Position numbers and translations under genes: made by a program | DNA from: Parcubacteria group bacterium | GTDB taxonomy: Bacteria > Patescibacteriota > Minisyncoccia > Phycocordibacterales > Phycocordibacteraceae | Direction: 5' to 3' | DNA: 62,652 nucleotides | Assembly (NCBI GenBank): GCA_028286545.1 | Contig: JAQBRJ010000006.1 | Span: 1 to 62,652 of the forward strand | Shown here: piece after piece, positions 1 to 62,652 of the stretch | Position numbering within the stretch: the stretch's first letter is position 1 | Layout: each line of letters begins with the position of its first letter | The notes under the pieces: generated by a model | Told to the model about the DNA's origin: nothing | What the model saw: the letters and a program-made list of their open reading frames with translations, nothing else | Database searches by the model: none

Positions 1-86
1 CATGCGAGCCAAGGGATACAACTCATTTCCAGACGCTGTAGAAGTAATGGTTGATTAGCGTAGTATAGGGGAAACGTATCAACCAA

Positions 87-773
87 ATGATTGTCATTAA
101 AGACCTGCGGGTAGATGTGCTCGGTGAACCTCTCTTTGAGAAGGTTAATCTTGTTATACAGAGCGGAGAGCGCGTCGGGGTACTGTGCACAAAGAAAAGC
201 GATGTAGCTATTTTTCTTGATGCGGTTGCCGGTACATCAGAAACTGACGAAGGTACTATTACCTATGAAGGAGAGCGTATTGGGTATCTTTCAGCTGAAA
301 CATTACAGGGCGGCGCAGAGACGGTGATGCGTGTCTTACATTCACGACCAACCTTCCTCATTTTAAACATGACAGACGTTACGGACGTTGCTGTCACGTC
401 AGCGGTAAAATCATTACTCGCTGGATTTCGCGGAGGAGTACTCATGGGGGCAGAAGATCCTCAACTCATGGAAATGGCAAAGGTTAAGCGAGTTCTCGAA
501 ATACATATCTCTACGAAGTTAATCACTTCGTTTGCTGGTAGCTATACCGATTATTTAATTGAGCGAGAAAAGAATCAGGCGCGGTTTAACGATGCATACG
601 AAAAGCAACAAAAGGAAAAGAGAAGGCTCGAGGATTGGCTTGCGCAGAAACGTGTTGAGGCAGCGAAAGACAAGCGGTCTGCCCAAAAAGGGGCGACCAT
701 TCGCACTAAGGCAAAATATCTTCAGCGCGAGATTTTGGACAAGGAAATACCCAAGCCACTAGAGCTCGAATAA
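87..773 (+). CDS. ABC-F-like single ATPase-domain protein with degenerate catalytic motifs and a charged coiled-coil tail
   Basis: 228-aa ORF with an ABC-domain layout. The Walker A position reads GVLCTKKSD, the signature position ETLQGG and the Walker B position FLILNMTDV. The C-terminal YEKQQKEKRRLEDWLAQKR tract resembles an ABC-F linker. Confidence 0.45.
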   Translation: MIVIKDLRVDVLGEPLFEKVNLVIQSGERVGVLCTKKSDVAIFLDAVAGTSETDEGTITYEGERIGYLSAETLQGGAETVMRVLHSRPTFLILNMTDVTDVAVTSAVKSLLAGFRGGVLMGAEDPQLMEMAKVKRVLEIHISTKLITSFAGSYTDYLIEREKNQARFNDAYEKQQKEKRRLEDWLAQKRVEAAKDKRSAQKGATIRTKAKYLQREILDKEIPKPLELE

Positions 774-785
774 TCTGCAGCGATA

Positions 786-820
786 TATAAAAAAAGAAAC
801 CCACCGCGCAATGCGATAGG
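786..820 (-). terminator. Putative intrinsic terminator downstream of the histidine-phosphatase gene
   Basis: On the minus strand, CCUAUCGC-AUUGC-GCGGUGGG forms an 8-bp stem including G-U pairs. It is followed by UUUCUUUUUUUAUAUA. Confidence 0.4.
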
Positions 821-870
821 CTCCAAGGTTGTAGAAAGATCGATTCGAACGCTACCTGACGATTATTCGT

Positions 871-1500
871 CTATGGATAGAGCTCGAAGGTGGTCAGCGC
901 CGGGTCACAGGTGTTGAATGTGACCCGAAACATCCCGGCTTCCGTCAGATCGAGGTCGTCAAGGAATGCGCCGAGCTCCTCGTTTGCGCCCACGAGAGTC
1001 TCGCCGAGACCTTTCACGGCGAGCTGTATGTATAGCCCGTGCGCCGCGACGAAAATCGTCTGATCGGTTCGGCCCGCGAGGTAACCTGCAAGTGCGCAGC
1101 CAGCTCGCGTACCGATTCGACCAACCGGACTGTCGTTCCAGCCGACCTGGTGCCGCAGATTCAGCGGATGCGTGAGGTATGCGGATGGCGCTGCATTGCC
1201 GACCTCGTCGAAGATCGTATCGATGATCGCACCGTCGGGTCCCTCGGGTGTGTACAGTTCCTTCAGAAGAATGTAACGATCGAGCGGACGCATGGTCGCC
1301 CGTTGCGCCGTTTGAATGGCGCGCTGAGCGATCGAGCTGAACTCGCGGTCGAAGGTGAAAGATTCGAGGACCGGCCGACGCCGAAGGACTTGCTGGATAC
1401 CCTCATTGCTGAGATCCCGAATCAGGTCCCCGCGACGTGTCTTGTGACGAGCTGGATGCGCATTGCCGTGGCGCAAGCCGATTGTCGTTATGATGGCCAT
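871..1500 (-). CDS. Histidine phosphatase superfamily protein (SixA / phosphoglycerate-mutase-like branch)
   Basis: 209-aa ORF with an N-terminal LRHGNA (RHG catalytic motif), then DLIRDLSNEGIQQ, and a second His motif VAAHG. AAGGGAG lies 6 nt upstream of the ATG. G+C is visibly higher than in the neighbours. Confidence 0.7.
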   Translation of the reverse strand: MAIITTIGLRHGNAHPARHKTRRGDLIRDLSNEGIQQVLRRRPVLESFTFDREFSSIAQRAIQTAQRATMRPLDRYILLKELYTPEGPDGAIIDTIFDEVGNAAPSAYLTHPLNLRHQVGWNDSPVGRIGTRAGCALAGYLAGRTDQTIFVAAHGLYIQLAVKGLGETLVGANEELGAFLDDLDLTEAGMFRVTFNTCDPALTTFELYP

Positions 1501-1645
1501 TTCAGGCTCCCTTGTTCAAGTTTCATTGCCTCCCGTCGTGCGACGTAGGTCATGGACAATATAACACTTTAGAGTATTATTGTCAAATACCTCTAATATG
1601 CTATACCTAGCAGTACATTGCGTGCTTTAATTATGAAAAGCAGAT

Positions 1646-2584
1646 ATGGAGCTACTTAAACCCTTCAATCAACTCGGTAAAGACGACGCTGCGATTGCTG
1701 GTGGCAAGGGAGCGTCTCTGGGAGAGATGACCCAGGCTGGCATACCGGTGCCTCCAGGTTTCGTTATCCTCGCTGATGCGTTTGAACGGTTCATCATAGA
1801 GACCGACCTCACAACAGAAATAGATTCGATTCTCGGCAAAGTGAATCATCAGGAGATGCACACAGTTGATCATGCATCGGAGATGATACAAGGATTGATT
1901 TTGAACGTAGAGATGCCAACCGATCTGAAGGAAGAGATCGAGAAATCATTTAAGGATTTGAATACAGAGTTTGTGGCGGTTCGCTCGAGCGCAACGGCGG
2001 AAGACGGAGCGGAAGCAGCCTGGGCAGGACAGCTTGATACCTTCCTCAATACTACGGAGGAAACATTGCTTGAGAAAGTGCGTGAGTGTTGGGCGTCGCT
2101 CTTCACCCCGCGCGCGATCTTCTATCGCTTCGAGAAGGGAATGAATCTCCAGAAGATTTCGGTGGCAGTCGTAGTGCAGAAGATGGTTAATAGCGATACC
2201 GCAGGTATCGCGTTTTCCGTTCATCCTGTTACCGAAGACCATAACCAAATGATCATTGAGGCAGGCTTTGGTTTGGGTGAAGCAGTCGTCTCCGGACAAG
2301 TTACTCCGGACAGCTACGTAGTTACAAAAAGCCCTCGAACAATCGTTGATAAGAATATTAGTGAACAGGCGCAAGGACTGTATCGCAAGGCAGGGGGTGG
2401 TAGTGAATGGAAAGACTTACCAAAGGAGAAGGGTAGTTCTCAAGTGATCACAGACGCACAGATTCTCTCCCTCTCTGAAGTTCTCATCACTATTGAAAAC
2501 CACTATGGTTTTCCCGTAGATACCGAGTGGGCAATGGAGAATGGCGAGCTCTACATTGTGCAGAGTCGTCCAATTACAACGCTT
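1646..2584 (+). other. PPDK_N-type ATP-grasp (nucleotide-binding) domain of the giant ORF
   Basis: aa 1-313 carry all the hallmark motifs of the PEP synthase / PPDK / rifampin-phosphotransferase N-terminal domain. The domain ends at IVQSRPITTL. Confidence 0.85.
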
Positions 2585-5500
2585 CGAGCGTCTTCAACTG
2601 AAAGATCCATGTCCAAAAAGTTTCTGGACGCTATGGGCACTGATGAAATCTTCAAAATTGAAGGAGACTTCATTCCGTTACTCGTATTGATTGATTGGTT
2701 TAACTACCGTGACCAGCAAGGAAATATACAGAATCTCTATCCGGCCATGTGTTTCAAAAGAGACTCTACCGTAAACATCTATTGGAGTCTCACCAAATAT
2801 CGCCACGTATCCAAAGAATTCTTTCAGGCATATTTACAGGGTTCGCTCACCTTACCTGAGTATCAGAAAACATATGATGCTCTCAAGAATGCCATAGATA
2901 GCTTCTATACCTCGTATTATGTTTCTCCTGCTAAGGATGAAAAAGACCTGCTTGCGCGTCTCGATACGGCACATAACTTTCTGCGAGAGATTGACCTTGT
3001 GGCACTTTTCCTCGATGCGCTTGATCAAAAGACGATACGAGAAACGTTAGAAGAACAAAGCATACCGGTCGATCTTTCAAGCATATGGAGAATTTCTCAT
3101 ATTTTGGATACCTATTCATTCCATATAAAAAACAAGGAAGAGATCATTGCACAGCACACAAAACTTCCCGCATCTCTACAATACGTATACTCAAACTACG
3201 TACACATTCTTTCACCCCAAGAAACTATTACGAGAGCCGCGGCAGAAGATATCGATCGACTCAAGAAGGAAGTAGCGGAGAATAAAGCTGAAGCCTCAAA
3301 AAGTGGAGAGCGTAAGCGGGCTGAGGCAGCAAAACTCACGGAGGTTGAACAAAAAGTACTTACCTTTATTGATTACGCTGCAGAACTGCGCGACGACCGA
3401 AAAGCGTTGATTACAAAGTCCGATGTGATGCTTTTCAATCTCGTATCGGACCTTTACAAGCTCTGGGGTGTTCCTCAAGAACTTGTGGATGTGTCGATGG
3501 TAATGGACGTACTCAAGGGTAAAGAACATCTAGAGGCCATGCTTCCTGTGCTCAATGATCGTCTTGGGAAAACGGCAGTCTTCCTTACAAGCGCGCATGA
3601 ATATGAGGAAAATGACACCGAAACTCTAGACGAAGTTGAAGCGGCCTATATGAGGCAGCACACGCCTCACGATGTCACGTCGCTCAAAGGCGAGACAGCA
3701 TCCAGTGGTTTTGTCCGAGGTATCGTGCGAATCATAATCAAGCAGCAAGACTTCGATACGTTCAAAGAAGGGGAAGTGCTCGTTGCTGCAATGACACGCC
3801 CGGAGTTTGTGCCGCTTATGAAAAAGGCAGCGGCTATCGTAACTGATGAAGGTGGTATCACTAGTCACGCTGCAATCGTATCTCGTGAATTAGGAAAGCC
3901 GTGTGTAATTGGTACTCGCGTTGCGACACAAATACTCCACGACGGTGATGAAGTTGAAGTCGACGCTGACAATGGAATCATACGAATCCTAAAGAGTATT
4001 CTCTCCGAAGAAGAGAATAAGAAAGACGCGTTCTTTAATCTCGGTCGTTGGGTTGCTCCTGTTCTGGAATACGAAGCATGGCTGGAATGGTGCAATACTC
4101 CCGAATCGCGTGAAATGGACATTGTTCCGGATTCAGTAACTACGTATGTGCTGGATGGAAATTTCATGCTTGAAGAAGGTGGCGCCTACACTCAACTTAC
4201 TAATACGATCTTGGAAGAGTTTAACCGCGGCGAATATGCGACTGCCCAACACATTAATGAAGTAGCAGAAGCGTTGGCGAACGAATCGAATAATGCGGCT
4301 GACTCATACGGCCAGGCAGCAACACTGAAAGACTTTTTTAATACATTTCCACTCATACAAAGACTTCGCTTCCCCTGGACAGCATGCTTTGCGGTGAGTG
4401 ATGCGGCAGACATATATCTAAAGAATTACGCTGAAAAGAACGGTTTATCAGTAGACTCCTTAAGTTCACAAGTCCCTCAATTAGCGAATCCATTAACGGA
4501 TGATCAAAGAGCGTTGTTTGATTTCAAACAGCAGATTGAAAAATTAGACGCTAACTACAATCTTCAGGATATTAAAGAGATAGATTCGAAGCTTGCGGAA
4601 GGTATAATTAGCTATCAACAAAAGACAGAATACTTTGGGACACATCACTTCTGGGGTGAGCCGCGCACTGAAGAAAAGCTCATGGAGGCAATCAAAGAGG
4701 CTGTCCCAAGCGAGTTACAAGAAGTTGCGGGGCCTATTGATCTTACAGAATTGTTTAGCCTTTTGGCGGATACTACTAAGATTCGCATAGAGTGCGCGGA
4801 GAGTTCATCAAAGCTCGCATATGTATTTCGGTCTGCATTAACTAATCTTGCGAGCACCTATGGACTGGCCTACGAAGATATAATCTTCTTAACCACTGAA
4901 GAACTGCAAGCTCTAGATAAAAAATCTGCTGGTGAGATAGGAGCAATCATTTCCGAACGACAAAAAGGATACGGGCTTTGGAAAGAAGGTGAAACCATAC
5001 AGGTAACCGTAGGTACAGAACTTGAAAGTCAGCTCCAATCGTTTGGACTGAACGTGGACCACGGCGATGTTCAGGAGATCACAGGAAATATTGGCTGCAA
5101 AGGATTCGTGCAAGGAATCGTTGCCATTGTCTTAGTGCCTACGGACAATAAGAAAGTCTTGGATGGAATGATTCTTGTGGCGCCTGAAACTACGCCTGAT
5201 TTCGTTCCTGCCATGGGTAGGGCAGCAGCGTTCGTTACCGATCGTGGAGGAGTGACTTCACATGCTGCAATTATTGCTCGAGAAATGGGCAAGCCATGCA
5301 TCATTGGTACAAAAATAGCGACGCAAGTTCTCAAAGATGGGGATTTGGTGGAAGTCGATGCTAACACTGGGATTGTCAGGCTTCTCTCTAGGCAAAAAGG
5401 ATATACGTATAGTAAGGCGTATACTCGCGAGAATTGTCTTATTGCTATTCAGATTTGGGAAGAACATCAGTGTCATCGTTTAAAGGAGAAGTTTGGCGTG

Positions 5501-8500
5501 GCGGTGCCGCTTTCAATCTTTGATGCGTATCAAGGTGTAGCACGTGTGTATTATCGAGAAGATATTGATGATGCGTGGAGCTCTATTGTCACTGCCAAAG
5601 CTCAAGAAGACAGAAACTTCATACCAGAATTGATGACATGGTATGGAGAACAACTAGATACTCTCGAAGCTATTTGGCACAAGGGAACGCTATCGAGTGC
5701 TAAAGAATTAGATGAGCTTTTTGATCTCGCCTCATGGGCATGGGTAGGATTGTCTATCTCGTACTTCCTCCCGGGCATGGAAGGAATGAGAAAAGAAGAA
5801 CAGGAATTAGGAATGCAGTTGCGAGAACGATCTGCAGACTTCCTCGAGCTTACTGATCACGTAATTCAAGATACGCTTCGCATCTTGTACCCTGCACTCG
5901 GAGATTTAGTGAAATACCTCCGTATTGAGGAAGTTAGATCAGGAGATATTCCGGCCATCGAGATTCTCCGTGAACGAGAAAAGCATTATATCTATTATGA
6001 TTTCAAACTCTACACAAACACGACAATCGATTCACTCCTTAAAGAAAATAATTTCTCCATAGAAGAGGAAGTAGTTCCCACGAATGTTTCAGATATTAGT
6101 GGTCAGACAGCCATGACGGGCATTGCTAAAGGAAAGGTTCGCATCCTACATCGCAAAGCTGATATTTCTTTACTCCAGGATGGAGAGATTTTGGTCACGG
6201 CAATGACCACGCCTGATTATCTTCCCGCAATGTATAAAGCCGCTGCCTTTATCACAGATGAGGGTGGAATCACTTGTCACGCAGCCATTGTCGCTCGTGA
6301 GCTCGGTAAGCCATGTGTCATTGGTACCAAGATCGCAACACAAGTACTGCACGACGGTGATGAAGTTGAAGTGGACGCTGATAATGGAGTGGTCCGTATT
6401 CTCAAAAGTGCGAACACCGAAGCTGTTTTAGTTAAATGTTTCTCTAGAGATCATTCGCTCTTCTATTCATACGTTTGGCGCACCAGTAATTCTGAGAAGG
6501 GGAAGAGGTGGATAGGAACAAATATTGAAGAGGTATTATTTGTGCGACCAGAGGGTCAGGAGGTAGTAGATGTTTATTATTCAGAAAACGAATTTAAACT
6601 CTATGATCGGGCAATCAAGGATAAGATTCTGAGCGATGCACACTGGTTCGCAACCCTCGCAGCTTATTTTGAAAGTGAATGGCAGAAGATACTTCCGTAC
6701 ATACAAAAGAAGGAAATTCTCACACGCCAAGAACTCTCAGAATTTTATGACCATTGGGTTAATTGGTGGGAGCCAATGGCATTCATGATGCAGATTCCTG
6801 AAATTGAGGGAGTTTCTCAAGAGATCAAAGATCAAGCATTTATGCTTCGAGCCGAAACTCAAGAATATTCTGATAGTGGAGACAAGATGTTCCATGCATA
6901 TATGCAGAATGCACATCCTGAACTCTCAAAGTATTTCTCGGTGGTAACTCCTGAGGAAGTGTTTGGTGATACTTTCCCATCCGAATCGATTCTCGAAGCT
7001 CGTTTGGGTGGTTGGTACATGACCAATACTCATTTTGGACTAATCGGAGAATTGCCAAAGGCATTGAAAGAAAGATATTTTGTCCTCGAAGTCACACCAG
7101 TAAATGACACTACTGAATTAAAAGGACAGAGTGCATATAAAGGAATCGTTCGTGGCACGGTGCGCGTTCTAGCACGCCATGATCAAATATCAGAAGTACA
7201 AAAGGGTGAGATTCTTGTTACTGCCATGACCACGCCTGATTTCTTTCCGGCGCTTGAAAAGGCTTCTGCTTTCATAACGGACGAAGGAGGAATTACCTGT
7301 CATGCGGCAATCGTTGCTCGAGAAATGCAGAAGCCTTGTATTATCGGCACTAAATTTGCCACCCAGATTCTTAAAGATGGTGATGAAGTAGAAGTCGATG
7401 CAGACAATGGGGTAGTCCGTATTTTAAAGACAGCTGCAAGCGAAAGAATTGAGTTTATCAAAGAATACACGCGCGACACGACCCTTATCATTCAGCAGGC
7501 TTGGAGTGTCGTGCTTAAAAAGCATCGAAGCGAACTCGGCTTGCATGAATACGACAATCAAACGCTCGTTCTTCATTACCTCCATGACGGCGTGATAGAG
7601 GTATGGGAGAACCATAACTGGACACCTGCATTGATGAATGAAATCCTAAAGAGGAATACGGAAAGCGACACTACATTCAATGACCACATTGAAAAGTTCC
7701 TCAAGGGAATAACATTTTTAAAACCATATTGGGAACAAGGTTTCGTTAGTGATGCAGCAGAACTATCTTCCATAGTCGATCACGTATTTGAAACGATGTA
7801 TCACTTTGACTGGATGTACTATCCTGCGCTCGATGATCGTACACCATTGCCTATTCGAAACAGGGCTCGTGAGCTCCGAGATCAAGATATATTCTTCGAT
7901 CAAACTGACCGCTTCATTAGAAAGAGCCTACTGGCCATCTATCCTAATCTTCAAGGATACGAACAGTGCATACTTCGAGATGAAATTACTGCGCCGCCCT
8001 CTCTTGAAATACTTCGTACGCGTAAACAACACTTTATAGCAATGGGTGATGACGCTTCATATACTGGGACCATAGAGGAATACCAAAAAGAGCATCCCGA
8101 GATGCATTTTGCTGTCGATGCAGCTCCAATCCAAACGGCTACGTTAACCGGTCAGATCGGTAATAAAGGATATGCGAAAGGCATTGTTCGTATTATGAAG
8201 CGCAAAGAACAGATTCCCGATGCTCAAGAAGGAGACATTATTGTGTCGACCATGACTACTCCGGATTTCATTCCGGCCATGCAAAAGGCAGCAGCTATTG
8301 TTACGGACGAAGGAGGGATTACGTGTCATGCAGCAATAGTGGCTCGCGAAATGAACAAGCCGTGTGTGATAGGTACGAAATTTGCCACGCAACTCCTTAA
8401 AGATGGAGACTTCGTGGAGGTCGATGCAGACAACGGGGTAGTAAGAAAGATTGATAGGATTAGCTTCAAGAAATCGTATTCTCGAGATACCACATTGTTT

Positions 8501-10981
8501 ATGCAGGAGCTCTGGGCTAAAGGACTTATTGAACTCCCTGAAGCAAAATTTGGATGGAAGAATCCATATCTCCCGCTCGTAGCTCATTACGTTAATGATG
8601 GGGTTGTTGAGATATGGGAACACCAAGAAGCAATTTCGTGGCTCCTTGACCGGTTACTCCAGGAGAATAAGAAAGGTTCGGCTTTTTTGGAAGGCATCTT
8701 TAAAGAATATAAGGCACTCTTGAAGAAACTAAAGAAATTTCATAATAAGGAATCTCTATCAACCAAAGAGGCTGAAGAGTATGTAGATCTCATATACGAT
8801 GCTGCCTTCGCTATGACCTTGTTCTTTTACACGGGCTCAGACGAGCGAAGTCCAAAGGACGCACTCGAAATTTCTGTCAAAGCCCGTGAGATAGAAGACT
8901 TCTTTGCTGGTAATGATGTATTCGTAAGAAAGATCATTACCAATACGGCACACATTTCTGAAGAATTGGCAGGAGTCGTTCTTGCTGAAGAATTGAGTGC
9001 AAATGCGATACCTTCTTCTGAGACTCTTCAAAATCGACTTAAGAACTATCTTCTCATTGATGGGATGGAACGATGGACGAGTTCTCTCAAAGATTTTTCT
9101 ATAGCGTTCCCTGAATACATTTTCTTAGAGACAGAGGTAGAAGCGACCACTGAACTTCGTGGTCAATCAGCCTATAACGGAGTTGTTCAAGGCTCCGTAC
9201 GAATTGTTCGTAAACAGAGCGATATGGCAAAAGTTCTTGAAGGCAATATTCTCGTTTCGCCTATGACTACTCCTGATTTCCTTCCTGCCATGCTGCGAGC
9301 GGCAGCATTCGTAACGGATGAAGGAGGTATCACGTGTCATGCGGCAATTGTTGCTCGCGAGATGAAGAAACCTTGCGTAATAGGTACAAAAATTGCCACA
9401 CAGATTTTAAAGGATGGAGACGAAGTAGAGGTAGACGCAATCAACGGAATCGTTCGAATATTGAAATCGAACAGTGTAGTACGATCGCTCAGCAAAGAAG
9501 ACATTGTTATCGGTGATTGGGAATTTGAAGCGCAGCAGCGCGGTGAGCAACCAATCTTCCTCTGCGATCTCTTTAGTCGTGCCTTGGTTGGCATGATTCA
9601 TGAAATGACAGGAAAGAACGAATACTACGACTATCTCTTTACCGATTCGGACAAGCTCAACCACAGTCCCAAGCATCGAGATATCGTGTTGAACAAGACG
9701 CGCGAGGATATGCTCGATCCAGCAAAGAGAAAGGAATTCCTTCGGGGTTCAATAGAGATTCCTATGAGCTTCAATGCTGTTGCTGATGAAATTAATGAAA
9801 AGGTCAATGATTCTGTTTCAAACAAAGAGCTCGCACGACTCTGGAGAAATATGGATCGTGATTTCCTCAAGGTGATCCCATGGTTCTACTACCCGTGGTA
9901 TGTCTCGAAAGAGAATATGCTCACTGACTTTGTTAAAGCTGGGTTAGAGAAGCATCGTACTGAGATTGAAAAGGTCTGCGATATGGACGAAGCGCTTTTG
10001 GCGATAGTATTCCCGATAAAGAAAACGAACTTCCAGCTTGAGCAAGATGAGATGCTCGGACTCGTAACCATTGCTGAAGAGAATTCTGACTTTACAAACG
10101 ACGCCGTATTTAAGCAGCATGCTGCAGAGTACCTCAAGAAATATGACTACCTCACGACGTTCATACTTTCGCCGATACTCCCAATGACCTATGAACAACT
10201 CGTTGAACGGGTCAGTCAGAATGTAAAAGAATCATTCAAAGACAACTATGAGATTCAAAAGGAGGCAACACTCAAGAATCAGGAACGCGCAGAGCAGATT
10301 CTGAAGATAGTTTCTGATGACAACGAGATCATGCCGTGGATTGAGGACTCACGAGAACTTGGCTACGTGCTTACGGCAGGAATTGAAGAAGCGTATATGG
10401 CGTCTGCTCGCTATCTACCGTTTATACAATTCGTTGCAAAGCGAATCGGTGTGACATTTGAAGATACGAAATATCTTCTCTCTAATGAGATTGCCACCGC
10501 GCTAGAAGAAGATAAAAAGATTCCAGCAGAACTCATTGATGAGCGTCGTGACGGCTTTGTTCTCATGATGAAAGACGGCGTGCAATACACACTCTTTGGA
10601 AAGAAGGGTCATGAACTTAGCGCATGGATTGATAGCGAACTAAATAAGGTAGATGCATCGATCACAGAATTTACGGGGCAGCGTGCGTGTAAGGGCTTTG
10701 CAAAAGGGAAAGTTCGAATTGCAACCACTCCCGCACAAGCACATCTTCTTCAGGAAGGGGAGATACTCGTGTGTCCCATGACAAACCCTGACTACGTGCC
10801 TGCTATGCGCCGCTCTGCAGCTATCGTCACGGACGAAGGCGGATTGCTTTGCCACGCAGCAATTATGTCTCGTGAGTTCAACAAGCCCTGTATCATCGGC
10901 ACAAAGATTGCAACGCAGCTTTTGAAGGATGGAGATATGGTTGAGGTTGACGCAGACAAGGGAATTGTAAGAAAGCTATAA
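1646..10981 (+). CDS. Giant (3,111 aa) ATP-grasp / poly-swivel phosphotransferase: one PPDK_N domain plus seven PEP-utilising-enzyme mobile phosphohistidine domains
   Basis: Single uninterrupted ORF. The N-terminus carries [39 protein letters not shown] and VQSRPIT. There are seven copies of GG(I/V/L)(T/L)(S/C)HAAI..RE..KPC(V/I)IGT....L.DGD.VEVDA. No PEP/pyruvate TIM-barrel motifs are present. Confidence 0.92.
   Translation: [3111 protein letters not shown]
3683..3997 (+). repeat. Swivel phosphohistidine domain copy 1 of 7 (catalytic His codon 3866-3868, aa 741)
   Basis: [15 protein letters not shown]...[69 protein letters not shown]. Confidence 0.9.
5078..5392 (+). repeat. Swivel phosphohistidine domain copy 2 of 7 (His codon 5261-5263, aa 1206)
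   Basis: [15 protein letters not shown]...[67 protein letters not shown]. Confidence 0.9.
6095..6409 (+). repeat. Swivel phosphohistidine domain copy 3 of 7 (His codon 6278-6280, aa 1545)
   Basis: [15 protein letters not shown]...[69 protein letters not shown]. Confidence 0.9.
7118..7432 (+). repeat. Swivel phosphohistidine domain copy 4 of 7 (His codon 7301-7303, aa 1886)
   Basis: [15 protein letters not shown]...[69 protein letters not shown]. Confidence 0.9.
8144..8458 (+). repeat. Swivel phosphohistidine domain copy 5 of 7 (His codon 8327-8329, aa 2228)
   Basis: [15 protein letters not shown]...[67 protein letters not shown]. Confidence 0.9.
9155..9469 (+). repeat. Swivel phosphohistidine domain copy 6 of 7 (His codon 9338-9340, aa 2565)
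   Basis: [15 protein letters not shown]...[69 protein letters not shown]. Confidence 0.9.
10670..10978 (+). repeat. Swivel phosphohistidine domain copy 7 of 7 (His codon 10853-10855, aa 3070); the protein ends with it
   Basis: [15 protein letters not shown]...[67 protein letters not shown] followed by the stop codon. Confidence 0.9.
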
Positions 10982-10992
10982 ATACTATAATC

Positions 10993-11583
10993 ATGATCAA
11001 AGCCGTCATATTCGACCTCAACGGAGTCTTTATTCATAGCGAGAGATTGAGTGATCGCTTTGAACGCGACTTCGGCGTTCCCGTATCTGAATTTCTTCCG
11101 AAGCTTGGAGAAATAATGGACTTCGTGCGGAAGCCTGGTGCTGAGCCGGCGTTCAGGTATTGGGAACCTGCTCTGAAAGAATGGAATATATCCATGACAG
11201 AAGAGGAACTCTGGAAGTACTGGTTTGACGCTGAGATTCCTTCGGAAGAAATGATCGCTCTTGCACGGGAGTTGAAAGAGAAAGGAATAAAAGTCATAAC
11301 CCTTTCCAATAACTTTAAGGAGCGCGCAGAATACTACGGTCACTACCCTTGGATGCAGGATGTCATGGATAAGACGTATTTCTCATGGAAGACTGGGTTG
11401 GTGAAGCCAGATGTGGAAGCGTGGAAACTGGTTCTGTCAGATTTCGCACTTGAGCCGAGCGCGTGCCTCTATTTTGACGATCAACAAAAGAATCTGGATG
11501 CAGCTGAGAGTGTAGGAATACAATCGTGTATGTTTAAAAGTCCTGAAGATACGCGTACAATCATTGAGAATAGTATTTCATAA
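10993..11583 (+). CDS. HAD-superfamily hydrolase / phosphatase (subfamily IA-like)
   Basis: 196 aa. Motif I is AVIFDLNGV (second Asp replaced by Asn). TLSNN and the C-terminal YFDDQQKNLDAA fit HAD motifs II-IV. The gene starts 12 nt after the giant ORF stop. Confidence 0.7.
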   Translation: MIKAVIFDLNGVFIHSERLSDRFERDFGVPVSEFLPKLGEIMDFVRKPGAEPAFRYWEPALKEWNISMTEEELWKYWFDAEIPSEEMIALARELKEKGIKVITLSNNFKERAEYYGHYPWMQDVMDKTYFSWKTGLVKPDVEAWKLVLSDFALEPSACLYFDDQQKNLDAAESVGIQSCMFKSPEDTRTIIENSIS

Positions 11584-11588
11584 ATATC

Positions 11589-11957
11589 ATGTCATCCAAG
11601 CCAACTCTTCGCACGCCAGAAGCAGAACAAATATATAGAGAGTATCGTGCCAGTCTCCATCCGGACGATCCATGCGCCTTGTGCAATAAAGCGCCGGCAA
11701 CAAAATCATTTACACACTGGAAGATTGCCGAGAACTCATTCCCCTATGATCGTATCGCACAGAAACACGATATGCTTATGCCCATTAGGCACGTCACGGA
11801 AGCAGGCCTCACAGACGAAGAAGTACGAGAACTTTCAGAGATCAAAAATACTTCGATTGAAGAGTACAACTGGATACTTGAACCGACCCATAGCAACAAG
11901 TCGATCCCAGGCCATTTTCATCTGCATCTCATAGTAGGAAAGCTGTCAGAAGTCTAA
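11589..11957 (+). CDS. HIT (histidine triad) family protein
   Basis: 122 aa with a C-terminal histidine triad HFHLHLIV and an upstream CALC motif. It lies 5 nt after the HAD gene. Confidence 0.6.
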   Translation: MSSKPTLRTPEAEQIYREYRASLHPDDPCALCNKAPATKSFTHWKIAENSFPYDRIAQKHDMLMPIRHVTEAGLTDEEVRELSEIKNTSIEEYNWILEPTHSNKSIPGHFHLHLIVGKLSEV

Positions 11958-11987
11958 TATACGCCGAGGGCTGTTCTCAAATCCCTC

Positions 11988-12605
11988 ATGGCGTATACTA
12001 AGGACATGAACACGAACACATCGGAATTCCTTAAGAAATGGGGCGGAATATTGGTTACGCTAGTATTGCTTATAGTAGCTGGCCTTTTCATTACCTACAG
12101 CAAGAAATCAGCACCCGTAACACCGTCTGATTCTGCCGCCCTTTACCCAGGCCTCGCTTCAACGAGCGCATCCGCTCAAACAGGAGCAGGTACTTCAAAG
12201 CCTGTGAAGGGTCTCGTTGCTACGCCGGTTACCACAAACGCGACATACACCAATCCTTCTTGGGCTATCAAGTTTACCGTTCGCGGGGATTGGACATTGA
12301 ATACCATTCCCGATAGTACCGGTAAGCTTCATCAGGTCCAGCTTTCCGGTACAAAGAATGTAGTCTTCATTAGTAAGGACGAAGCGATCGGTCTTTCAGG
12401 CGACCTCGCGTATACGACTTCGACACGGACTATCGACGGACAGACGGTAACTGTTCGCACCTACAAGACTCCAAGCTCACAGTTTGCGGTATACCAACTC
12501 TTCACCCTTAAAGCTGCAGACGGAAACTACTCATTCCTCATCAAGAACGTATCTGCAGATACAAGCCAGACTGACTCGTTCATCAACTCGATCTCTAATT
12601 CTTAG
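11988..12605 (+). CDS. Hypothetical membrane-anchored protein
   Basis: 205 aa with one N-terminal TM helix (ILVTLVLLIVAGLFITY), a Ser/Ala/Thr-rich linker and a beta-rich C-terminal region. No family recognised. Confidence 0.5.
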   Translation: MAYTKDMNTNTSEFLKKWGGILVTLVLLIVAGLFITYSKKSAPVTPSDSAALYPGLASTSASAQTGAGTSKPVKGLVATPVTTNATYTNPSWAIKFTVRGDWTLNTIPDSTGKLHQVQLSGTKNVVFISKDEAIGLSGDLAYTTSTRTIDGQTVTVRTYKTPSSQFAVYQLFTLKAADGNYSFLIKNVSADTSQTDSFINSISNS

Positions 12606-12614
12606 AAATTACGC

Positions 12615-13160
12615 ATGGAGGCGAATATCTGGTTCTACACCTTTAGCACCGCCGCCCAAGTGATGGCGGGATTGGTAGGTCTATTCGCTGTCTTCGTGGT
12701 GTATAAGATTCAGGATTTTGGAGATACGCTTGAATCGGTGCGTAAACAATTTGTGAATGTTATTTCGCATGCGTCGAATAACACTGATGACTACGTGTCT
12801 ATCAAGTACGAAGATGCGCTCGTCATGGATGATTCGACGGTCCTTAATCATGCAAATAAGTTGCTTGCGCTGTATAACGATGTGCAAAAGCCACAGAAGC
12901 TTGTTATCCCTCATCTCACGAGAGAGAACCGCGATCTGTTTCAAACGTTAATTAGTACCAAACGTTACATCGTACACAAACTGGTTATTACGCTCGTATT
13001 GAGTCTTCTTGCCATAGCAATATCTCTATTTGCCCTTATCGCTACCAATTACTTCATCGGGTACAATCACGCGGTTCTGTTTCAGAATGTCTTCTACCTC
13101 TACTTCCTATTTTGTCTGGGATATATGGGGGTTGGTATCTACAAGATCGCCATCAAGTAA
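12615..13160 (+). CDS. Hypothetical integral membrane protein
   Basis: 181 aa with hydrophobic helices at both ends and a soluble middle. No family recognised. Confidence 0.5.
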   Translation: MEANIWFYTFSTAAQVMAGLVGLFAVFVVYKIQDFGDTLESVRKQFVNVISHASNNTDDYVSIKYEDALVMDDSTVLNHANKLLALYNDVQKPQKLVIPHLTRENRDLFQTLISTKRYIVHKLVITLVLSLLAIAISLFALIATNYFIGYNHAVLFQNVFYLYFLFCLGYMGVGIYKIAIK

Positions 13161-13163
13161 CAT

Positions 13164-13604
13164 ATGCAAATTAAAGAGTTGGGACACATTGTGCTGTACG
13201 TGACGAATGTCACGACGATGGCAAACTTTTATCGCGATACATTAGGCTTCAAAGAAATTGCACGTGAGCCTGGAATAGCGCTCTTTTCTTCCGGACGTAC
13301 GCATCACGAGATGCTTCTTATTGAAATAGGAGGTCGCCCAAAGCCCCAGCACGCACCCGAGCCAGGGTTGTATCACATCGGTTTCAAAATAGGAGATAGT
13401 ACTGAAGATGTGAAACAGGCATTCAAAGAACTCACACAGGCTGGCGTTACCATTATAGGCACGACTGACCACGGCGTAACGCATTCGTTGTATATTCTCG
13501 ATCCAGACGGCAACGAACTTGAACTGTATGCTGATGTGTCTGATGCTTGGAAGACTGACCCACAGGCGGTCCTTACTCCTGCACGTAGATTGGATCTCTC
13601 GTAG
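13164..13604 (+). CDS. VOC family protein (glyoxalase / bleomycin resistance / extradiol dioxygenase fold)
   Basis: 146 aa. LGHIVLYVTN...FYRDTLGF and HHEMLL...LYHIGF...SLYILDPDGNELELY are typical VOC beta-alpha-beta-beta-beta modules. Confidence 0.75.
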   Translation: MQIKELGHIVLYVTNVTTMANFYRDTLGFKEIAREPGIALFSSGRTHHEMLLIEIGGRPKPQHAPEPGLYHIGFKIGDSTEDVKQAFKELTQAGVTIIGTTDHGVTHSLYILDPDGNELELYADVSDAWKTDPQAVLTPARRLDLS

Positions 13605-13643
13605 AGTGCCTGAAGTTCGGAGTGGGTGGAGTATGATATTCAT

Positions 13644-15392
13644 ATGACCCTACTCTTTATTTCGTTTGTAGCAGGACTCCTCACGGTCCTTGCCCCATGT
13701 GTTCTTCCGCTTCTACCGGTTATTATCGGCGAGTCGATAAGCGGGAAGCCGAGCCGTAAGCGCGCGGTTGTAACTATCGCATCGCTGGGTATTTCGCTCT
13801 TCCTTTTTACATTCCTGCTCAAGGTTTCGACAGTACTCATTCATGTGCCGCTTGAAGCGTTGTCGATAGTGTCCGGAGCGTTGCTTATTATTTTTGGATT
13901 ACTCACTGTCTTTCCGCAGTTATGGGATCACTTTGGTCTTGCGAATGCGTTGAACAAAAGCTCGAACCGCGTGATGGGGCAGGGCTTTATGAAGCAAAGT
14001 TTGGTTGGAGATATTATCGTTGGCGCTGCACTGGGTCCGGTATTTTCAAGTTGCAGCCCGACATACTTCCTTATTCTCGCCACGGTGCTTCCGGTGAGTT
14101 TGGCTATGGGTGTTGCATATCTCACGGTCTATATCTTTGGATTGTGTCTTGCTCTCTTTGCTATTGCGGTGCTTGGACAGCACTTGGTTATGAAGCTCGG
14201 CATTGTTTCGAATCCTGAAGGATGGCTTATGCGTTCGATTGGTATGTTATTTATCATCATCGGCTTACTCGTTATTTCAGGCATTGATAAAAAGATTGAG
14301 GCCAGCGTGCTTGCGCACGCTGGCATATTCGATGTAACGAGGATTGAGCAGCACCTTCTTACCGCGGGAAGCTCGGGTGGAACAGCAAATTCAATTGTGT
14401 ATGGGGAACAGCTTACTCCTGAACAGAAGGCAGCGAAGTACACAAAGGCGCCAGAACTCGTAAAACCTGATGGATATTTGAACACTGACGGGCAGCCGAT
14501 AACCATCGGACAATTCAAAGGAAAGAAAGTCGTTCTTATCGATTTCTGGACCTACAGCTGCATCAACTGTCAGCGAACCATTCCATATTTGAATCAGTGG
14601 TATGCAAAGTATAAAGACCAAGGGCTTGAGATAATTAGCGTGCATACGCCCGAGTTTGCCTTTGAGCACGAGCAGACAAATGTGGCAGCCGCACTCAAGC
14701 AGTTCGGTATTGAATACCCCGTAGTGCTCGATAACGAATATCAGACCTGGAATGCCTTTGGGAATCAGTTTTGGCCGCGTGAATATTTGATTGATATCGA
14801 TGGCTATGTCGTGCACGATCACGCAGGGGAAGGGGAATACGATGTGACGGAAAAGGCAATACAAGCTGCGCTCGCGGAGCGAGCGCAGCGTCTAGGTACG
14901 GATCCATCAATGATTGCATCAGGCACGGTCTCCATTGCTGACCCGAATCTTCAAGAAGTGCAGAGCCAAGAAACGTACTTTGGCTACAATCGTAACAAAT
15001 ACCTGGCGAATGGAACTCCAGGCCAAAGCGGAACCCATACCTATTCATTCCCGACGGCTACGGTACCGAACTTACTCTACTTACAGGGCACGTGGAATAT
15101 TGGAAAGGAATACGCAACGGCTTCCGCAGACGCGCACATCAAGTTTAGCTATGGTGCACACGATGTGTATTTCGTGGCGAGTGCCGGGGTGCCAGTCTCA
15201 GTGACCGTACTTCGTGACGGAGTTCCGGTAGGCACTATGGCAGGAAGTGACGTTGATCCAAAGACGTCCACGGTAACTATCGGAAGTCAGCGATTGTACC
15301 GACTCATTCACGACACCAGCGCCGGCGCTCACACTATTGAACTCATCATCCATGGTAGCGGCTTGAACGCGTATACCTTTACATTTGGTTAA
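13644..15392 (+). CDS. dipZ: DipZ-type protein: CcdA/DsbD-like membrane domain fused to a thioredoxin-like domain and a C-terminal DipZ domain
   Basis: TM domain with LAPCVLPLLP and SSCSPTYF cysteines, and a thioredoxin-like WTYSCINCQRTIP (CxxC). The ATG is at 13644; the ORF track extends to a GTG at 13626. Confidence 0.8.
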   Translation: MTLLFISFVAGLLTVLAPCVLPLLPVIIGESISGKPSRKRAVVTIASLGISLFLFTFLLKVSTVLIHVPLEALSIVSGALLIIFGLLTVFPQLWDHFGLANALNKSSNRVMGQGFMKQSLVGDIIVGAALGPVFSSCSPTYFLILATVLPVSLAMGVAYLTVYIFGLCLALFAIAVLGQHLVMKLGIVSNPEGWLMRSIGMLFIIIGLLVISGIDKKIEASVLAHAGIFDVTRIEQHLLTAGSSGGTANSIVYGEQLTPEQKAAKYTKAPELVKPDGYLNTDGQPITIGQFKGKKVVLIDFWTYSCINCQRTIPYLNQWYAKYKDQGLEIISVHTPEFAFEHEQTNVAAALKQFGIEYPVVLDNEYQTWNAFGNQFWPREYLIDIDGYVVHDHAGEGEYDVTEKAIQAALAERAQRLGTDPSMIASGTVSIADPNLQEVQSQETYFGYNRNKYLANGTPGQSGTHTYSFPTATVPNLLYLQGTWNIGKEYATASADAHIKFSYGAHDVYFVASAGVPVSVTVLRDGVPVGTMAGSDVDPKTSTVTIGSQRLYRLIHDTSAGAHTIELIIHGSGLNAYTFTFG

Positions 15393-15438
15393 ACAGCCTC
15401 TCCGCGGGTCAGTGATATACTGACACTAAGAGCTCCGT

Positions 15439-16269
15439 ATGACTGAAGACGTTACTTATCTCATCCACCGCACTACTGAATTCTTCCGTATACGTTTTAT
15501 TGCGCATGCGAACGGTATCGCCAAGGCGTCCCTGATTCTTATTGCCGGTATTATTGGCTACTACCTCACAGCAGCCCTCATACGAAAGATCTTGCTGAAG
15601 AGTCGAGTGCAGGACGCATTTGCTCGCATACTCGTCGACAATGTCTACAAGACCATTGTTATTGTCATTACGATAATTACTGCAGCAAATCAGCTCGGTA
15701 TTAATATCACGGCGCCGCTCGCAGGTCTTGGTATCGCTGGTATCGCTATTGGTTTCGCTGCGCAGGATTCGTTGTCGAATATCATTGCTAGCTTCCTGAT
15801 TTTCTTTGATAAGCCATTTCGCGTAGGGGACTACATTACGCTTGGTGAGTACTATGGCCGTATTGAGCGCATTACTATGCGTAGCACGCGCATTCGTACG
15901 CAGGACAATACCTATGTGGTAATTCCGAATCAGAAAATTATTAACGATGTGCTTATCGATCACACAACCAATGGCGACACACGCATTGTGATACCGGTGA
16001 GTATTGGATATGAGGCGTCAATTGATGCCGCTCGTGAAGCTATCCTTGCACAGGTCTCACTTATTGAAGGAGTTGCACAGAATCCTGCTCCCGATGTGGT
16101 GGTAAATACGCTTGGAGATTCGGGAGTGAATTTGCTTGTACGTGTTTGGATTAAAGATGCGTCCATTGAACGTCGAACATTCTTTAGAACTGTTGAAACT
16201 ACAAAGCGAGCACTTGATGCTGCGGGCATCTCCATACCGTATCCGCATGTAGAAATCGTGAAGAAATAA
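15439..16269 (+). CDS. Mechanosensitive ion channel (MscS family)
   Basis: 276 aa with TM helices followed by FDKPFRVGDYITLGEYYGRIERITMRSTRIRTQDNTYVVIPNQKI, the MscS beta-domain signature. Confidence 0.85.
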   Translation: MTEDVTYLIHRTTEFFRIRFIAHANGIAKASLILIAGIIGYYLTAALIRKILLKSRVQDAFARILVDNVYKTIVIVITIITAANQLGINITAPLAGLGIAGIAIGFAAQDSLSNIIASFLIFFDKPFRVGDYITLGEYYGRIERITMRSTRIRTQDNTYVVIPNQKIINDVLIDHTTNGDTRIVIPVSIGYEASIDAAREAILAQVSLIEGVAQNPAPDVVVNTLGDSGVNLLVRVWIKDASIERRTFFRTVETTKRALDAAGISIPYPHVEIVKK

Positions 16270-16337
16270 TACTGCGCATTGCGGTATACGGTCGCTCTCT
16301 TACGACGTCTGTAGTAAAATGGAGTATTCGTTTCCGT

Positions 16338-18083
16338 ATGCCTAAACCTCCTAAATCTACAGCACCAGACACTTCTCCGAGCTTGCTCGCACTCCTTCGC
16401 CCTTATACGGGATGGGTGATATTGCTCGTGGTGCTTACCGTAATAGGAAGCGCCTTGAACCTCGTAATTCCACAAATCTTTGCACGAGCGATTGACTCAT
16501 ACACGGCAGGAACCCTTAACCTTACGGTAACGCTGGTGTGGTTTGGTATCGTTGCAGCCGGTATCTTTTTGATGAATGCACTTCAGGGCATTGTGCAGAC
16601 GTATGCCTCTGAAATGGTTGCGCGCGACCTTCGTATGAAAGTCGCCGCTGCCATATCACTTCAAGAATATGCAGCAATTGAGGCGCTTACTCCTTCTAAA
16701 CTCCTTACGAATCTCACCTCAGATGTAGACGCAGTGAAGACGTTCGTTGCGCAAGCGATAGCGTCCATCATCTCTTCTGTCTTTATCATCATTGGTGCTT
16801 CTGCACTTTTGCTCTATTTGAACTGGAAGCTTGCGCTCGCCGTGCTCCTCATACTTCCGTTCATAGCGGGCACCTTCTATATTGTGCTCGGTCGTGTACG
16901 CAAACTCTTCCGCCAAGCTCAGGAAATGATCGATCGACTCAATAAGGTTATTAATGAAAGTATTCTTGGCGCTGCGCTTGTACGGTTACTCCATTCACAA
17001 CAGCGCGAGTACGAAAAGTTCATCGATGCAAACGATGGAGCACGCGGGATCAGTATGCAGATCTTGAAGCTCTTTGCCTCCATGATTCCTGCTATTACGT
17101 TCCTTACGAATCTCGCAACACTCACGATCCTCTTGCTGGGCGGCAGCTTTGTTATTCATAGTTCCATGACGCTTGGACAATTCGCCGCATTCAATAGCTA
17201 CCTCGGTATTCTTATCTTCCCAATTATCATTATTGGTTTTATGAGCAATGCCATCGCACAGGCACAGGCTTCGTACGGTCGCATTGCTCAAGTACTTACG
17301 GCAACCGTTCGTCCAGATACGGGCACAATCACAAAACCACTTACGGGCGAGATTACGGTCAAAGACCTCTCACTAACCTACAAAGAAAATCATGTGCTCA
17401 AGGATGTGTCGTTTGAAATCAAAGCGGGTACGAAGAACGCAATCATCGGACCAACGGCTGCTGGCAAGTCGCAGCTTTTCTATATCATGACCGGCCTTCT
17501 TGCACCTACGGCAGGCGTTGTTGAGTTTGATGGATATCCAATTGCTGAATATGCAAAGCACGATTTGCATGCGCAGATTGGGTTTGTCTTCCAAGATAGC
17601 GTGCTCTTTAACCTTACGCTTCGTGAAAATATTGCCTTTAGCGATCGTGTCGCAGACGAAGACCTTGCAAAGGCTATCGACACGGCTGAACTCCACGACT
17701 TTATCAATCAATTACCCAAGGGCTTGGATACCGTGGTGTCTGAGCGAGGTACGTCACTTTCCGGTGGGCAGAAGCAGCGCGTGATGCTTGCGCGTGCATT
17801 AGCGCTTAATCCAAAGATTCTTTTGCTCGATGACTTCACGGCACGTGTTGATCCTGCGACAGAAGAAAAGATTCTAGGGAATGTTTTGAAGAATTATCCT
17901 GATCTTACCCTCATCTCTATTACGCAAAAGATTGCGCCGGTTGAAAAGTACGACCAGATACTTCTTCTTATGGAAGGGGAAGTGCTTGGTCGTGGCACGC
18001 ACGCAGAGCTTATGAGCACGAGCCCAGAGTACGTGCAGATATTTGATTCGCAAAAGAGCACGGAAGAGTTTGAGACCGCATAA
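16338..18083 (+). CDS. ABC exporter, fused permease/ATPase subunit (heterodimer partner 1)
   Basis: 581 aa. Six-TM exporter domain then an NBD with GPTAAGKS, LSGGQKQR and LLLDDFT. Confidence 0.9.
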   Translation: MPKPPKSTAPDTSPSLLALLRPYTGWVILLVVLTVIGSALNLVIPQIFARAIDSYTAGTLNLTVTLVWFGIVAAGIFLMNALQGIVQTYASEMVARDLRMKVAAAISLQEYAAIEALTPSKLLTNLTSDVDAVKTFVAQAIASIISSVFIIIGASALLLYLNWKLALAVLLILPFIAGTFYIVLGRVRKLFRQAQEMIDRLNKVINESILGAALVRLLHSQQREYEKFIDANDGARGISMQILKLFASMIPAITFLTNLATLTILLLGGSFVIHSSMTLGQFAAFNSYLGILIFPIIIIGFMSNAIAQAQASYGRIAQVLTATVRPDTGTITKPLTGEITVKDLSLTYKENHVLKDVSFEIKAGTKNAIIGPTAAGKSQLFYIMTGLLAPTAGVVEFDGYPIAEYAKHDLHAQIGFVFQDSVLFNLTLRENIAFSDRVADEDLAKAIDTAELHDFINQLPKGLDTVVSERGTSLSGGQKQRVMLARALALNPKILLLDDFTARVDPATEEKILGNVLKNYPDLTLISITQKIAPVEKYDQILLLMEGEVLGRGTHAELMSTSPEYVQIFDSQKSTEEFETA

Positions 18084-18090
18084 ACTTTAT

Positions 18091-19881
18091 ATGGACTACA
18101 CACTAAACACAGGCGAGCATACGGGAAAAGACAAAGACGGCAACAAAGATGGCGAAAGTTCTCTTGGACTTGCGTGGGCAAGCCTTGGACCCCTTCTAAA
18201 GGCTGAGAAACTCAATATTTCTATTGCCCTTGTCGCAGTGCTCATCAGTTCTGCAGCAAACCTTCTCTCTCCGGTCATTATCGCGCGCGTTATCGACACG
18301 GCGCTTGCAACGCATAACTTTGGTCTTGTGCTGCGATACAGCGCGCTGCTGCTCGTGGTGTACCTCATTGGTTTAGTCGCACAGTATATTCAGACTATTC
18401 GCATGGGTACGGTAGGTCGCGGTGTGCTCTTTTCACTTCGTAATGAATTGTTCACGAAACTCTCGAGCTTGCCGATTGCATTCTTCAATCAGAACAAGGC
18501 TGGCGATCTTATCTCGCGCGTCAACAATGACACCGACAAACTCAACCAATTCTTCTCGCAAGCACTAATGCAGTTCTTTGGGAACTTCTTTATTATTGTG
18601 GGTGCTGGAGTATTGCTTGTCGTACTTCATGTGCGCCTTGGTTTGGCAGCGCTCCTACCGGCGCTCGGCATCCTCATTATTACGCAGCTCTCCGGCGCTT
18701 GGGTGAAGCGAAAGAGTCGCGCAGGCCTGCAGAGTTTGGGCTCAATGTCCGGTGAAATCCAAGAGAGTCTTGCAAACTTCAAAGTCATTGTTGCATTCAA
18801 TCGCCTCGATTACTTCCGTGAGAAGTTCAGGGAAGCAAATGAAATTAACTACAAAGCATCGGTCGGTGCAGGCATTGCATCCAACATCTTCACACCAATC
18901 TATACCTTTGCCTCAAACATTGCCCAACTCATTGTGCTTGGCTACGGTATTGTACTCATTTCGCATGGGCAGCTCACCATCGGTCTTTTGGTCGGGTATT
19001 TGCTTTACGTAACTAACTTCTATAACCCGCTTCGTCAGCTCGCGAGTGTATGGTCGAGCTTGCAGCTCGCGCTTGCATCGCTCGATCGTATTGGTGAAGT
19101 ACTTGAACTTGAATCAAACCTTCATGCACTTCCCGCGGAGCAGGCAAAGACCATTACCACGACGGGGTTGCTTACCTTTGAAGACGTTTCGTTCGCGTAT
19201 CCAAATGGCAAACAGGTATTGGGTGATGTAAACCTCACCCTTGAAGCAGGGAAGACGTACGCACTCGTTGGGCCAACAGGGGGAGGCAAAACCACGACCG
19301 CATCGCTCATGGCACGTTTGTACGACCCTACAAAAGGTACCGTATACCTCGAAGGTCGTGACATCCGCACGTATACCGATACCGAGCGCGCGCAAAAGAT
19401 TGGCTTCATCCTTCAAGAACCATTTCTCTTTAGTGGTACCGTGCGTGACAATATTGTCTATGGAAATACCGAGCTCATGGCGCTTACGGAAGTTGAACTC
19501 CTGCGTCGTTTGTCGGCAGCACACTTCGATAGACTCATGGAGCGGTTTACCGATGGACTCGAGACAGTAACGAGTGCATCTGGAGATACGTTGTCGCTGG
19601 GACAGAAGCAGCTTGTTGCGTTCATGCGCGCGGTACTCCGCGCGCCAGACCTGCTCATTCTCGACGAAGCTACGGCAAACATCGACACTGTTACCGAACA
19701 ACTCCTTGAAGACATTCTCGAACAGCTTCCAAAGACCACGACAAAAGTTATCATCGCTCACCGCCTTAATACCATTTCTTCAGCCGACGATATCTTCTTT
19801 ATCAATGGTGGTCATATCACAGAAGCCGGCTCAATGGACCATGCGGTAGAAATGCTCATGCATGGCAAGCGTAGTAGCTAG
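18091..19881 (+). CDS. ABC exporter, fused permease/ATPase subunit (heterodimer partner 2)
   Basis: NBD motifs GPTGGGKT, LSLGQKQL and LILDEATA. I place the start at ATG 18091 (MDYTLNT), just after the upstream stop, rather than at 18043, which overlaps the preceding gene. Confidence 0.88.
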   Translation: MDYTLNTGEHTGKDKDGNKDGESSLGLAWASLGPLLKAEKLNISIALVAVLISSAANLLSPVIIARVIDTALATHNFGLVLRYSALLLVVYLIGLVAQYIQTIRMGTVGRGVLFSLRNELFTKLSSLPIAFFNQNKAGDLISRVNNDTDKLNQFFSQALMQFFGNFFIIVGAGVLLVVLHVRLGLAALLPALGILIITQLSGAWVKRKSRAGLQSLGSMSGEIQESLANFKVIVAFNRLDYFREKFREANEINYKASVGAGIASNIFTPIYTFASNIAQLIVLGYGIVLISHGQLTIGLLVGYLLYVTNFYNPLRQLASVWSSLQLALASLDRIGEVLELESNLHALPAEQAKTITTTGLLTFEDVSFAYPNGKQVLGDVNLTLEAGKTYALVGPTGGGKTTTASLMARLYDPTKGTVYLEGRDIRTYTDTERAQKIGFILQEPFLFSGTVRDNIVYGNTELMALTEVELLRRLSAAHFDRLMERFTDGLETVTSASGDTLSLGQKQLVAFMRAVLRAPDLLILDEATANIDTVTEQLLEDILEQLPKTTTKVIIAHRLNTISSADDIFFINGGHITEAGSMDHAVEMLMHGKRSS

Positions 19882-19899
19882 TGGCTTGAAATAGCGAGA

Positions 19900-20328
19900 A
19901 TGATAGAATCGACGCATATGGACCAAAAAGAATTTGAAGGCATTGCTATAGAGGAGTGGGCACTCATCCCGCAGCATTTTAAGGAGAGTATACAGAACGT
20001 TGCATTGCTCATTGAAGACGAGCCAAGTCCCGAGCTTCTCGAAGAGCGCGGACTAGAAGAAGGACAAACGCTTCTTGGTATCTACCATGGCATCCCCCTT
20101 ACACAGCGCGGAGAAGGGTACGGCGTTGGCGAAACACTCCCTGATACCATCACCATTTTCCGTCATCCTATTGAAGACGAATCAATGGCACTCGACCAAT
20201 CCCCAAGCGATGCTATTCGCACCATCATCCGTGAGACTCTCTGGCACGAAGTCGGTCACTACTTTGGGCATGGGGAAGAACATTTGCGCGAGCGCGAGGC
20301 AGAGGATACTAATACATTTGAAACTTAG
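19900..20328 (+). CDS. Zincin-like metallopeptidase family protein (Zincin_1 / DUF1025-like)
   Basis: 142 aa. LLGIYHGIPLTQR, PDTITIFRHPI and the HEVGHYFG zinc-binding motif. Confidence 0.8.
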   Translation: MIESTHMDQKEFEGIAIEEWALIPQHFKESIQNVALLIEDEPSPELLEERGLEEGQTLLGIYHGIPLTQRGEGYGVGETLPDTITIFRHPIEDESMALDQSPSDAIRTIIRETLWHEVGHYFGHGEEHLREREAEDTNTFET

Positions 20329-20344
20329 TTTCTGGCCAATAGGT

Positions 20345-20379
20345 ATATAAAAAGAAAGCCGCTCTCCCATTCGGCTTCC
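20345..20379 (-). terminator. Putative intrinsic terminator of the 20397..20840 gene
   Basis: Minus-strand hairpin GGAAGCCG-loop-CGGCUUUC followed by UUUUUAUAUA. Confidence 0.45.
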
Positions 20380-20396
20380 CGATGGAGAACGGCAGA

Positions 20397-20840
20397 TTAT
20401 TTAGATTTCCTGAGATCCAAATAGATATTGTCAGCCATTGCGGCAATAATGCCACCGAATGCGATGCGAAAGACCGTAATGCGACCCGCGAATTCAAACG
20501 AACTTTGCGTATAAGCGAAATTCAAAATAGATTCAATGGTCATTGTGCCGATAAGTCCGCCATTGTTCGGGAGGAATCCAGGTGCTGCCATCGCTAGTCG
20601 CCCGATGACATTATCAGACTGAGCTTCCAGCACATGATGAATTTCCATGGTAAAGCCGGCCTTGATCAACGCATATGCAATTCGCGCACGACACTTTGCG
20701 TCAATCGTGTCATGGATATTGGTAGCCTCAAGACATGGCTCATAGGTTGCTGCAGTGATACCAAGCTGCCCCATGAGCGTGCGAGCAAAATTGTGAATGT
20801 ACGTTTGTCGTTGTGCGTCCGTTTGACGTCCCATTTTCAT
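20397..20840 (-). CDS. Hypothetical protein
   Basis: 147-aa ORF. AGGAG precedes the start region. Spacing favours the second ATG (MGRQ..., at 20834). Own terminator hairpin downstream. No family recognised. Confidence 0.5.
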   Translation of the reverse strand: MKMGRQTDAQRQTYIHNFARTLMGQLGITAATYEPCLEATNIHDTIDAKCRARIAYALIKAGFTMEIHHVLEAQSDNVIGRLAMAAPGFLPNNGGLIGTMTIESILNFAYTQSSFEFAGRITVFRIAFGGIIAAMADNIYLDLRKSK

Positions 20841-21034
20841 TCTCCTAAGAGCAACCTACCTGGCACTATGCCTCGATACCAATGGGTGGGTATCACCGTA
20901 GGGTCACAACGTGACTAAGCAATAGTGCATTACGTATATTAATTTGTCAAATACTAGATACTTATCCCCACATGAGTGGCTTTGGCCGTACTGATAGGCT
21001 GAGTATCTAGGTATTCGCTAATCAATTTCTATAT

Positions 21035-21658
21035 ATGAAACTCTACTATTCACCGGGCGCGTGCTCACTCTCGCCTCATATTGTTGCTCGTGAAGGGAAG
21101 CTTCCCGTTGAACTTTCGCGGGTTACGTTTGATGGCGCTGTACGCACAACTGCTGAAGGCGAAGACTTCTTTGTCGTAAATCCAAAGGGAGGGTATGTGC
21201 CTGCACTTCGTTTGGACTCAGGTGAAGTCCTTGCTGAAGGCGTTGCCATCATTCAATACCTTGCCGATCAGTCGTCTGAAACTCTTACTCCAGAGAAGGG
21301 TTCGATGGACTACTATCGCATGCTTGAGTGGCTCACGTTTATTAGTTCGGAGATTCATAAGGGATTCTCGCCGCTTTATAACCCCGCTATTACTGACGAA
21401 GCTAAGGAAGCGCAGATCAAGAAAATCTTTGGACGACTTACGTTTGTCGAAGCTGAACTTGGTAACCACTCATATTTGATTGGAGATGCGCTCACACTTC
21501 CTGACGCGTACCTTTATACGATTCTTCGCTGGTCGAAGAAGTTTGCCATGGATCTTTCTGGGCATCCAAACATCAGTGCATTCATGGCTCGCATGGACGC
21601 ACGCGAAGGGGTGAAGGAAGCACTGAAAGAGGAAGGACTGGAGGCCTTTACGGCGTAA
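21035..21658 (+). CDS. gstA: Glutathione S-transferase, beta class (GstA-like)
   Basis: 207 aa. MKLYYSPGACSLSPHI, NPKG.VPAL, EGVAIIQYLAD, EWL.FISSEIHKGFSPL, DAYLYTILRW and AFMARM align along the full length with E. coli GstA as I recall it. Confidence 0.85.
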   Translation: MKLYYSPGACSLSPHIVAREGKLPVELSRVTFDGAVRTTAEGEDFFVVNPKGGYVPALRLDSGEVLAEGVAIIQYLADQSSETLTPEKGSMDYYRMLEWLTFISSEIHKGFSPLYNPAITDEAKEAQIKKIFGRLTFVEAELGNHSYLIGDALTLPDAYLYTILRWSKKFAMDLSGHPNISAFMARMDAREGVKEALKEEGLEAFTA

Positions 21659-21675
21659 ATAGGTTTGTTGGTATA

Positions 21676-21703
21676 AGAGCCGCGGCCATGGCCGCGGCTC
21701 TTT
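21676..21703 (+). terminator. Intrinsic terminator after the GST gene
   Basis: Perfect GC-rich palindrome AGAGCCGCGGCC-AT-GGCCGCGGCUCU followed by UUU. Confidence 0.55.
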
Positions 21704-21717
21704 GCTATACTTGTGGC

Positions 21718-22140
21718 ATGTGGATGATCTACGCAGCAGGGTCAGCGATTGCCGCAGCCCTCGTATCGATATTTGGAAAGGTAGGACTTCGTGAAGTGGA
21801 TCCTACTCTTGCGACCATTATTCGCGGTGTCGTGATGGGGCTGTTGCTGGTTATTGCTGGGTTTGCGCTTAAGAAATTCAACACACCAGCACTTTCTGCA
21901 ATTCACGGGCGTGCCTGGCTTTTCATTTTGCTTTCGGCCGCAGCTGGCGCAGCGTCGTGGGTATTGTATTTCACGGCGCTTAAGCTTGGACCTGCCGGTG
22001 GCGTTGCTGTTATAGACAAGATGTCGGTAGTGCTCATTATTATTCTCGCAGCGTTCGCGTTTGGCGAAGCATTCACACTGCGCTCTGCTGCTGGCGTTAT
22101 ACTTACTATCGCAGGCGCAGCACTTATCGTATTTAAATAA
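21718..22140 (+). CDS. Small EamA-like (DMT superfamily) membrane transporter
   Basis: About 140 aa with four TM helices and a single EamA-type repeat (FGKVGL..., [14 protein letters not shown]). I place the start at ATG 21718 because the track start 21688 lies inside the terminator hairpin. Confidence 0.65.
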
Positions 22141-22148
22141 TCATTCTT

Positions 22149-22637
22149 ATGGAAAAGAAAGCATATCTTGCGGGCGGATGTTTCTGGGGACTCGAAGACT
22201 TGTTCCGAACTCAGCCAGGAATCATTTCAATAGACGCCGGCTATACGGGAGGTGAGAATGAAAATCCAACGTACGAGAACCATCCCGGCCATGCCGAAGC
22301 ATTGGAGATTGTATACGACGATGAGAAGACAGACTTCAAGCATCTGCTCGACTTCTTCTTTCAGATTCACAACCCAACGACGTTGAACCAACAGGGAAAT
22401 GATCGTGGCACTTCGTATCGTTCGGCCATCTTCTACCAGAACGAAGACGAGAAGAAACAGGCTGAAGATTTCATTGCGATCGTGAACGACTCGAAACGCT
22501 GGAAAGATCCGGTAGTTACAACCCTTGAGCCCTTCACCAAGTTTTGGAAAGCCGAAGAGTACCATCAGGACTACCTCCAGAAGAATCCTGGGGGCTATAC
22601 ATGCCACGCCATTTATTTCGATTCGTATTTGAAATAA
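22149..22637 (+). CDS. msrA: Peptide-methionine (S)-S-oxide reductase
   Basis: 162 aa. [15 protein letters not shown] active-site motif, [17 protein letters not shown] and EYHQDYL. Confidence 0.92.
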
Positions 22638-22721
22638 AGCTGAATATCACACAAGCTGACAAGCCTAACGTTGAGGTGTATATTCAATAAGCCTTTACAA
22701 CGAATAAAAGGAGCTCTTTAC

Positions 22722-23453
22722 ATGTGTATGGTTACTGGATTGCGTCGGTACCCCCTCAAGGGTGCTGCTGGCGAAAGTGTCGATCATATTCTGTTTAATG
22801 CGGAAATCGGTATCGCGGGTGATCGACAATATGCTCTTAAAAGAAAGCCCTCGGTTGCCGATGGCAGATGGTCGCCCAAAGGTGTCTTTTATGTCGCCAT
22901 GAATAGGGCAGTCATGCCCACTCAAGTGCCGACCTATGGCGCTGATGGTCAGTTGGATCCGGCATGCGTTGCCAAGATTGGCGCCGCGCTTGGTCTGGAT
23001 GAGCCGCCGGCAGTTCTTGAAACTCAAGGCCTGTTCAATATTACCGACACGAACAACTCGTCGATTTCGTTTCTGAACCTTGCGTCGGTACGTGAGCTCA
23101 GCAAATTCATGGGCGCCATCATTAACCCGTATCGTTTTCGCATGAACGTACACCTCGATGGATTCGGGCCATTCGAAGAACTTTCGTGGGTAACGAAGTT
23201 TCCGGGTGACCAGGTTATTACGGTTGGCGATGTTGAGTTTCGAGTCGATGACGCGTGTGAACGCTGCAGAGCAGTGGAAGCGAACCCTGAGACCGGAGAA
23301 TATGACCTCGAGATACTTAAAGCTCTCGATGAACTGCTGAAATCGCGTGGGTACCCTGGATCCCCGCACCGGAATGTCCATAAGGTGATGGGTATCCTCG
23401 CACGTCCTCTTTCTGATGGGCGCATCAGTGTGGGAGATCTGATCACCCCATAA
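22722..23453 (+). CDS. MOSC domain-containing protein
   Basis: LRRYPLKGAAGE at the N-terminus and FRVDDACERCRAVEANPETGE (conserved MOSC cysteine). AAGGAG lies 8 nt upstream of ATG 22722. G+C is 34/60 at 22921-22980. Confidence 0.7.
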   Translation: MCMVTGLRRYPLKGAAGESVDHILFNAEIGIAGDRQYALKRKPSVADGRWSPKGVFYVAMNRAVMPTQVPTYGADGQLDPACVAKIGAALGLDEPPAVLETQGLFNITDTNNSSISFLNLASVRELSKFMGAIINPYRFRMNVHLDGFGPFEELSWVTKFPGDQVITVGDVEFRVDDACERCRAVEANPETGEYDLEILKALDELLKSRGYPGSPHRNVHKVMGILARPLSDGRISVGDLITP

Positions 23454-23561
23454 CTATCTCATGTGCTCACACACCAAACACCTGTCGGCTCACCCTGGCA
23501 GGTTTTTCTTTTAGGTATGACGTTTAGGCTATACTATATTTCTATTCATAACCTATTTAAT

Positions 23562-23993
23562 ATGAGTTATTCATCTTCAACATCAATTGTTATCAACGCG
23601 CCCAAGACTGCGGTGTGGGACGCCCTCATCAATCCGGTAGCGGTAAAAGCCTACTTCTTTGGAACGGACCTGGTAACCGATTGGGAAGTTGGCTCGCCAA
23701 TCTTTTTCCGGGGAGAATGGCAGGGTAAAACATATGAAGATAAGGGAACAGTATTAGAATACACTCCCGAAGATACGCTTTCGTATACCTATTGGAGCAG
23801 TATGGGTGGGAAGGAAGATTTGTCTGAAAACTATCAAACCCTTCGCTATACGGTCGTTGAGGAAGGGGACGACACTAAGGTAACCATTGATCAATCCAAC
23901 GTTGCGACCCAGGAAAGTGCTGATCATTCGAGCGAAAACTGGAAGGGTGTGCTCGAAGGACTCAAGAAGTACGTAGAAGGGAGCGCTTCATAA
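23562..23993 (+). CDS. SRPBCC / AHSA1-like domain protein
   Basis: IVINAPKTAVWDALINPVAVKAYFFG...WEVGSPIFFRGEWQGKTYEDKGTVLEY is typical of Aha1/START-like SRPBCC proteins. I place the start at ATG 23562. Confidence 0.7.
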   Translation: MSYSSSTSIVINAPKTAVWDALINPVAVKAYFFGTDLVTDWEVGSPIFFRGEWQGKTYEDKGTVLEYTPEDTLSYTYWSSMGGKEDLSENYQTLRYTVVEEGDDTKVTIDQSNVATQESADHSSENWKGVLEGLKKYVEGSAS

Positions 23994-24020
23994 TCCGGAG
24001 CATGGTATCGTAGTCATACA

Positions 24021-25121
24021 ATGCCAGCTGCAAAGAAATCTAAGAAGCCGGTCAAAAAGGATCGCAAAACTTCCTACATCATAGGGTTCACCTTGGTGTG
24101 GATCGTTGTTATCTATCTCATCGGATGGAGCGATGTGTTGGGCACCCGCTATTCTCGGGAAGAGGCACAAGCAACTACCACGTCTATAACCAGTATCTTC
24201 AAGAAAGAGGATCCAAAGCCAACACTCGATACCAAGGCGTACGACGCTAAGATGATGGCTATTGCAAACTATGCGTCGACCACCGCATCAACGACGAAAC
24301 GCATCTGGCCTACGCAGGCTCCGTATCCTAAAGCTGGAGCAATTCTCCCGTTTAAACGCATCATCGCGTACTACGGTAATTTCTACTCAACCCGTATGGG
24401 TGTGCTTGGTGAATACGATACGCCGACTATGCTCGCAAAACTTCGCAGTACGGTGGCGGCGTGGACTGCGGCGGACCCTTCTACTCCTGCAATTCCTGCC
24501 ATCGATTACATTGCACTCACTGCACAGGGAAGTCCGGGCAAGCAAGGATACTACATGCTTCGTATGCCCGATACGGAAATTGATAAGGCTGTTGCGCTCG
24601 CAAACCAAGTGAACGGGATTGTTATTCTTGATGTACAGGTAGGACTCTCAAATCTTCAACGTGAACTTCCGATGCTCGACAAGTACCTCGCAATGCCGAA
24701 CGTACATCTTGCCATTGACCCAGAGTTTTCTATGAAAGGTGGTGAGAAGCCAGGAACGGTAATTGGTACGTTTAGTTCTGCAGACGTGAACTACGCTGCC
24801 CAGCATTTGGCAAAGCTTGTGCAAGAGAATAATCTTCCACCAAAGGTTTTGATCATACATCGCTTCACAGAGAATATGGTAACGGGATACAAGAATATAC
24901 AGCCACTCCCTGAAGTACAGATTGTTATGGACATGGACGGATGGGGAGACCCGGCAAAGAAACTAAATACGTATCAGCGCTTTGAAGCGACCCAGCCTGT
25001 GCAATTTACTGGCTTCAAACTCTTCTATAAGAACGATCTCAAGCCACCAAGCACCCGCATGCTCACACCAAAGGAGTTACTCAAACTCACGCCACGTCCG
25101 TTGTTTATTCAGTATCAGTAA
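24021..25121 (+). CDS. Hypothetical membrane-anchored extracytoplasmic protein
   Basis: 366 aa with a Lys-rich N-terminus, one TM helix (FTLVWIVVIYLIGW) and a large soluble domain. No confident family. Confidence 0.5.
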   Translation: MPAAKKSKKPVKKDRKTSYIIGFTLVWIVVIYLIGWSDVLGTRYSREEAQATTTSITSIFKKEDPKPTLDTKAYDAKMMAIANYASTTASTTKRIWPTQAPYPKAGAILPFKRIIAYYGNFYSTRMGVLGEYDTPTMLAKLRSTVAAWTAADPSTPAIPAIDYIALTAQGSPGKQGYYMLRMPDTEIDKAVALANQVNGIVILDVQVGLSNLQRELPMLDKYLAMPNVHLAIDPEFSMKGGEKPGTVIGTFSSADVNYAAQHLAKLVQENNLPPKVLIIHRFTENMVTGYKNIQPLPEVQIVMDMDGWGDPAKKLNTYQRFEATQPVQFTGFKLFYKNDLKPPSTRMLTPKELLKLTPRPLFIQYQ

Positions 25122-25156
25122 TAAAAACCGCCCGAAAGCCTGAGTGGCTTCCGAGC
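25122..25156 (-). terminator. Intrinsic terminator of the 25167..25496 gene
   Basis: Minus-strand stem GCUCGGAAGCC-ACUCA-GGCUUUCGGGC (11 bp, two G-U pairs) followed by GGUUUUUAUUA. Confidence 0.55.
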
Positions 25157-25166
25157 AGTAGTGCGC

Positions 25167-25496
25167 TTATTTGCGGCGACGACAGTGAAGGTTAATGATT
25201 TCCGTGTGGTCTGTGCGGACCCAAGCGCACGTCATGGGGTCCTGGAATAGCGCCGGCCATTCATAATTCTGACAGAGACGGCCGCCGGTGATTGTCACGT
25301 TCCTGCCGTGACTTTCCACGGTCATCGAATAACGGGTAGGACAGATCTCCATTACGGCTCCATCCCTGAGCAGTTCGGCGTGTGTCACGCCGGGTTGTGT
25401 CGACCAGGAACGCACGTTTGGCGGTAGAGGATTCTGCTGCGCACTACAAGGAATGGCGGTAAAGATTGCGATTGCGGAAAGGACCGTGCGGTACAT
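25167..25496 (-). CDS. Small secreted cysteine-rich protein, hypothetical
   Basis: 109 aa with a signal peptide (MYRTVLSAIAIFTAIPCSAQ) and further Cys residues in the mature part. AGGAG lies 7 nt upstream. G+C is 39/60 at 25201-25260. Confidence 0.6.
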   Translation of the reverse strand: MYRTVLSAIAIFTAIPCSAQQNPLPPNVRSWSTQPGVTHAELLRDGAVMEICPTRYSMTVESHGRNVTITGGRLCQNYEWPALFQDPMTCAWVRTDHTEIINLHCRRRK

Positions 25497-25563
25497 TGGA
25501 CTACTCCTGTTTGAGAATACCGTGTGAGTAATATGTCGTATAATATGACTCCTGTCAATTATG

Positions 25564-26907
25564 TCACGATGAGTGGTTTGCCTGAGTACTTAGCAGAAGA
25601 TCTAATTTCTGGGCTGCCTGTAGACCGCTTGTGAATGCGCCTTCCATAAAAGGACCGCCAAGATAGTCACCGGCAAAGACGAGAGCCTCACTACTGTGTT
25701 TCTGATCTTCATTAAAACTCTCGAGCTTTTTAAAGTATCCCGTATCAAAAATAGGGAGAGCTTCCTCCCAGCGCTGCACGTAGGTAGAAAGCGGTGCTGG
25801 CTTATCGATTAGTATCGCATCCTCGCCCAATTGCGCTGCATCTACAAGAGTCTTGATGATAGCGTTGTCATTTTGCAGACAGAGTTCTTTTCCTATAGTT
25901 CCAGCAGCAGAAACTTTTAGCGACCCTATTGATGATTCAATATGCTCGACATCTGGTTCATGTAAGGCGGTAACTGCTGACACTGGAAGGTCTTCTTTTC
26001 GTGGGAATGCGATACCAATATTTCCACGAAGATATTTCTTATTGTATGTACGCGCGACAACTGTGGTGGAAGAATATTGCACACCTTCAAAAAAGGTTCG
26101 CTGTTGAGGAGGTAGGTCTGGAATCATCTGCGGTATAGCGCTGGCAGTAGTCGCACATACAATTCCATCAGCATGGAATATTTGTTCAGTAGTCCCATCG
26201 GTAATTGTTACTGAATACGTTGAATCAGTCTCTCGCTGTACGCGCGTAACTGTTTTATTCAATAAAACAGTAGCTCCCTCTGCCGCTTTTTCTGGCATGC
26301 GTTGCAGGCCGCCACGCAGTTTATACGTACCGCCCTTAAACAACGTCTTCCCCGCAATGAGCAATATTGCTTCGCTGACGTCCTCGGGAGCCCAATAGAA
26401 ATGAGCGTGGAGTGCAGGTTGCAAAACATACTCTAGAAATTCTTTTCCAGATGGTGTTGAATAGAGATCAGTAATGGAAGCATTATCGTATCTCGCGAGC
26501 TTCCATGGATTGTGTATATCGATTGTATTCCAACGTATTAGAGTTTTAGCTAAGATTGGTAGAATGTGGAACTTCGCGCTCCATGAAAGTATCTTTGTAC
26601 CCAGAAAGGCTTTGGGGGTAGAAATTCTAATTTTGCCATTGCGTATGATTCCTGGCAGGCCGTTATATCGATAAAGACGCTCTAGAAGATTATTTTCTCT
26701 CAGGAATTGGAGCACGTTTGGATACATGTTAGTCATGAATCCTGCACCTAGTTCTAGGCTGATGCCGTCGGTGAGCTGGGTATGTATTCGTCCGCCCAAT
26801 CGATCATTCTTTTCGATTATCGTGACGTCATAACCCTTCTTTGTGAGGAAATAGGCGGCAGATGTACCCGCCATACCGCCACCGATGACAATAATCTTCT
26901 TTTGCAT
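25564..26907 (-). CDS. FAD-dependent oxidoreductase (amine oxidase / protoporphyrinogen oxidase-like)
   Basis: 447 aa. N-terminal dinucleotide-binding IIVIGGGMAGTSAAYFL...DVTIIEKNDRLGGRI and C-terminal FAGDYLGGPFMEGAFTSG. Confidence 0.8.
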   Translation of the reverse strand: MQKKIIVIGGGMAGTSAAYFLTKKGYDVTIIEKNDRLGGRIHTQLTDGISLELGAGFMTNMYPNVLQFLRENNLLERLYRYNGLPGIIRNGKIRISTPKAFLGTKILSWSAKFHILPILAKTLIRWNTIDIHNPWKLARYDNASITDLYSTPSGKEFLEYVLQPALHAHFYWAPEDVSEAILLIAGKTLFKGGTYKLRGGLQRMPEKAAEGATVLLNKTVTRVQRETDSTYSVTITDGTTEQIFHADGIVCATTASAIPQMIPDLPPQQRTFFEGVQYSSTTVVARTYNKKYLRGNIGIAFPRKEDLPVSAVTALHEPDVEHIESSIGSLKVSAAGTIGKELCLQNDNAIIKTLVDAAQLGEDAILIDKPAPLSTYVQRWEEALPIFDTGYFKKLESFNEDQKHSSEALVFAGDYLGGPFMEGAFTSGLQAAQKLDLLLSTQANHSS

Positions 26908-26988
26908 ATTTCTACAGTAACAGACTCTGGACCAACTTTATCTCGCCACAATAAGCAACGTCAGTAACATTGTCGTATAATCATCGTA

Positions 26989-27657
26989 ATGATGGAACAG
27001 ATACCAGGCATGACACCTGATGAGGAGCGAGACAAGATAGTTGTTAAGGAAAATAATGAACCACTTGTTGAAATTAAAGAGACCGATCGTATCAAGCTAC
27101 GTCTCCTAAAGCCTATACAAGCAGCAGGCTTCGTCAGGAAGACTCTTTGGGAAAAACTCATGCGTGTCTCTGAATCACTACCCGAGAACATGGTTCTTTT
27201 ACCTATAGAAGGCTATCGAAGTATGGACTCGCAAAGAGAGGGGTGGGAAAAATGGTGCAAGGCGATACAAACTGAGCATCCCGAATGGTCTGAAGTGCAA
27301 GTCGAAAAAGAAGCGGTTCGAATCGTTGCGAGACCACATCCACTCGCTAATCATCATTGCGGTGGGGCAATAGACATTACTATAGGGTATATGGACGGAT
27401 CGTTAGTTGATATGGGTACTCCCTATCCCGATGGGACCGAAGGGGATGCTGAACGAGAGAAACTTATGATGTTCTCTGAAAATATTACGGCAATGCAGAC
27501 CGCAAATCGAAAGATACTTCGTGATGCAATGGCTGCCCAGGACATAGCGTACTACCCAGCAGAGTGGTGGCATTATTGCTGGGGTGATCGCATGTGGGCA
27601 GTGCATACAAGGCGCACAGAATGCTTGTATGGTCCGGCAGAACTTCTGGTAGCTTAA
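26989..27657 (+). CDS. M15-family D-alanyl-D-alanine dipeptidase (VanX/DdpX-like)
   Basis: 222 aa. EGYRS...Q, HHCGGAIDIT (zinc/substrate motif) and AEWWHY match VanX-type signatures. Confidence 0.7.
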   Translation: MMEQIPGMTPDEERDKIVVKENNEPLVEIKETDRIKLRLLKPIQAAGFVRKTLWEKLMRVSESLPENMVLLPIEGYRSMDSQREGWEKWCKAIQTEHPEWSEVQVEKEAVRIVARPHPLANHHCGGAIDITIGYMDGSLVDMGTPYPDGTEGDAEREKLMMFSENITAMQTANRKILRDAMAAQDIAYYPAEWWHYCWGDRMWAVHTRRTECLYGPAELLVA

Positions 27658-27830
27658 CGCCACGATGAGTGGCCGACGTGCCATTTGCGGCAGTACGGGC
27701 AGCGATAGGCATGATTACCGCCGCCAAGGCGATGGGCTTCTCTGGCAGCGTTCGCTTCACTACTGTGTTTAACTTTGCGCCAGCACGTACGATAGCGGCG
27801 CCAGAAGAAGTAATAGATATCGAGTATCAT
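27654..27830 (-). CDS. Possible 58-aa small protein with a C-terminal zinc-ribbon-like motif (below the ORF-track cut-off)
   Basis: My own translation: MILDIYYFFWRRYRTCWRKVKHSSEANAAREAHRLGGGNHAYRCPYCRKWHVGHSSWR. It lies in a GC-rich patch of an otherwise unexplained 247-nt gap. Its stop overlaps the vanX-like stop. No SD. Confidence 0.3.
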   Translation of the reverse strand: MILDIYYFFWRRYRTCWRKVKHSSEANAAREAHRLGGGNHAYRCPYCRKWHVGHSSWR

Positions 27831-27904
27831 AGAGAAAAATAGCGGACTTTAGCTAAGTATACTCGCTTTGATAGAAGGAGTTTCTATCTGGTATGCTCTA
27901 GGGA

Positions 27905-29161
27905 ATGGCTAGCGCACGTCGGGGTACAGGGCTTTTCTTAAAGTTCACACCGTTCTGGGTTTTTCTCATCCTCTTCAAATTTGCGGGTGCTCTACACTAC
28001 TCTTTGATGTCTCCCCTAGGAGAACGTCTTCTGCCTTTATGGGCTGTTGGTTTTCTCATGGGAGGTGCATCGCTCATACAATTATTGCTCGACGTGCCTG
28101 CGGGTCGTCTCCTCGATCGCTTTGGCTATCGAAAACTACTTACTCTCACGACACTTATTTTCCTGGTAGGAGCACTGTGCCTGTTCTTTAAATTCACTGT
28201 CGTAACATACCTGACGAGTATGGCACTTAGTATATTTGGCTGGTTATTCTTCGGTCCTGGTATTAATGCCTATCTTCTCTCAAGCGCACCAAAGGAGAGT
28301 GCTGGGCGATTTATGTCGTTGCGTGATGTATTTGGTTCTGTGGGGGTTGTTCTTTCAAGCGCAGTGTTGCCGTTTGTTCTTTTGCTTTCACCGACTCATA
28401 TGGGCCTCGTATTGTCGGCATCATTTGTGGCAGCAATCATTGCTATCGTGGTATCGCCGCGAGATCACGTATCGGTACATGTAGAACAAAAGCTTCCAAC
28501 GCAACACTACTATATTCGTCGCGAACTTCACACGTCGCTCGGAATGATTCGAAAGCTCAATCCTGCAAGCACAACCTTGCTTCTCCTAAACACTGCGAGC
28601 GGCATTATTTATGGCGTTATCTGGTTCGTCGTACCACTCGTACTTGCACACCAGGCAAATGATTTCATGCTTGGTATTGGTCTCGGCATATTCGACTTCG
28701 CGATAGTAGTGCTGGGATTCTTGCTCGGGGCGCTCGCTGACCGTCTTGAAAAGAAGAGGCTCGTGTTCTTTGGTCTCCTCATTTTCTCGCTCTTTGGTCT
28801 TCTCCTTGGCTCAGGCTTTGGATTGCTATTCATTCTCTTCGGATTTTTGGCTACGTCAGGGGACGAAATGGCGAGCATATCGCTGTGGGCATGGCTCCAC
28901 TCGCTTGATAGGGAGCATGCGCATGACGGAGCGGTGTCGGGTATTATCAATCTCTTTGAGGATCTCGGTTGGATGATAGGTCCCGTTGCTGCGGGACTCT
29001 TGTATGGCTTAGTCGGACCTTCATGGACCGTCGCGATTGGCGCTGCACCTATATTAGTTATTTGGGTACTCTATTGGCTTGTGTTCCAAAAAGACCATAT
29101 GCCCAGCATAGAGTCGCAACTTCTCCCGGCAAAGCCGCATAAGAGAAGACACAAGATGTAA
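27905..29161 (+). CDS. MFS transporter
   Basis: 418 aa with about 12 predicted TM helices and the loop 2-3 motif DVPAGRLLDRFGYRK. Confidence 0.8.
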   Translation: MASARRGTGLFLKFTPFWVFLILFKFAGALHYSLMSPLGERLLPLWAVGFLMGGASLIQLLLDVPAGRLLDRFGYRKLLTLTTLIFLVGALCLFFKFTVVTYLTSMALSIFGWLFFGPGINAYLLSSAPKESAGRFMSLRDVFGSVGVVLSSAVLPFVLLLSPTHMGLVLSASFVAAIIAIVVSPRDHVSVHVEQKLPTQHYYIRRELHTSLGMIRKLNPASTTLLLLNTASGIIYGVIWFVVPLVLAHQANDFMLGIGLGIFDFAIVVLGFLLGALADRLEKKRLVFFGLLIFSLFGLLLGSGFGLLFILFGFLATSGDEMASISLWAWLHSLDREHAHDGAVSGIINLFEDLGWMIGPVAAGLLYGLVGPSWTVAIGAAPILVIWVLYWLVFQKDHMPSIESQLLPAKPHKRRHKM

Positions 29162-29176
29162 CTCTATGAGCACATC

Positions 29177-29632
29177 ATGATTAAAGCTGACCGGTACCAA
29201 GTGATTCTCATGAAGTCTCCAACGAGTCTTCCGTTCAGTTTCGCGAGTCATCCCTGGTTCATCATTAATAAGAAAGGTACGGTATCTCGATGGGGAGTGG
29301 GGTGGAGGCCTACAATCTACAACCCAAAAGCACTGAGTGGACATATCGCGACCGACGCCCAGCCGTTTTTTCAGGGATTACGGATTTTTCATTTTGTTGA
29401 TACGTGGCATTGGAAAGGCCACGTAGTTGGAATTATAGAAGGTGATGAAACTTCGATAGCAGCCCAAATGATTAATTGCATAGAGCATTCTCCAGAAACC
29501 TATCCTTTTAAAGACACTTATTCTTTTCTGGGACCAAATAGTAATACTTACGCACAATGGATTCTGAATCAGTTTCCAGAGTCAGGATTACGATTGCCGT
29601 GGAATGCTGTGGGTAAGAATTTTCGTCCATGA
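29177..29632 (+). CDS. Hypothetical protein (possibly DUF3750-like)
   Basis: 151 aa. HPWFIINKKG..SRWGV and GPNSNTYAQWIL...LPWNAVGKN resemble what I recall of DUF3750. Unverified. Confidence 0.45.
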   Translation: MIKADRYQVILMKSPTSLPFSFASHPWFIINKKGTVSRWGVGWRPTIYNPKALSGHIATDAQPFFQGLRIFHFVDTWHWKGHVVGIIEGDETSIAAQMINCIEHSPETYPFKDTYSFLGPNSNTYAQWILNQFPESGLRLPWNAVGKNFRP

Positions 29633-30390
29633 AAGTACTAAGTCTTAATGCGCAGAAGGCATATAACTCTAACCTAGAGTCTTTTCTTAAGAAGATTTTA
29701 GAATCAAGTTACTATGATTTCTTACTCCTCCAAGAAGCAACTGAATCTGTTCTCAAATATTTTAGGCATTCTTCAGAATATTCGATACTAACGGCGACGG
29801 ACGAGGCTGTGGGAGAACAGAGTCACCTTTGTATTGTGTATCGAACGTCGATTCCGCTCTTGTCTCATCAGATACAATCTTTTGCGGGAATGCGGTTTGA
29901 TCCAGTTAGAGGGTATAAGCACCCCGGCTTTGGCGTTTTGAGTGCTTCATTTAAGTATGAAGGAAAAGAGGTCTGCCTTGCCAGTGTCCATTTGCACTCA
30001 GGTATTGATGCAAAAGTACGCGTACATGAGCTTGTTCTCCTTAGAGAATTTGTAAGCCAAACGGTTGATTCACTCCCTGCAATAGTCTCAGGGGATTTCA
30101 ATTTCGGATATCCGTGGGAGTTATCGCGCGGGACCAGCTTACTCGCACCGGAGTTGCTGTGTGTAACTCGCGCTTTGGGCGGGACACTCGATAGCCGGTA
30201 TTCAGAATACGCCAATCATTTGCCAAACAAAGTTGCGACCTTCTTTGCCAAGTTTGGACTTGGTATTAAACTTCGGGCCGATCACTTTTTCGTTAGTCAG
30301 GAACTTGCGGAGTCGTCTGGTATAGCCTGTCGCATACTTCCTGACCGAGTGTCAGACCATAGTCCTATTGAGCTTATACTTGCTCGCTAA
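29629..30390 (+). CDS. Endonuclease/exonuclease/phosphatase (EEP) family protein
   Basis: 253 aa. LLLQE, SVHLHSG, SGDFNF and a C-terminal SDHSPIEL. ATGA start/stop overlap with the upstream gene. Confidence 0.75.
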   Translation: MKVLSLNAQKAYNSNLESFLKKILESSYYDFLLLQEATESVLKYFRHSSEYSILTATDEAVGEQSHLCIVYRTSIPLLSHQIQSFAGMRFDPVRGYKHPGFGVLSASFKYEGKEVCLASVHLHSGIDAKVRVHELVLLREFVSQTVDSLPAIVSGDFNFGYPWELSRGTSLLAPELLCVTRALGGTLDSRYSEYANHLPNKVATFFAKFGLGIKLRADHFFVSQELAESSGIACRILPDRVSDHSPIELILAR

Positions 30391-30422
30391 GTATCTCTTC
30401 ATTATTTGGTATCATTCTTGGT

Positions 30423-30971
30423 ATGGACATTCGTCTCCCAAACCCTGATAGAAAGCGAGCACTTGTCCTAGTAGATATGCAAGCGGATTTTATTGGTGAG
30501 GATAGTATGCACATCATTCCGAGAATACAGGGCGTAATACGGGAAGGGGATTACGATCTCATCGTGAATGCAACATTTCATACAGAGGTTGGTTCGCTTT
30601 GGGACCGGCAAGATGGATTTCTTTTTCCTAAGGAGCCGACCATTCCTGAAATAGCAGAGATGCTTGGTCCGAATACTATTCGTATAGAGAAAACTACGAA
30701 ATCAGTCTTTAAGGGAGATATTGACCTCGCACGAGTCTTGCGAGAGAAAGGGATAGAAGAAGTGCATTTCGTCGGACTCGATACGAATGATTGTGTGCTA
30801 AGCAGTGCTGAAGAATCATTTGATCTGGGTTTCTATACGTATGTACTCGAAGAATGCACCGCATCAAGCGAAGGCAAAGATTATCATGAGAAAGCTCTCG
30901 CTATCCTTCGAGAAGTAGAAATGACCAATCACTCATCGCGCATATCCTCCCACAAGACTCTTGAGGTCTGA
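30423..30971 (+). CDS. Isochorismatase-family cysteine hydrolase
   Basis: 182 aa. ALVLVDMQADF, K..F and VGLDTNDCVLSSA (catalytic Asp-Lys-Cys arrangement). Confidence 0.8.
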   Translation: MDIRLPNPDRKRALVLVDMQADFIGEDSMHIIPRIQGVIREGDYDLIVNATFHTEVGSLWDRQDGFLFPKEPTIPEIAEMLGPNTIRIEKTTKSVFKGDIDLARVLREKGIEEVHFVGLDTNDCVLSSAEESFDLGFYTYVLEECTASSEGKDYHEKALAILREVEMTNHSSRISSHKTLEV

Positions 30972-30998
30972 AGAAAGTCTGTAGATTCCGCGCTTAGT

Positions 30999-31373
30999 TT
31001 ATTTCTTATTGGCCAAGATAAGCTTTTTAAGTTCTTCGTCCATCCCGTCAACGATTGTAAGATGTCGCGGCTGCAGCATATCCTCTCGTACATTATCGCT
31101 AAGAGCAGGCACTATAAATACATTCCCACTGTCTTTATATTTACCGAGCACCACCTTCAAACCCTGTGCTGTAAGTTTTCTAATGCGTTCATCAATAGGC
31201 GTAACGAAGCCAGGAGATTCTGCCTCGCCTGCTTTCAACGCGGCATATGCTATGGGATCAATGCCGGTAAAAGGGAATGCCTCTGGCCTCTGGCTAAGCG
31301 ATTCTGCTAGCCTCACATATTCAACGTTTCTTCGCTCTCGCTCTGCTGATAGGGATGGAGAGTGTTCACTCAT
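30999..31373 (-). CDS. Hypothetical protein, tandem paralog A
   Basis: 124 aa. Shares RLAESLSQR..FPFTGIDP..Y..LK..EA..P....PIDERI...QGLKVVLG...DS..I.VPALS.N......RHL.IVDGMDEEL..LILAN with the next gene. Confidence 0.65.
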   Translation of the reverse strand: MSEHSPSLSAERERRNVEYVRLAESLSQRPEAFPFTGIDPIAYAALKAGEAESPGFVTPIDERIRKLTAQGLKVVLGKYKDSGNVFIVPALSDNVREDMLQPRHLTIVDGMDEELKKLILANKK

Positions 31374-31388
31374 ATAACGAGCGTAATG

Positions 31389-31766
31389 CTATTTCTGATT
31401 CGCTAAAATAAGCCTTCGAAGCTCTTCGTCCATACCGTCAACGATTTGAAGATGACGTGCCAGCGTACGGTCCTTCTTATTACTACTGAGAGCAGGTACG
31501 ACGTATATGTCTTTGCTATCTCCGTGCTCTCCCAAGACTACTTTTAGTCCTTGTTCCTTAAATCTTTGAATACGTTCATCGATAGGAGTAAGTAAATCGG
31601 GAAGATTCGCCTCGTCTTCCTTTAATAGTTCATATTCGGTGGGGTCGATGCCGGTGAAGGGTATCGGCTCAACTCTCTGACTCAGTGATTCTGCCAATCG
31701 CACCGTCATTTCGTTGTGTCTATCTCGCTCCTGTTCTGATGATAGAGATATACGTGAATGTTCCAT
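31389..31766 (-). CDS. Hypothetical protein, tandem paralog B
   Basis: Start placed at MEHSRISLSSEQER (ATG at 31766) by alignment to paralog A. The track start at 31829 would add 21 unmatched residues. Confidence 0.6.
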   Translation of the reverse strand: MEHSRISLSSEQERDRHNEMTVRLAESLSQRVEPIPFTGIDPTEYELLKEDEANLPDLLTPIDERIQRFKEQGLKVVLGEHGDSKDIYVVPALSSNKKDRTLARHLQIVDGMDEELRRLILANQK

Positions 31767-31859
31767 TCCCTGAGTATAGCAGGGCCAATCGGTGGTACGT
31801 TCAAGGGAAGGAACGTTCGGTCTACGCAAAATCCAATAAATACGCTATAGTAGGACTAT

Positions 31860-33335
31860 ATGGCAGTAAAGCAAGCGCAGTCACCGCGCGAAGGAAGCGT
31901 TCGTTTTGAAGACGTTTCCTACGGGTACGGCAACAACCATCCGATCTTGAAAGAGACCGGTTTTGCGCTGCGTAGGGGCATGAAAGTGACCCTCATGGGT
32001 CAGAACGGCGCCGGCAAGTCCACGCTCTTCAAGATGATTATGGGCATGATCCAGCCAGACGATGGTCGCATCCTTCTTTCTCCAGGACTCACGGTTGCGA
32101 TGGCGCACCAGGTGATTACTCCTGCAGAGCGCGAGCTTACGGTGCGCGACTTCTTTCAGAAACAGTTTACGAAAAAGGTTTTTGATATTGATCCGAAGAT
32201 TGATGAAGTGCTCGAGATCGTAAACTTAAAGGCGGATCACGATAAGAAGATAAGTTCGTTCTCAGGAGGTCAGCAGGCACGTTTGCTCCTCGCTTCAGCA
32301 CTTATTCAAGAGCCAGACGTATTGCTACTCGACGAGCCTACCAACAACCTCGATCATGCGGGCATTGAGCACCTCACAACCTTCCTCAAGAACTACGAAA
32401 AGACGTGCATGGTTATTTCCCATGATGCAGACTTCTTGAACTCGTTTACCGACGGAGTGGTGTATTTGGACGTGCACACACAGAAGCTCGAACAGTATGT
32501 CGGAAACTATAACGACTTGCTCGATGAAATCTCTGCACGTATTGAACGTGAGAACCGCAAGAACGCGCAGCTCGAGAAAGCTATTCAGGCAAATAAAGAC
32601 AAGGCAAACTTCTTCGCACAGAAGGGAGGAAAGATGCGCGTCGTTGCAAAGAAGATGCGTACACAGATTGAGGAGATGGAAGAAGATAAAGTGGAGACTC
32701 GTCGTGAAGATAAGACTATTCGTCCGTTTACCATTCCTGTACAGGATGAGCTCGTTGGCGAGATTCTAACCATAAGCTCCTATACCACCCTCGATCCGAA
32801 ATCTCATAAAATAGTGCCGCACAAGGCAAGTATCGCTCTAAAGAAAAAGACCCATCTTCACTTGCAGGGACCAAATGGTATTGGTAAGTCCACGCTCCTC
32901 GAATCGCTCGCAAAGGGTGAAGCAGAAGGCGCGACAATCCAGAAGGGTATTCGTGTTGGCTATTATCGCCAGGACTTCTCGACACTTAATTTTGATAACA
33001 CCGTTCGTCAGGAGCTTATGAAAGTAATGGAAAAAGCTGAAGAAGAAGCAATGCGCAAAGTTGCTGCAGGGTTCTTGCTTGTGGGACCTGCCATTGAAAA
33101 GAAAGTTGGTACACTTTCAGAAGGACAGAAAGGTCTTGTGGCGTTCGCGCAGCTCGTACTTCTTAAGCCAGGACTTCTCGTGCTCGACGAGCCAACAAAC
33201 CACATCAACTTCCGTCACTTGCCCGTGATTGCAAAGGCACTCGACCAATATGAAGGCGCAATGGTTATTGTTTCTCACGTTCCTGAATTCGTTTCCCAGA
33301 TTCGCATCGACGAGATACTCGACTTGTCTAAGTAA
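31860..33335 (+). CDS. ABC-F family ATPase (two tandem ABC domains, no membrane domain)
   Basis: 491 aa. GQNGAGKST / FSGGQQARL / LLLDEPTN, and GPNGIGKST / LSEGQKGL / LVLDEPTN, joined by a charged linker. Confidence 0.88.
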   Translation: MAVKQAQSPREGSVRFEDVSYGYGNNHPILKETGFALRRGMKVTLMGQNGAGKSTLFKMIMGMIQPDDGRILLSPGLTVAMAHQVITPAERELTVRDFFQKQFTKKVFDIDPKIDEVLEIVNLKADHDKKISSFSGGQQARLLLASALIQEPDVLLLDEPTNNLDHAGIEHLTTFLKNYEKTCMVISHDADFLNSFTDGVVYLDVHTQKLEQYVGNYNDLLDEISARIERENRKNAQLEKAIQANKDKANFFAQKGGKMRVVAKKMRTQIEEMEEDKVETRREDKTIRPFTIPVQDELVGEILTISSYTTLDPKSHKIVPHKASIALKKKTHLHLQGPNGIGKSTLLESLAKGEAEGATIQKGIRVGYYRQDFSTLNFDNTVRQELMKVMEKAEEEAMRKVAAGFLLVGPAIEKKVGTLSEGQKGLVAFAQLVLLKPGLLVLDEPTNHINFRHLPVIAKALDQYEGAMVIVSHVPEFVSQIRIDEILDLSK

Positions 33336-33338
33336 CAT

Positions 33339-33602
33339 ATGTCCAAAGCTGATACCTACTACGCATATCTCCTCGAGTGCGCAGACGGTACGCTGTATGC
33401 GGGGGTAACGACTGATTTGGAGAGAAGGGTAGTTGAGCACAATACGTCGCCTAAAGGTGCAAAGTATACGCGGGCACGCAGACCGGTAGTGATGAGATAT
33501 CACGAATCGTTTGAAACAATGAGTGATGCGACGAAACGAGAGGCGGCGATCAAGAAATTAGGTCGCACACAAAAGCTCATGCTTTTCGAACAAAAGAGCT
33601 GA
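33339..33602 (+). CDS. GIY-YIG nuclease family protein (UPF0213/YhbQ-like)
   Basis: 87 aa. YYAYLLECADGTLYAGVTTDLERRVVEHN and ...REAAIKKL. Confidence 0.85.
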   Translation: MSKADTYYAYLLECADGTLYAGVTTDLERRVVEHNTSPKGAKYTRARRPVVMRYHESFETMSDATKREAAIKKLGRTQKLMLFEQKS

Positions 33603-33616
33603 TAGAATACATCGCA

Positions 33617-34384
33617 ATGGACTACGCAAAGACACATGTGCGCAGCTGGGTGTACATGGTGAGTATCGTGATTGCATTGGATATCTATGTCTTCGTAGGA
33701 AATTCTGAAGTAGGTACATTACGAATCATTCGACTTGAAGAAGGATTTGGTTTTGTCGCATCTCTCTATCTTTTGCTCGCACTCTTACCAACACCACTGT
33801 ATAGCGTATTTCCGTCTACTCCCGGTAAAGCGCTATATACGCAGGCACGACGCGCTATTGGTATTTCAACGTTTTGCTTTGCATTCCTGCATGCCAGCAT
33901 TTCGTTCTTTGGATTGCTGGATGGATTCGCAGGGATTCCGTTTCTTGATACTCGATACCTTATGCTGCTCGGGTGCGGCGCCATCGCACTGATCATTCTT
34001 TTCTTTCTTGCAGCCACATCCTTTGATATCGCCGTGAGGCTTATGGGCTCGTGGTGGAAACGCCTGCATCAATTCGTATATCTTGCAGGAGTGCTCACAT
34101 TTATTCACGTTACATTGCTTGGTTCTCACTTCAGTGACCCTTCGGCATTTTGGCCTATGTTGTTCATAACGGTGGCGTTTGCGTTTCTTGTGCTTGAAGC
34201 CGCAAGACTCGATAAGAAGTACGTGGCGGCACGGGAGGAACGGGCACCACGTTTCAGCGGAGTCTTCGTACTGTGCTGTGTAATCCTCACAGTAGTTTTT
34301 ATGATCCTGACCTCTGGCGATAGTGCCTTGCACGCTGGGCATGCTGGACACACGAGCGCCACTACCACATCCGTAACCCCATAA
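33617..34384 (+). CDS. Ferric-reductase-like transmembrane domain protein (YedZ/MsrQ-like heme b membrane protein)
   Basis: 255 aa with about six TM helices and conserved His in helices (FAFLHASISF, TFIHVTLLGSH). Confidence 0.55.
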   Translation: MDYAKTHVRSWVYMVSIVIALDIYVFVGNSEVGTLRIIRLEEGFGFVASLYLLLALLPTPLYSVFPSTPGKALYTQARRAIGISTFCFAFLHASISFFGLLDGFAGIPFLDTRYLMLLGCGAIALIILFFLAATSFDIAVRLMGSWWKRLHQFVYLAGVLTFIHVTLLGSHFSDPSAFWPMLFITVAFAFLVLEAARLDKKYVAAREERAPRFSGVFVLCCVILTVVFMILTSGDSALHAGHAGHTSATTTSVTP

Positions 34385-34386
34385 TC

Positions 34387-34965
34387 ATGACTCGTATATC
34401 TTCACTATCTGTCTCGGCATTTTCTATACTCATTGCTCTTTTCATAAGTGCCCAGGCTTTGATTATTCTACCTGCGTCGGCACATGCTCATACACTTGCG
34501 GTGGAAGGGGAAGTTGGCGCCACACTCCATATCGATCCAGCGGATGAACCGGTCGCTGGAAGTCCTTCAACTATCTACCTTGATTTTAAAAATAGTAAGC
34601 GCGAGTTTGATCCAAGTGAGTACGCCTTTGTTTTGAGCATTGGTCAGAATGGATCTCCCATTGCCAGCACGACACTCTTTGGAAACGGAGAGACAGGAGC
34701 TACCGCTTCGTATACTTATACCTTTGCACAGCCTGGAGACTATGTGATTAGGATAGTCGGAACTCCCAAGGATGGAGATGAGCCAACAACGCTTACCTTC
34801 GACACGCATGTGAGTTCAGCGGTACCAACGCAAAAGAATGGGCTCTTCGCCTTTCTTGGCGTCCACGGCGGGCACGCGCTGATTATCCTGCTTCTTATAG
34901 CTATTCTAGTTATTGTCGTGGGGTATGAGAAGTGGAAGGAATACAGAATAAAACGAGGTGACTAA
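34387..34965 (+). CDS. Secreted protein with a C-terminal membrane anchor, hypothetical
   Basis: 192 aa with a signal peptide ending ASAHAHT, a beta-sandwich-like middle (ATLHIDPADEPVAG...IYLDF) and a C-terminal TM helix. It starts 3 nt after the preceding gene. Confidence 0.55.
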   Translation: MTRISSLSVSAFSILIALFISAQALIILPASAHAHTLAVEGEVGATLHIDPADEPVAGSPSTIYLDFKNSKREFDPSEYAFVLSIGQNGSPIASTTLFGNGETGATASYTYTFAQPGDYVIRIVGTPKDGDEPTTLTFDTHVSSAVPTQKNGLFAFLGVHGGHALIILLLIAILVIVVGYEKWKEYRIKRGD

Positions 34966-34982
34966 TTGCGGGTCAGGATTTG

Positions 34983-35010
34983 TTGACAAGAAATAGCAGC
35001 GGAATATAAT
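34983..35010 (+). promoter_or_regulatory. Consensus sigma-70-type promoter (unit A)
   Basis: TTGACA (34983-34988), a 16-nt spacer, then TATAAT (35005-35010). Both hexamers match the consensus exactly. Confidence 0.5.
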
Positions 35011-35019
35011 AGGCACATC

Positions 35020-35055
35020 AGACCTGAACGGTATCCTAAATGGGTGCCGTTCGTT
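35020..35055 (+). repeat. 36-nt repeat copy A: 11-bp hairpin plus U-rich tail (small RNA or terminator/attenuator)
   Basis: AGACCTGAACGGTATCCTAAATGGGTGCCGTTCGTT. The stem is 35026-35036 / 35042-35052 with loop TAAAT. It begins 9 nt after the -10 hexamer. Confidence 0.5.
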
Positions 35056-35075
35056 GTTTATAAGTGTATCCTCAC

Positions 35076-35103
35076 TTGATCTGGATTTTTAGAAGTATAT
35101 AAT
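35076..35103 (+). promoter_or_regulatory. Sigma-70-type promoter (unit B)
   Basis: TTGATC (35076-35081), a 16-nt spacer, then TATAAT (35098-35103). Confidence 0.4.
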
Positions 35104-35112
35104 TATGAGACT

Positions 35113-35148
35113 AGACTTGAACGGCATCCTAAATGGGTGCCGTTCGTT
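35113..35148 (+). repeat. 36-nt repeat copy B: same hairpin followed by GTTTTAT
   Basis: AGACTTGAACGGCATCCTAAATGGGTGCCGTTCGTT, with 2 differences from copy A. One converts a U-G stem pair to C-G. It lies 93 nt from copy A and again starts 9 nt after a TATAAT. Confidence 0.5.
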
Positions 35149-35152
35149 TTAT

Positions 35153-35320
35153 CTATTTGAATTTTAAACGTTCACGCAAATACTCAAAATCTCTAAAGTT
35201 ACTTCCTGCAAACTGCTTTATTTCTCTAGCGGTACGTAGACCTCGAGAAAGTACAATGATTTCTTTGTTTCCTTCTCTTAGATATTTAAGAACTTTGAAC
35301 CCGTATTTTCTTGTCCCCAT
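35153..35320 (-). CDS. Possible 55-aa small protein divergent from lexA (below the ORF-track cut-off)
   Basis: My own translation: MGTRKYGFKVLKYLREGNKEIIVLSRGLRTAREIKQFAGSNFRDFEYLRERLKFK. It fills an otherwise empty gap. No SD, as for most genes here. Confidence 0.3.
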   Translation of the reverse strand: MGTRKYGFKVLKYLREGNKEIIVLSRGLRTAREIKQFAGSNFRDFEYLRERLKFK

Positions 35321-35330
35321 GCTGTATGGA

Positions 35331-35360
35331 TTGACGTTCGAACAGTTGTTCGACTATACT
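35331..35360 (+). promoter_or_regulatory. lexA promoter with an embedded Cheo-type LexA (SOS) box
   Basis: TTGACG (35331-35336), then CGAACAGTTGTTCG (35339-35352, a perfect CGAAC-N4-GTTCG palindrome), then TATACT (35355-35360). The lexA ATG is at 35368, so the mRNA may be nearly leaderless. Confidence 0.75.
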
Positions 35361-35367
35361 AGTAGGT

Positions 35368-35931
35368 ATGAAAGCTGGTGTTGTAGAAAAGGTGCGTTCG
35401 TTCTATCGAGGTCATAAGCGCATGCCGTCCATTACGGAGCTTATGGCGCTTCTTTCGCTTGCGTCGCGCAGCTCTGCCTTCTACGTATCGAATCAGCTCA
35501 TTGAAGCGGGATTGGTGGAGAAAGATAAACAGGGGAAGTTGATACCCGCTGCAGGCTTCTATGCAGTGCCAAGGCTCGGGCACATTCGCGCGGGTTTTGC
35601 TGCGCCTGCCGAAGAAGAACTCGCAGACACCATAACGGTTGGCGAATACTTGGTACCGCACCCCGATGCAAGCTACTTGCTTACGGTCGAAGGGGATTCA
35701 ATGATAGACGCCGGCATACAGTCAGGCGATACAGTTGCCTTTGAGCGCACGAAAGATGTAAAAGTCGGAGACATCGTGGTTGCTCTTACCGAAGACGGAT
35801 ATACCCTTAAATACCTCCGTCGCAAGGCAGGTCAGCTGTATCTGGAAGCAGCGAACGATGCGTATCCTGATATTCATCCTCGTGAAGGAGAGATCATCGG
35901 GAAAGTCGTATCGACGTTCAGAACGTATTAA
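35368..35931 (+). CDS. lexA: LexA repressor (S24 peptidase)
   Basis: 187 aa. N-terminal winged-helix region, RAGFAAP cleavage-site region, EGDSM (catalytic Ser) and TLKYL (catalytic Lys). Confidence 0.9.
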   Translation: MKAGVVEKVRSFYRGHKRMPSITELMALLSLASRSSAFYVSNQLIEAGLVEKDKQGKLIPAAGFYAVPRLGHIRAGFAAPAEEELADTITVGEYLVPHPDASYLLTVEGDSMIDAGIQSGDTVAFERTKDVKVGDIVVALTEDGYTLKYLRRKAGQLYLEAANDAYPDIHPREGEIIGKVVSTFRTY

Positions 35932-35936
35932 ACGCC

Positions 35937-37238
35937 ATGCCTTTGAACCGCTCGTATCCTCGAGCCATTGTTCACTTCGATGCAGATTCGTTCTTTGCAT
36001 CGGTAGAACAGGTAATGAATCACAACTTGCGTGGTAAAGCTGTGGTGACAGGAGGTGAACGCGGTGCAGCAACGTCAGTGAGTATAGAGGGAAAGAAACT
36101 TGGATTGTATCGTGGCATGAGCCTGCGAGATATGAAAAAGATGTGCCCAGACGTCGTCATCGTTTCAAGCGACTACACCTCCTATTCAATTTTTGCCCGC
36201 CGCATGTACTCTATTGCGCGCGAGTTCACACCACACGTGGAGGAATATAGTATCGACGAATGCTTTGCCGACATTACCGGATTACGCTCCCAATTCCACA
36301 CCTCGTACGAAGGCATTGCACAATTGATTCAAAAACGATTACATGCAGAACTCGGCATTACCTTCGGTGTAGGTTTGGGACCAAGTAAGACGATTGCCAA
36401 GATTGCATCCAAGCTCAACAAGCCAGCAGGCTTTACTCCAATTCCTACGCGAGCGATTCCGTCGGTACTTAGTGATATTCCTATCGGCAGTTTATGGGGT
36501 GTTGGATACTCCACGAGTTTCAAGTTCGAGAAACTCGGTGTGCACACTGCATTGGACTTTGCACAGAAAACAGACGGGTGGCTTAAAGAGCATGGATTAG
36601 CAAAGCCGTATCGGGATATTTGGTTGGAGCTGAACGGTGCGTTTGTACGCAAACTTGCAACCACGCCAGATGACTCTATTGGCTCTATCTTGCAATCACG
36701 AACCTTCACACCGACCAATGATCGCCGTGTATTGTTTTCGCAGTTGGCAAAGAACATTGAGGGAGCATGTGCAAAGGCACGCCGGCACGGCGTGCGGGGG
36801 AGTTCCTGCAGATTCTATCTTAAGACTCAGGAATTTACGTATGCCGGCAAGAATCTAAGCATGTCGATACCACTCAGTGATCCACGTGAATTCCTACGGC
36901 TCATCGAAGCACACTTTGATAGCGTATATATTCCCGGCACGATGTATCGTGCGAGTGGATTTGGTCTCTACGCAATTACGAGCGAGCACGCAATCATGCC
37001 GGACTTGTTTGGTGAGACAGTACGCGTAGAAAGTCAGTCCAAACTCATTGAAACCATGGATTCTCTTAATCAAAAATACGGGAAGCATACGCTTCATTTA
37101 GGAGTGAGTCATAGTGCGGTGACCAATGAGGACCAGAGACAGGTTGAGCGACGAAAACGTTCACGCCCACGCATGCATATGTCTCTCGAACAAAAGAGAA
37201 AGACTATCAATCTTCCGTATTTAGGAGTCGTACGATAG
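35937..37238 (+). CDS. dinB: Y-family DNA polymerase (DinB / Pol IV-like)
   Basis: 433 aa. IVHFDADSFFASVEQ, SIDECFADIT, GLGPSKTIAKIASKLNKP and LWGVG. It lies 5 nt after lexA. Confidence 0.85.
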   Translation: MPLNRSYPRAIVHFDADSFFASVEQVMNHNLRGKAVVTGGERGAATSVSIEGKKLGLYRGMSLRDMKKMCPDVVIVSSDYTSYSIFARRMYSIAREFTPHVEEYSIDECFADITGLRSQFHTSYEGIAQLIQKRLHAELGITFGVGLGPSKTIAKIASKLNKPAGFTPIPTRAIPSVLSDIPIGSLWGVGYSTSFKFEKLGVHTALDFAQKTDGWLKEHGLAKPYRDIWLELNGAFVRKLATTPDDSIGSILQSRTFTPTNDRRVLFSQLAKNIEGACAKARRHGVRGSSCRFYLKTQEFTYAGKNLSMSIPLSDPREFLRLIEAHFDSVYIPGTMYRASGFGLYAITSEHAIMPDLFGETVRVESQSKLIETMDSLNQKYGKHTLHLGVSHSAVTNEDQRQVERRKRSRPRMHMSLEQKRKTINLPYLGVVR

Positions 37239-37248
37239 TTCCTTACCC

Positions 37249-38730
37249 ATGAAAGAATTCCCTGAAATATTTTCCATACTAGACACCGAAACGACGGGAA
37301 TGCGCCCGCCGTATTCGCGCGTCATCGACATTGGTATTATTCGCGTTGAACATGGAAAGGTTGTGGAACGTTTCCAAACCCTGATCAATCCTGGTGTTTC
37401 TATTCCGTCCTACATACGACGCTTCACGAATATATCCGACGAAGACCTGATGGATGCACCGTCATTTGAAGACATTGCACTGCAGATACAGGAATTATTG
37501 AGTGGAGCAGTATTCGTGGCCCACAACGCTCCGTTTGATTATGGTTTTGTGAAGTCTGAGTTTGCCCGTATCAATATGCCATTTTCTGCTGAGACGCTGT
37601 GTAGTGTGCGATTCTCACGGGCACTTCTACCAAAAGCTCGTAGCCACAGCTTGGACGCGATTATTAGCCGGTATGGGCTTTCCGTTTCAGAACGTCATCG
37701 TGCGCTCCCGGATGCAGAAGCTGTCTGGGATTTCTTTACCCGCGTGAACGGTGAGCATGACCCACAGGACATACGAAGGGCACTGGAGGCAGCGCGCTCC
37801 GGGAGTCGCGGGAAACATGCGCCAGGATTGGTCAAAGAAACGTTCACTGACTTACCGGATTCTGCGGGTGTGTACTTCTTCTATGGGCCTGAACAAGAAC
37901 TTTTATACGTGGGAAAGAGCAAGCACGTGCGAACACGTGCACGTTCGCATTTTAATCAAAGCGCCCAAAACAAAAAACGACATCTTCAAGAAGGAACATC
38001 GAGTGTGCAGTCTATACGTACGTCCGGAGAACTGTCCGCACTCATTCTCGAAGCAGCCCTCATAAAGTCAGAGTCACCGATCTACAACCGTGCGTTGCGT
38101 AAACGCAAGACGCTCGTTATTGCGCAAGCTCAGACTGCAGACGATGGATATATAACGATTCTTCTCACGCGAGCAAGTGGTATGCCTGATGCGGCCAATG
38201 CGCTCGGAATATTTAGAACAACAACACAAGCAAAACTAACACTCCGTGAACTTGCAAAAGAATATAGACTTTGCCCAAAACTCATGGGCCTCGAGGCGGG
38301 TGGCGGAGCGTGTTTTGCGTACCAACTAGGGCAGTGCAATGGTGCCTGCATTGGTAAAGAAGATTCGGCGACGTATAACGAACGATTACAAGAAGCATTC
38401 AGTAAACGTCGTTTTAAGACATGGCCGTATAAAGGAACGGTTATGATCGACGAAAAAGAAGATGCAGAAAGCGGCACTGTGTTCTTTATCGATAATTGGA
38501 TTGTTCTCGGTGCCTTTCGGTATAGTGGAGATGAATACGAACCGCTGAGCGAGTCAGTGGGAGTAGACGCAAGCTTTGATTACGATACCTATAAGATTCT
38601 CGTACGATTCATGCTTAATCCCAAAAATCGTAGAGCAGTACGCGTACTTACTAAAAACGAATACACCGCGGCATATGCGCGGTGTACAGGTTCATATGAG
38701 ACTGATGTCTCGTACGAAGAAACGTTCTAA
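37249..38730 (+). CDS. DnaQ-like 3'-5' exonuclease fused to a GIY-YIG (UvrC/Cho-like) nuclease domain
   Basis: 493 aa. ILDTETTG (ExoI), VAHNAPFDYGF (ExoII) and HRALPDAE (ExoIII), followed by GVYFFYG...LLYVGKSKHVRTRARSHF...IYN (GIY-YIG). Confidence 0.8.
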   Translation: MKEFPEIFSILDTETTGMRPPYSRVIDIGIIRVEHGKVVERFQTLINPGVSIPSYIRRFTNISDEDLMDAPSFEDIALQIQELLSGAVFVAHNAPFDYGFVKSEFARINMPFSAETLCSVRFSRALLPKARSHSLDAIISRYGLSVSERHRALPDAEAVWDFFTRVNGEHDPQDIRRALEAARSGSRGKHAPGLVKETFTDLPDSAGVYFFYGPEQELLYVGKSKHVRTRARSHFNQSAQNKKRHLQEGTSSVQSIRTSGELSALILEAALIKSESPIYNRALRKRKTLVIAQAQTADDGYITILLTRASGMPDAANALGIFRTTTQAKLTLRELAKEYRLCPKLMGLEAGGGACFAYQLGQCNGACIGKEDSATYNERLQEAFSKRRFKTWPYKGTVMIDEKEDAESGTVFFIDNWIVLGAFRYSGDEYEPLSESVGVDASFDYDTYKILVRFMLNPKNRRAVRVLTKNEYTAAYARCTGSYETDVSYEETF

Positions 38731-41700
38731 GAGATATCTTCGGGTTTTGCTGGCGCGTGACTTGCATACTGCTTACGTATGCGGCTTCCTGGCCAACGAT
38801 AGTACAGCATCGGGATAAGCACGAGGGTGAGCAAGAGTGACCATGCAAGACCGAACATGATTGCGAAGGCAAGTGGTCCCCAGAATGCGCTCGCAAGGGT
38901 GAGCGGAATCATACCGATCACGGTTACAACCGTCGTAAGAAGGATAGGGCGAAGACGAGTCGATGCCGCTTCTACCACCACTTCCTCGAGAGAGAAGTCG
39001 GTATGCTCACGATGGATGCGAGCAATCGAGTCCATCAGAATGATGGCGTGGTTAATAATCACACCGGCCAGGGCTATGACACCGAGCATAGACGGAAGCG
39101 AGAGTGGTTGGCCTGCGATGGTAAGTCCTGCAAACACACCGACGAGGGAGAGTGGAATGATTGAGAGCAAATAGAATGACTGGCGGAATGAGTTAAACTC
39201 AAGCACGAGAATCGAGAGCATAAGTGCCGCACCTGCAATAAGGGCGATGAAGAGTTGGGTGAAGGAATCCGAAACGTCTGCTGCTGCGCCCCCAACTTTC
39301 ATCGTCACGCCTTTACCGAGCATGTCTGACGTGAACTTCTTTTGGAACGTGTTGCTAATGTCGATAGCGTTTGCATTTTTTGCAACGTCCGCCGTGACTG
39401 TGGTCATGCGATTGCCAGCTTCATGCGTGATGGATGTCTGCGCCGGAGCGTAGGTGATAGTAGCGATGCTCGAGAGGGGTACAGGCCCTTGCTTACCAGG
39501 CACCGTAAGCGCACGCACCGCATCAATTGAGACGGTTGTTGTTTGGCTTGGATCCTTATAGTTAGGATTGAGGTCAAGCTTTGTGCGTACTTCAATGTCG
39601 TCTTTGCCGGTACGAATAGAGGTAGCTTTCGTACTGAAGAGGGCCGTACGGAGGGTATCGGCTACGGTAAGGGGAGAAACGCCGAGCGCCGCTGCCTTTG
39701 CGCTATCAAGCGATACAACGAATTCAGCGCTTGAGTTCTTTGTATCAGTATTTACCGTCACGACTCCTGGAATGTCGCTAAGGAGATGTGCGGCATTGTC
39801 TGCTGAGGTAGCGAGCGCACCAAGATCTTCACCCGTGAAAGTGAGGGTGACCGGGGCCGCCGCAGGCGGCCCACCCGCAGGCTCGCCAACCGTAATAGTT
39901 GCCGAGGTAACTGATGCAAGCTGCTTACGAAGTTCAATGACAAAGTCTGCGCTTGATTGCTTGTGACCTTCTGGGAGATTCACCGTAATGTTTCCGACGT
40001 TGCCACCTCCACCAGGGCCACCACCAAATCCGCTTCCTGCGAATGATGAACCGGCACCCGTCTCACTTACGAAGGACGATACATGCGGATTCGCATACAA
40101 TACCTCTTCTACTTCGCGCAAAGAAAGATCAGTGTTCCCAATCACGGTACCCTGTGGTTTTTCAATCTGCACATACACAAAGTCAGAATCTGCACCTGGG
40201 AAGAAGATTGATTTCAAGAGACCGGTTGCAGGAAGAGCAAGCGAAAGGATAAAGAGTCCAATCATTGCTGCCAGAAAGCGATTCTGATTCTTCTTATTGG
40301 CGAGGAAACGATGCAAGAAACTCTGATACCAGTCCTTTGCGGCGCGGTTGTAGCGCTCCTGACGAGAGTTATCAATTGCGTGCGTTGGATGCACGAAGTA
40401 AATAGCAAGCAACGGAACAATGCCGAGGGCTACGAAGATACTCGCAAGAAGCACGAATATAACCGTAAATGGAATACTTGCGAGGAATTTACCAACAATT
40501 CCTGAAAGGAAGAAGAGCGGTACGAATACGGCGATAGTGGTGAAGGTACCTGCAACGAGTGGCCATGCGTACTCTCGAATTGCTGCAACGGCAGCTTCGT
40601 CTTTATCACCATACTTAAGAAGGCGCGTATGGAATGCCTCAACCACCACAATGCCTGAGTCCACCAAGATACCTATGGCGAGGATGAGTGAGAAGAGGGA
40701 AACGTTGTTGAGGGAATTGCCGGTGGCAAGCATGCCAATGAAGGCAATGAGGAACGAGAGCGGAATACTTGCTGCAGCAACAAGTGACTCACGAAGGCCG
40801 AGCGTAAAGTAGAGCACAATCATAACAAGTATGACTGTTTCGATGCCCGCACGCGTAAGCTCAGTGAGACTTTTACCCACTTCCTTTCCTCCGTCGTATG
40901 ACGTCACCGTATTGGTACCTGCGAGAATACCGGTTTGAAGCTCAGCAAGTTTTGCCTGTACCGCCTGACTGACCTGTGCGATGTTGCCACCACGACTCTT
41001 GAAAATAGTGAGAGTGAGTGACGGCTCAGCGGGAGAACCTTTTACCGAAACGCGAGAATACGTTGAAGGGTCTTGGAGTCCATCAACGACCTCGGCAACA
41101 TCACCGACGCGTACTGATGCACCGGTGTTTGTTGGAATAACAACATTAGCAACTTCATCGGTTGTGGTAACGGCTGATTCAAAACGCACTGCGTACTGCA
41201 CGCCATCGATGGTGATCGCTCCAGCAGGGGAGGCAACACCGGCATTGCGGATAGCCGTTGTAATATCTGAAAGCGAGAGACCGTATTGCTGAAGACTTGC
41301 TTGGTGTGCAATGACTTGCACCTGGCGAGCACGCACACCGGAGACAGAAACTTTCGATACGCCCGGTACGCGTTTCACTTCGTCACTCACTTCCTGACTG
41401 AGTGCGGTAAGCTCACCTGCGGCAAGATTTCCTGAAATAGAAACTTCAAGTATTGGTTGATCGGAGAAGTTAACGTCTGACACCGTTGGCGCAAGTGCTT
41501 CCGTTGGCAAATCAGGACGTACTTTATCTACAGCATCCTTAAGAAGCTGAATAGACTTATCAATGTTTGCACTTGAATCAAATTCAACAGAGACGCTTGA
41601 GATACCTGCGCCAGACGTGGATGTGACTTTCGACACGTGCTCAACACCCAGTACGCCGCTTTCAATCTTGTCTGTCACGAGGCGTTCAACGTCTGGCGCC

Positions 41701-41867
41701 GATGCACCAGGAAGAGCGGTGACTACGATACCCAGCGGAATAGTAATGTCCGGAGTTGATTCCTTTGGAATAGCAACGATTGCATACAAACCACTGATAG
41801 CAAGAACAACGACGATAAAGATCGTAAAGCTGCGCTTAGTGAGGAAGAAGCTCCAGAATTTTGTCAT
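38727..41867 (-). CDS. RND-family efflux transporter permease (AcrB/HAE-like)
   Basis: 1,046 aa. Twelve-TM two-fold repeat architecture with two large loops. Motifs include SLNNVSLFSLILAIGILVDSGIVVVE and GVIINHAIILMDSI. Confidence 0.9.
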   Translation of the reverse strand: MTKFWSFFLTKRSFTIFIVVVLAISGLYAIVAIPKESTPDITIPLGIVVTALPGASAPDVERLVTDKIESGVLGVEHVSKVTSTSGAGISSVSVEFDSSANIDKSIQLLKDAVDKVRPDLPTEALAPTVSDVNFSDQPILEVSISGNLAAGELTALSQEVSDEVKRVPGVSKVSVSGVRARQVQVIAHQASLQQYGLSLSDITTAIRNAGVASPAGAITIDGVQYAVRFESAVTTTDEVANVVIPTNTGASVRVGDVAEVVDGLQDPSTYSRVSVKGSPAEPSLTLTIFKSRGGNIAQVSQAVQAKLAELQTGILAGTNTVTSYDGGKEVGKSLTELTRAGIETVILVMIVLYFTLGLRESLVAAASIPLSFLIAFIGMLATGNSLNNVSLFSLILAIGILVDSGIVVVEAFHTRLLKYGDKDEAAVAAIREYAWPLVAGTFTTIAVFVPLFFLSGIVGKFLASIPFTVIFVLLASIFVALGIVPLLAIYFVHPTHAIDNSRQERYNRAAKDWYQSFLHRFLANKKNQNRFLAAMIGLFILSLALPATGLLKSIFFPGADSDFVYVQIEKPQGTVIGNTDLSLREVEEVLYANPHVSSFVSETGAGSSFAGSGFGGGPGGGGNVGNITVNLPEGHKQSSADFVIELRKQLASVTSATITVGEPAGGPPAAAPVTLTFTGEDLGALATSADNAAHLLSDIPGVVTVNTDTKNSSAEFVVSLDSAKAAALGVSPLTVADTLRTALFSTKATSIRTGKDDIEVRTKLDLNPNYKDPSQTTTVSIDAVRALTVPGKQGPVPLSSIATITYAPAQTSITHEAGNRMTTVTADVAKNANAIDISNTFQKKFTSDMLGKGVTMKVGGAAADVSDSFTQLFIALIAGAALMLSILVLEFNSFRQSFYLLSIIPLSLVGVFAGLTIAGQPLSLPSMLGVIALAGVIINHAIILMDSIARIHREHTDFSLEEVVVEAASTRLRPILLTTVVTVIGMIPLTLASAFWGPLAFAIMFGLAWSLLLTLVLIPMLYYRWPGSRIRKQYASHAPAKPEDIS

Positions 41868-41886
41868 GGGTATAGGTTCTACTCAA

Positions 41887-43512
41887 TTATATGGCTGGAG
41901 TACTCGTCGATACGAGCACTTTCTCTCCTTCGGAAAGTCCGCGCACGTCCGTCACGATCATAAGTGTTGGATCGAGTGGTGTGGTTACCTGAATGCGATC
42001 ACCAACAACGTCTCCAATAGTTACGTTGTGTGCAACGAGGCGACCATCAGCATCGACCGTAAAGACAGCACGCGTAGTGGTCATGAGCTTAAGGGCAGTG
42101 AGTGGAAGAAGCTGCACGGTCGGTGTTGTCGCTGTGCTGGTAGCGGTAGTCGTTACCTTTGTTTGATTCTCAGGCTGGGGGAATGAGATACGAACTGATT
42201 GACCGTTCACAAGATCAGACGCATTTTGCACCGCAACATGTACTTCTATCTGCTTAGTTACAGGATCGAGGGCTGCATTTACTGACGTAACGGTTCCCGT
42301 GTGACCCCCTTCGATCGTTACCGTCATGCCTGGTGTGAGTTCATCACGATTCTGCTCAGGAATGTAGGCAACGATTTCGAGTGCTCCGTTTTGAGCAACG
42401 GTTGCTACGTGGGTGAAGGCACCAACGTAATCACCAACGTGTAGCGAAAGGAAGTTGAGCGTACCTCCGATAGTTGCGCGAATGCGGGTCTTTTCGAGAT
42501 TTGCCTGAGCGCCACGAAGTGCACCAAGCGCTTGCTTAACAGAAGCATCAGAGACAGCGAGCTGTGTGCCCGTGTTACTTGAAGTTGCACCAACCTGCGC
42601 TGCAGTCTTCTTTGCATTGTATGCGTCGCGTGCTGCAGAGAGTGCAGAGAGCTGACCGTCCACAATGCCGCGTGCTCGAGCGAGTGCAGCGAGTTGAGCA
42701 GCTGTTGCGTCTGAACCTTGCTGATTTGCCGCTACCGAAAGTTGAGATAAGAACGCGGAGACTGCTTGAGTATCAGTTGTTGCCTGAGCAAGGAGGGTTG
42801 TAGGATCAGCCGAATCAGCTGTTGCTACTTTAGCGCCCCATGCATCCATACGATCCGTAAGCGCTGCGCGCTTACGCGAAATATCCTGACTTGTTCCTGC
42901 GCTTATCAAAAGCTGAGGACCAATTGGCGTAGCGTTTCCGAAGAAGGTACCGACATCATTGGTGAGAGTTGAATCAACTGCCGTGAATGCTGAACGATAG
43001 GTTGCACGTGCAGCAGTCTGCGCTTCTGCAAATGACGTCTGCGTGTTGCCGCTCTGAAGGCTGGTGATGTTGCGTGATGCTACCGCAGCATCATAGGCGC
43101 CTTGTGCCTGAAGTACGGTTGCTGCTTCGCTCGCATTATCAAGCTCTGCAATTATTGAACCTGCAGCCACCCTGGAACCTTCTTTTGCGTACACTCCTTT
43201 AACCGTTCCTCCTGCCTGTGCTGAAAGCTGTGCTTCACTAATAGACTGCACGGTACCAAGTATCGAGACACCATCGCCATTTCCTGAGAGCGACGAAACG
43301 CTTGAGAGGGTAACGGTGCGTTCTTGTGGTGACGCATCTGCTGCGCCTCCTGAGCTCGCAAGTGCAATACCTCCAATGATCACCGCGAGTATCGCAGCTA
43401 CGATTAGTGCCTGTGCCCAAAGCTTGAGTCCACGGAATTGTTTCCATGTACGGATGGAGCGAGCTTTAAGGACTGAAGCGGCAGAACGGAGGCGGTTGAG
43501 GAGGGACTTCAT
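41887..43512 (-). CDS. Efflux periplasmic adaptor (membrane fusion protein) with an unusually long Ala/Thr/Gln-rich alpha-hairpin
   Basis: 541 aa. N-terminal TM anchor, lipoyl-like GGTVKGVYAKEGSRVAAGSIIAELD, a long coiled-coil region and beta-barrel segments (IRATIGGTLNFLSLHVGDYV). Confidence 0.8.
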   Translation of the reverse strand: MKSLLNRLRSAASVLKARSIRTWKQFRGLKLWAQALIVAAILAVIIGGIALASSGGAADASPQERTVTLSSVSSLSGNGDGVSILGTVQSISEAQLSAQAGGTVKGVYAKEGSRVAAGSIIAELDNASEAATVLQAQGAYDAAVASRNITSLQSGNTQTSFAEAQTAARATYRSAFTAVDSTLTNDVGTFFGNATPIGPQLLISAGTSQDISRKRAALTDRMDAWGAKVATADSADPTTLLAQATTDTQAVSAFLSQLSVAANQQGSDATAAQLAALARARGIVDGQLSALSAARDAYNAKKTAAQVGATSSNTGTQLAVSDASVKQALGALRGAQANLEKTRIRATIGGTLNFLSLHVGDYVGAFTHVATVAQNGALEIVAYIPEQNRDELTPGMTVTIEGGHTGTVTSVNAALDPVTKQIEVHVAVQNASDLVNGQSVRISFPQPENQTKVTTTATSTATTPTVQLLPLTALKLMTTTRAVFTVDADGRLVAHNVTIGDVVGDRIQVTTPLDPTLMIVTDVRGLSEGEKVLVSTSTPAI

Positions 43513-43553
43513 ATGAATTGGTTAAAAATAAAAATATGCTTTATGTAAAGCGT

Positions 43554-43781
43554 TTATGCGGTTTCGTCGTTCTTGAAGAACAATCCCATAAGGCCTTGGA
43601 TCTTCTTTTCAAAGAGTTCAGTTGGCATAAGTATTACGACTTTGTGCTTGGTATGGCCCAGAACCATCATTTTCATATCTGGCTCAATACCGAGCGCTTT
43701 ACGCGCGTCGGCTGGAATGACCACTTGGCCTTTATCATTAACGGTTGTGGTACCGAATACTTGTCTATCTGAGCATTTCAT
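43554..43781 (-). CDS. AbrB/MazE/SpoVT-family DNA-binding protein
   Basis: 75 aa. TVNDKGQVVIPADARKALGIEPD is the SpoVT-AbrB swapped-hairpin motif. It is the first gene of the RND operon. Confidence 0.75.
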   Translation of the reverse strand: MKCSDRQVFGTTTVNDKGQVVIPADARKALGIEPDMKMMVLGHTKHKVVILMPTELFEKKIQGLMGLFFKNDETA

Positions 43782-43782
43782 A

Positions 43783-43803
43783 TTTTTACGACTTTTCGTA
43801 AAA
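43783..43803. promoter_or_regulatory. Perfect 9-3-9 inverted repeat immediately upstream of the abrB-like start codon (candidate operator or 5'-UTR hairpin)
   Basis: TTTTTACGA-CTT-TCGTAAAAA at 43783-43803. The start codon occupies 43779-43781 on the minus strand. Confidence 0.35.
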
Positions 43804-43977
43804 ATACCATATCAGGCTTTTGGGCGGATATCAAGGTTTTAAAGCAATCCTGCCACCAGGACTGAAATGAATTGGTTTCCTCTCCGTACTAAATATTGAT
43901 TTTAGTGTTACCCACATTGATATATTGTAGTTCAAAGCCGCCATGTATACTTAAGTAGTATTCTTAATTTTATAGAT

Positions 43978-44424
43978 ATGGAAGCTCCTCGAATGAATTC
44001 TCGTAAAGAAATGCCGCCACGTACCGCTTATTTCCAAGAAAAAACTAGAGAGCTTGCTGCGGACCTTATACAAGAGTCTGAATCTGCAGACACGTTACCG
44101 TTGCGTAAGAGCTTGAACTTGTCTCTAGAAGATATACCTGAACTCTCTGAGAATGAATCTGAGACTCAAGTTCATAACAAAATTGGTGGAAGTTACGGAG
44201 AGTTAGGCGAAGATTGGCGACAACTTAGGGAAAGTGTTATGTCATCACCAAAATTTACCGCACTTGAGCAACATCTCCGGTCAACAGGAGCCCTCGGCGA
44301 AGGTCAATATTTAATAGTGGATATTGCTGCAATGACGAAAAGTCATCATCCTGACGGCCCACATGGTCCTCTTGAAAGCCCCTATCTAGAAGTAGTGCTT
44401 CGTGCTGCCAGCTCAGATTCTTAA
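43978..44424 (+). CDS. Hypothetical acidic protein
   Basis: 148-aa ORF in an AT-rich stretch. No family recognised. Confidence 0.4.
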   Translation: MEAPRMNSRKEMPPRTAYFQEKTRELAADLIQESESADTLPLRKSLNLSLEDIPELSENESETQVHNKIGGSYGELGEDWRQLRESVMSSPKFTALEQHLRSTGALGEGQYLIVDIAAMTKSHHPDGPHGPLESPYLEVVLRAASSDS

Positions 44425-44548
44425 AGCTTAAATATAATTAGTCTTTGAGGCAAAATAATAACTTCTTAGAAGCTAGATATGATGAGTTGCAGCATCGTCA
44501 ATTACTGGCATAGAGCAGTCTGGCATCACTATCTAATACATTTACGGC

Positions 44549-44884
44549 ATGGCAACAATCGATGATTTCTTAAAACTTGATATTCGAGTGGGTGTGATAG
44601 TAGATGTCGCTGACTTTCCCGAGGCAAAGAAGCCAGCCTATAAACTCAAGATCGATTTTGGGTCAGAGATCGGTATAAAGAATTCCTCAGTTCAAATTGT
44701 AGATTTGTATACAAAAGAAGTATTGCTCGGCAGACAAGTATTAGGTGTGGTGAATTTCCCACCGAGAAAGATTGGTTCCTTTGAATCGGAAGTTCTTACG
44801 CTCGGAGTGCCGGATGAAAATGGAAAGGTTATTTTGATACGTCCTGATACCGATGCGGCTGTGGTAGGCGGCAAGCTATTTTAG
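44549..44884 (+). CDS. csaA: tRNA-binding domain protein (CsaA/EMAP-II-like OB fold)
   Basis: 111 aa. FLKLDIRVGVIVDVADFPEAKKPAYKLKIDFG...SSVQIVDLYTKEVLLGRQVLGVVNFPPRKIG.FESEVL. Confidence 0.85.
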   Translation: MATIDDFLKLDIRVGVIVDVADFPEAKKPAYKLKIDFGSEIGIKNSSVQIVDLYTKEVLLGRQVLGVVNFPPRKIGSFESEVLTLGVPDENGKVILIRPDTDAAVVGGKLF

Positions 44885-44889
44885 AAATG

Positions 44890-44924
44890 AAAAAGTTCCG
44901 TAGAAGCACAGAGCTTCCCGGAAC
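44890..44924 (-). terminator. Intrinsic terminator of the 44949..45260 gene
   Basis: Minus-strand hairpin GUUCCG-G-GAAGC-UCUGU-GCUUC-UA-CGGAAC followed by UUUUUCAUUU. Confidence 0.6.
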
Positions 44925-44948
44925 CTTTGGCCCGTCAAATGACGTCGG

Positions 44949-45260
44949 TCACTTTTGGGCAATGAACACGGCATAGACGAGGCCAACCTCGACCGTCACC
45001 TCGAGCTCGTCGTTAAGCGTTTGGGCAATGATCTTGCCGTGCTCGAGGTCGTCAGGACTGACATTGACGCGCAGGTAGGGATCGAGTTCGCCCGTCGCGA
45101 CGCACCGTACCTCCGCTGGAATAATGTTCGTGATCGAATCGTCGAGGTGACCATCACGCCGAAGAATATTCCTGACCTTCTCCTCCATGTCATGTGCGTT
45201 CGAATTTTCTGAGCTGTCGATACCGTCGAAACCGACGATGAGAACACTAGTGGCGGTCAT
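44949..45260 (-). CDS. Hypothetical protein
   Basis: 103 aa. GAGGAGA lies 7 nt upstream. Own terminator. G+C is 34/60 at 45001-45060. No family recognised. Confidence 0.55.
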   Translation of the reverse strand: MTATSVLIVGFDGIDSSENSNAHDMEEKVRNILRRDGHLDDSITNIIPAEVRCVATGELDPYLRVNVSPDDLEHGKIIAQTLNDELEVTVEVGLVYAVFIAQK

Positions 45261-45375
45261 CAGACCATCTCCTCTTATAGCTAACCGCTTGAAGCGGACT
45301 CGAGTATAATATAACAGAATATTTATATGTAAAGAGGTTCGATTATCAACCCTCCCGAGGCGTTATAGTAGAAAC

Positions 45376-45888
45376 ATGCGTATAGATATCGTTGGATTAC
45401 CTGCAAGTGGAAAATCAACACTGGCAGTAAGTATTTCAAATAAATTTTCAATAAAACATATACATCTGGATGAATTTTGGTTTGAAGCTGGAGGTATGCA
45501 AGGAAGGAGAGTCACTCCAAACATTGAAGAGGTGCATATAAAAGTGCGTGAGAAAGTGGAGGAAGCATTGGCTGCTGATTCTTGGGTCTCGGACGGAACG
45601 TACCTGCATGTGCAAGATCTACTCGCAAAACGTGCAGATCAGATAGTATTTTTAGATATACCCCTTTGGATTCGATTAGCACGTCACGCAAAGCGAATAT
45701 TTTTTGAACCAAAGAGGCATGCTCACCTCACGCTTTGGGACGATCTCACATTTTTCCGTGAATTAATTAGGCGCAATTTTTCAAGTGGACCAAAACTTCG
45801 AAATTTTATCACTGAACATCAAGACAAGGTGATCATATTGCGATCGAACACTGACGTTCTGAAATATCAGAAAAGTTTGGGATTGTAG
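45376..45888 (+). CDS. P-loop NTPase / kinase (topology-modulation FlaR / adenylate-kinase-like)
   Basis: 170 aa. IVGLPASGKSTLA Walker A followed by ..IKHIHLDEFWF, typical of this small kinase-like family. Confidence 0.65.
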   Translation: MRIDIVGLPASGKSTLAVSISNKFSIKHIHLDEFWFEAGGMQGRRVTPNIEEVHIKVREKVEEALAADSWVSDGTYLHVQDLLAKRADQIVFLDIPLWIRLARHAKRIFFEPKRHAHLTLWDDLTFFRELIRRNFSSGPKLRNFITEHQDKVIILRSNTDVLKYQKSLGL

Positions 45889-45893
45889 GAATT

Positions 45894-45919
45894 GCGCCCG
45901 ACGGAGTCGGGCGCTTTTT
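45894..45919 (+). terminator. Intrinsic terminator after the P-loop gene
   Basis: GCGCCCGAC-GGA-GUCGGGCGC followed by UUUUU. Confidence 0.75.
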
Positions 45920-45931
45920 GGTGCAATGCAG

Positions 45932-46039
45932 TTATCGCCGTTTATTCCTGCGGAAGGTTGATGTTGCGAGTCCGATGAAGACAAGTGCAACGATCAGCGC
46001 AAGACAAATGTCTGCAAAATGCTCGTCGCTTAGTGGCAT
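45932..46039 (-). CDS. Possible 35-aa small membrane protein (below the ORF-track cut-off)
   Basis: My own translation: MPLSDEHFADICLALIVALVFIGLATSTFRRNKRR. One TM helix. GGGAGAG lies 5 nt upstream of the ATG. Confidence 0.25.
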   Translation of the reverse strand: MPLSDEHFADICLALIVALVFIGLATSTFRRNKRR

Positions 46040-46293
46040 CGAATCTCTCCCAAAGATCTTGAATAGCGTCACAATCATAATCGCATGAAGATTTGTTCAT
46101 ACTTCATGATGTGCACAGGAATATCGCTCACCAAGTTTTCATTACCTATTAGGTATACTGCAGGCTCATCCTGAGATACTTCGTCTCGGGATTTCCGCGT
46201 TCTTTATATATACCTATATAGGTACGTGGCACTAACTTACAAAATCTAACCACACACGAAGAAAATAGAATTAGCAATAACACACATTGACTT

Positions 46294-47286
46294 ATGCACG
46301 CATTCTTTACAAAACTCGGGGCGCTAGCAATGGCCCCACTATTCTTCGCCGGTGGATTCGGTCACTGGGGTGCTGTCGCAAGCACCACACCATCTACAGG
46401 CGACACGAGCACAAGCACTGCGCTCAGTATTAGCAGTGTAAGCGGACCATCAACTCTTGCGGTAGACGCACAGGGAACATGGACCGTGAACGTCTCAACA
46501 AACGCGACTTCATCGCTTCACTACTCCGTAGTATGGGGTGATGAAGGTACGGCAACCTCCTTGCGCTCGATGGCAGCTCTCGTAGACACATCGGGCACCT
46601 TTACTCATTCGTACGCATCTAAGGGAACGTACAAACCAACGTTCACCGTTACCGATGACAATGGTCACACGGCCACGAAGTCTGCGACGGTGACGGTGGG
46701 TACTGAGGCAAAGCTTCACCTCACCTCAGTAGCACCAACGTCTGGTGCCGTTGGTAGCACCATCGCACTTACTGGAACAGGCTTCACGGCTAGTAGTACG
46801 GTAACGATTGGTGGGGTAGCAGCTACAACAACGCTCCAGAACAATGGAACGCTCTCGATTACGGTCCCTTCGCTTAAGACTGGTACGTATAACGTGCGAG
46901 TGTTGAACGGAGACAAGAAGAGTAACGTTGTTAGCTTCAAAGTAACCGCAAAGGCATCAGTGCTTTCAATCTCGGGTATTGATGCACCTGTGTCACTCGT
47001 CGTTGGTGCAACAGGTACCTGGACGGTACGCGGCGCAACGACCGCAGACAATCTTCACTACTCCGTAGTATGGGGTGATGAAGGAAATACCTCTGCACGT
47101 ATGATGGCTTCAAGCGTATCGACGCAGACATCATCTACCTTTACCCACGCATATCAGACTGCAGGAAAGTATCAGCCGAAGTTTACAATCTCGGATGATG
47201 CGGGCCACTCGCAGTCAGTAAGCGCATCGGTAGTTGTTCGCGCTGATACATCAGGCGATACCAACGACAATGATGATGACTCTTAA
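46294..47286 (+). CDS. Secreted PKD - IPT/TIG - PKD domain protein
   Basis: 330 aa with a signal peptide. Two PKD-like units (LHYSVVWGDEG...FTH.Y...G.Y.P.FT..DD.GH) flank an IPT/TIG-like unit (LTSVAPTSGAVGSTIALTGTGF). Confidence 0.75.
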   Translation: MHAFFTKLGALAMAPLFFAGGFGHWGAVASTTPSTGDTSTSTALSISSVSGPSTLAVDAQGTWTVNVSTNATSSLHYSVVWGDEGTATSLRSMAALVDTSGTFTHSYASKGTYKPTFTVTDDNGHTATKSATVTVGTEAKLHLTSVAPTSGAVGSTIALTGTGFTASSTVTIGGVAATTTLQNNGTLSITVPSLKTGTYNVRVLNGDKKSNVVSFKVTAKASVLSISGIDAPVSLVVGATGTWTVRGATTADNLHYSVVWGDEGNTSARMMASSVSTQTSSTFTHAYQTAGKYQPKFTISDDAGHSQSVSASVVVRADTSGDTNDNDDDS

Positions 47287-47325
47287 GATTCGCTGATACG
47301 AGATTCGTATAGGGGATCTAAATAA

Positions 47326-47358
47326 AGGAACGGGCGCCGCTATGCGGCGCCCGTTCCT
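47326..47358 (+). terminator. Strong GC-rich hairpin after the PKD gene
   Basis: AGGAACGGGCGCCGC-TAT-GCGGCGCCCGTTCCT, a 15-bp perfect stem. The downstream T-tract (TTCTGT) is weak. Confidence 0.6.
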
Positions 47359-47441
47359 TCTGTACACCCCACACACACCCTTCATGAAGAATTTGCTACT
47401 ATATAAAGGAATACAGGCTACTACTCTAATCCCTCTTCTCT

Positions 47442-47828
47442 ATGAACGAACTCTCAGCATTTAGTGGATACTCGGTAAATGACACGGATTCTGCAAAGAC
47501 ATTCTATGCAGATACACTTGGTCAGAACGTAACAGAACAAAAGGAGGGACTAAAAATAACGCTTAAGGGTGGTGGGGAAGTCTTTCTCTATGAAAAATCA
47601 GACCATGCTCCCGCGACTTTCACGGTGCTCAATTTCGTGGTGAGTAATATTGATGAGGCTGTTGCGTCATTACAGGAGAAAGGCGTAGCGCTTGAGAATT
47701 ACGATATGGGTCCCATGAAAGCCGACGATAAGGGCATCTATCGCGGTATCGCGTCTGGCCATGGCCCCGACATCGCATGGTTCAAAGATTCGGCGGGCAA
47801 CATACTCTCAGTGCTTCAATCTGCATAA
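47442..47828 (+). CDS. VOC family protein (glyoxalase-like)
   Basis: 128 aa. FSGYSVNDTDSAKTFYADTLG and ...WFKDSAGNILSVLQ are VOC fold hallmarks. Confidence 0.7.
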   Translation: MNELSAFSGYSVNDTDSAKTFYADTLGQNVTEQKEGLKITLKGGGEVFLYEKSDHAPATFTVLNFVVSNIDEAVASLQEKGVALENYDMGPMKADDKGIYRGIASGHGPDIAWFKDSAGNILSVLQSA

Positions 47829-47841
47829 CCCACACTTATTT

Positions 47842-48720
47842 ATGAAACGAACATATACCTCTCTCGCCATCATCCTACTTGTGCTCATTGTCGCCGTCGT
47901 CGCGTACATGCTCTACCCGGTAAAGCAGAATGAGCCTGCGGTAATTACGCCAAGCGGCGCCGTTGCCTATACCTGTGACAGTGGAAAGACATTCACGGCA
48001 ACATTCAGCGATACTGATGTCGCTCTAACGCTTTCTGATGGTCGCTCTCTCACACTTCCGCACGTTATGTCAGGTTCAGGCATTCGCTACGAACAAGGCA
48101 ACGTAGTGCTGGTAGGAAAGGGCAGCGATGCATTTATCGAAGAGAATGGTGCACAGACGTATGTGAACTGTGTGGTAAATGCAGCTGCACCAGTAACAAC
48201 GACCACGACAACCAACACAACCTTTACTGACCAAGGCCATACCTTTTCGTTCTCCTACCCATCTGACTTCACCGCTTCCGGTGCCGGTATCGGTTACACC
48301 CAGGAGTGGATGAGCAATGCGACAACGACAGGGCTTGTGCTCGCAAAGCTCACACTTCCAAGATCGTTCCAGTCAAGCACTAACTTTAGCGAAGCGAAGC
48401 TTACCGTTGGCACGAGTGCAGACGCTGCTGCAGTAGCGTCATGTCTTACTGATACGACGGGCACGAGTGTAAGCAAGTCGACCGTTACCATTAATGGCAC
48501 GACGTATACGAAGTTTGTTGGAAGTGATGCAGGTGCAGGAAACCTCTACCAAACAACCAGTTATCACACGAAGCGTAATAGCCAGTGCTACGTCGTTGAA
48601 TACACCATTCACTCAACAAACATTGGAAACTATTCTCCTGATCAAGGCATCAAAGAATACGACAGTGTGAAGGTGAATGCGTTACTCGATAGCGTGGTTC
48701 AGAGTTTCAAATTCCTCTAA
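47842..48720 (+). CDS. Membrane-anchored protein with an N-terminal MliC-like (C-type lysozyme inhibitor) domain
   Basis: TM anchor, then AYTCDSGKTFTATF...VALTLSDGRSLTLPHVMSGSGIRYEQG...GKGSDAFIEENG...VNC, which matches the MliC pattern. I place the start at ATG 47842. Confidence 0.6.
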   Translation: MKRTYTSLAIILLVLIVAVVAYMLYPVKQNEPAVITPSGAVAYTCDSGKTFTATFSDTDVALTLSDGRSLTLPHVMSGSGIRYEQGNVVLVGKGSDAFIEENGAQTYVNCVVNAAAPVTTTTTTNTTFTDQGHTFSFSYPSDFTASGAGIGYTQEWMSNATTTGLVLAKLTLPRSFQSSTNFSEAKLTVGTSADAAAVASCLTDTTGTSVSKSTVTINGTTYTKFVGSDAGAGNLYQTTSYHTKRNSQCYVVEYTIHSTNIGNYSPDQGIKEYDSVKVNALLDSVVQSFKFL

Positions 48721-48969
48721 CAATTGTTCACAAAGTATTCACATACTCTCTCGTATAATGCGAGAGTTATGACTACTTCATATCGAACAAGTAATCGCCA
48801 AAGCATGCAGTTCAGGATGCGTATGTTTATGCGCAAGGCACGTACGCGTGTTTTTGCTGCATTTATTGAGCTTCTTGAAAGCGACACACGTCTTGCGGCG
48901 TAAGTAAGACGTGTAGCAGCGTAGGCAATACCCATTCTTCATCTTGGTGCGGATGCTAGGATAGAGAGA

Positions 48970-49977
48970 ATGATTCGTGCCTTTGTACGTACCGCTCATC
49001 GCTCCTGGAAGCGTACGCTTCGCTATCTCATTATAGGAACGGTTATATTCCTTATATTATTCGTACTCGCCTATGCGCACTTCTTTGGTCCTGTTCAGAA
49101 GCAGGCACTCGCCGAGCAATTTATCGTTACTCCTGGCAGCACGACTGAACAGGTAATTAGTCAGCTCAAAACAGAGGGATATGTGCGCAGCTCGTGGGCG
49201 CTCAGAATCGCCCTCCTTGAAAAGGCACAAGGGAAGTCAGTGCGTGCCGGAGGATACTCTATTTCAAAAAGCATGGACACCTGGACGGTGGCAAAAACAC
49301 TCGTCGGCCCTCCACAGTTAGTCTTCGTGACATTCCCACCCGCAATACGAAAAGAACAGATGGGAGAGATTCTTGCAGGCGCGCTCAACTGGAGTCCTGG
49401 AGAGAAAGAGCAGTGGAATACCACCGCGACCGAACCCGACCCTAATTTTATCGAAGGCGTTTACTATCCCGACACCTATCTAATACCAAGCGATCAAACA
49501 CCCGCACAGGTTGCTGCCCGCATGCGTGGTCGCTTCACCGACGTTTTTGCACCGTACGCAAAAGAAGCACAACAAAAAGGCGTGAAGTGGACGGACGTGC
49601 TCACGCTCGCCTCCATTGTTGATCGTGAAGCAGGAAAGAATGATAAGGCGCTGGTGGCCGGTATTCTTTTGAATAGGCTGGATACCGGTATGAGACTCCA
49701 GGCGGACGCGACGCTGCAATATATAAAAGGTGCGCAAGGGAATTGGTGGCCGCAGCCGACGAGCGCTGATAAATACTTAGAATCAGCATTTAATACGTAC
49801 CAACACTCCGGCTTGCCGCCGCACCCTATTGATAATCCGAGCCTGGAGTCTATTGCTGCCGTACTCAATCCAGACGATACGAACTGCCTCTTCTATCTCC
49901 ACGACGACAGTCACGATATTCATTGCTCACTTACCTATGCAGGGCAGAAGAGTAATGTGAATAAGTATTTAAAGTAG
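48970..49977 (+). CDS. mltG: Endolytic murein transglycosylase MltG (YceG family)
   Basis: 335 aa. N-terminal TM helix, EGVYYPDTYLIP, LASIVDREA, LQADATLQY, NTYQHSGLPPHPIDNP and LFYLH. Confidence 0.88.
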   Translation: MIRAFVRTAHRSWKRTLRYLIIGTVIFLILFVLAYAHFFGPVQKQALAEQFIVTPGSTTEQVISQLKTEGYVRSSWALRIALLEKAQGKSVRAGGYSISKSMDTWTVAKTLVGPPQLVFVTFPPAIRKEQMGEILAGALNWSPGEKEQWNTTATEPDPNFIEGVYYPDTYLIPSDQTPAQVAARMRGRFTDVFAPYAKEAQQKGVKWTDVLTLASIVDREAGKNDKALVAGILLNRLDTGMRLQADATLQYIKGAQGNWWPQPTSADKYLESAFNTYQHSGLPPHPIDNPSLESIAAVLNPDDTNCLFYLHDDSHDIHCSLTYAGQKSNVNKYLK

Positions 49978-49990
49978 GTTTGCTCGTACC

Positions 49991-50026
49991 AAATAAAAAG
50001 CCGCGTGAACGAAATTCGTTACGCGG
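49991..50026 (-). terminator. Intrinsic terminator of the 50027..50392 gene
   Basis: Minus-strand hairpin CCGCGUAACG-AAUUU-CGUUCACGCGG (one bulge) starts directly after the stop and is followed by CUUUUUAUUU. Confidence 0.6.
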
Positions 50027-50392
50027 TCACTCAGCTGAAGCTGAGCTTATTATTTCTTGCTTTCGTGCTTCCACCCATTCGGCGGTAACTCGCTTCTCAG
50101 CCTCTGCCCTAAGTCTGGTCAGATGATCTTTTGGAATCACGGAGGTAACCCCGCATTTATCGCAGTCGCGTCGACTGGCCAAATTATTGATCGCTGAATC
50201 GAGAGCACTGGGAAGCTCAACCTGGCTTGAAGGCACAAGGGGATTTACCAGTATCCACTCTTTGGTCTCGACCAGATGTCCCAGGCCGCAACAGGGGCAC
50301 GCAAGGCTGGCCCTCATGAAAAATCGCAGCATCGCTATGCGATTGTCTTTTGCCCTGCCTGTAATTTTTGGGTCCCACGTATTAACGTACAT
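50027..50392 (-). CDS. Hypothetical protein with two CxxC pairs (zinc-ribbon-like)
   Basis: 121 aa with CPCCG and CDKCG. AAGGGAGA lies about 7 nt upstream. Own terminator. Confidence 0.55.
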   Translation of the reverse strand: MYVNTWDPKITGRAKDNRIAMLRFFMRASLACPCCGLGHLVETKEWILVNPLVPSSQVELPSALDSAINNLASRRDCDKCGVTSVIPKDHLTRLRAEAEKRVTAEWVEARKQEIISSASAE

Positions 50393-50461
50393 TACTATTC
50401 TCCCTTCCAGGCAAACCTACCATAGGTTTGAGAAAGGTTCTACAACTGTTCTCGTAGGCTG

Positions 50462-50511
50462 TTGACCTTCACCCGGACTTCATATATACTTAGCTATGCT
50501 AACTATTAGCC
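50462..50511 (+). promoter_or_regulatory. Promoter and candidate MarR operator of the efflux operon
   Basis: TTGACC (50462-50467), a 17-nt spacer, then TATACT (50485-50490). Overlapping inverted repeats TTAGC-N3-GCTAA-N4-TTAGC follow directly, just before ATG 50513. Confidence 0.45.
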
Positions 50512-50512
50512 T

Positions 50513-50941
50513 ATGACTAAAAAACCACCTTCAGACATGGGAGAGCTATCTTCACTGATGTTCGAAATGGGCCGCAAGCTTAAGCATCAGATAAGTGTTG
50601 ATGGCATGGGTCCTTCTACGTACCTGCACCTTGAGACCCTTCGTCACATACAGGAAGTAGGACAGCCCGATATGCAGGCCGTCGCTGACTATTTGCGTAT
50701 CAAGTCGCCCTCAGCAACGCGCCTTATACATGCGCTCGTATCTGATGGTTTGCTTAAGCGCATCCCTGACGCTAACGATCGTCGTCGTATTGAGCTCGCG
50801 CTTACTCCTGCGGGAGTGCGCATGCTTGAAAAGGCAACGCGTAAGCGCGCTGAAGCGTTTGCGCGCGTGATCGAACCATTGTCATCTGCTGATCGTAAAG
50901 AGTTTGCTCGATTGCTCACTATTATTACTCGTCGTTCGTAA
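50513..50941 (+). CDS. MarR family transcriptional regulator
   Basis: 142 aa. Winged-helix region (VADYLRIKSPSATRLIHALVSDGLLKRIPDANDRRRIELALTPAG). Confidence 0.88.
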   Translation: MTKKPPSDMGELSSLMFEMGRKLKHQISVDGMGPSTYLHLETLRHIQEVGQPDMQAVADYLRIKSPSATRLIHALVSDGLLKRIPDANDRRRIELALTPAGVRMLEKATRKRAEAFARVIEPLSSADRKEFARLLTIITRRS

Positions 50942-50976
50942 GTGCTCGTACTTCGTTATCTTTTAAATATTCATTC

Positions 50977-52509
50977 ATGTCTACAACTCTCAAAGAATTG
51001 CTTGCCCATAAGGCTGTTGTTATCGCACTCGGCTTGGTCGGTGTTATTGCTGTTGCAAGCGCCGCGTACTTCGTCATTGCAACCCACGTGCCGGGCTTTT
51101 CATATGTATCGGTCACAACGGCTCCAATACATCAGGACATTGTTGCGACGGGTAGCGTAGAGCCTGTGCAGAATCCTGACCTCTCGTTTACTTCAGGAGG
51201 TCGCGTAACGTACGTGAATGCAAAAGTGGGGCAGCAGGTAGCTGCAGGCACCGTACTCGCAAGCCTTGATACCGGCGTACTTGGCGCGCAGCTCCAGGCT
51301 GCTCAAGCAGCACTCAATGCTGTTGCTGCGCCAACACGTGCTGTCGACCTTGCTGGCTCAGAAAATGCTGTAGCAATTGCGCAGCAGAATCTTACGAACA
51401 GCTTCACTATGTTCCCAACAACGCTTCTTTCAACGGTAACGAAGGCTACGGCTGCTGTGAGTCAGACCGACCTTATCTTCATGTATCCGTCGCTCTCGTC
51501 ACCACAGGTGAGCTCGTCATATGTAAGCGACTATTCAGCGCGCACCTCTATCGATGCCGAGCGTGGCGCCCTCAACAGTGAACTTGCTGCGTGGGAAAAT
51601 GAGACAGCGTCTATAAACGGAAGCTCACTTACGCCAGCGCAGGTAACAACGTACACGCAAGAAGCCGTTACACACCTTTCACATGTACGCGCCTACCTGA
51701 ACGATCTTGCTGCCGCTCTTCGCGCTACGCCGGCAACACAAGCAACAACGCAGACTCAGATAAACGCAGCCTTGAGTTCTGCAACAAACGCACGCGATAC
51801 TGTCGATAGCCTTACGCTGGCAATCCAAACAACACAGCAGTCATTTGCGACAAATCAGCTTGCTATCACGTCTGCACAGGATGCGCTCAATCAAAAGCAG
51901 GCTGGTGCCACCCCGCAGGCAATTGCGGTGCAGCAGGCACAGGTATCCGCGGTGGCAGCACAGATTCGTCAGTCACAAGTAATCGCACCGTTCTCTGGTG
52001 TTGTTGGTGCAGTAGCAGTGAAGTCAGGCGATGTCGTTGAATCAAACACTGTTGCTGTTTCACTCATTCCGCAGGGAAGCTATCAGGTCGAAGCACAGCT
52101 TTCAGAACTGGAGATGTCTAAGCTCGCGACAGGTGATGCTGTTGATGTAACGCTCGATGCATACGGAGCTTCACGTCCATTCACCGGTACCGTTGCTTCA
52201 ATTGCAACTGCACCCGTAGACGTAAACGGTACTCCTTCGTACAAGGTTGTGGTGGTGCTCGATACCAAAGACCCATCAGTGGCTGTTGGTATGCACGCAA
52301 ACCTCACCATTCACGCAGGCAGCAAGGACGCAGCACTCGTGATTCCTCGCAGCGCAGTCATCATGAATGGCAACCAAGCATTCGTTATTAAAAAGGAAGG
52401 TAAAGGTTCAACTCGTGTGCCCGTTACGCTCGGTCTTGAAAGTACCGCCATGGTAGAAGTTGTCTCAGGACTTTCTGCAGGCGACAGCGTTGCACGCATT
52501 GGCGGTTAA
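50977..52509 (+). CDS. Efflux adaptor (membrane fusion protein), long Ala/Gln/Thr-rich form, paralog of 41887..43512
   Basis: 510 aa. TM anchor, GGRVTYVNAKVGQQVAAGTVLASLD, long coiled coil, IAPFSGVVGAVAVKSGDVV and a C-terminal beta domain. Confidence 0.8.
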   Translation: MSTTLKELLAHKAVVIALGLVGVIAVASAAYFVIATHVPGFSYVSVTTAPIHQDIVATGSVEPVQNPDLSFTSGGRVTYVNAKVGQQVAAGTVLASLDTGVLGAQLQAAQAALNAVAAPTRAVDLAGSENAVAIAQQNLTNSFTMFPTTLLSTVTKATAAVSQTDLIFMYPSLSSPQVSSSYVSDYSARTSIDAERGALNSELAAWENETASINGSSLTPAQVTTYTQEAVTHLSHVRAYLNDLAAALRATPATQATTQTQINAALSSATNARDTVDSLTLAIQTTQQSFATNQLAITSAQDALNQKQAGATPQAIAVQQAQVSAVAAQIRQSQVIAPFSGVVGAVAVKSGDVVESNTVAVSLIPQGSYQVEAQLSELEMSKLATGDAVDVTLDAYGASRPFTGTVASIATAPVDVNGTPSYKVVVVLDTKDPSVAVGMHANLTIHAGSKDAALVIPRSAVIMNGNQAFVIKKEGKGSTRVPVTLGLESTAMVEVVSGLSAGDSVARIGG

Positions 52510-52534
52510 ACCTTACTTACTCAATTACTTACAT

Positions 52535-53209
52535 ATGGACGAAGAAATTCAGAACTCAGAATCAGACGTAGCGGTCGAAGCAGAAAAGGAATCGCCTAAG
52601 TCGCGCTTGCCGCTCATGGTTGCTGCGGGTCTCGTGCTCATCGTTGGCGGTGCCTTTGGCACTATCGCGTACCTCGGCGTCGCAAGTGCTCGCGTAAGCA
52701 TTGATACCGCACAAATTCAGGCGCCAGAAATTGCACTCGCACCGACAACACCCGGTGTATTGAAGCAGATGTATGTTCAAGCAGGGGACGTGATTCCTGC
52801 GAACACCGTTGTTGCACAAGTTGGTACCGAACTCATTAAGTCCACTTCGGCTGGTCTCGTCATCAGCACGAGTGACCAAGTGGGAGCTATTGTATCGGCA
52901 GCATCACCGGTAGCGACGATGATTGATCCTTCTGCGCTACGCGTTGTGGGAAAGATTGAAGAAGATAAGGGACTGTCGCGCATTGCGGTTGGCGATCGTG
53001 TGGTCTTCACTGTAGATGCGTTTGGCAGTCAGAAGTTCAATGGCGTTGTCGACGAAGTGAGTCCTACATCGCATGCTTCAGACGTTGTGTTCTCCATCTC
53101 AGACAAGCGCGAAGTGCAGAAGTTCGATGTGAAGGTTGCATACGACCAGACACAGTATCCGCAGCTCAAGAACGGCATGAGCGCACGCATCAACGTTTAT
53201 ACGAAGTAA
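52535..53209 (+). CDS. HlyD/EmrA-type short membrane fusion protein
   Basis: TM anchor, GVLKQMYVQAGDVIPANTVVAQV and VVFTVDAFGSQKFNGVVDEVSP. I place the start at ATG 52535 rather than at 52460, which overlaps the upstream gene. Confidence 0.7.
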   Translation: MDEEIQNSESDVAVEAEKESPKSRLPLMVAAGLVLIVGGAFGTIAYLGVASARVSIDTAQIQAPEIALAPTTPGVLKQMYVQAGDVIPANTVVAQVGTELIKSTSAGLVISTSDQVGAIVSAASPVATMIDPSALRVVGKIEEDKGLSRIAVGDRVVFTVDAFGSQKFNGVVDEVSPTSHASDVVFSISDKREVQKFDVKVAYDQTQYPQLKNGMSARINVYTK

Positions 53210-53213
53210 GCCT

Positions 53214-54752
53214 ATGGCGACTGCCGCGGTACAAAACACAATCAAACCAAGGCCAGCTAAAAAAGAGCGGTCAGAGAGTTCACTTAAGTGGTGGATTCTC
53301 GTTACCGTTATTATTGGCACCTTTCTCGGCAGACTCGATCAAACGATCGTTAACCTCGCACTCCCAAAGATCATCGATAGCTTTAGCATCAGTGTCTCTG
53401 CCGCGGGCTGGGTTGGTACGGCATACATTCTAGCCAATGCTATATTCGTGCCTATTTGGGGCAAGCTTGGTGACACCATTGGACGCAAGAAGGTCTACGT
53501 CACGGGCTTTGTAATTTTCATCATTGGTTCGATACTTGCTGGTCTCGCGTGGAATCTTCCATCACTCATCGTCTTCCGTATTATCCAGGCAATCGCTGGT
53601 TCCGCAGACTACCCAACTGCCATGGCAATCCTCGCGGTGACATTCCCAGACCCGAAAGAGCGCGGACAAGCACTCGGTATATGGTCGAGTGTGTTCGGCG
53701 CGAGTGCCGTGCTTGGCCCGCTCATTGGCGGTCCGCTTATTGATAACTTCGGATGGCGCTCTGTTTTCTTAATCAACTTGCCGGTCGGTATCATCGGCCT
53801 CTTCATGGCGCTTACCTTTATTACTGAATCGAAGCTACCTGAAAGAGTTCGCAAGTTCGACTGGTGGGGCGCTACCACACTTGGTATTACGCTTGGTGCA
53901 CTGGTGCTCGTACTCGACAAGGGCGCTGACTGGGGATGGTTCTCGGTTTACTCACTTATTTCATATTTGATAGTCGTGGTGATGGGAATCCTGTTCTACT
54001 TCATCGAGAAGTATCACTCAGAACCAATCGTCGACTTGAAGTTCTTTAGCAATCCAGTGTTTATGAATACGCTCGGTAATAACTTCGTGGTGTTCATGGC
54101 CATGATGGGTTCAATCTTCCTCGTACCGATCTTTGCGCAAACATTCCTTGGCTACACAGCAACTCAGTCGGGATACTTATTCATACCGATGGCACTCGGT
54201 CTTATGATTGCGGCACCATTCGGCGCATCACTCGTCGGGAAGGTAAGTGCCGGTACCGTGATTGGTTCTTCTACGCTCGTTGCCGCTATTGGTATCGGCT
54301 TATTTTCATTCATTGATGCGCGCTCGAGTGCTATCGACCTCATGCTCCCGCTCTTTATCATGGCGGCTGGTATGGGCTTTGGTATGGCGCAGCGTACGAG
54401 TGCGATCGCCGGTGCGGTGCCTGCCTCTGAAATCGGCGTAGCGTCCTCCGTGCTTGCGCTTGCCCGCAACATCGCCGGCGCCTTTGGTATCGCGCTCTTT
54501 GGTACGCTTCTTAATTGGGCAATCCAGCGTAACGTGCTCCACATAAATTCCATGAGCGAAGTGTACGTAAAGACACCACAGATCATGGCAGAGTACACCG
54601 GCCTGATTATCCTCAAGGCCCAGATCGATGCCTACGCGCTTATCTACGAACTTGCTGCAGGTCTTCTCCTCATCGGCGCACTCCTCGCGTTCTTTATACG
54701 TGTGCCTGACGTGCAGATGTCGGAAGAGGATCGCGCGATGGCGGAGGTGTAA
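53214..54752 (+). CDS. MFS drug:H+ antiporter, DHA2 (EmrB/QacA, 14-TMS) family
   Basis: 512 aa. LDQTIVNLALPKI, GKLGDTIGRKKVY and about 14 TM helices. Confidence 0.88.
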   Translation: MATAAVQNTIKPRPAKKERSESSLKWWILVTVIIGTFLGRLDQTIVNLALPKIIDSFSISVSAAGWVGTAYILANAIFVPIWGKLGDTIGRKKVYVTGFVIFIIGSILAGLAWNLPSLIVFRIIQAIAGSADYPTAMAILAVTFPDPKERGQALGIWSSVFGASAVLGPLIGGPLIDNFGWRSVFLINLPVGIIGLFMALTFITESKLPERVRKFDWWGATTLGITLGALVLVLDKGADWGWFSVYSLISYLIVVVMGILFYFIEKYHSEPIVDLKFFSNPVFMNTLGNNFVVFMAMMGSIFLVPIFAQTFLGYTATQSGYLFIPMALGLMIAAPFGASLVGKVSAGTVIGSSTLVAAIGIGLFSFIDARSSAIDLMLPLFIMAAGMGFGMAQRTSAIAGAVPASEIGVASSVLALARNIAGAFGIALFGTLLNWAIQRNVLHINSMSEVYVKTPQIMAEYTGLIILKAQIDAYALIYELAAGLLLIGALLAFFIRVPDVQMSEEDRAMAEV

Positions 54753-54772
54753 GTCTTGAATAACGAAATCCT

Positions 54773-55503
54773 TTGGGAGTCATACTTTGGTATACTCTAC
54801 CCATGGGAAACGAATCTCCATTTATTATCGAAGATTTTCAAGGCTTCAAAGTTGTTCGAGATGATCTATACGAAGGCGGTACAAAACGACGTGCTTTTAG
54901 CCGTTTGATCGATTCAATTACGGAAGATGAATTGGTGTATGCCTGCGACTACTATGGCGCAGCCGCCTATGCTATTGCTCTTACCGCTCAAGAGGCAGGG
55001 AAGAAAGTCATGCTCTTTTATTTATCTCCGAAGCAAGAAACTGCTCTATTTAATAAAGCGGTAAGTCTTCCAAACGTTACGTATGAAATCGTGGAAGAAG
55101 CAAAGACTCAAATAGAAGCGAGTATACGTGCAAAGGAATATGCAAAAGAACATAACGCAAATTCCTACCCATAGGATTAGACTTCCCAGAGTTTGGAGAA
55201 GAGCTAGAGAAGGTAGTTAAGTCTGCAAGTATAAAAGCTCCAGAGATATGGGTTATGGGCGGATCTGGGACTCTAGGTAGAGCGTTACAAAGAGCGTATC
55301 CAAATATCCCCGTAAATATTGTGAGCGTTGGAACGGCAAACTTTAACGGTGGAGATAATAAAGTGTACGAAGCTCCAGAAGCATTGGATGAGGAGGCAGA
55401 GATCAAGCCGCCCTACAATTCTTCTTCTCACTACGACGCAAAGACCTGGAGGTTTGTCCTAGAGCACGCCAAGCCTGGCTCTTATATTTGGAACGTAGCC
55501 TAG
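54773..55503 (+). pseudogene. Fold-type-II PLP-enzyme-like gene (ACC deaminase / D-cysteine desulfhydrase family-like) split by a frameshift
   Basis: ORF 54773..55174 (VRDDLYEGGTKRRAF...) stops at TAG 55172-55174. The reading continues in another frame, open from 55156 through the track ORF 55255..55503 (..IGLDFPEFGEE...VMGGSGTLGRALQ..). A 1-nt shift within 55156-55172 would fuse them. Confidence 0.5.
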
Positions 55504-55517
55504 ACCTCTTAAAAAAT

Positions 55518-56954
55518 ATGAACACTTCTGAATTCACATCACCAGTACTAAAAGACTTTGACCCAGAAGGGTATCACTTCTTCGGTCTGTGGAAGCAGAA
55601 TCTATTTTCAGCATGTTTTTGGGCAGGCTGTTATAGCAAAGAGGTTGCGGATAGGCTGGGAATTGAGACAGAAGAATCTGGAGTTGCGGTACTTACAGAA
55701 GGTAATTTCTTTATCAAGGATTCAGAACTCGCAAACATAAGGAAGCAAATTAGAGAGAAGATTGAAACCAAAGATGAGGCTTTCTTCAAAAATATGGTTA
55801 AGGTCTCCGATGATCATTTTAAAGAAGCTGTTGCGTTTACTGAAATATTCAAAAATAAAGAGCTAACACCAGAAACTTTTGAAGAGTATCTTGTTCTGGG
55901 AAAGAAAATTACTTTTCTTTGGATGCTGGGAGCAGAGCAGTTTTCTGAACATGCTCAAGAAAAATTAACTGAAGTTGCTCTAGCTGAGTCATTTCCCGTA
56001 GAACGTATACCTGAGATCATTCCAAAATTTGATACTCCACTCAATCAGCAGCATAGAGAAATGATTGAGCTCAAAAAAGAGGTCGGCAGTCTTTCACTCG
56101 AAGAAATAAAAAAGAATAAAGAACTCTACTCAAAAATCGAAGATCATACCAAACGTTTTGGATGGATTGAGATCGCAAACCTCGTAGGTGATCCTCTTAC
56201 GGTTGAAAGATTGTACGAGCAAATTATTCATGCAAAAGATGAACATGCTCAAGAAGCCAAGAACCTGCCTACGATTTCAGAGAACCTCGCATTTCATGCA
56301 AGATGTGTGAGTTATTGTGGCTACCTGCGACAAGCAGGAGCTGAATATTTCTTTATGATGTCAGAAAAGGCCCAACCCTATTTAATGGCTCTTGGAGAAA
56401 AATTTGGACTTTCATATCCTGAATTTTTACTACAAATTGATGTTGAGATAATCGAAACGTTGAAAGGAAATATCAGTGCAGATATTTTGAAAGCTAATGT
56501 TAAACGCAGAGAAGCAATGGACATAATCCTGTTTGCCGGGAAAGGAGAGGAGGTTTTCTTTACCGAGGAACCTGAAGATATTGAGAAGCTGAAAAAGCTA
56601 ATGCTTCCTCAAGCTGATCTCACGAGTAAGGAAATAAAAGGTCAGATTGGTAACAAGGGAACATATACTGGTCCAGCAAAGATAATCATGAACACTCATG
56701 ACTTTGCCAAAATGCAGACTGGCGATGTGCTTGTCTCAACCATGACAACACCGGATTTTGTGGTGCTTATGCATAAGGCAGGAGCCATCGTAACTGACAT
56801 CGGAGGCATGCTCTGCCACGCCGCGATTGTCTCAAGAGAAATAAATAAGCCTTGTGTCATAGGTACGAAATTTGCCACACAGATTCTTAAGGACGGTGAT
56901 CTCATAGAGGTAGATGCAGATAAGGGAGTAGTCACTATTCTCGAAAGACCATAA
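55518..56954 (+). CDS. Free-standing helical-domain plus swivel phosphohistidine-domain protein (no ATP-grasp, no PEP-binding domain)
   Basis: About 478 aa from ATG 55518. C-terminal IKGQIGNKGTYTGPAKII...MTTPDFVVLMHKAGAIVTDIGGMLCHAAIVSREINKPCVIGTKFATQILKDGDLIEVDADKGVVTIL, with the His codon at 56817-56819. Confidence 0.88.
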   Translation: MNTSEFTSPVLKDFDPEGYHFFGLWKQNLFSACFWAGCYSKEVADRLGIETEESGVAVLTEGNFFIKDSELANIRKQIREKIETKDEAFFKNMVKVSDDHFKEAVAFTEIFKNKELTPETFEEYLVLGKKITFLWMLGAEQFSEHAQEKLTEVALAESFPVERIPEIIPKFDTPLNQQHREMIELKKEVGSLSLEEIKKNKELYSKIEDHTKRFGWIEIANLVGDPLTVERLYEQIIHAKDEHAQEAKNLPTISENLAFHARCVSYCGYLRQAGAEYFFMMSEKAQPYLMALGEKFGLSYPEFLLQIDVEIIETLKGNISADILKANVKRREAMDIILFAGKGEEVFFTEEPEDIEKLKKLMLPQADLTSKEIKGQIGNKGTYTGPAKIIMNTHDFAKMQTGDVLVSTMTTPDFVVLMHKAGAIVTDIGGMLCHAAIVSREINKPCVIGTKFATQILKDGDLIEVDADKGVVTILERP

Positions 56955-57028
56955 AACAATAACTGAGGTGTAAAACTCTCCCGCAATGGTTCTTGCCAGC
57001 GGCATGATCCTAGACCATTATTAGGAAT

Positions 57029-57673
57029 ATGGGAATGGAAGGAAATCCAAATGAAAGGTCTAGCTCTAAGATAAGCAGAAGAGCTTTTTTAGGTGGAGCG
57101 GTCGCAATCGGAGCACTAGCCGCATTGGGTTCTAAAGTTCGTGTTGAGAAAGAACCGATTGACCACACACAAGATCACGATCTTGATTTGTTCAATAAAG
57201 CGTACGATTTACCACCAGAATATAAAAAGAACATTACGGATTGGATGCACGATGATCTCTTTAAAGATCCTCGAGTAATCACACAGCTGAATGACTTTAT
57301 TGATTCGATAGAAAAAGGAAAGGAGCCTGTGTACCAAGGGTCTGTTAGATTTACGCGCAACGATTCCTTGCCACAGATTTTCAAGGAAGGTAATGACGAG
57401 TTTCGATTCTCAATCAATACTAATTTCAAATTTACTGATGGCGTAAGTAATGGCGAGAAACTAAATGAAGGAGAAGTCGTGATTGATTGTGGAGTATCAA
57501 TGAACGGTTCTGATTCAGAAGAGCTTGGCTCTTACAGAGATCACGGCGTTATCATAGGCAGAAGTGGTGGAATTTTTGGAATGTCCTTCATCTATAACGT
57601 ACATACTGGCTTAATGAGAAAGTTTCCATCAGAGGGCTTCGCTGAGGGTTTGTCCAGAATATTCACGCCATAG
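57029..57673 (+). CDS. Hypothetical Tat-signal secreted protein
   Basis: 214 aa. Twin-arginine signal SRRAFLGGAVAIGALAALGS. No family recognised. Confidence 0.6.
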   Translation: MGMEGNPNERSSSKISRRAFLGGAVAIGALAALGSKVRVEKEPIDHTQDHDLDLFNKAYDLPPEYKKNITDWMHDDLFKDPRVITQLNDFIDSIEKGKEPVYQGSVRFTRNDSLPQIFKEGNDEFRFSINTNFKFTDGVSNGEKLNEGEVVIDCGVSMNGSDSEELGSYRDHGVIIGRSGGIFGMSFIYNVHTGLMRKFPSEGFAEGLSRIFTP

Positions 57674-57704
57674 ACTAACCTGCGTTTATTTCAGATTGAC
57701 CGAA

Positions 57705-57733
57705 AGGGGAGCAAATAGTACAATATGACCAAT
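57705..57733 (+). promoter_or_regulatory. Candidate promoter upstream of typA
   Basis: TTGACC (57705-57710), a 17-nt spacer, then TACAAT (57728-57733). It is followed by small hairpins GCCU-UUCG-AGGC and CCGCC-UGCG-GGCGG and a U-rich run, about 100 nt before ATG 57841. Confidence 0.4.
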
Positions 57734-57840
57734 GCCTTTCGAGGCTCCGCCTGCGGGCGGCTTTGCTTTTTGCATAGCAGTTTGGCCTCATTTCAGCGTT
57801 ATTTAACCTTATTATCTCGCCTTTTAATTAATCTTTAGTC

Positions 57841-59631
57841 ATGGAAATTCGTAACATCGCCATCATCGCCCACGTGGACCACGGCAAGACCACGCTCACC
57901 GATGCCATCATGAAGCAGACCGGCGCTGCTGCTGAAGGCGCGTCCATGGACAGCAACGCTCTCGAACACGAGCGCGGTATCACCATTTACTCAAAGAACA
58001 CCTCTATCGAGTACAAGGGAACAAAGATCAACATCGTCGACACCCCAGGCCACTCCGACTTCGGTTCAGAAGTTGAACGCGTGCTTCGTTCTATCGACTC
58101 AGTGCTTTTGATCGTCGACGCACAGGAAGGTCCGATGCCACAGACTCGCTTCGTGCTTAAGAAGTCACTTGAGCTCGGCCTCAAGCCTATCGTTGTTTTG
58201 AACAAGATCGATAAGCCCGCTGCAGATCCAGACCGCGCTGAAGAGCAAGTTCTCGAACTCTTCCTCGAACTCGGTGCGTCTGACGAACAGTCTGATTTCA
58301 CAACGGTGTACGCAATCGGCCGTGAAGGCGTTGCAATGCGTAAGCTAGGTGACGAGCGCAAAGACCTCACACCACTTCTCGATGTTATTCTCGAGCAGGT
58401 TCAGCCAACCTCAAGCGACGAGAGCTCAGCGATGCCACTCAAGCTCCAGACCTTCAACCTTGCCTACGATAACTTCCTCGGACGCCTCGCTATTGGCCGC
58501 GTATACGAAGGTGTCGTAAAGGCAGGTCAGGCAGTGATCGTGAAGAAGCCTAACGGCGAAGCGCGTAATGCAAAGATCACTAAAGTCTTTACCTTCAAGG
58601 GTATCGAGCGCACCGAAGTTCCTGAGGCAGTAGCAGGTGACATCGTTATCATCGCAGGAATCAGTGATGCATACATTGGTGAGACAGTAACGACTGATGC
58701 ATCAGTTGAGCCAATGACCGCTATCGCTATCGATGAGCCGACAATCACCGTGAACTTCCTCGTGAACAACTCACCATTCGCAGGTCGCGAAGGTAAGTAC
58801 GTGACGAGCCGTCAGCTCCGCGAATACCTCGAGAAGGAACTCGAAGTGAACGTCGGACTCAAAGTGGACTTCGTTTCACCTGACGCCTTTAAGGTTTCAG
58901 GACGCGGCGAGCTCCACATCGCTATTCTCCTTGAGAACATGCGTCGTGAAGGATACGAAATGCAGGTGAGTCAGCCTCAGGTAATTATTCGCGAGGAAGA
59001 AGGCCAGAAGCTCGAACCATACGAGGAAGTTACTATCGATACTCCTTCGGAATACCAGGGTTCAATTATTGAGCGCCTCGGCACTCGCGCATTCGTTCTT
59101 CAGAACCTTGTGCAGCACGACAACTCAGTACGCCTTACGCTCGAAGGTCCTACCCGCGGACTCCTCGGCTACCGCAACCAGTTTGTGGTGGACACCAAGG
59201 GTGAGGGAATCCTCTCGTCACGCGTTATCGGCTTCAAGCCATACGCTGGAGAAATCAAGAAGCGTCAGGTTGGTTCAATGATCTCAATGGCAACCGGAAA
59301 GGCACTCGGTTACGCTCTTTGGAGCATGCAGGAGCGAGGTGTGCTCTACATCACTCCGGCTACGGAAGTGTATGAGGGTATGGTTGTGGGTAACACGAGC
59401 AAGGGCGAAGAAATGGTTGTGAACCCTACGAAGGGTAAGAACCAGAGTAACGTCCGCTCTTCGGGTATGGATGAGGCTATCAACCTCGTGCCGGCCTTCA
59501 CACTCACTATCGAGCGTGGTCTTGAAGTCATGACTGACGATGAGTATCTCGAGATCACACCGTCGAGCGTTCGTTTGCGCAAGCAGGGACTTACAGAAAG
59601 CGATCGTTCTCGCGGGAAGCGCAGCAACTAG
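57841..59631 (+). CDS. typA: Translational GTPase TypA/BipA
   Basis: 596 aa. IRNIAIIAHVDHGKTTL, DTPGH.DF and NKID. The domain order is typical of BipA. Confidence 0.95.
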   Translation: MEIRNIAIIAHVDHGKTTLTDAIMKQTGAAAEGASMDSNALEHERGITIYSKNTSIEYKGTKINIVDTPGHSDFGSEVERVLRSIDSVLLIVDAQEGPMPQTRFVLKKSLELGLKPIVVLNKIDKPAADPDRAEEQVLELFLELGASDEQSDFTTVYAIGREGVAMRKLGDERKDLTPLLDVILEQVQPTSSDESSAMPLKLQTFNLAYDNFLGRLAIGRVYEGVVKAGQAVIVKKPNGEARNAKITKVFTFKGIERTEVPEAVAGDIVIIAGISDAYIGETVTTDASVEPMTAIAIDEPTITVNFLVNNSPFAGREGKYVTSRQLREYLEKELEVNVGLKVDFVSPDAFKVSGRGELHIAILLENMRREGYEMQVSQPQVIIREEEGQKLEPYEEVTIDTPSEYQGSIIERLGTRAFVLQNLVQHDNSVRLTLEGPTRGLLGYRNQFVVDTKGEGILSSRVIGFKPYAGEIKKRQVGSMISMATGKALGYALWSMQERGVLYITPATEVYEGMVVGNTSKGEEMVVNPTKGKNQSNVRSSGMDEAINLVPAFTLTIERGLEVMTDDEYLEITPSSVRLRKQGLTESDRSRGKRSN

Positions 59632-59729
59632 GTATTTTTGCCTGCGGGCGCATTGTGTGGTTTTATATGAATGCAAAGACCCATCCGGGTCTTTTGTTCA
59701 TTTCAACCACCCTTGAAAGGGGAAATAGC

Positions 59730-60872
59730 ATGACTAATAATGGCACCCGCGCTTATTTCGATGCGCTCGTCGCGAAAGTCCATTCCTATGATGGATACCG
59801 CGACCCATACGGGTTCGGTATTGGCATATGCCATGTCGACGAGGGAGAGAACTTCCTCGACGGATACTTTGCGCTGCCAAACTACATGGAGAATCTCGCA
59901 ACCGCCGCGGTAATCGCCGAACACACGGGCTATCGTCGTGGCAATGCGACGTATGTCTTGACCCTGCAACAAATGTTTATGATTCGCGAGGAATTCCGTT
60001 GCTTCGACGGTGACGGTAAACCGCATCCGAATATTGACGTGATGGATAGTATCAAACGCGTTCCCAAGGATTCACACGATCGTCGGAAGCTGGTCGCGAC
60101 GTTCATCGGCCATCCCGAAGACGACGACGAAACGCCGTGGAGCGTGCCGGAGATTTATCTCCGGCTTCATTTGCTGAGTCACCGGAAGGTTTTGCCGAAC
60201 GAAATCGGCGTGACTCCCGGGAAGATCATGGGGCAACTTCCGAATGTGGCGTGGACCAGTGAAGGGCCAATCGCAACCAACGAAGTGAACGGCCGCATCC
60301 TTGCTGCTCGAGTAGCAGGTAATGCGCTTCGGGTGTATGGCGTCGATAGGCTGCCGCACATGTGCGACTATGTCGTGCCTGAAGGCGTGCGTATCGCCGA
60401 CTCGGCCCGGGTTCGTCTCGGTGCCTATGTCGGCGTCGGCACGACGATGATGCCTTCGGGCTTCATCAACTTCAACGCGGGAACGCGTGGGAGGGCGATG
60501 ATCGAAGGGCGTGTGAGCCAGGGCGTGATCGTCGGTGACGGTTCTGACCTGGGCGGTGGCGCATCGACACAGGGTACGATGTCCGGCGGAAGTAACGTGC
60601 AAGTCTCGATCGGCGAACGCACACTCATCGGCGCTCTTGCCGGTACGGGTATCTCACTCGGCGACGACTGTATCGTTGCCGCTGGCGTATATATCATGCC
60701 GAGCAATGAAATCACCGTCCGTGATCAGAACGGGGCGGTGATTCGCCAAGCAAAGGTGTATGAATTCTCCGGGCAGAGCGGCTTGAAGTTTAACCGCGGC
60801 GAGCACGGCGAACTACAAGTATGCCCGAACGATAAGGCGGTCGTGCTTAACCCGCTCCTTCATTCGAACTAG
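59730..60872 (+). CDS. dapD: 2,3,4,5-tetrahydropyridine-2,6-dicarboxylate N-succinyltransferase, long (Pseudomonas-type) form
   Basis: YLRLHLLSHR, LPNVAWT, DYVVPEGVRIADSARVRLGAYVG.GTT.M..GF.NFNAGT.G..MIEGRVS.GV.VG.GSDLGGG.ST.GT.SGG and a C-terminal LN..LHSN match long-form DapD as I recall it. AAAGGGGA lies 6 nt upstream of ATG 59730. G+C is 36/60 at 60421-60480. Confidence 0.8.
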   Translation: MTNNGTRAYFDALVAKVHSYDGYRDPYGFGIGICHVDEGENFLDGYFALPNYMENLATAAVIAEHTGYRRGNATYVLTLQQMFMIREEFRCFDGDGKPHPNIDVMDSIKRVPKDSHDRRKLVATFIGHPEDDDETPWSVPEIYLRLHLLSHRKVLPNEIGVTPGKIMGQLPNVAWTSEGPIATNEVNGRILAARVAGNALRVYGVDRLPHMCDYVVPEGVRIADSARVRLGAYVGVGTTMMPSGFINFNAGTRGRAMIEGRVSQGVIVGDGSDLGGGASTQGTMSGGSNVQVSIGERTLIGALAGTGISLGDDCIVAAGVYIMPSNEITVRDQNGAVIRQAKVYEFSGQSGLKFNRGEHGELQVCPNDKAVVLNPLLHSN

Positions 60873-60896
60873 GTTCCTCCATACAGGAACACTCAG

Positions 60897-60926
60897 GGCG
60901 GCATCGTTAGATGCCGCCTATTTTTA
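60897..60926 (+). terminator. Intrinsic terminator after dapD
   Basis: GGCGGCAUC-GUUA-GAUGCCGCC followed by UAUUUUUA. Confidence 0.75.
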
Positions 60927-61025
60927 TACTCCTTCATGAATACTTCAGGCCCTACTCAGTATCGTAAATAAACCTTAAGACTCGTGTATGTCTTAAGCAT
61001 TCTTGATTATTTTAATTCGTTACCT

Positions 61026-61175
61026 ATGCTTACGACTATTGCTGTCATCTTACTCGTGCTCTGGGCTATCGGTCTCGTTAGCTCCTATACCCTCGGTGGT
61101 CTCATCCATGTCTTATTGGTAATCGCCATCATTCTTATCATCGTTCGCTTGGTTCAAGGAAAGAAAGTCGTCTAA
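61026..61175 (+). CDS. lmo0937-family small membrane protein
   Basis: 49 aa from ATG 61026: MLTTIAVILLVLWAIGLVSSYTLGGLIHVLLVIAIILIIVRLVQGKKVV, the typical two-helix family pattern. Confidence 0.7.
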   Translation: MLTTIAVILLVLWAIGLVSSYTLGGLIHVLLVIAIILIIVRLVQGKKVV

Positions 61176-61187
61176 CCTACTACGGGT

Positions 61188-61400
61188 ATGCCTCGCGGAG
61201 ACAAATCAAGTTATACGGATAAGCAGAAGCGACAGGCTGAACATATCGAAGAAGGATATGAGAAGCGTGGGGTTACAAAGAAAACTGCTGAAGCGCGTGC
61301 GTGGGCCACGGTGAATAAGGAAGATCATGGCGGAAAGAAGTCCGGTAGTGGACGTGGTACAAAGAAAGCTGCAGCGACCAGAAAGCGGAAGGCTTCATAA
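61188..61400 (+). CDS. Small basic hydrophilic protein (often annotated plasmid-stabilisation/stress-type protein)
   Basis: 70 aa. MPRGDKSSYTDKQKRQAEHIEEGYEKRGV..K.AEARAWATVNK..GGKKSGSGRG. Confidence 0.55.
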   Translation: MPRGDKSSYTDKQKRQAEHIEEGYEKRGVTKKTAEARAWATVNKEDHGGKKSGSGRGTKKAAATRKRKAS

Positions 61401-61437
61401 CATACTAGTGACACCATAGGCTTGATATACTAGCACT

Positions 61438-61788
61438 ATGAAATATTGGATCACTCGATTCTCACATCCGCTTCGCGGTCTATTGTTCGCCGTAAAGAAT
61501 GATTTAGCGATACAGATAGATTTGGGTCTTGGAATCATAGGGATTCCGGCTGTATCCCTTTTGGTCGGAGGACTTTCTACTAACGAGCTACTCCTGCTCG
61601 TGTTTTGTTGGTTTTTTGTCGTCGTTGCCGAATTACAAAACACTGCTATCGAAACAGCCCTCGATCAAGTACATCCTGAACACCACGAAGCGATCGGCCG
61701 TAGCAAAGACATGACTGCTGCAGCGGTTGTGTGGGCAGGAGTATTTGGGCTCATCTGTGTGGTACTTGTGATAAACGGAAAGATTTAA
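61438..61788 (+). CDS. dgkA: Diacylglycerol / undecaprenol kinase family protein
   Basis: 116 aa with three TM helices. VVVAELQNTAIETALDQV...HEAIGRSKDMTAAAV is the DgkA signature. Confidence 0.85.
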   Translation: MKYWITRFSHPLRGLLFAVKNDLAIQIDLGLGIIGIPAVSLLVGGLSTNELLLLVFCWFFVVVAELQNTAIETALDQVHPEHHEAIGRSKDMTAAAVVWAGVFGLICVVLVINGKI

Positions 61789-61800
61789 TATTCATATTTC

Positions 61801-62178
61801 ATGACTTCACCTATACTCGGACTTCGTACTACCATCTATAAAGTTTCTGACCTCGCGAAGGCGAAAGAATGGTATTCAAAAACTTTCGCAGCGACGCCCT
61901 ACTTTGATGAACCGTACTATGTAGGGTTTGAGATTGGTGGATTCGAGCTCGGTCTACAGCCTGAAGACGCACCGAAAGGCGAGAACGTTGCGGTCTTCTG
62001 GGGCGTTGAAGATATTCAAACTGAGTACGAACGATTTCTTGCGTGTGGTGCTACGGCAGTTGAGCCACCCATGAACGTCGGTGGCGAGATAATGGTCGCA
62101 ACCCTCAAAGACCCGTGGAACAATTTGCTCGGGCTTATTTATAATCCTGAATTTAAGGGATTTACTCCAGCGCCGTAG
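61801..62178 (+). CDS. VOC family protein (glyoxalase-like)
   Basis: 125 aa. LRTTIYKVSDLAKAKEWYSKTF and ...ATLKDPWNNLLGLIYN. Confidence 0.7.
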   Translation: MTSPILGLRTTIYKVSDLAKAKEWYSKTFAATPYFDEPYYVGFEIGGFELGLQPEDAPKGENVAVFWGVEDIQTEYERFLACGATAVEPPMNVGGEIMVATLKDPWNNLLGLIYNPEFKGFTPAP

Positions 62179-62261
62179 TGCAAAGCTCGGGGGAATTGAC
62201 GTGTAGCTGAGAGGGAGTATTCTATGCCCAGCCCGTCAATTAAGGCGGGAGGAGAAGTGCC

Positions 62262-62420
62262 ATGAGTTCCACCGAAGACGGTGTCTTTATCGAAAGCGCG
62301 AAGCGCAGCCAGCGCAATAACGCCATCGCCGCCGGCGCATTTGTCGTCGTCTGCGCAGTGGTCGGTGTTGTGCTCAAGTGGGACGCCATCGCCGCGTTCT
62401 TTTCGCACCACCTCGGCTGA
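62262..62420 (+). CDS. Possible 52-aa small membrane protein (below the ORF-track cut-off)
   Basis: My own translation: MSSTEDGVFIESAKRSQRNNAIAAGAFVVVCAVVGVVLKWDAIAAFFSHHLG. GGGAGGAG lies about 7 nt upstream. GC-rich. A 12-bp hairpin lies 25 nt downstream. Confidence 0.4.
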   Translation: MSSTEDGVFIESAKRSQRNNAIAAGAFVVVCAVVGVVLKWDAIAAFFSHHLG

Positions 62421-62444
62421 TGCCTCACCAGCGTCCGCCAACAC

Positions 62445-62473
62445 GACCTCCGTAGTCCAGTACTACGGAGGTC
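62445..62473 (+). terminator. Perfect 12-bp hairpin after the small ORF
   Basis: GACCTCCGTAGT-CCAGT-ACTACGGAGGTC. The downstream T-tract (GCTCGCATTTGTT) is weak. Confidence 0.4.
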
Positions 62474-62652
62474 GCTCGCATTTGTTCAGAGGTTGCATTT
62501 TATAGAGAAATCTGTCATACTGTCTTCACAACCGTTCTCCAAGTTTTTATATGCGCAGTGCGCATTCCCGGGACCACAGACCTCACAAGGTCCACACCCA
62601 AGAAACTCTTGAGACCGCTTGGGTCTGGATTTAACGCCAGAATTTATTCTGT

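Follow-up and report, generated by a model that had tools for sequence, protein, structure and literature searches.

Short Shine–Dalgarno-led cassettes among SD-less genes point to two gene-expression architectures in a Parcubacteria genome

Why do a few short, often GC-rich genes with canonical Shine–Dalgarno (SD) sites stand among genes that lack such sites in a Parcubacteria contig? We addressed this in one stretch of 62,652 nt (contig JAQBRJ010000006.1, assembly GCA_028286545.1), hereafter the window. The initial annotation read the SD-led genes as repeated single-gene acquisitions from SD-using, higher-GC donors or, alternatively, as a distinct expression class. We favour, at a probability of about 0.6, two gene-expression architectures in one genome, in which the SD-led units, here called cassettes, would form an old, SD-dependent class.

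Host lineage and scoring of start codons

TypA of the window is 93% identical to that of a Paceibacterota MAG, its closest relatives are Patescibacteria/Paceibacterota without exception, and the window is, judging by its sequence, part of a Parcubacteria/Paceibacteria genome (candidate phyla radiation, CPR). SDs were scored at 64 long-ORF starts as duplex energies against ACCUCCUUU in the region −20 to −3, and starts above −6 kcal/mol were counted as lacking an SD; the 3′ end of the host 16S rRNA lies outside the window. The starts 22722 and 59730 were chosen downstream of the longest-ORF start, which weakens the count of SD-like sites, but both choices are correct: the public protein record begins at 22722, and in orthologs the position equivalent to 59730 is preceded by in-frame stops. 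One comparison set comprised 72 TypA-anchored loci with crude ORF calling; loci from other genomes are given L numbers.

Start signals of the bulk genes

About 55 of the 64 starts lack an SD, in agreement with the initial annotation, and none of the genes it named as SD-less has a GGAG-type motif at 5–12 nt. A TANNNT −10 box with its first base 12–14 nt before the ATG precedes 14 of the 64 genes (3.9 expected, p = 3e-5), with a sharp peak at −12 and −13 (nine and six genes against a background of 1.4 per position) that recurs in six close loci and in the 72 TypA-anchored loci. This placement suggests leaderless mRNAs. In the architecture proposed here, the bulk genes would have no SD and nearly no intrinsic terminators; many would carry this −10 box alone, often TGn-extended, and probably yield leaderless mRNAs, and in others, which start 2–20 nt after the gene before them, translation probably proceeds by coupling or re-initiation. 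Leaderless transcription of the bulk genes would thus exist beside SD use by the cassettes. Our literature search gave no published account of leaderless initiation in CPR.

The SD-led genes of the window

GGAG-type SDs at a spacing of 6–8 nt were found in seven to eight window genes. Seven of the SD islands proposed initially have this spacing (the phosphatase, MOSC, 109-aa, 103-aa, 121-aa, DapD and 52-aa ORFs; Table 1), whereas the AGGAG of the 147-aa ORF stands only 1 nt before the first ATG, with a second ATG (20834) at 7 nt, and this ORF is doubtful as a class member. SD-like sites thus occur at 7 of 64 starts against 3.3 expected (5.2% of random ATGs), a roughly twofold excess (binomial p = 0.05) that is weak to marginal in the window alone.

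The claim that the islands are GC-richer was borne out on average, GC being 0.56 against 0.47 and GC3 0.63 against 0.46 (Mann–Whitney p ~1e-5), but the shift is not universal in the class: it is clear in only five SD-led genes (z = 2.4–4.5), and the 147-aa ORF (z = 0.0), the 121-aa ORF (z = 0.65) and the MOSC gene, with a mild deviation (z = 0.84), are without it. Island composition is shifted at every codon position, G and C are both raised at fourfold sites, and arginine is preferred over lysine. The inverted orientation noted at first sight was confirmed (4 of 7 SD genes on the minus strand against 7 of 57 others, p = 0.014), as were hairpin-plus-T-run terminators, which follow every main island but few other genes. 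Four −35/−10 promoters of cassettes (phosphatase, MOSC, 109-aa and 103-aa) match 10–11 of 12 consensus positions, and one matches 9. Each cassette would then be an autonomous unit with a −35/−10 sigma-70 promoter, a leader of 30–60 nt, a short ORF whose ATG follows a GGAG-type SD at 6–8 nt, and a strong terminator, often inverted relative to its neighbours, and such genes may make up about 10% of the total.

Table 1. Cassettes and reference genes, in window coordinates
Feature	Position	Strand	Details
SixA-like histidine phosphatase (His_Phos_1)	871–1500	−	Pfam match; GC 0.60, GC3 0.68; SD AAGGGAG 1507–1513
His_Phos promoter	1558–1586	−	sigma-70 TTGACA-17-TATATT, 11/12, with TG; leader ~50 nt
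His_Phos intrinsic terminator	796–824	−	hairpin + T-run
Giant PPDK_N + 7x PEP-utilizers gene	1646–10981	+	native-type, no SD; conserved divergent partner of His_Phos cassette
147-aa ORF	20397–20840	−	native composition; hairpin + T-run downstream
MOSC cassette	22656–23503	+	promoter CTGACA-17-TATATT 22656–22684; SD AAGGAG 22708–22713; ORF 22722–23453; terminator 23480–23503; Pfam domain; GC3 just +0.05
109-aa secreted-protein cassette	25127–25567	−	promoters 25567–25530; SD AGGAG 25504–25508; ORF 25167–25496; terminator 25159–25127; GC3 0.62, K/(K+R) = 0.09
Leaderless-type example	26976–26991	+	TATAAT starting 13 nt before ATG of 26989–27657
103-aa orphan cassette	44892–45333	−	promoter TTTACA-16-TATTAT 45333–45306; SD GAGGAG 45269–45274; ORF 44949–45260; terminator ~44928–44892; GC3 0.67
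121-aa Cys-rich ORF (possible member)	49991–50406	−	ORF 50027–50392; SD AAGGGAG 50400–50406; terminator present
DapD cassette	59654–60919	+	conserved TGn-extended −10-like motif TGTGTGGTTTTAT 59654–59666; leader hairpin 59675–59694; SD GAAAGGGGA 59715–59723; ORF 59730–60872; terminator 60896–60919; GC3 0.65; Pfam
Candidate 52-aa membrane ORF	62196–62420	+	promoter-like TTGACG-16-TATTCT 62196–62223; SD GGGAGGAG 62247–62254; ORF 62262–62420; GC3 0.75

As first reported, no integrase or transposase was detected among 53 Pfam-scanned proteins (a set without the two ABC exporters, ABC-F, the RND pump, its adaptor and TypA), and no direct repeats flank the islands. The islands have no DNA-level match in the plasmid collection and no viral relatives were found. 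The 109-aa, 121-aa, 147-aa and 52-aa ORFs have no known homologs; the coding scores of the first two are near zero, and composition of the 121-aa ORF is unshifted and its score ambiguous, leaving it a possible member. No exact-sequence entry exists in the protein collection for the 109-aa, 147-aa and 52-aa ORFs or for 45932–46039, which is a putative small ORF only.

Conservation of the cassettes in related genomes

Four families were compared across genomes: DapD, the SixA-like phosphatase, the 103-aa orphan and a 121–126-aa family present in the relatives only. The SD is kept in 11 of 13 orthologs of these families in other genomes, against a background of 5–10% (p ~1e-9 to 6e-11), and these orthologs share just 26–64% protein identity, so that synonymous sites are long saturated. 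The SD would thus be maintained by selection, and we infer that it is read by a canonical anti-SD. GC3 of the orthologs is again offset, by +0.13 to +0.30; over 12 gene/genome pairs from three window families the offset is constant (+0.195±0.054), and cassette GC3 correlates with host GC3 (r = 0.75, p = 0.005). Two families keep synteny as well. The phosphatase has only three detectable homologs, each adjoining the same giant gene and, in L084, L086 and L087, having the same SD and GC offset; the order ABC_tran_Xtn/His_Phos/giant gene is kept in L086 and the His_Phos–giant gene pair also in L084 and L087, and the intergenic region is ~75–80% conserved among the window, L084 and L086. Since cassette genes are alike in related genomes, they appear to represent a long-standing second expression mode rather than fresh imports. 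The distinct expression class that the initial annotation had offered as its alternative is thus supported by ortholog SDs, the constant GC3 offset and synteny.

Other genes in the relatives were consistent with this to varying degrees. In nine relatives' loci, SD-led genes other than the queries have a GC3 difference of +0.079 against 0.001 (p = 0.002). Over the 72 TypA-anchored loci, a terminator follows 32% of SD genes against 17% (p = 0.001–0.008), with no effect in a control window, and SD and TANNNT at −12 exclude each other; the SD–GC3 link is weak there (18.5% against 7.7%, p = 0.056, with crude ORF calling).

Alternative explanations

The cassettes might instead belong to a clade-wide pool that circulates laterally, possibly with an unsampled GC-richer reservoir, their GC being maintained by frequent replacement or recombination such as GC-biased gene conversion, and their signals persisting for self-expression at any landing site or as relics where no anti-SD exists. 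We regard this as unlikely, though it accounts for several observations. TypA–DapD synteny is common to L081, L091 and L093, but DapD of L083 lies at a different locus, antisense, and cassette presence and order downstream of TypA vary among the window, L001, L081, L091 and L093. DapD identities are star-like (window–L093 63.6%, window–L091 54.0%, L081–L091 59.9%), in conflict with TypA, YceG and PIF1; the joint rise of G and C at fourfold sites is expected from gene conversion, not from translational selection; and in L041, a TypA relative at 69% identity, SD-like motifs occur on GC3-richer genes despite a 16S rRNA that lacks CCUCC and ends in GGATCACTACATTTT instead. On the other hand, the His_Phos–giant gene pair is conserved in place, as is its promoter region, GC3 tracks the host and therefore implies long residence, and neither recombination sites nor repeats nor mobility genes turned up. 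To our knowledge, a 20-point GC3 offset is also far above the gene-conversion effects reported in bacteria. What appears to survive of the mobility idea is that individual cassettes are acquired, lost or relocated within the clade, given the relocated, antisense DapD of L083 and the differing content downstream of TypA.

Recent independent acquisition of each island, with its features as unameliorated donor traits, is highly improbable. It would fit the shift at all codon positions, with G and C up at fourfold sites and arginine over lysine, and the canonical, 'foreign-style' expression signals; DapD and MOSC are unusual functions in a CPR genome, and none of the 80 GTDB representatives, the closest (L001–L004) included, has DapD within 10 kb of TypA. 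However, it fails for every island with comparable homologs: the closest DapD relatives (54–65% identity) are on Parcubacteria-type contigs, three of them with the TypA–DapD synteny, and thus of the same affiliation as the neighbouring genes, whereas matches outside the clade reach ≤48%; the phosphatase and 103-aa families are nearly clade-restricted; and the best MOSC matches are at ≤30% identity. Host-tracking GC3, SDs conserved between such divergent orthologs, and the lack of plasmid matches, viral relatives, mobility genes in the scanned proteins and flanking repeats also stand against it.

Least probable of all is an artefact in which GC-rich stretches yield fewer stops and more GGAG, and short antisense ORFs are spurious: the SD excess of only about twofold, the missing protein entries and the near-zero coding scores would suit it, but Pfam domains in DapD, His_Phos and MOSC, the alignment of the 103-aa ORF with two homologs and its structural model, the uniform SD spacing, ortholog conservation at p ≤1e-9 and negative control-window tests oppose it, and we rejected it for DapD, His_Phos, the 103-aa ORF and the 121–126-aa family.

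Under the two-architecture reading, the cassettes would be long-standing residents of the clade and a separately regulated class dependent on SD, gained, lost or moved singly, with the offset of ~+0.2 at third codon positions as a stable class property. The constant offset and the lysine-to-arginine shift look like a mutational or origin signature, which a pure expression-class model does not explain.

Comparison with known systems

A close mixed-initiation type is 'group C' of GeneMarkS-2 (Mycobacterium, Deinococcus and others). As there, a −10 box lies directly upstream of many starts, implying leaderless mRNAs, beside a leadered, SD-bearing set; unlike there, SDs are found in only ~10% of genes and are absent from operon-internal genes, and the SD set, in a CPR lineage, is also marked by −35 promoters, terminators, inversion and a constant GC3 offset. 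Genomes mixing leaderless and SD-led genes have reportedly been described by Lomsadze et al. 2018, Zheng et al. 2011 and Cortes et al. 2013. The cassettes share atypical composition, short genes, opposite orientation and patchy presence at a locus with classical genomic islands, but they are single genes without mobility genes, tRNA targets or direct repeats, their nearest homologs are in the same clade, and their composition offset is conserved and follows the host.

In Bacteroidota, initiation is said to be SD-independent, rpsU being among the few genes with a strong SD (Jha et al. 2021; McNutt et al. 2023). The likeness is a lineage that ignores SDs overall and has a handful of conserved strong-SD genes, which may be a translationally regulated set; here, however, nothing points to bS21/bS18/bS6 occluding the anti-SD, the SD genes encode accessory enzymes and small proteins rather than ribosomal ones, and bulk starts appear leaderless in place of A-rich leaders. 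Tsurumaki et al. 2022 reported that the CCUCC anti-SD of 16S rRNA is absent in part of Parcubacteria, a loss on the rRNA side with no mRNA-side signals described (PMC9297842). The window belongs to the same phylum-level group, most of its genes lack an SD, and the 16S rRNA of L041 fits that pattern, but canonical SDs persist in a conserved minority of genes, an argument for SDs still being read, by this clade at least or by something else.

Among the cassette families, the 103-aa orphan has only two homologs, both remote, among 1.84 billion representatives, and its predicted fold, from a model of moderate confidence (pLDDT 68), weakly resembles tautomerase/MIF.

Shine-Dalgarno-led genes as autonomous transcription units

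The best reading of the window is that of a conserved, autonomous expression class led by Shine-Dalgarno (SD) sites within a mainly leaderless Parcubacteria genome, with gain and loss of its single-gene cassettes inside the clade. Starts of the 64 non-overlapping long ORFs were scored by the duplex energy of ACCUCCUUU against positions -20 to -3. Most scored poorly (55/64 above -6 kcal/mol), and none of the genes listed as SD-less in the initial annotation has a GGAG-type site 5-12 nt from its start, confirming that most genes lack an SD. Seven of the genes that it had listed as SD-led reach -6.5 or lower at 6-8 nt spacing, as tabulated below; another listed gene, 20397-20840, is doubtful, with AGGAG only 1 nt before its first ATG and 7 nt before its second. 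Within the window alone the SD excess is weak, about twofold (7/64 starts against 5.2% of random window ATGs, or 3.3 expected; p=0.05).

The SD genes are complete classical transcription units with leaders of ~30-60 nt, judging by promoter positions. Four of them (871, 22722, 25167 and 44949) have promoters with 10-11 of 12 consensus matches at the proper distance upstream, and a strong hairpin plus T-run terminator, rare elsewhere in the window, follows every island, as had been noticed from the sequence for the five minus-strand ones. Across 72 loci anchored on TypA in GTDB species representatives (crude ORF calls), a terminator lies 3' of 32% of SD genes vs 17% (p=0.001-0.008), and the enrichment showed no effect with a control window. 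The described antisense placement is reflected in a minus-strand excess (4/7 SD genes vs 7/57 others, p=0.014). The proposed SD/non-SD dichotomy is real and goes further than described, since the type of promoter covaries with leader, SD, terminator, orientation and composition.

Features of the window; GC3 z is the z-score of GC at third codon positions
Feature	Coordinates	Strand	Promoter	Product or content	GC3 z
SD-led gene	871-1500	-	TTGACA-17-TATATT, with TG	SixA-like His_Phos_1 phosphatase	3.3
SD-led gene	22722-23453	+	CTGACA-17-TATATT	MOSC protein	0.84
SD-led gene	25167-25496	-	two overlapping matches	109-aa secreted protein, Cys-containing	2.35
SD-led gene	44949-45260	-	TTTACA-16-TATTAT	103-aa orphan; weak tautomerase/MIF-like model (pLDDT 68, TM ~0.4-0.5)	3.2
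SD-led gene	50027-50392	-		121-aa Cys-rich ORF	0.65
SD-led gene	59730-60872	+		three-domain DapD	2.9
SD-led gene	62262-62420	+	weaker match, 9/12	52-aa membrane ORF	4.45
Doubtful SD gene	20397-20840				0.0
Giant gene region	871-10981			3111-aa protein with its divergent His_Phos_1 partner
AHSA1 gene	23463-23993			GTG start
MOSC terminator	23480-23503
GIY-YIG gene	33339-33602			87 aa, stand-alone
Tandem repeat	34983-35150			two copies, period ~93 nt
Copy 1 promoter	34983-35010		TTGACA-16-TATAAT
Copy 1 hairpin	35025-35053
Copy 2 promoter	35076-35103		TTGATC-16-TATAAT
Copy 2 hairpin	35118-35146
ORF in tandem-promoter region	35133-35417			coding score negative
LexA-like S24 peptidase/DinB pair	35368-37238
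RNase_T/GIY-YIG fusion	37249-38730
YceG-TypA gap	49978-57840			~7.9 kb
PEP-utilizers protein	55488-56954
TypA	57841-59631
DapD leader	59654-59729

Probable leaderless starts among the SD-less genes

The position of the first base of a TANNNT motif has a sharp peak at -12/-13: 9 and 6 window genes have it there, where the background is 1.4 per position, and the peak recurs in six close relatives (20 against 2.1) and in the TypA-anchored loci L005-L080 (73 and 72 against 13-18). The motif lies at -14 to -12 in 14 of the 64 window genes, where 3.9 are expected (p=3e-5), and six of these 14 have a TGn extension. Since a -10 box that ends 7 nt short of the ATG puts transcription initiation on the A or right beside it, bulk genes with TANNNT near -12 would have leaderless mRNAs. 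About 24 other genes, none with an SD, start 2-20 nt past the preceding gene and are probably translated by coupling or re-initiation. In the 72 TypA-anchored loci (crude ORF calls), genes with an SD and genes with TANNNT at -12 are mutually exclusive sets. These start signals suggest that Paceibacteria make wide use of leaderless mRNAs; our literature search turned up no description of leaderless initiation in the CPR.

The -10 box ~6-8 nt before many starts, seen in the window, the relatives and the 72 loci, is a feature of GeneMarkS-2 group C. In that group, SD sites are expected on leadered genes, including operon-internal ones; here they mark 7-8 autonomous cassettes, and the ~24 closely spaced genes have none.

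Two further observations concern start positions. TANNNT starts exactly 12 nt 5' of the ATG in about one-quarter of genes across the 72 TypA-anchored Patescibacteria loci. The GTG from which the AHSA1 gene would start precedes the MOSC terminator, and the true start is probably a downstream ATG that follows a TATACT box.

Conservation and turnover of the cassettes

An SD of -6.3 or lower is kept in 11 of 13 orthologs of cassette genes, against a background of 5-10% (p ~1e-9 to 6e-11), and this conservation suggests that the SD is read in the clade of the window. Together with the cassettes' own promoters and terminators, it favours the alternative offered in the initial annotation, a distinct expression class.

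The best homologs of DapD form a tight group at 54-65% identity, all others being at or below 48%, and four of the group lie on Parcubacteria-type contigs. The order PIF1-YceG-...-TypA-DapD-...-DEAD-DsbA is common to the window and the homolog-bearing loci L081 (GCA_964446735.1), L091 and L093, and in L083 DapD stands alone and inverted, flanked by MscL and DUF1761. Upstream in-frame stops confirm the ATG start. The SD is GAGGAGGG in L081 (-12.1), scores -6.3 in L083, is weak in L093 (-4.7) and is missing from L091. In all five loci, the window included, GTGTTTTTAT lies ~60 nt upstream of DapD, followed by a hairpin and then the SD region. A more distant CPR-type contig (L096, DapD 47% identity) has the SD GAAGGAGG (-12.1) among leaderless-type neighbours. 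Within the window leader, GTGTTTTTAT reads as a TGn-extended -10-like motif. No Rfam family, rRNA included, was matched in the window or its seven closest loci, which leaves the DapD leader without a riboswitch call and the clade without a 16S; the leader could comprise only a promoter and an upstream terminator, or it could be regulatory.

The His_Phos gene yielded just three homologs, at 40-46% identity. All three adjoin a giant PPDK_N/PEP-utilizers gene and are SD-led (-7.4 to -12.2), and in L086 a 228-aa ABC_tran_Xtn gene lies on the other side, matching the window. The window, L084 and L086 are ~75-80% identical across the divergent intergenic region and the -35/-10 promoter within it; blastn of the His_Phos region against a plasmid collection gave no match. 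Searched against 1.84 billion representatives, the 103-aa ORF gave two remote homologs, both SD-led (-8.2 and -6.9) and strongly GC3-shifted; one of them is inverted with respect to every neighbouring gene. Proteins of 121-126 aa form a fourth family, which adjoins TypA/DapD in L001, L081 and L091, again has promoter, leader, SD and terminator in this order, and exceeds the host median in GC3 by 0.08 to 0.22.

The set of cassettes downstream of TypA varies: DapD only in the window, the 126-aa gene only in L001, the 121-aa gene then DapD in L081, DapD then the 126-aa gene in L091, and an unrelated SD-led 180-aa gene then DapD in L093. DapD lies within 10 kb of TypA in none of 80 GTDB representatives, and its identities are star-like and discordant with those of TypA, YceG and PIF1. 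Given this variation, the cassettes act like modules that the members of the clade can do without one at a time and possibly exchange.

The giant gene and the SixA-like His_Phos_1 gene form a divergent pair in four genomes (the window, L084, L086 and L087). The giant protein combines PPDK_N, seven PEP-utilizers (phosphohistidine swivel) domains and an Epimerase_2-like stretch, and the phosphatase is probably its dedicated phosphohistidine phosphatase partner. The window encodes another PEP-utilizers protein elsewhere.

Composition and the question of foreign origin

The initial annotation favoured repeated acquisition of single genes from SD-using, higher-GC donors. SD genes are indeed richer in GC (0.56 vs 0.47) and GC3 (0.63 vs 0.46; p ~1e-5), and five of them show the host-atypical composition of foreign islands (871, 25167, 44949, 59730 and 62262; z 2.4-4.5). 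The claim that most islands are GC-richer holds for these five and not for 20397, 50027 and 22722 (z of 0.84 or less). For three window families, the GC3 offset is +0.195±0.054 (12 gene/genome pairs), and the GC3 of the islands increases with that of the host (r=0.75, p=0.005); a constant offset that tracks the host fits long residents under an extra GC-ward force, not fresh arrivals from a common pool. Non-query SD-led genes in the relatives' loci are also shifted (+0.079 vs 0.001, p=0.002), and in the 72 TypA-anchored loci SD and GC3 are weakly linked (p ~0.05; crude ORF calls).

For DapD, His_Phos and the 103-aa protein, the closest homologs sit on contigs that appear CPR-like by synteny or start-codon signals, which speaks against a foreign taxon. 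Unlike foreign islands with their mobility signatures, the islands lack flanking direct repeats and the window lacks tRNA genes, and, as first reported, no integrase or transposase was found among 53 Pfam-scanned proteins (the two ABC exporters, ABC-F, RND pump, adaptor and TypA lay outside the scan). PHROGs and NCBIfam searches with the islands gave nothing meaningful, viral contigs scanned for 25167 and 50027 held no relatives, and MOSC yielded one metagenome match at 29% identity and, by tblastn against the plasmid collection, alphaproteobacterial matches at 30% or less. Recent import from foreign high-GC donors thus fails, by the refuting test set in the initial annotation, for every testable island, the orthologs in relatives having the same signature and synteny.

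The window itself (overall GC ~47%) is placed by TypA, which is 93% identical to that of a Candidatus Paceibacterota MAG (L001). Its best 80 matches among GTDB species representatives are nearly all labelled Patescibacteria/Parcubacteria, a few having another or no phylum label; the exact sequence has no entry in the protein collection. Several window genes have orthologs in L001-L004 (44-88% identity), most within 10 kb of TypA there.

That GC-rich genes need an SD owing to structured start regions is weakly supported by folding energies over +1 to +40 (-6.3 vs -4.3, p=0.025), with no difference over -25 to +35. Translational selection for high GC3 is unlikely, since TypA, a native gene with raised GC3, is C/T-rich and G-poor, whereas the islands raise both C (0.385 vs 0.235) and G (0.305 vs 0.205) at 4-fold sites, with lower A; arginine also replaces lysine in the islands, and the ribosomal and chaperone genes of L083 and L084 are not GC3-rich. 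Chimeric assembly is unlikely, given that independently assembled genomes repeat this pattern of single genes. Integron-like or repeat-flanked cassettes are ruled out by the lack of a common 3' element and of direct repeats.

The anti-SD and the reach of the SD-led class

The CCTCCT anti-SD has been detected in only 48% of Parcubacteria, and its absence overlaps the group lacking uL1 (Tsurumaki et al. 2022, PMC9297842). On the DapD cassette contig L083, NusG-L11 is directly followed by Ddl, with no L1 between; the window contains no ribosomal protein operon. In Bacteroidota-type SD-independent initiation the anti-SD is present but sequestered and rpsU has a strong SD; the window carries neither rpsU nor a 16S. 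A distant Wildermuthbacteria relative (L041, TypA 69%) encodes a full-length 16S (3267-4641) of the anti-SD-less type: its 3' end (4626-4641) is GGATCACTACATTTT instead of GGATCACCTCCTT, with CCUCC replaced by UACAU, and no CCTCC follows for ~300 nt. Textbook SDs nevertheless precede 5-7 of the 21 genes of its locus, and those genes are GC3-richer. We consider it unlikely that an SD-dependent regulon of GC-shifted single-gene cassettes is kept even where, as in L041, the 16S has lost CCUCC. If such lineages did keep one, GGAG would be recognized without the 16S tail, or through an undescribed 16S 3' extension or variant, and the constant offset of +0.2 GC3 would mark a class-specific mutational or recombinational regime.

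The CAU within the UACAU of the L041 tail is the complement of AUG. Near this 16S, CTCCTCC occurs only at ~4940, ~300 nt downstream, just before a tRNA gene at 4961.

CPR bacteria are a large share of bacterial diversity, almost all uncultured and with stripped-down ribosomes, and their translation start is essentially unstudied. The window and ~95 related loci suggest that Paceibacteria are mostly leaderless and SD-free, with a small conserved set of SD-led cassettes of classical layout and distinct composition. This yields concrete gene-calling rules for CPR MAGs, crude ORF picking having put one cassette (L001 11899-12279) on the wrong strand, and GC or SD outliers should not be taken as recent transfer in HGT screens. 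The role of the SD in lineages reported without an anti-SD becomes a testable question; what becomes of the SD there, and what lies behind the stable GC offset, make the case worth further study.

Other features of the window

The YceG-TypA gap, only ~0.66 kb in L001 (9337-10001), holds in the window the 50027 ORF, MarR, two HlyD-type adaptors, an MFS transporter, a PEP-utilizers protein and others. Near the LexA-like/DinB pair lie a stand-alone GIY-YIG gene and an RNase_T/GIY-YIG fusion. Upstream of the pair, two tandem copies of a perfect or near-perfect sigma-70 promoter are each followed, ~15 nt downstream, by the identical 29-nt hairpin TGAACGGYATCCTAAATGGGTGCCGTTCG and a T-rich tail, and resemble a pair of tiny sRNA or decoy units.

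Follow-up and report, generated by a model that had tools for sequence, protein, structure and literature searches.

An ultra-small Parcubacteria bacterium carries a giant gene whose product we interpret as a poly-modular small-molecule dikinase of the rifampin phosphotransferase (RPH) type, in which one ATP-grasp domain would charge seven substrate modules in parallel. We hold this reading with moderate confidence; it is inferred from homology, with no biochemistry available for any member of the family. The protein sits at the long end of a family that has no published description in the literature searched, and the features supporting these statements within the window—the whole 62,652-nt stretch of DNA that was analyzed—are collected in Table 1.

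Table 1. Position of the giant dikinase gene, its domains and modules, and other elements of the window.
Feature	Position	Strand	Basis
His_Phos_1 gene (histidine-phosphatase superfamily), divergently transcribed	871..1500	-	
Two overlapping divergent sigma-70-like promoter matches, intergenic	1553..1586	both	consensus match only
Whole gene, 3111-aa poly-modular dikinase (ATP-grasp + seven spacer-swivel modules)	1646..10981	+	ORF, Pfam
ATP-grasp nucleotide-binding domain (aa 1-315)	1646..2590	+	Pfam PF01326, PDB PEP synthase/RPH alignments
Module 1 (aa 316-782), long family C spacer (aa 316-682), Arg582/Asp583/Lys586, swivel His741	2591..3991	+	
Module 2 (aa 783-1247), long family H spacer, Arg1047, swivel His1206	3992..5386	+	
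Module 3 (aa 1248-1586), short family A spacer, Arg1393/Glu1394, swivel His1545	5387..6403	+	
Module 4 (aa 1587-1927), short family A spacer, Arg1735, swivel His1886	6404..7426	+	
Module 5 (aa 1928-2269), short family A spacer, Arg2078/Asp2079, swivel His2228 (modelled)	7427..8452	+	
Module 6 (aa 2270-2606), short family A spacer, Arg2414/Glu2415, swivel His2565	8453..9463	+	
Module 7 (aa 2607-3111), long family N spacer, Arg2903/Glu2904, swivel His3070	9464..10978	+	
HAD-IA phosphatase gene, starts 12 nt past the dikinase stop	10993..11583	+	
Free-standing module (488 aa), long family H spacer + swivel (His444), without ATP-grasp	55488..56954	+	

The open reading frame (ORF) runs from ATG to stop in a single frame, and its 3,111-aa product matches, at 100% identity, the NCBI entry (P0001) that bears the name 'PEP-utilizing enzyme mobile domain protein [Parcubacteria group bacterium]'. 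Pfam placed PPDK_N (PF01326) at aa 17-323 (E = 2.6e-101) and identified seven stretches of the swivel domain PF00391 (E = 6.6e-187). The ATP-grasp domain displays the GGKGASLGEM, VAVRSSATAED and IVQSRPIT motifs common to PEP synthase, and all seven swivels keep the catalytic His within GG..(S/C)HAAI, at residues 741, 1206, 1545, 1886, 2228, 2565 and 3070—with the C-terminus of the protein lying 41 residues past the last of them. The spacers of modules 1-7 measure 367, 365, 239, 241, 242, 237 and 405 aa. The swivels (57-75% identical as protein, 61-73% as DNA) are far better conserved than these spacers, the four family A members of which share a mutual identity of only 20-27%. Pfam detected no PEP/pyruvate TIM barrel (PF02896) in the 3,111-aa protein, and a tblastn search of the whole window with three PEP-utilizers_C domains returned nothing below E = 0.2. 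Likewise, Pfam revealed no HisKA/HATPase_c, HPt or receiver domain in the protein or in any spacer; one Response_reg_2 match at E = 0.25 in the same scan was noise. The extended motif GGxT(S/C)HAAI includes the Thr residue that is regulatory in PEP synthase (PEPS) and PPDK, which is replaced by Leu in module 7, two residues ahead of His3070. This domain content is shown, and it bears out a preliminary description of the gene, which had claimed an ATP-grasp head and seven swivels in one ORF, catalytic His residues at exactly these seven positions, and no PEP-utilizers_C TIM barrel in the gene or the window; the spacers, described there as helical and 235-400 aa long, held in outline (237-405 aa, modelled as mostly helical).

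AlphaFold models of module 1 (pLDDT 91.9, pTM 0.88) and module 5 (pLDDT 94.5, pTM 0.89) predicted mainly helical spacers with a small N-terminal β-sheet, for which the top PDB match by Foldseek was RPH-Lm (5FBT/5FBU/5HV1), with E values of 2.7e-12 and 1.0e-11, respectively. The alignment to RPH-Lm spans 390-570 columns, whereas every other structure matches the swivel only; TM-scores to RPH were modest for both modules (0.31-0.49). In spacers 2, 3 and 7, the alignments of NCBIfam RPH-type models take in the 70-170 residues at the C-terminal side. By hhalign, the long spacer families are mutually homologous (97-99.9% probability for most pairs), and profile-profile comparison matched the short spacers to the N- and C-terminal parts of the long ones. 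No spacer matched a Pfam model even at E values up to 1, spacer 1 had no match among PDB sequences, and no match between the spacers and the RIF-binding domain of RPH was found at the sequence level. The A1 profile meets RPH only from residue 685 on, and the short spacers are about half as long as the RIF-binding domain. The possibility, raised in the preliminary description, that the spacers are diverged PEP/pyruvate TIM barrels was checked with the models and Foldseek and ruled out, since the modelled domains consist of helices plus a small sheet and resemble RPH rather than a TIM barrel. We also considered family M as a bridge to RPH-Lm; its source proteins (P0065/P0066) carry PF27448 and the JGI label 'rifampicin phosphotransferase'. 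This attempt failed: the family M spacer has no phmmer match to RPH-Lm and, therefore, the relationship that hhalign detects between family E and family M is not enough, by itself, to tie the family to RPH.

An additional line of evidence comes from a single conserved residue. In RPH-Lm, Arg666 lies 159 residues ahead of His825 and contacts the transferred phosphate, as part of the key residue set Arg666/Glu667/Lys670 (PMC4844700). Each module of the giant protein contains an Arg that precedes the catalytic His by 159, 159, 152, 151, 150, 151 and 167 residues (modules 1-7), and this Arg is invariant in family A (42/42 modules) and family C (28/28); it is also present in 12/14 modules of family H and 4/5 of family N, with Lys in the remainder. 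An acidic residue occupies the position following the Arg in five of the seven modules, and a Lys at +4 was found in module 1 only. We infer from spacing and conservation, with no residue-level structural superposition, that the spacer Arg is the counterpart of RPH Arg666. The top fold match of the predicted models, together with an Arg at RPH-like spacing, shows all seven spacers to be divergent homologues of the RPH substrate-binding domain. The earlier proposal of an RPH-type dikinase extended by six extra substrate-plus-His modules is thus supported by fold, NCBIfam models, hhalign and Arg spacing.

To place the protein in a broader perspective, we queried its architecture across NCBI, JGI, ENA and Logan assemblies. 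The preliminary description knew of no characterized enzyme built in this way, which agrees with the literature searched—where no description of multi-swivel proteins, and hence no already characterized family, was found—but other proteins share the architecture. Among CPR bacteria and DPANN archaea, no fewer than 66 protein clusters combine exactly one ATP-grasp domain with 3-9 modules and keep the His, the ATP-grasp domain being located at the N-terminus, at the C-terminus or internally. The same plan recurs on many independent contigs, some of them 0.2-0.9 Mb in length, and the family seems largely confined to CPR and DPANN. Automated annotation reduces its members to 'PEP synthase' or 'rph-like' matches. 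About 14 spacer families account for the 276 modules, and a given family is as a rule represented once per protein; module order differs in each of the 66 proteins, and no module family is preferred beside the ATP-grasp domain. Even the ATP-grasp domain of P0002, 92% identical to that of the giant protein, is attached to a different set of modules. Because the nearest relative of a swivel belongs to the same spacer family in another protein in 202 of 276 cases, the modules are old cassettes and not recent duplications; recent intragenic duplication or concerted evolution of the swivels was ruled out, the nearest relative residing in the same protein in only 13 of 276. Both the existence of this family and the cassette behavior of its modules are directly shown by these comparisons.

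Modules also exist outside the giant proteins. The tblastn survey of the window revealed one ATP-grasp domain versus eight swivels, the eighth of which (56643-56942) had escaped the preliminary description and lies within the free-standing gene listed in Table 1; the start codon of this gene is uncertain (TTG from the ORF finder). Its orthologue is fused straight after the ATP-grasp domain in P0003, P0004, P0009 and P0025. Stand-alone spacer-plus-swivel genes directly adjoin the giant gene in seven of nine loci examined, and free-standing modules make up 105 of the 150 best representatives of the short-spacer family, i.e., its commonest form. The stand-alone members are all unnamed metagenome proteins. 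The trait that typifies HpeHI—a substrate-binding-plus-swivel unit as its own polypeptide—is thus present both in the window and in those seven loci.

Comparison with known systems helps to delimit what is new. Residues 1-782 follow the order of RPH-Lm (5FBT, 5HV1; PMC4844700)—ATP-grasp, helical substrate-binding domain, His swivel—and RPH is the best and sole fold match past the swivel, its Arg-His distance being equal to that of modules 1 and 2. RPH-like dikinases have also evolved in the same manner, with a conserved ATP-grasp domain and swivel and a rapidly diverging middle domain. However, RPH has one substrate domain and swivel per ATP-grasp domain, against seven in our protein and 3-9 in the family; its RIF-binding domain spans roughly 440 aa, compared with 237-242 aa (short) or 365-405 aa (long) for the spacers; and the spacers, unlike RPH, have no Pfam model and retain only in part the Glu and Lys that accompany the Arg. 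Because the RPH equivalog model NF041857 scored 362 bits against a cut-off of 999 (NF000283: 249 versus 1700), the protein is not a rifamycin phosphotransferase orthologue. In sequence, the ATP-grasp domain and swivel are closest to the archaeal PEP synthase 8A8E (E = 9.7e-101), and the ATP-grasp domain also aligned to PEP synthase 9DAE; yet PEP synthase and PPDK possess a TIM barrel and a single swivel, neither of which is a trait of the 3,111-aa protein, and PEPS equivalog models reached 473.5 bits versus a cut-off of 598. The two-component small-molecule dikinases HpeHI, CreHI and PpsAB, the last being phenylphosphate synthase (PMC12167813), use a substrate-binding-plus-swivel polypeptide charged in trans, comparable to the free-standing module; the ATP-grasp-only HpeI works with the separate substrate-plus-swivel HpeH without forming a stable complex (PMC12167813). 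These systems differ in having 1:1 subunits and a separate ATP-grasp subunit, whereas the only ATP-grasp domain of the window is fused to seven modules and the ratio would be one to many (seven in cis, at least one in trans). Furthermore, they act on phenolics and are encoded in catabolic operons, while the multi-module family is hosted by CPR and DPANN, which are not known to harbor aromatic catabolic pathways. The PTS (Enzyme I → HPr → many Enzymes II) offers a parallel in which one charger feeds many substrate-specific acceptors via phospho-His, as proposed here, and the His domain of Enzyme I is homologous to the swivel; its donor, however, is PEP and not ATP via ATP-grasp, HPr/EII domains are absent from the dikinase, and the specificity modules of the latter are fused in one chain. 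Finally, the prodiginine ligases PigC, HapC and RedH (PMC13534948) have the same three-domain plan and illustrate that the scaffold allows chemistry beyond kinase end products, but they contain a single module and belong to a biosynthetic context that is absent around our gene.

In the mechanism that we propose, the single N-terminal ATP-grasp domain would bind ATP and pass its β-phosphate to a swivel His, with AMP and Pi as the other products. Each phospho-His swivel would then dock on its own upstream RPH-like substrate-binding domain, where the invariant Arg is predicted to orient the phosphoryl group so that it can pass to a bound acceptor, in all likelihood a small-molecule hydroxyl. Seven different pockets fused in cis would form a kinase battery fed in parallel by one nucleotide site, and at least one further module, the free-standing one, may be charged in trans, as in HpeHI, CreHI and PpsAB. 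Charging of all modules by one ATP-grasp domain, the parallel mode and a chemistry yielding AMP, Pi and a phospho-acceptor are inferences, and charging in trans is plausible. The preliminary description had left the choice between such a parallel multi-substrate array and a His-to-His relay; we favor the array because an acceptor site is present in each module, neither the order of the modules nor the end occupied by the ATP-grasp domain is fixed, and free-standing modules are common. A weakness of this reading is steric: whereas RPH has its swivel at the C-terminus, those of modules 1-6 are held in the chain on either side, and swivels separated from the ATP-grasp domain by as many as 2,700 residues would have to reach the nucleotide site.

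Several other explanations were weighed against the parallel array. A His-to-His phosphorelay, whereby the ATP-grasp domain charges swivel 1 and the phosphate is handed along the chain to a terminal acceptor with the spacers as mere scaffolds, could account for seven near-equivalent His domains in series, conserved at a level (57-75%) far above that of the spacers; transfer between like His sites would, by inference, be close to energetically neutral, and HpeH alone moves phosphate between two substrates through its own His (PMC12167813). We nevertheless deem a relay highly improbable: the acceptor-site Arg is kept in every spacer, module order varies in all 66 proteins with no preferred ATP-grasp-adjacent family, the ATP-grasp domain may be C-terminal or internal, and free-standing single modules are the commonest form. 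To our knowledge, there is no precedent for swivel-to-swivel phosphate transfer. Less remote, although still unlikely, is that all modules act at several positions of one large or polymeric substrate (a glycan, lipid-linked polymer or polyol), in the style of glucan water dikinase (GWD). Family A alone supplies four of the seven spacers, and dikinases of the superfamily do act on polymers, e.g., GWD (PMC13553574); CPR organisms, moreover, have unusual cell envelopes. Against this idea, the family A spacers of the protein are only 20-27% identical and each is closer to an orthologue in another protein than to its own neighbors; in addition, close relatives differ in their module sets, Pfam detected no carbohydrate-binding module, and the domain matched by fold is one that forms a pocket for a small molecule.

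We assign a very low likelihood to protein-directed or regulatory modules that, after autophosphorylation of the His, would bind or modify other proteins instead of small molecules. The model for this alternative is VadK of M. tuberculosis, a regulatory kinase derived from PPDK that phosphorylates itself and interacts with metabolic enzymes (PMC13400623). The His_Phos_1 superfamily includes phosphohistidine phosphatases such as SixA, and the neighboring His_Phos_1 proteins share that superfamily membership. VadK, however, comes from PPDK and is not of the RPH type, our spacers resemble the substrate-binding domain of RPH and have an Arg at the spacing of its phosphate-contacting residue, and no conserved partner genes were seen across the loci examined. 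An assembly of activating enzymes resembling PigC and HapC, where phosphorylation activates a carbonyl for condensation in biosynthesis, appears equally implausible. PigC, HapC and RedH share the three-domain RPH-like plan (PMC13534948), and their NCBIfam models match the ATP-grasp domain and swivels of the 3,111-aa protein; but these matches cover nothing else (331 bits versus a cut-off of 1300), and no PKS, NRPS or pyrrole pathway genes are present in the window. CPR genomes have little secondary metabolism in general. The least tenable alternative, which we regard as virtually excluded, is an artefact or decaying gene—either paralogues joined into a chimera during assembly or a pseudogene that is non-functional as one polypeptide. 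The source is indeed a metagenome-assembled genome, and the corresponding locus of L001, a syntenic relative, is divided into genes of 2,360 and 364 aa. Conversely, the frame is unbroken for 9.3 kb, the seven His and seven Arg residues are all intact, 66 independent clusters follow the same plan, and the split genes of L001 have their own ATG starts with gaps of 3-6 nt, so that they look like real separate genes. An assembly artefact of the repeats, contemplated in the preliminary description, was checked by copy divergence and recurrence and rejected: because the swivel copies are only 61-73% (DNA) and 57-75% (protein) identical, repeat collapse or expansion is not the explanation. By inference, chance is ruled out as the origin of a 3,111-codon open frame in DNA of 44% GC.

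Returning to the parallel-array reading, the gene context—itself shown directly—provides hints on the role of the enzyme. Besides phosphatases of the HAD and His_Phos_1 types, its neighbors comprise a VOC/FosA-like protein, GST, MsrA, MOSC, ABC exporters, ABC-F, an MFS protein, a pump of the RND type and a VanX-like peptidase. The distant homologue P0006 has a similar neighbor set. Relatives of His_Phos_1 recur beside multi-module dikinase genes of Parcubacteria, and a homologue was detectable in 5/21 multi-swivel loci versus 0/68 others; this comparison is constrained by the little flanking sequence available at many loci, and we regard the association as real but partial. No conserved candidate partner genes emerged across the loci examined, three conserved unknown ORFs downstream (11589-13160) had no family match, and the window contains no Rfam families, tRNAs or biosynthetic genes (PKS, NRPS, pyrrole pathway). 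An anti-phage defence system was considered and dropped, as PADLOC gave no match for the modules or the neighboring genes. From guilt by association alone, with the acceptors unidentified, we tentatively suggest that the enzyme inactivates or traps diverse membrane-permeant compounds (xenobiotics and antibiotics, or scavenged metabolites)—a role that we hold with distinctly less confidence than the mechanism. The phosphatases nearby are just as compatible with a pathway in which phosphorylation is followed by processing.

A bolder reading, which we put forward merely as a possibility, is that of a cassette-based phosphoryl distribution hub in CPR and DPANN, through which symbionts would trap or neutralize many small molecules of the host or environment. 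One ATP-grasp charger would serve a set of His-carrier modules, fused and free-standing, that may number ten or more, differ in their pockets and are rapidly exchanged, with the neighboring histidine-phosphatase-family proteins as resetting or processing partners. CPR and DPANN genomes are roughly 1 Mb in size and the physiology of these organisms is mostly unknown; up to about 1% of the genome is devoted to such a gene. If the hub were real, it would represent an unrecognized general strategy of metabolite capture or chemical defence in minimal genomes. The quick turnover of modules between close relatives, together with efflux and detoxification neighbors, points to an adaptive repertoire for chemical diversity, be it resistance or scavenging. 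If one ATP-grasp domain does charge seven to eight modules, the swivel mechanism—so far one-to-one (PPDK, PEPS, RPH) or two-component (HpeHI)—would be extended to a one-to-many, cassette-built enzyme. For substrate discovery and biocatalysis, the set of about 14 spacer families offers a library of small kinase modules (340-500 aa) that can be separated from one another.

The flanks of the gene also provided clues about its expression. The two promoter matches upstream (TGGACA-16-TATTAT on the forward strand, and TTGACA-17-TATATT with TG on the reverse strand) are the two best in the interval 700-16500, where the total of sigma-70-like matches is not above that of shuffles. No terminator-like site was found on the forward strand between the dikinase gene and the HAD-IA phosphatase gene, and we consider it likely, from sequence alone, that both genes are co-transcribed; the order of dikinase followed by HAD-IA gene is kept in L001.

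The giant gene is an uninterrupted open reading frame of 3,111 codons (1646..10981, + strand), and Pfam assigned to its product one PPDK_N ATP-grasp domain (aa 17-323, E 2.6e-101)—the sole ATP-grasp copy in the window—together with seven PEP-utiliser mobile domains (PF00391, summed E 6.6e-187), the phosphohistidine swivels. The catalytic motif GG..(S/C)HAAI was recovered seven times (His741, 1206, 1545, 1886, 2228, 2565 and 3070), and the spacers preceding the swivels measure 367, 365, 239, 241, 242, 237 and 405 aa in modules 1-7, a module being a spacer plus its swivel. No PEP-utilizers_C domain was detected in the giant protein by Pfam, nor did tblastn with three PEP/pyruvate TIM barrel domains from bona fide PEP synthases give a match across the whole window (best E 0.2). 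These results confirm the observation made in the preliminary description: the ORF with one ATP-grasp and seven swivels held, as did all seven His positions, identically, and the absence of a TIM barrel from gene and window; an eighth swivel in the window had been missed. Domain identities, intact catalytic residues and the one-to-many stoichiometry are directly shown. Modules 1-6 keep Thr at the second position ahead of the catalytic His (GGxT[S/C]H), the regulatory phosphorylation site in PEP synthase and pyruvate phosphate dikinase (PEPS/PPDK); Leu was seen in its place in the module 7 swivel (10679-10978; GGLLCH) and in a free-standing module of the window (GGMLCH). The GC content of the giant gene (0.43-0.46 over window positions 2001-10000) lies slightly under that of most of the window (0.46-0.52).

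None of the seven spacers is matched by a Pfam model, even at E = 1. Within the giant protein, spacers 3-6 form one family (20-27% mutual identity), spacers 2 and 7 show a weak relationship (22%, E 1e-5), and spacer 1 has no relative among the others by BLAST. Clustering of 276 modules taken from 66 homologous proteins yielded about 14 spacer families. In profile-profile comparisons, the long families (about 360-420 aa) proved homologous from end to end (probability 97-99.9% for most pairs), and the short ones (about 240-280 aa) matched 100-120 residues at the N-terminus and 90 at the C-terminus of the long ones; since only both ends are matched, short spacers look like long ones minus a central segment. 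Confident AlphaFold2 models made from the family alignments, for module 1 (aa 316-782; pLDDT 91.9, pTM 0.88) and module 5 (aa 1928-2269; pLDDT 94.5, pTM 0.89), predict a spacer fold in which a helical bundle follows a small N-terminal sheet. When both models were compared with the PDB using Foldseek, rifampin phosphotransferase (RPH-Lm; 5FBT, 5FBU, 5HV1, 5FBS) ranked first (E 2.7e-12 and 1.0e-11) with alignments of 390-570 columns, all other structures aligning with the swivel only. The TM-scores to RPH-Lm are modest (0.31-0.49), as expected because the spacer domains are much shorter and divergent. Independently of Foldseek, alignments of NCBIfam models for RPH-type proteins reach beyond the swivel on its N-terminal side, covering 70-170 residues of spacers 2, 3 and 7. 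The spacers are homologous to the RPH substrate domain, and the RPH-like module reading proposed earlier held in this respect.

A single Arg is the best-conserved residue of these otherwise very divergent spacers, being retained in 42/42 members of family A, 28/28 of family C, 12/14 of family H and 4/5 of family N, with Lys in the two and one remaining cases, respectively. In modules 1-7 (R582, R1047, R1393, R1735, R2078, R2414 and R2903) it precedes the catalytic His by 159, 159, 152, 151, 150, 151 and 167 residues. The corresponding spacing in RPH-Lm, between Arg666 and His825, is 159 residues, exactly as in modules 1 and 2. In that enzyme, the phosphate being transferred is bound by Arg666, which forms the key set with Glu667 and Lys670; Arg-Glu and Lys are retained even in distant RPH-like clades (PMC4844700). 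The full R-D-x-x-K is present in module 1 and R-[DE] in modules 3, 5, 6 and 7, with the acid at +2 in modules 2 and 4. We infer that each spacer is a working phosphoryl-acceptor site, the equivalence to Arg666 resting on spacing and conservation without coordinate superposition.

A homologue search that took in 5.8 billion proteins returned 66 clusters (P0001-P0066, 1,722-4,275 aa), each with a single ATP-grasp and 3-9 modules, almost all of which retain the catalytic His; with seven, the giant protein is among the longest members. Named sources are Parcubacteria, Paceibacterota and Patescibacteria among bacteria, and Woesearchaeota, Nanoarchaeota and 'archaeon' among archaea, and further multi-swivel loci, from Nealsonbacteria, Falkowbacteria, Paceibacterota, Woesearchaeota and Nanoarchaeia, came from scanning 185,579 species genomes. 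A few TPA assemblies labelled 'uncultured Gammaproteobacteria' also have loci (L015, L020, L028) with many swivels (eight in L020) or with a module matched over its full length; unless the labels are unreliable, the family extends beyond CPR and DPANN. The ATP-grasp is mostly N-terminal; several members have it at the C-terminus or internally. Most module families are represented only once in a given protein, and the order differs in all 66 (C-H-A-A-A-A-N in the giant protein). The nearest relative of a swivel belongs to the same spacer family in another protein in 202/276 cases, so the modules are old, reshuffled spacer-plus-swivel cassettes, a behaviour we regard as shown. Recent internal duplication was rejected, only 13/276 swivels being closest to one in their own protein. 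Modules turn over quickly: in P0002, a syntenic relative, the ATP-grasp is 92% identical and the module set is not the same. True orthologues were found for modules 4 and 7 (spacers 71% and 86% identical), and that of module 1 is module 2 of the homologue P0009 (spacer 74% identical).

Modules also exist as free-standing genes. The one in the window, 44 kb from the giant gene, has a long family H spacer and no ATP-grasp, and its orthologues are fused directly after the ATP-grasp in four homologues (P0003, P0004, P0009, P0025)—fusion evidence for free modules acting together with the giant protein's ATP-grasp. Moreover, genes consisting of spacer plus swivel only (342-527 aa) are immediate same-strand neighbours of the giant gene in 7/9 loci examined (L001, L002, L003, L004, L085, L086, L088); at L001, the module starts at its own ATG 3 nt past the giant gene's stop. 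A profile of the short spacer only, run against 1.84 billion representative proteins, gave 600 matches at E <= 1e-3 (433 at <= 1e-10, 92 at <= 1e-30), so few that the domain must be considered rare. Among the best 150 matches, 105 are stand-alone single modules without ATP-grasp (median 341 aa) and 30 combine an ATP-grasp with 1-6 swivels. Fifteen of the 105 (~560 aa) place two tandem short spacers before a single swivel (P0114, P0119, P0120, P0122, P0125 and ten others), an arrangement suggesting that a single carrier may serve two acceptor domains.

The giant protein falls outside PEPS/PPDK, whose defining TIM barrel was looked for and is absent. RPH orthology is ruled out by an equivalog-model score of 362 bits, below the cut-off of 999, and the protein departs from the single-module layout by which the RPH-type family is defined. 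In its working it probably resembles RPH-type or two-component small-molecule dikinases, an inference made without enzyme assay. RPH holds ATP-grasp, substrate domain and swivel within a single chain (PMC4844700), whereas HpeHI, CreHI and PpsAB divide them between an ATP-grasp subunit and a separate substrate-plus-swivel subunit that run the dikinase reaction (ATP to AMP) without a stable complex, HpeH activity being abolished by change of the conserved His (PMC12167813). By these precedents and the anatomy of the protein, one ATP-grasp would phosphorylate the His of every swivel—seven in cis and at least one in trans—and each charged swivel would go back to its own RPH-like pocket, passing the phosphate to a bound acceptor. 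We lean, by a modest margin and without biochemistry, towards this one-to-many parallel dikinase model, in which beta-phosphate chemistry, the parallel mode and small-molecule acceptors are all inferred. Swivels 1-6 are tethered at both ends, with distances from the ATP-grasp of up to ~2,700 residues; charging would have to depend on chain flexibility, a compact fold or intermolecular encounters, the geometry being unresolved. Multi-swivel proteins are undescribed in the full-text literature searched, within which the earlier statement that no characterised enzyme has this architecture also held; a CPR resistome survey only counts 'rph'-like hits (PMC8651080). The dikinase kind is known, and what is new is a one-to-many, cassette-built family in CPR and DPANN organisms.

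Several rival readings were weighed. A linear His-to-His relay is unlikely, as every module has its own acceptor Arg, module order is unconserved, the ATP-grasp position varies and single free modules are abundant. Joint action on one polymeric substrate, as in GWD, is likewise improbable: the modules are deeply divergent with independent orthology, and no carbohydrate-binding domains were found. For individual modules, neither a VadK-like regulatory, protein-directed role (PMC13400623) nor PigC/HapC-like ligase chemistry (PMC13534948) can be excluded, and neither has specific support. An artefact or pseudogene is very unlikely; the seven swivel-coding copies share 61-73% pairwise identity in DNA and 57-75% in protein, too divergent for repeat mis-assembly to be the explanation, and the identical protein is entered at NCBI from a Parcubacteria-group MAG (P0001).

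The giant gene has many detoxification, stress and efflux genes around it, and this context favours, by association only, a role in handling diverse small molecules. No terminator-like site was found between the dikinase stop and the HAD-IA gene. Phosphohydrolase-family genes (HAD, His_Phos_1, NUDIX, HD, LMWPc) lie within 7 kb in 7/9 annotated loci, and homologues of the His_Phos_1 neighbour occur at 5/21 multi-swivel loci versus 0/68 other loci. The distant homologue P0006 (ATP-grasp region ~40% identical) is flanked by MOSC, HAD, two NUDIX genes, VOC, His_Phos_1, pirin and ABC-F. Xenobiotic or antibiotic inactivation or trapping, or capture of scavenged compounds, remains a tentative proposal held with low confidence, well below that in the parallel dikinase model, again from association alone. 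Known anti-phage defence proteins gave no match. Window positions 1-44000 and 50977-54752 were observed to be unusually rich in efflux, resistance and stress genes.

Features around the giant dikinase gene and the free-standing module
Feature	Position	Strand	Remark
ABC-F fragment	87-773
His_Phos_1	871-1500	-	divergent from giant gene
Two best promoter-like matches of the region	1553-1586		common to His_Phos_1 and giant gene
HAD-IA phosphatase	10993-11583	+	starts 12 nt downstream of dikinase stop
VOC/FosA-like protein	13164-13604
ResA-like thioredoxin	13626-15392
MscS channel	15439-16269
Two ABC exporter half-transporters	16338-19881
GST	21035-21658
EamA	21688-22140
MsrA	22149-22637
MOSC	22671-23453
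VanX-like M15 peptidase	26989-27657
MFS transporter	27905-29161
Second ABC-F	31860-33335
Y-family polymerase	35937-37238
AcrB-type RND pump	38727-41867	-	with HlyD partner, 41887-43512
MliC-like lysozyme inhibitor	47761-48720
HlyD and MFS genes	50977-54752		just upstream of free-standing module; HlyD-like 50977-53209, MFS transporter 53214-54752
Free-standing eighth module	55488-56954	+	488 aa; swivel 56643-56942, His444

Between the HAD phosphatase and VOC genes, three consecutive ORFs (11589-13160, + strand; 122, 205 and 181 aa) matched nothing in Pfam, NCBIfam or PADLOC; ORFs matching them in size and order are present at the syntenic locus L001. In this syntenic relative (ATP-grasp 92% identical), a 2360-aa gene is followed by a separate 364-aa stand-alone module and then by a 274-aa protein, the stretch of interest being 15087-17012. 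The N-terminus of the 274-aa protein reads IFFIRHSKATYG, in which an RH(G/S) motif of the histidine-phosphatase superfamily, missed by Pfam precomputation, is seen by eye; if this holds, three such phosphatase-like genes would lie at one dikinase locus.

Further unusual architectures were noted. A separate group (P0075-P0092, 4,300-4,900 aa) has two ATP-grasp and two swivel domains with ~1,800 unannotated residues between. Giant fusions (P0073, P0074, P0076, P0079, P0085, P0086, P0096) join a complete PEP synthase to glycolytic enzymes, including PGK, TIM, enolase, phosphoglycerate mutase, aldolase, PGI and PFK, the source of P0086 being named as Omnitrophota. Finally, in the PEP synthases P0067-P0072 and P0083, ~500 residues with intein and LAGLIDADG homing-endonuclease domains split the ATP-grasp; only one of these proteins has a named source, Woesearchaeota.

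Follow-up and report, generated by a model that had tools for sequence, protein, structure and literature searches.

The giant open reading frame (ORF) described here encodes a protein of 3,111 aa, in which a single ATP-grasp head is followed by seven modules, each made of a variable spacer and a PEP-utilizer-type phosphohistidine swivel. The window, i.e. the whole stretch of DNA that was analysed, comprises 62,652 nt of a Parcubacteria group bacterium (assembly GCA_028286545.1, contig JAQBRJ010000006.1). The protein is probably a one-head, many-acceptor dikinase, of which the giant ORF would be the fully fused form. The explanation favoured as a whole, held with moderate confidence, is that the module is the evolutionary and functional unit of a modular one-head, many-module system common in CPR bacteria and DPANN archaea, and that modules 3 to 6 were united by insertion and deletion of modules and by gene fusion. 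Spacers are inherited together with their swivels, the four short modules are not monophyletic, and each array has one head. The features of the window are as follows.

871 to 1500, minus strand: divergent histidine-phosphatase-superfamily (His_Phos_1) gene (Pfam E 2e-8)
1553 to 1586, no strand assigned: overlapping divergent promoter-like sites (consensus matches only; regional count not above chance)
1646 to 10981, plus strand: giant ORF, 3,111 aa, ATP-grasp head and seven modules of spacer and His-swivel
1646 to 2614, plus strand: PPDK_N-type ATP-grasp head, aa 1-323 (Pfam PF01326, E 2.6e-101)
2615 to 3991, plus strand: module 1, long spacer of type A (aa 324-678) and swivel 1 (aa 679-782, His741, T-S-H)
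3992 to 5386, plus strand: module 2, long spacer of type B (aa 783-1143) and swivel 2 (His1206, T-S-H)
5387 to 6403, plus strand: module 3, short S-family spacer (aa 1248-1482) and swivel 3 (His1545, T-C-H)
6404 to 7426, plus strand: module 4, short S-family spacer (aa 1587-1823) and swivel 4 (His1886, T-C-H)
7427 to 8452, plus strand: module 5, short S-family spacer (aa 1928-2165) and swivel 5 (His2228, T-C-H)
8453 to 9463, plus strand: module 6, short S-family spacer (aa 2270-2502) and swivel 6 (His2565, T-C-H)
9464 to 10978, plus strand: module 7, long spacer (aa 2607-3007) and swivel 7 (His3070, L-C-H)
10993 to 11583, plus strand: HAD-family hydrolase gene, 12 nt past the giant stop codon
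55488 to 56954, plus strand: stand-alone eighth module, 488 aa, long spacer and swivel (L-C-H), 44 kb from the giant gene

Pfam assigns to the giant protein one PPDK_N domain (PF01326, residues 17-323) and seven PEP-utilizers domains (PF00391), all seven of which carry G-G-x-x-x-H. The catalytic histidines, intact in every swivel, are at residues 741, 1206, 1545, 1886, 2228, 2565 and 3070 (codons at nt 3866, 5261, 6278, 7301, 8327, 9338 and 10853). Their codons are spaced by 1395, 1017, 1023, 1026, 1011 and 1515 nt, corresponding to 465, 339, 341, 342, 337 and 505 aa; the four spacings between swivels 2 and 6 had been given in the initial annotation and were reproduced exactly on recomputation. 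The swivel motifs read, in order, GGITSH, GGVTSH, four times GGITCH, and GGLLCH, confirming the T-S-H, T-C-H and L-C-H assignments made earlier for swivels 1-2, 3-6 and 7, and the eight swivels counted there are the seven of the giant ORF plus the one in the separate 488-aa ORF. The division into three swivel subtypes drawn from these motifs, however, over-reads a variable position, since members of the family have T, L, M, V, I or A at His-2 and C or S at His-1. The swivel His itself is conserved without exception in the 112 modules aligned. The PPDK_N head is single-copy in the 671-kb genome, of which the giant gene makes up ~1.4%, and matches the ATP-grasp domains of PEP synthase and rifampin phosphotransferase (RPH) among PDB sequences. 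Compared with the related protein P0002 the head is 89.5% identical in amino acids, with a dN/dS of ~0.02. One head thus stands against eight swivels in this genome, and array-bearing relatives likewise have one array head each (4 swivels in G003, 12 in G024).

The spacers of modules 3 to 6 (233-238 aa) are homologous over their whole length, at only 21-27% identity (pairwise blastp, E 1e-22 to 3e-3). An HMM built from proteins outside the window matches spacers 6, 5, 3 and 4 at 1e-87, 1e-69, 7e-29 and 7e-17, and gave no match to spacers 1, 2 or 7. The modules and their homology exceed what chance would give. The shared landmarks proposed for these spacers held in part: every short module has (Y/F)(S/T)R(D/E)..L.....W, DGV.E.WE is confined to modules 5 and 6, and the R(E/D)..DFF..TD block is shared only in part. 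Residues K7, R11, D12, W/Y55, R145, E180, P187, L192 and R195 (module numbering) are invariant in the family and kept in all four short modules. The S family, which is unnamed and is defined here, consists of a ~230-aa domain with these residues and a swivel directly after it; Pfam and NCBIfam assigned no family to any of the spacers. It comprises 589 representative clusters among 1.84 billion. In the 150 representatives a swivel invariably comes after the S domain, in architectures that include S+swivel (84), S+S+swivel (12) and head+S+swivel (6), the last being proteins of ~660 aa with no further domain. R145 lies 88 residues ahead of the spacer end, as does R666 in RPH, often with E next to it, an observation that was not counted as evidence. 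Alignment of short and long spacer clusters with hhalign was weak and partial (93% probability over the N-terminal half with one cluster, 77% over a C-terminal part with another), a hint, short of being established, that the long spacers are perhaps S-like with an insertion.

The relationships of the individual modules point away from the giant gene. Module 4 is 76% identical to module 3 of P0002 (spacer 73%, swivel 87.5%), module 6 is 66% identical to its ortholog, module 4 of P0004, and module 5 is the ortholog of module 3 of P0004. Module 3 is 58% identical to a stand-alone Minisyncoccia protein, and its clade in the tree contains stand-alone proteins from Minisyncoccia, Berkelbacteria and Micrarchaeota. 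Among the long modules, module 1 corresponds to module 2 of P0009 (spacer 74%, swivel 94% identical) and module 7 to module 4 of P0002 (spacer 86%, swivel 89%), and module 2 has orthologs in P0005, P0004 and P0008 at 39-46%. A spacer and its swivel share the same foreign module as best relative, and the orthologous modules of relatives occur in other orders and positions and also as stand-alone genes.

The initial annotation had read the four short modules as an old tandem duplication within the gene, in which local gene conversion keeps patches such as an identical 23-mer. The short modules are indeed adjacent, in register and homologous, and the best match of swivel 3 in the sampled set is the neighbouring swivel 4 (73%). 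In the tree, however, each short module forms a separate, strongly supported clade together with modules from other organisms and is much closer to these than to its sisters, and a single clade of all four is rejected by the AU test (log-likelihood difference 660, p = 1.6e-5); the differing orders and stand-alone occurrence of the orthologs also speak against copying in place. The age of the divergence was borne out: third-codon-position identity among the swivels is 22-43%, i.e. saturated (57-69% identity at the nucleotide level), and synonymous differences from the closest ortholog are saturated too (pS 0.64-0.81). The 23-mer is present at 3938 and 6350 only and is expected by chance from the identical peptide HDGDEVEV and the codon usage of the gene (codon resampling, P(max run >= 23) = 0.089). 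Gene conversion is therefore not needed; nor have the swivels become homogenised within the protein, where each follows its own spacer. Of the earlier reading the antiquity stands, and duplication within the gene is very unlikely. Modules 3 to 6 appear to represent four subtypes of a single ~233-aa domain family, separated long ago and not copied within the gene.

Values of dN/dS between sister modules are not meaningful with synonymous sites saturated, and the P0002 ortholog was used instead; dS is near saturation there too, so that the ratios are rough. Module 4 against module 3 of P0002 gave a dN/dS of ~0.1 or less, and for spacers 4 and 7 against P0002 pN is 0.08-0.17 and pS 0.64-0.70, which indicates purifying selection on the spacers.

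The seven-module ORF could also be an assembly artefact, either a metagenomic chimera or a collapsed or expanded repeat. The giant protein was found on one contig only, and in its module set a P0004-like block (B, S5, S6) seems to be joined to a P0002-like block (S4, L7). But the modules share at most 23 identical nt in register, and their swivels are 57-69% identical at the nucleotide level, which makes repeat collapse or mis-joining between modules unlikely. The 9.3-kb reading frame is also unbroken, with even GC content throughout, and proteins with 5 to 9 swivels are found in many independent assemblies. An artefact is considered extremely unlikely.

Loci of this kind range in a continuum from split to fused, with the giant ORF at the fused end. 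In split operons an ATP-grasp-only gene (~311-350 aa) stands on one strand with up to 10 or more single-module genes (330-520 aa), and fusions were seen with 1, 2, 3, 4, 5, 7 or 8 modules behind the head. Arrays are patchy in the genus (3 of 19 genomes searched), and at the syntenic locus L012 the flanks are 46-90% identical in amino acids, yet the module set is different. The spacer of the stand-alone eighth module is 31-34% identical to the first-position spacers of P0003, P0004, P0009 and P0025. The gene neighbourhood is weakly informative. The HAD gene is kept at the same position in L012 (80% aa identity), and the P0006 array likewise has a HAD gene nearby. The gap of 145 nt between the His_Phos_1 gene and the giant gene holds the promoter-like sites. 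Clustering of the neighbourhoods of 84 loci gave, beyond the His_Phos_1 subfamily, only generic recurrences (ABC ATPase, TrmB-type regulators), and PADLOC found nothing in the modules and their neighbours. A DUF299 regulatory kinase for the His-2 threonine was not found in the genome.

The model of module 6 (AF2) has a pLDDT of 96.7 and a pTM of 0.91; the latter, taken over both domains, predicts a fixed docking of spacer and swivel. The spacer-only model (pLDDT 96.5) gave nothing below E 1 in a fold search of the PDB (best E 1.1, TM <= 0.32), RPH was not in the match list, and the Enzyme I N-terminal domain matched at E 2.9. With the whole module, Foldseek ranks RPH first (E 4e-11, TM 0.33), and an RPH-like spacer was considered and rejected because the spacer-only model matched nothing. 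The short spacer thus has a confidently predicted fold with no detectable likeness to the rifampin-binding domain. A profile of the short module aligned with PDB sequences through the swivel alone (RPH, PEP synthase), and a profile of long spacer 7 matched no PDB sequence. As no spacer homology to the rifampin-binding domain was detected, the acceptor role proposed for the spacers rests on their position and on the architecture.

In the proposed mechanism the single ATP-grasp head would load a phosphoryl group from ATP onto the swivel His of each module, in cis in the giant ORF and in trans in the split operons. Each charged swivel would then dock onto its own spacer domain, where the charged residues K7, R11, D12, R145, E180 and R195 may form a second phosphotransfer site and the variable rest of the spacer would pick the module-specific acceptor. 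Loading by one head combined with module-specific spacers would allow up to seven acceptors (eight with the stand-alone module) to be phosphorylated, with conversion of ATP to AMP and Pi. Transfer from the head to all swivels, the use of the spacers as acceptor domains and the differing specificities of the modules are inferred; a consideration against loading by one head is that it would have to serve seven swivels spread over ~2,800 residues.

The modules could instead be phosphocarrier or adaptor units, passing phosphate to proteins or to each other as in the PTS or a phosphorelay, or regulating partners, with the adjacent His_Phos_1 protein resetting them in the manner of the phosphohistidine phosphatase SixA. 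The swivel fold also occurs in PTS Enzyme I, the spacer fold matches no known small-molecule-binding domain, and a dedicated His_Phos_1 subfamily is present in 14 of the 84 loci (17%), where 16 of its 18 genes directly adjoin a module gene. On the other hand, the ~660-aa head+S+swivel proteins look like self-contained enzymes, many ligands fit better than a relay with dozens of spacer families diversifying under purifying selection, and the neighbourhoods examined showed no HPr-like or EII-like partner. A carrier role is accordingly judged unlikely.

A further possibility is that the array runs in reverse, its modules stripping phosphoryl groups from diverse scavenged high-energy phospho-compounds, each module from a different one, and its head making ATP from AMP and Pi; if true, this would give ultra-small symbionts a modular substrate-level phosphorylation. 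Both half-reactions are reversible in principle, HpeH alone transfers phosphate between substrates (PMC12167813), and a search of the 671-kb genome gave no canonical PEP synthase TIM barrel. In addition, a 2026 preprint describes annotations of 'PEP synthase' retained in DPANN orders without glycolysis and leaves the direction open (10.64898/2026.05.13.725050). Most phosphoesters, however, lack the group-transfer potential needed, and presence in 3 of 19 genomes of the genus searched is odd for core energy metabolism, which makes net ATP formation quite improbable. A near, less radical variant is an inactivating kinase for xenobiotics or antibiotics with seven or eight specificities.

The S domain, with its confidently predicted fold, no solved relative and conserved charged residues, is a clean target for structure determination and substrate discovery. 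Genes of this kind are annotated as 'PEP synthase' and may distort metabolic reconstructions of these lineages.

The known systems resemble the protein in part. PEP synthase (PpsA, EC 2.7.9.2; PDB 8A8E, 2OLS) is the best sequence match for head and swivels, and is nearer than RPH in both (residues 1-790, 2.6e-101 vs 6e-83; module profile A1, 2e-39 vs 6e-20). It differs in having a PEP-utilizers_C TIM barrel and one swivel, as against seven swivels here, and the PEP/pyruvate TIM barrel (PF02896) is absent from the protein and from the genome (84% complete), which sets the protein apart from the PEP synthase/PPDK group; in most congeners a canonical PEP synthase of ~800 aa, PF02896 included, is present. 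To PTS Enzyme I, which combines a swivel with an HPr-binding helical subdomain and a PEP-binding TIM barrel, the likeness is in the swivel alone; its TIM barrel is absent here, and the protein does not belong with it. In common with RPH (RPH-Lm; PDB 5FBS, 5FBT, 5FBU, 5HV1; PMC4844700) and small-molecule dikinases, it has a PPDK_N ATP-grasp, a variable middle and a C-terminal His-swivel without a TIM barrel, and the ~660-aa relatives show the same three-part order. RPH differs by having one middle and swivel unit per head rather than seven, and a rifampin-binding domain of ~430 aa against the 233-aa short spacer, with no detectable similarity in sequence or fold; the residue at His-2, Thr in six swivels here, is a further difference from this group. 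HpeHI, CreHI and PpsAB are two-component systems, whose separate ATP-grasp protein forms only a transient complex (PMC12167813), and are a precedent for the favoured explanation. The split relatives, with the ATP-grasp and each acceptor-swivel unit as separate genes of one operon, correspond to HpeI plus HpeH, but in these systems there is one module gene per ATP-grasp as against up to 10 or more in the relatives, HpeH is of 71 kDa as against modules of 330-520 aa, and the components are separate proteins rather than one fused polypeptide. The HpeH acceptor domain has no detectable homology to the acceptor domains here. Compared with an RPH/HpeHI-type enzyme, the ATP-grasp and the swivel are thus both present, and no homologous acceptor domain was detected with the short spacer model or with the profiles of the short module and spacer 7. 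A full-text literature search found no description of multi-swivel proteins. The known swivel-histidine dikinases (PEP synthase, PPDK, RPH, HpeHI) combine one head with one acceptor. A single head serving seven or eight modules of a kind that is shuffled, split and fused across CPR bacteria and DPANN archaea would make a combinatorial kinase architecture for which no precedent has been described.

The giant gene encodes a PPDK_N ATP-grasp head (residues 17-323) followed by seven PEP-utilizer mobile (swivel) domains, and Pfam places no PEP/pyruvate-binding TIM barrel in the ORF. NCBIfam groups its pieces with PEP synthase and RPH/PigC-type proteins (RPH, rifampin phosphotransferase). The catalytic histidines of swivels 1-7 are residues 741, 1206, 1545, 1886, 2228, 2565 and 3070, at a pitch of 465, 339, 341, 342, 337 and 505 aa. 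With swivel bounds set at His-62 to His+41, spacers 1-7 measure 355, 361, 235, 237, 238, 233 and 401 aa. The motifs that the initial annotation had read before the histidine (T-S-H twice, T-C-H four times, L-C-H once) and its identical 23-mer at 3938 and 6350 were all recovered.

Features of the window (coordinates, strand, description)
871-1500, minus strand, divergent His_Phos_1 gene, 145 nt upstream of the giant gene
1553-1580, plus strand, promoter-like site, consensus match only
1586-1558, minus strand, promoter-like site, consensus match only
1646-10981, plus strand, giant ORF, 3111 aa, uninterrupted
55488-56954, plus strand, stand-alone eighth module, 488 aa, long spacer and swivel with G-G-M-L-C-H, 44 kb from the giant gene

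Homology among the spacers of modules 3-6, on which the initial annotation had staked its four-module repeat, is confirmed by blastp and by HMM. The four are pairwise homologous at an identity of only 21-27% (blastp E 1e-22 to 3e-3), and an HMM of the short (S) type, built solely from foreign stand-alone proteins, covers them end to end (E 1e-87, 1e-69, 7e-29 and 7e-17) and has no match in spacers 1, 2 and 7. The invariant or near-invariant family residues K7, R11, D/E12, W/Y55, R145, E180, P187, L192 and R195 are kept in all four. Spacers 2 and 7 show distant kinship (22% identity, E 6e-5), and spacer 1 is without a relative among its sisters. Pfam and NCBIfam models gave zero matches to any of the seven spacers.

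The short modules had been ascribed to old tandem duplication, possibly with local gene conversion. The age stands: the swivels are 56-73% identical among themselves in protein and 57-69% in DNA, and third-position identity of 22-43% is saturated. Since nucleotide similarity between modules is low, their collapse or mis-joining in the assembly is unlikely. Gene conversion is not required. The 23-mer translates in both copies to HDGDEVEV, and when synonymous codons were resampled with the usage of the giant gene and the longest in-register run was taken over the 21 swivel pairs, a run of at least 23 nt was reached in 8.9% of trials, within chance. Nor does an origin inside the gene stand, as spacers of foreign giant proteins are far nearer to each spacer than its sisters are.

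Nearest foreign spacers in other giant proteins
Spacer 1, P0009 spacer 2, 74% identity
Spacer 4, P0002 spacer 3, 73% identity
Spacer 5, P0004 spacer 3, 40% identity
Spacer 6, P0004 spacer 4, 60% identity
Spacer 7, P0002 spacer 4, 86% identity

Each swivel has the same foreign partner as its spacer, at 78-94% identity versus the lower values between sister swivels, so that the unit of inheritance is the spacer plus swivel module; the sequences thus compared indicate no concerted evolution within the giant protein. In a maximum likelihood tree of 91 short modules (quick search mode), modules 3, 4, 5 and 6 fall into four distinct, strongly supported clades, each with foreign sequences; the partners of module 3 are stand-alone proteins from one Minisyncoccia bacterium, one Berkelbacteria bacterium and one Micrarchaeota archaeon. 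The AU test rejected a single clade of modules 3-6 (log-likelihood difference 660, p = 1.6e-5). Judged from sequence, the in-register modules 3-6 each represent an ancient paralog type of their own, and module shuffling and fusion brought the four types together; this reading is new here.

The contig carrying P0002 (locus L012) is syntenic with the window on either side, eight flanking genes having 46-90% amino acid identity. Its array reads head-A'-x-S4-L7-y, followed by a separate module and a phosphatase-like gene; that of the window reads head-A-B-S3-S4-S5-S6-L7 (A, B and L7, long spacers 1, 2 and 7). Whole modules have therefore been gained or lost within an orthologous locus.

Genes of L012 that separate the giant gene from the HAD gene and are absent from the corresponding place in the window
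15087-16181, plus strand, stand-alone module, 364 aa
16188-17012, plus strand, His_Phos_1-subfamily gene, 274 aa

Against the P0002 ortholog, pN is low (0.08-0.17) and pS is 0.64-0.81, near saturation. The head gives a dN/dS ratio of ~0.02, and spacers 4 and 7 do not exceed ~0.1, rough values with synonymous sites near saturation; purifying selection thus acts on the spacers.

A length-matched search returned 72 giant relatives carrying 2-9 swivels; those with a named source come from Paceibacterota, Parcubacteria, Woesearchaeota and Nanoarchaeota. Their spacers are bimodal in length (~220-280 and ~340-420 aa) and form many sequence clusters. P0067-P0072 (4,700-5,000 aa), with PPDK_N and two widely spaced partial swivel-like stretches (e.g. 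at ~aa 2,100 and 4,000), are clearly a different giant family. A short module as query gave more than 5000 matches; the best 120 are nearly all stand-alone proteins of ~340 aa labelled 'phosphohistidine swiveling domain-containing protein'. Searching with a profile built from the four short spacers gave 589 representative clusters among 1.84 billion. In the best 150 of these a swivel invariably follows S; 84 have S+swivel, 12 have S+S+swivel, six have head+S+swivel (~660 aa), and there are assorted larger fusions. The S+S+swivel proteins (P0200, P0202, P0203, P0207 and eight others, ~560-590 aa) carry tandem short S domains with one common swivel; P0010 spacer 2 is also listed with them. Gene contexts and 79 further loci of named genomes form a continuum, from loci where a gene of 311-350 aa encodes the ATP-grasp alone and as many as ten single-module genes accompany it on one strand, through heads fused to 1, 2, 3, 4 or 5 modules, to fusions of 7 modules (the window and P0006) or 8 (a 3479-aa Woesearchaeota protein).

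The genome (670,858 bp, 29 contigs, 84% complete) has one PPDK_N copy, the head of the giant protein; of its eight swivels the giant protein accounts for seven and the 488-aa ORF for one. A search of this 84%-complete assembly found no PF02896, the PEP-utilizers_C TIM barrel of canonical PEP synthase, PPDK or EI. The spacer of the eighth module is 31-34% identical to the spacer directly after the head in the giant relatives P0003, P0004, P0009 and P0025. A DHA2-family MFS efflux gene (53214-54752, plus strand) lies ~0.7 kb upstream of it, with a 133-aa ORF (54773-55174) between. A search of 19 genomes of the genus (G000-G018) showed arrays in three: 7+1 swivels here, four in a single 1994-aa protein in G003, and three, split, in G002. 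Most of the non-array genomes hold a single canonical ~800-aa PEP synthase, and six of the 19 are without a swivel match. G003 has the array head without a canonical PEP synthase; G002 has both. There is one array head per array-bearing genome, also in G024 with its 12 swivels.

In the 13-kb region, the two strongest sigma-70-like matches stand back to back within the 1501-1645 gap that separates the phosphatase gene from the giant gene, which suggests divergent, possibly co-regulated transcription. A specific His_Phos_1 subfamily is present in 14 of 84 array loci, and 16 of its 18 genes directly adjoin a module gene, often within the array; the genome has three His_Phos_1 matches in 671 kb. 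A HAD hydrolase gene follows the giant gene in the window and in the syntenic relative. PADLOC defence models gave no match, and a DUF299 regulator was not found. The contig is rich in detoxification/resistance-type genes (13164-13604, 16338-18083, 21035-23993, 26989-27657 and 53214-54752), among which Pfam/NCBIfam confirm a glyoxalase/bleomycin-resistance-fold protein, an ABC exporter and the MFS efflux pump. The P0002 and P0006 arrays have similar company (MOSC, NUDIX, PF06983, pirin, VanZ) around them.

Module 6 was modelled from 111 homologs (pLDDT 96.7, pTM 0.91). Foldseek with the whole module returned RPH on top (E 4e-11), yet with a TM of 0.33. A model of its short spacer alone, made to exclude the influence of the swivel (pLDDT 96.5), gave PDB fold matches no better than E 1.1 and TM 0.32, with RPH not in the match list. 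Against PDB sequences the short-module profile aligned the swivel alone, leaving the spacer without a match, and that of long spacer 7 aligned nothing. The short spacer is therefore not filed as an RPH-type rifampin-binding domain, a candidate rejected. As modelled, it has no solved relative that the tools used could detect and is not detectably RPH-like. The predicted S domain is built around a bundle of five long helices; beta strands at both termini, with a few helices beside them, surround this bundle.

A dikinase mechanism is favoured because the minimal architecture head+S+swivel exists, S-swivel pairing is obligate, there is one head per array, the strongly diversified spacers are under purifying selection, and a two-domain model docked confidently. 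No account of multi-swivel or one-head-many-module dikinases came up in full-text literature searches. A 2026 preprint counted 'PEP synthase' (K01007) in DPANN orders without glycolysis and did not consider architecture (10.64898/2026.05.13.725050). Among the nearest published items are the papers on the RPH superfamily (PMC4844700) and on two-component HpeHI (PMC12167813). By analogy with RPH and with the split dikinases HpeHI, CreHI and PpsAB, the head would pyrophosphorylate or phosphorylate the histidine of each swivel, a single head presumably loading all seven; each swivel would then deliver the phosphate at a site shared with its own spacer, and the spacer, in a putative acceptor role, would select a module-specific substrate.
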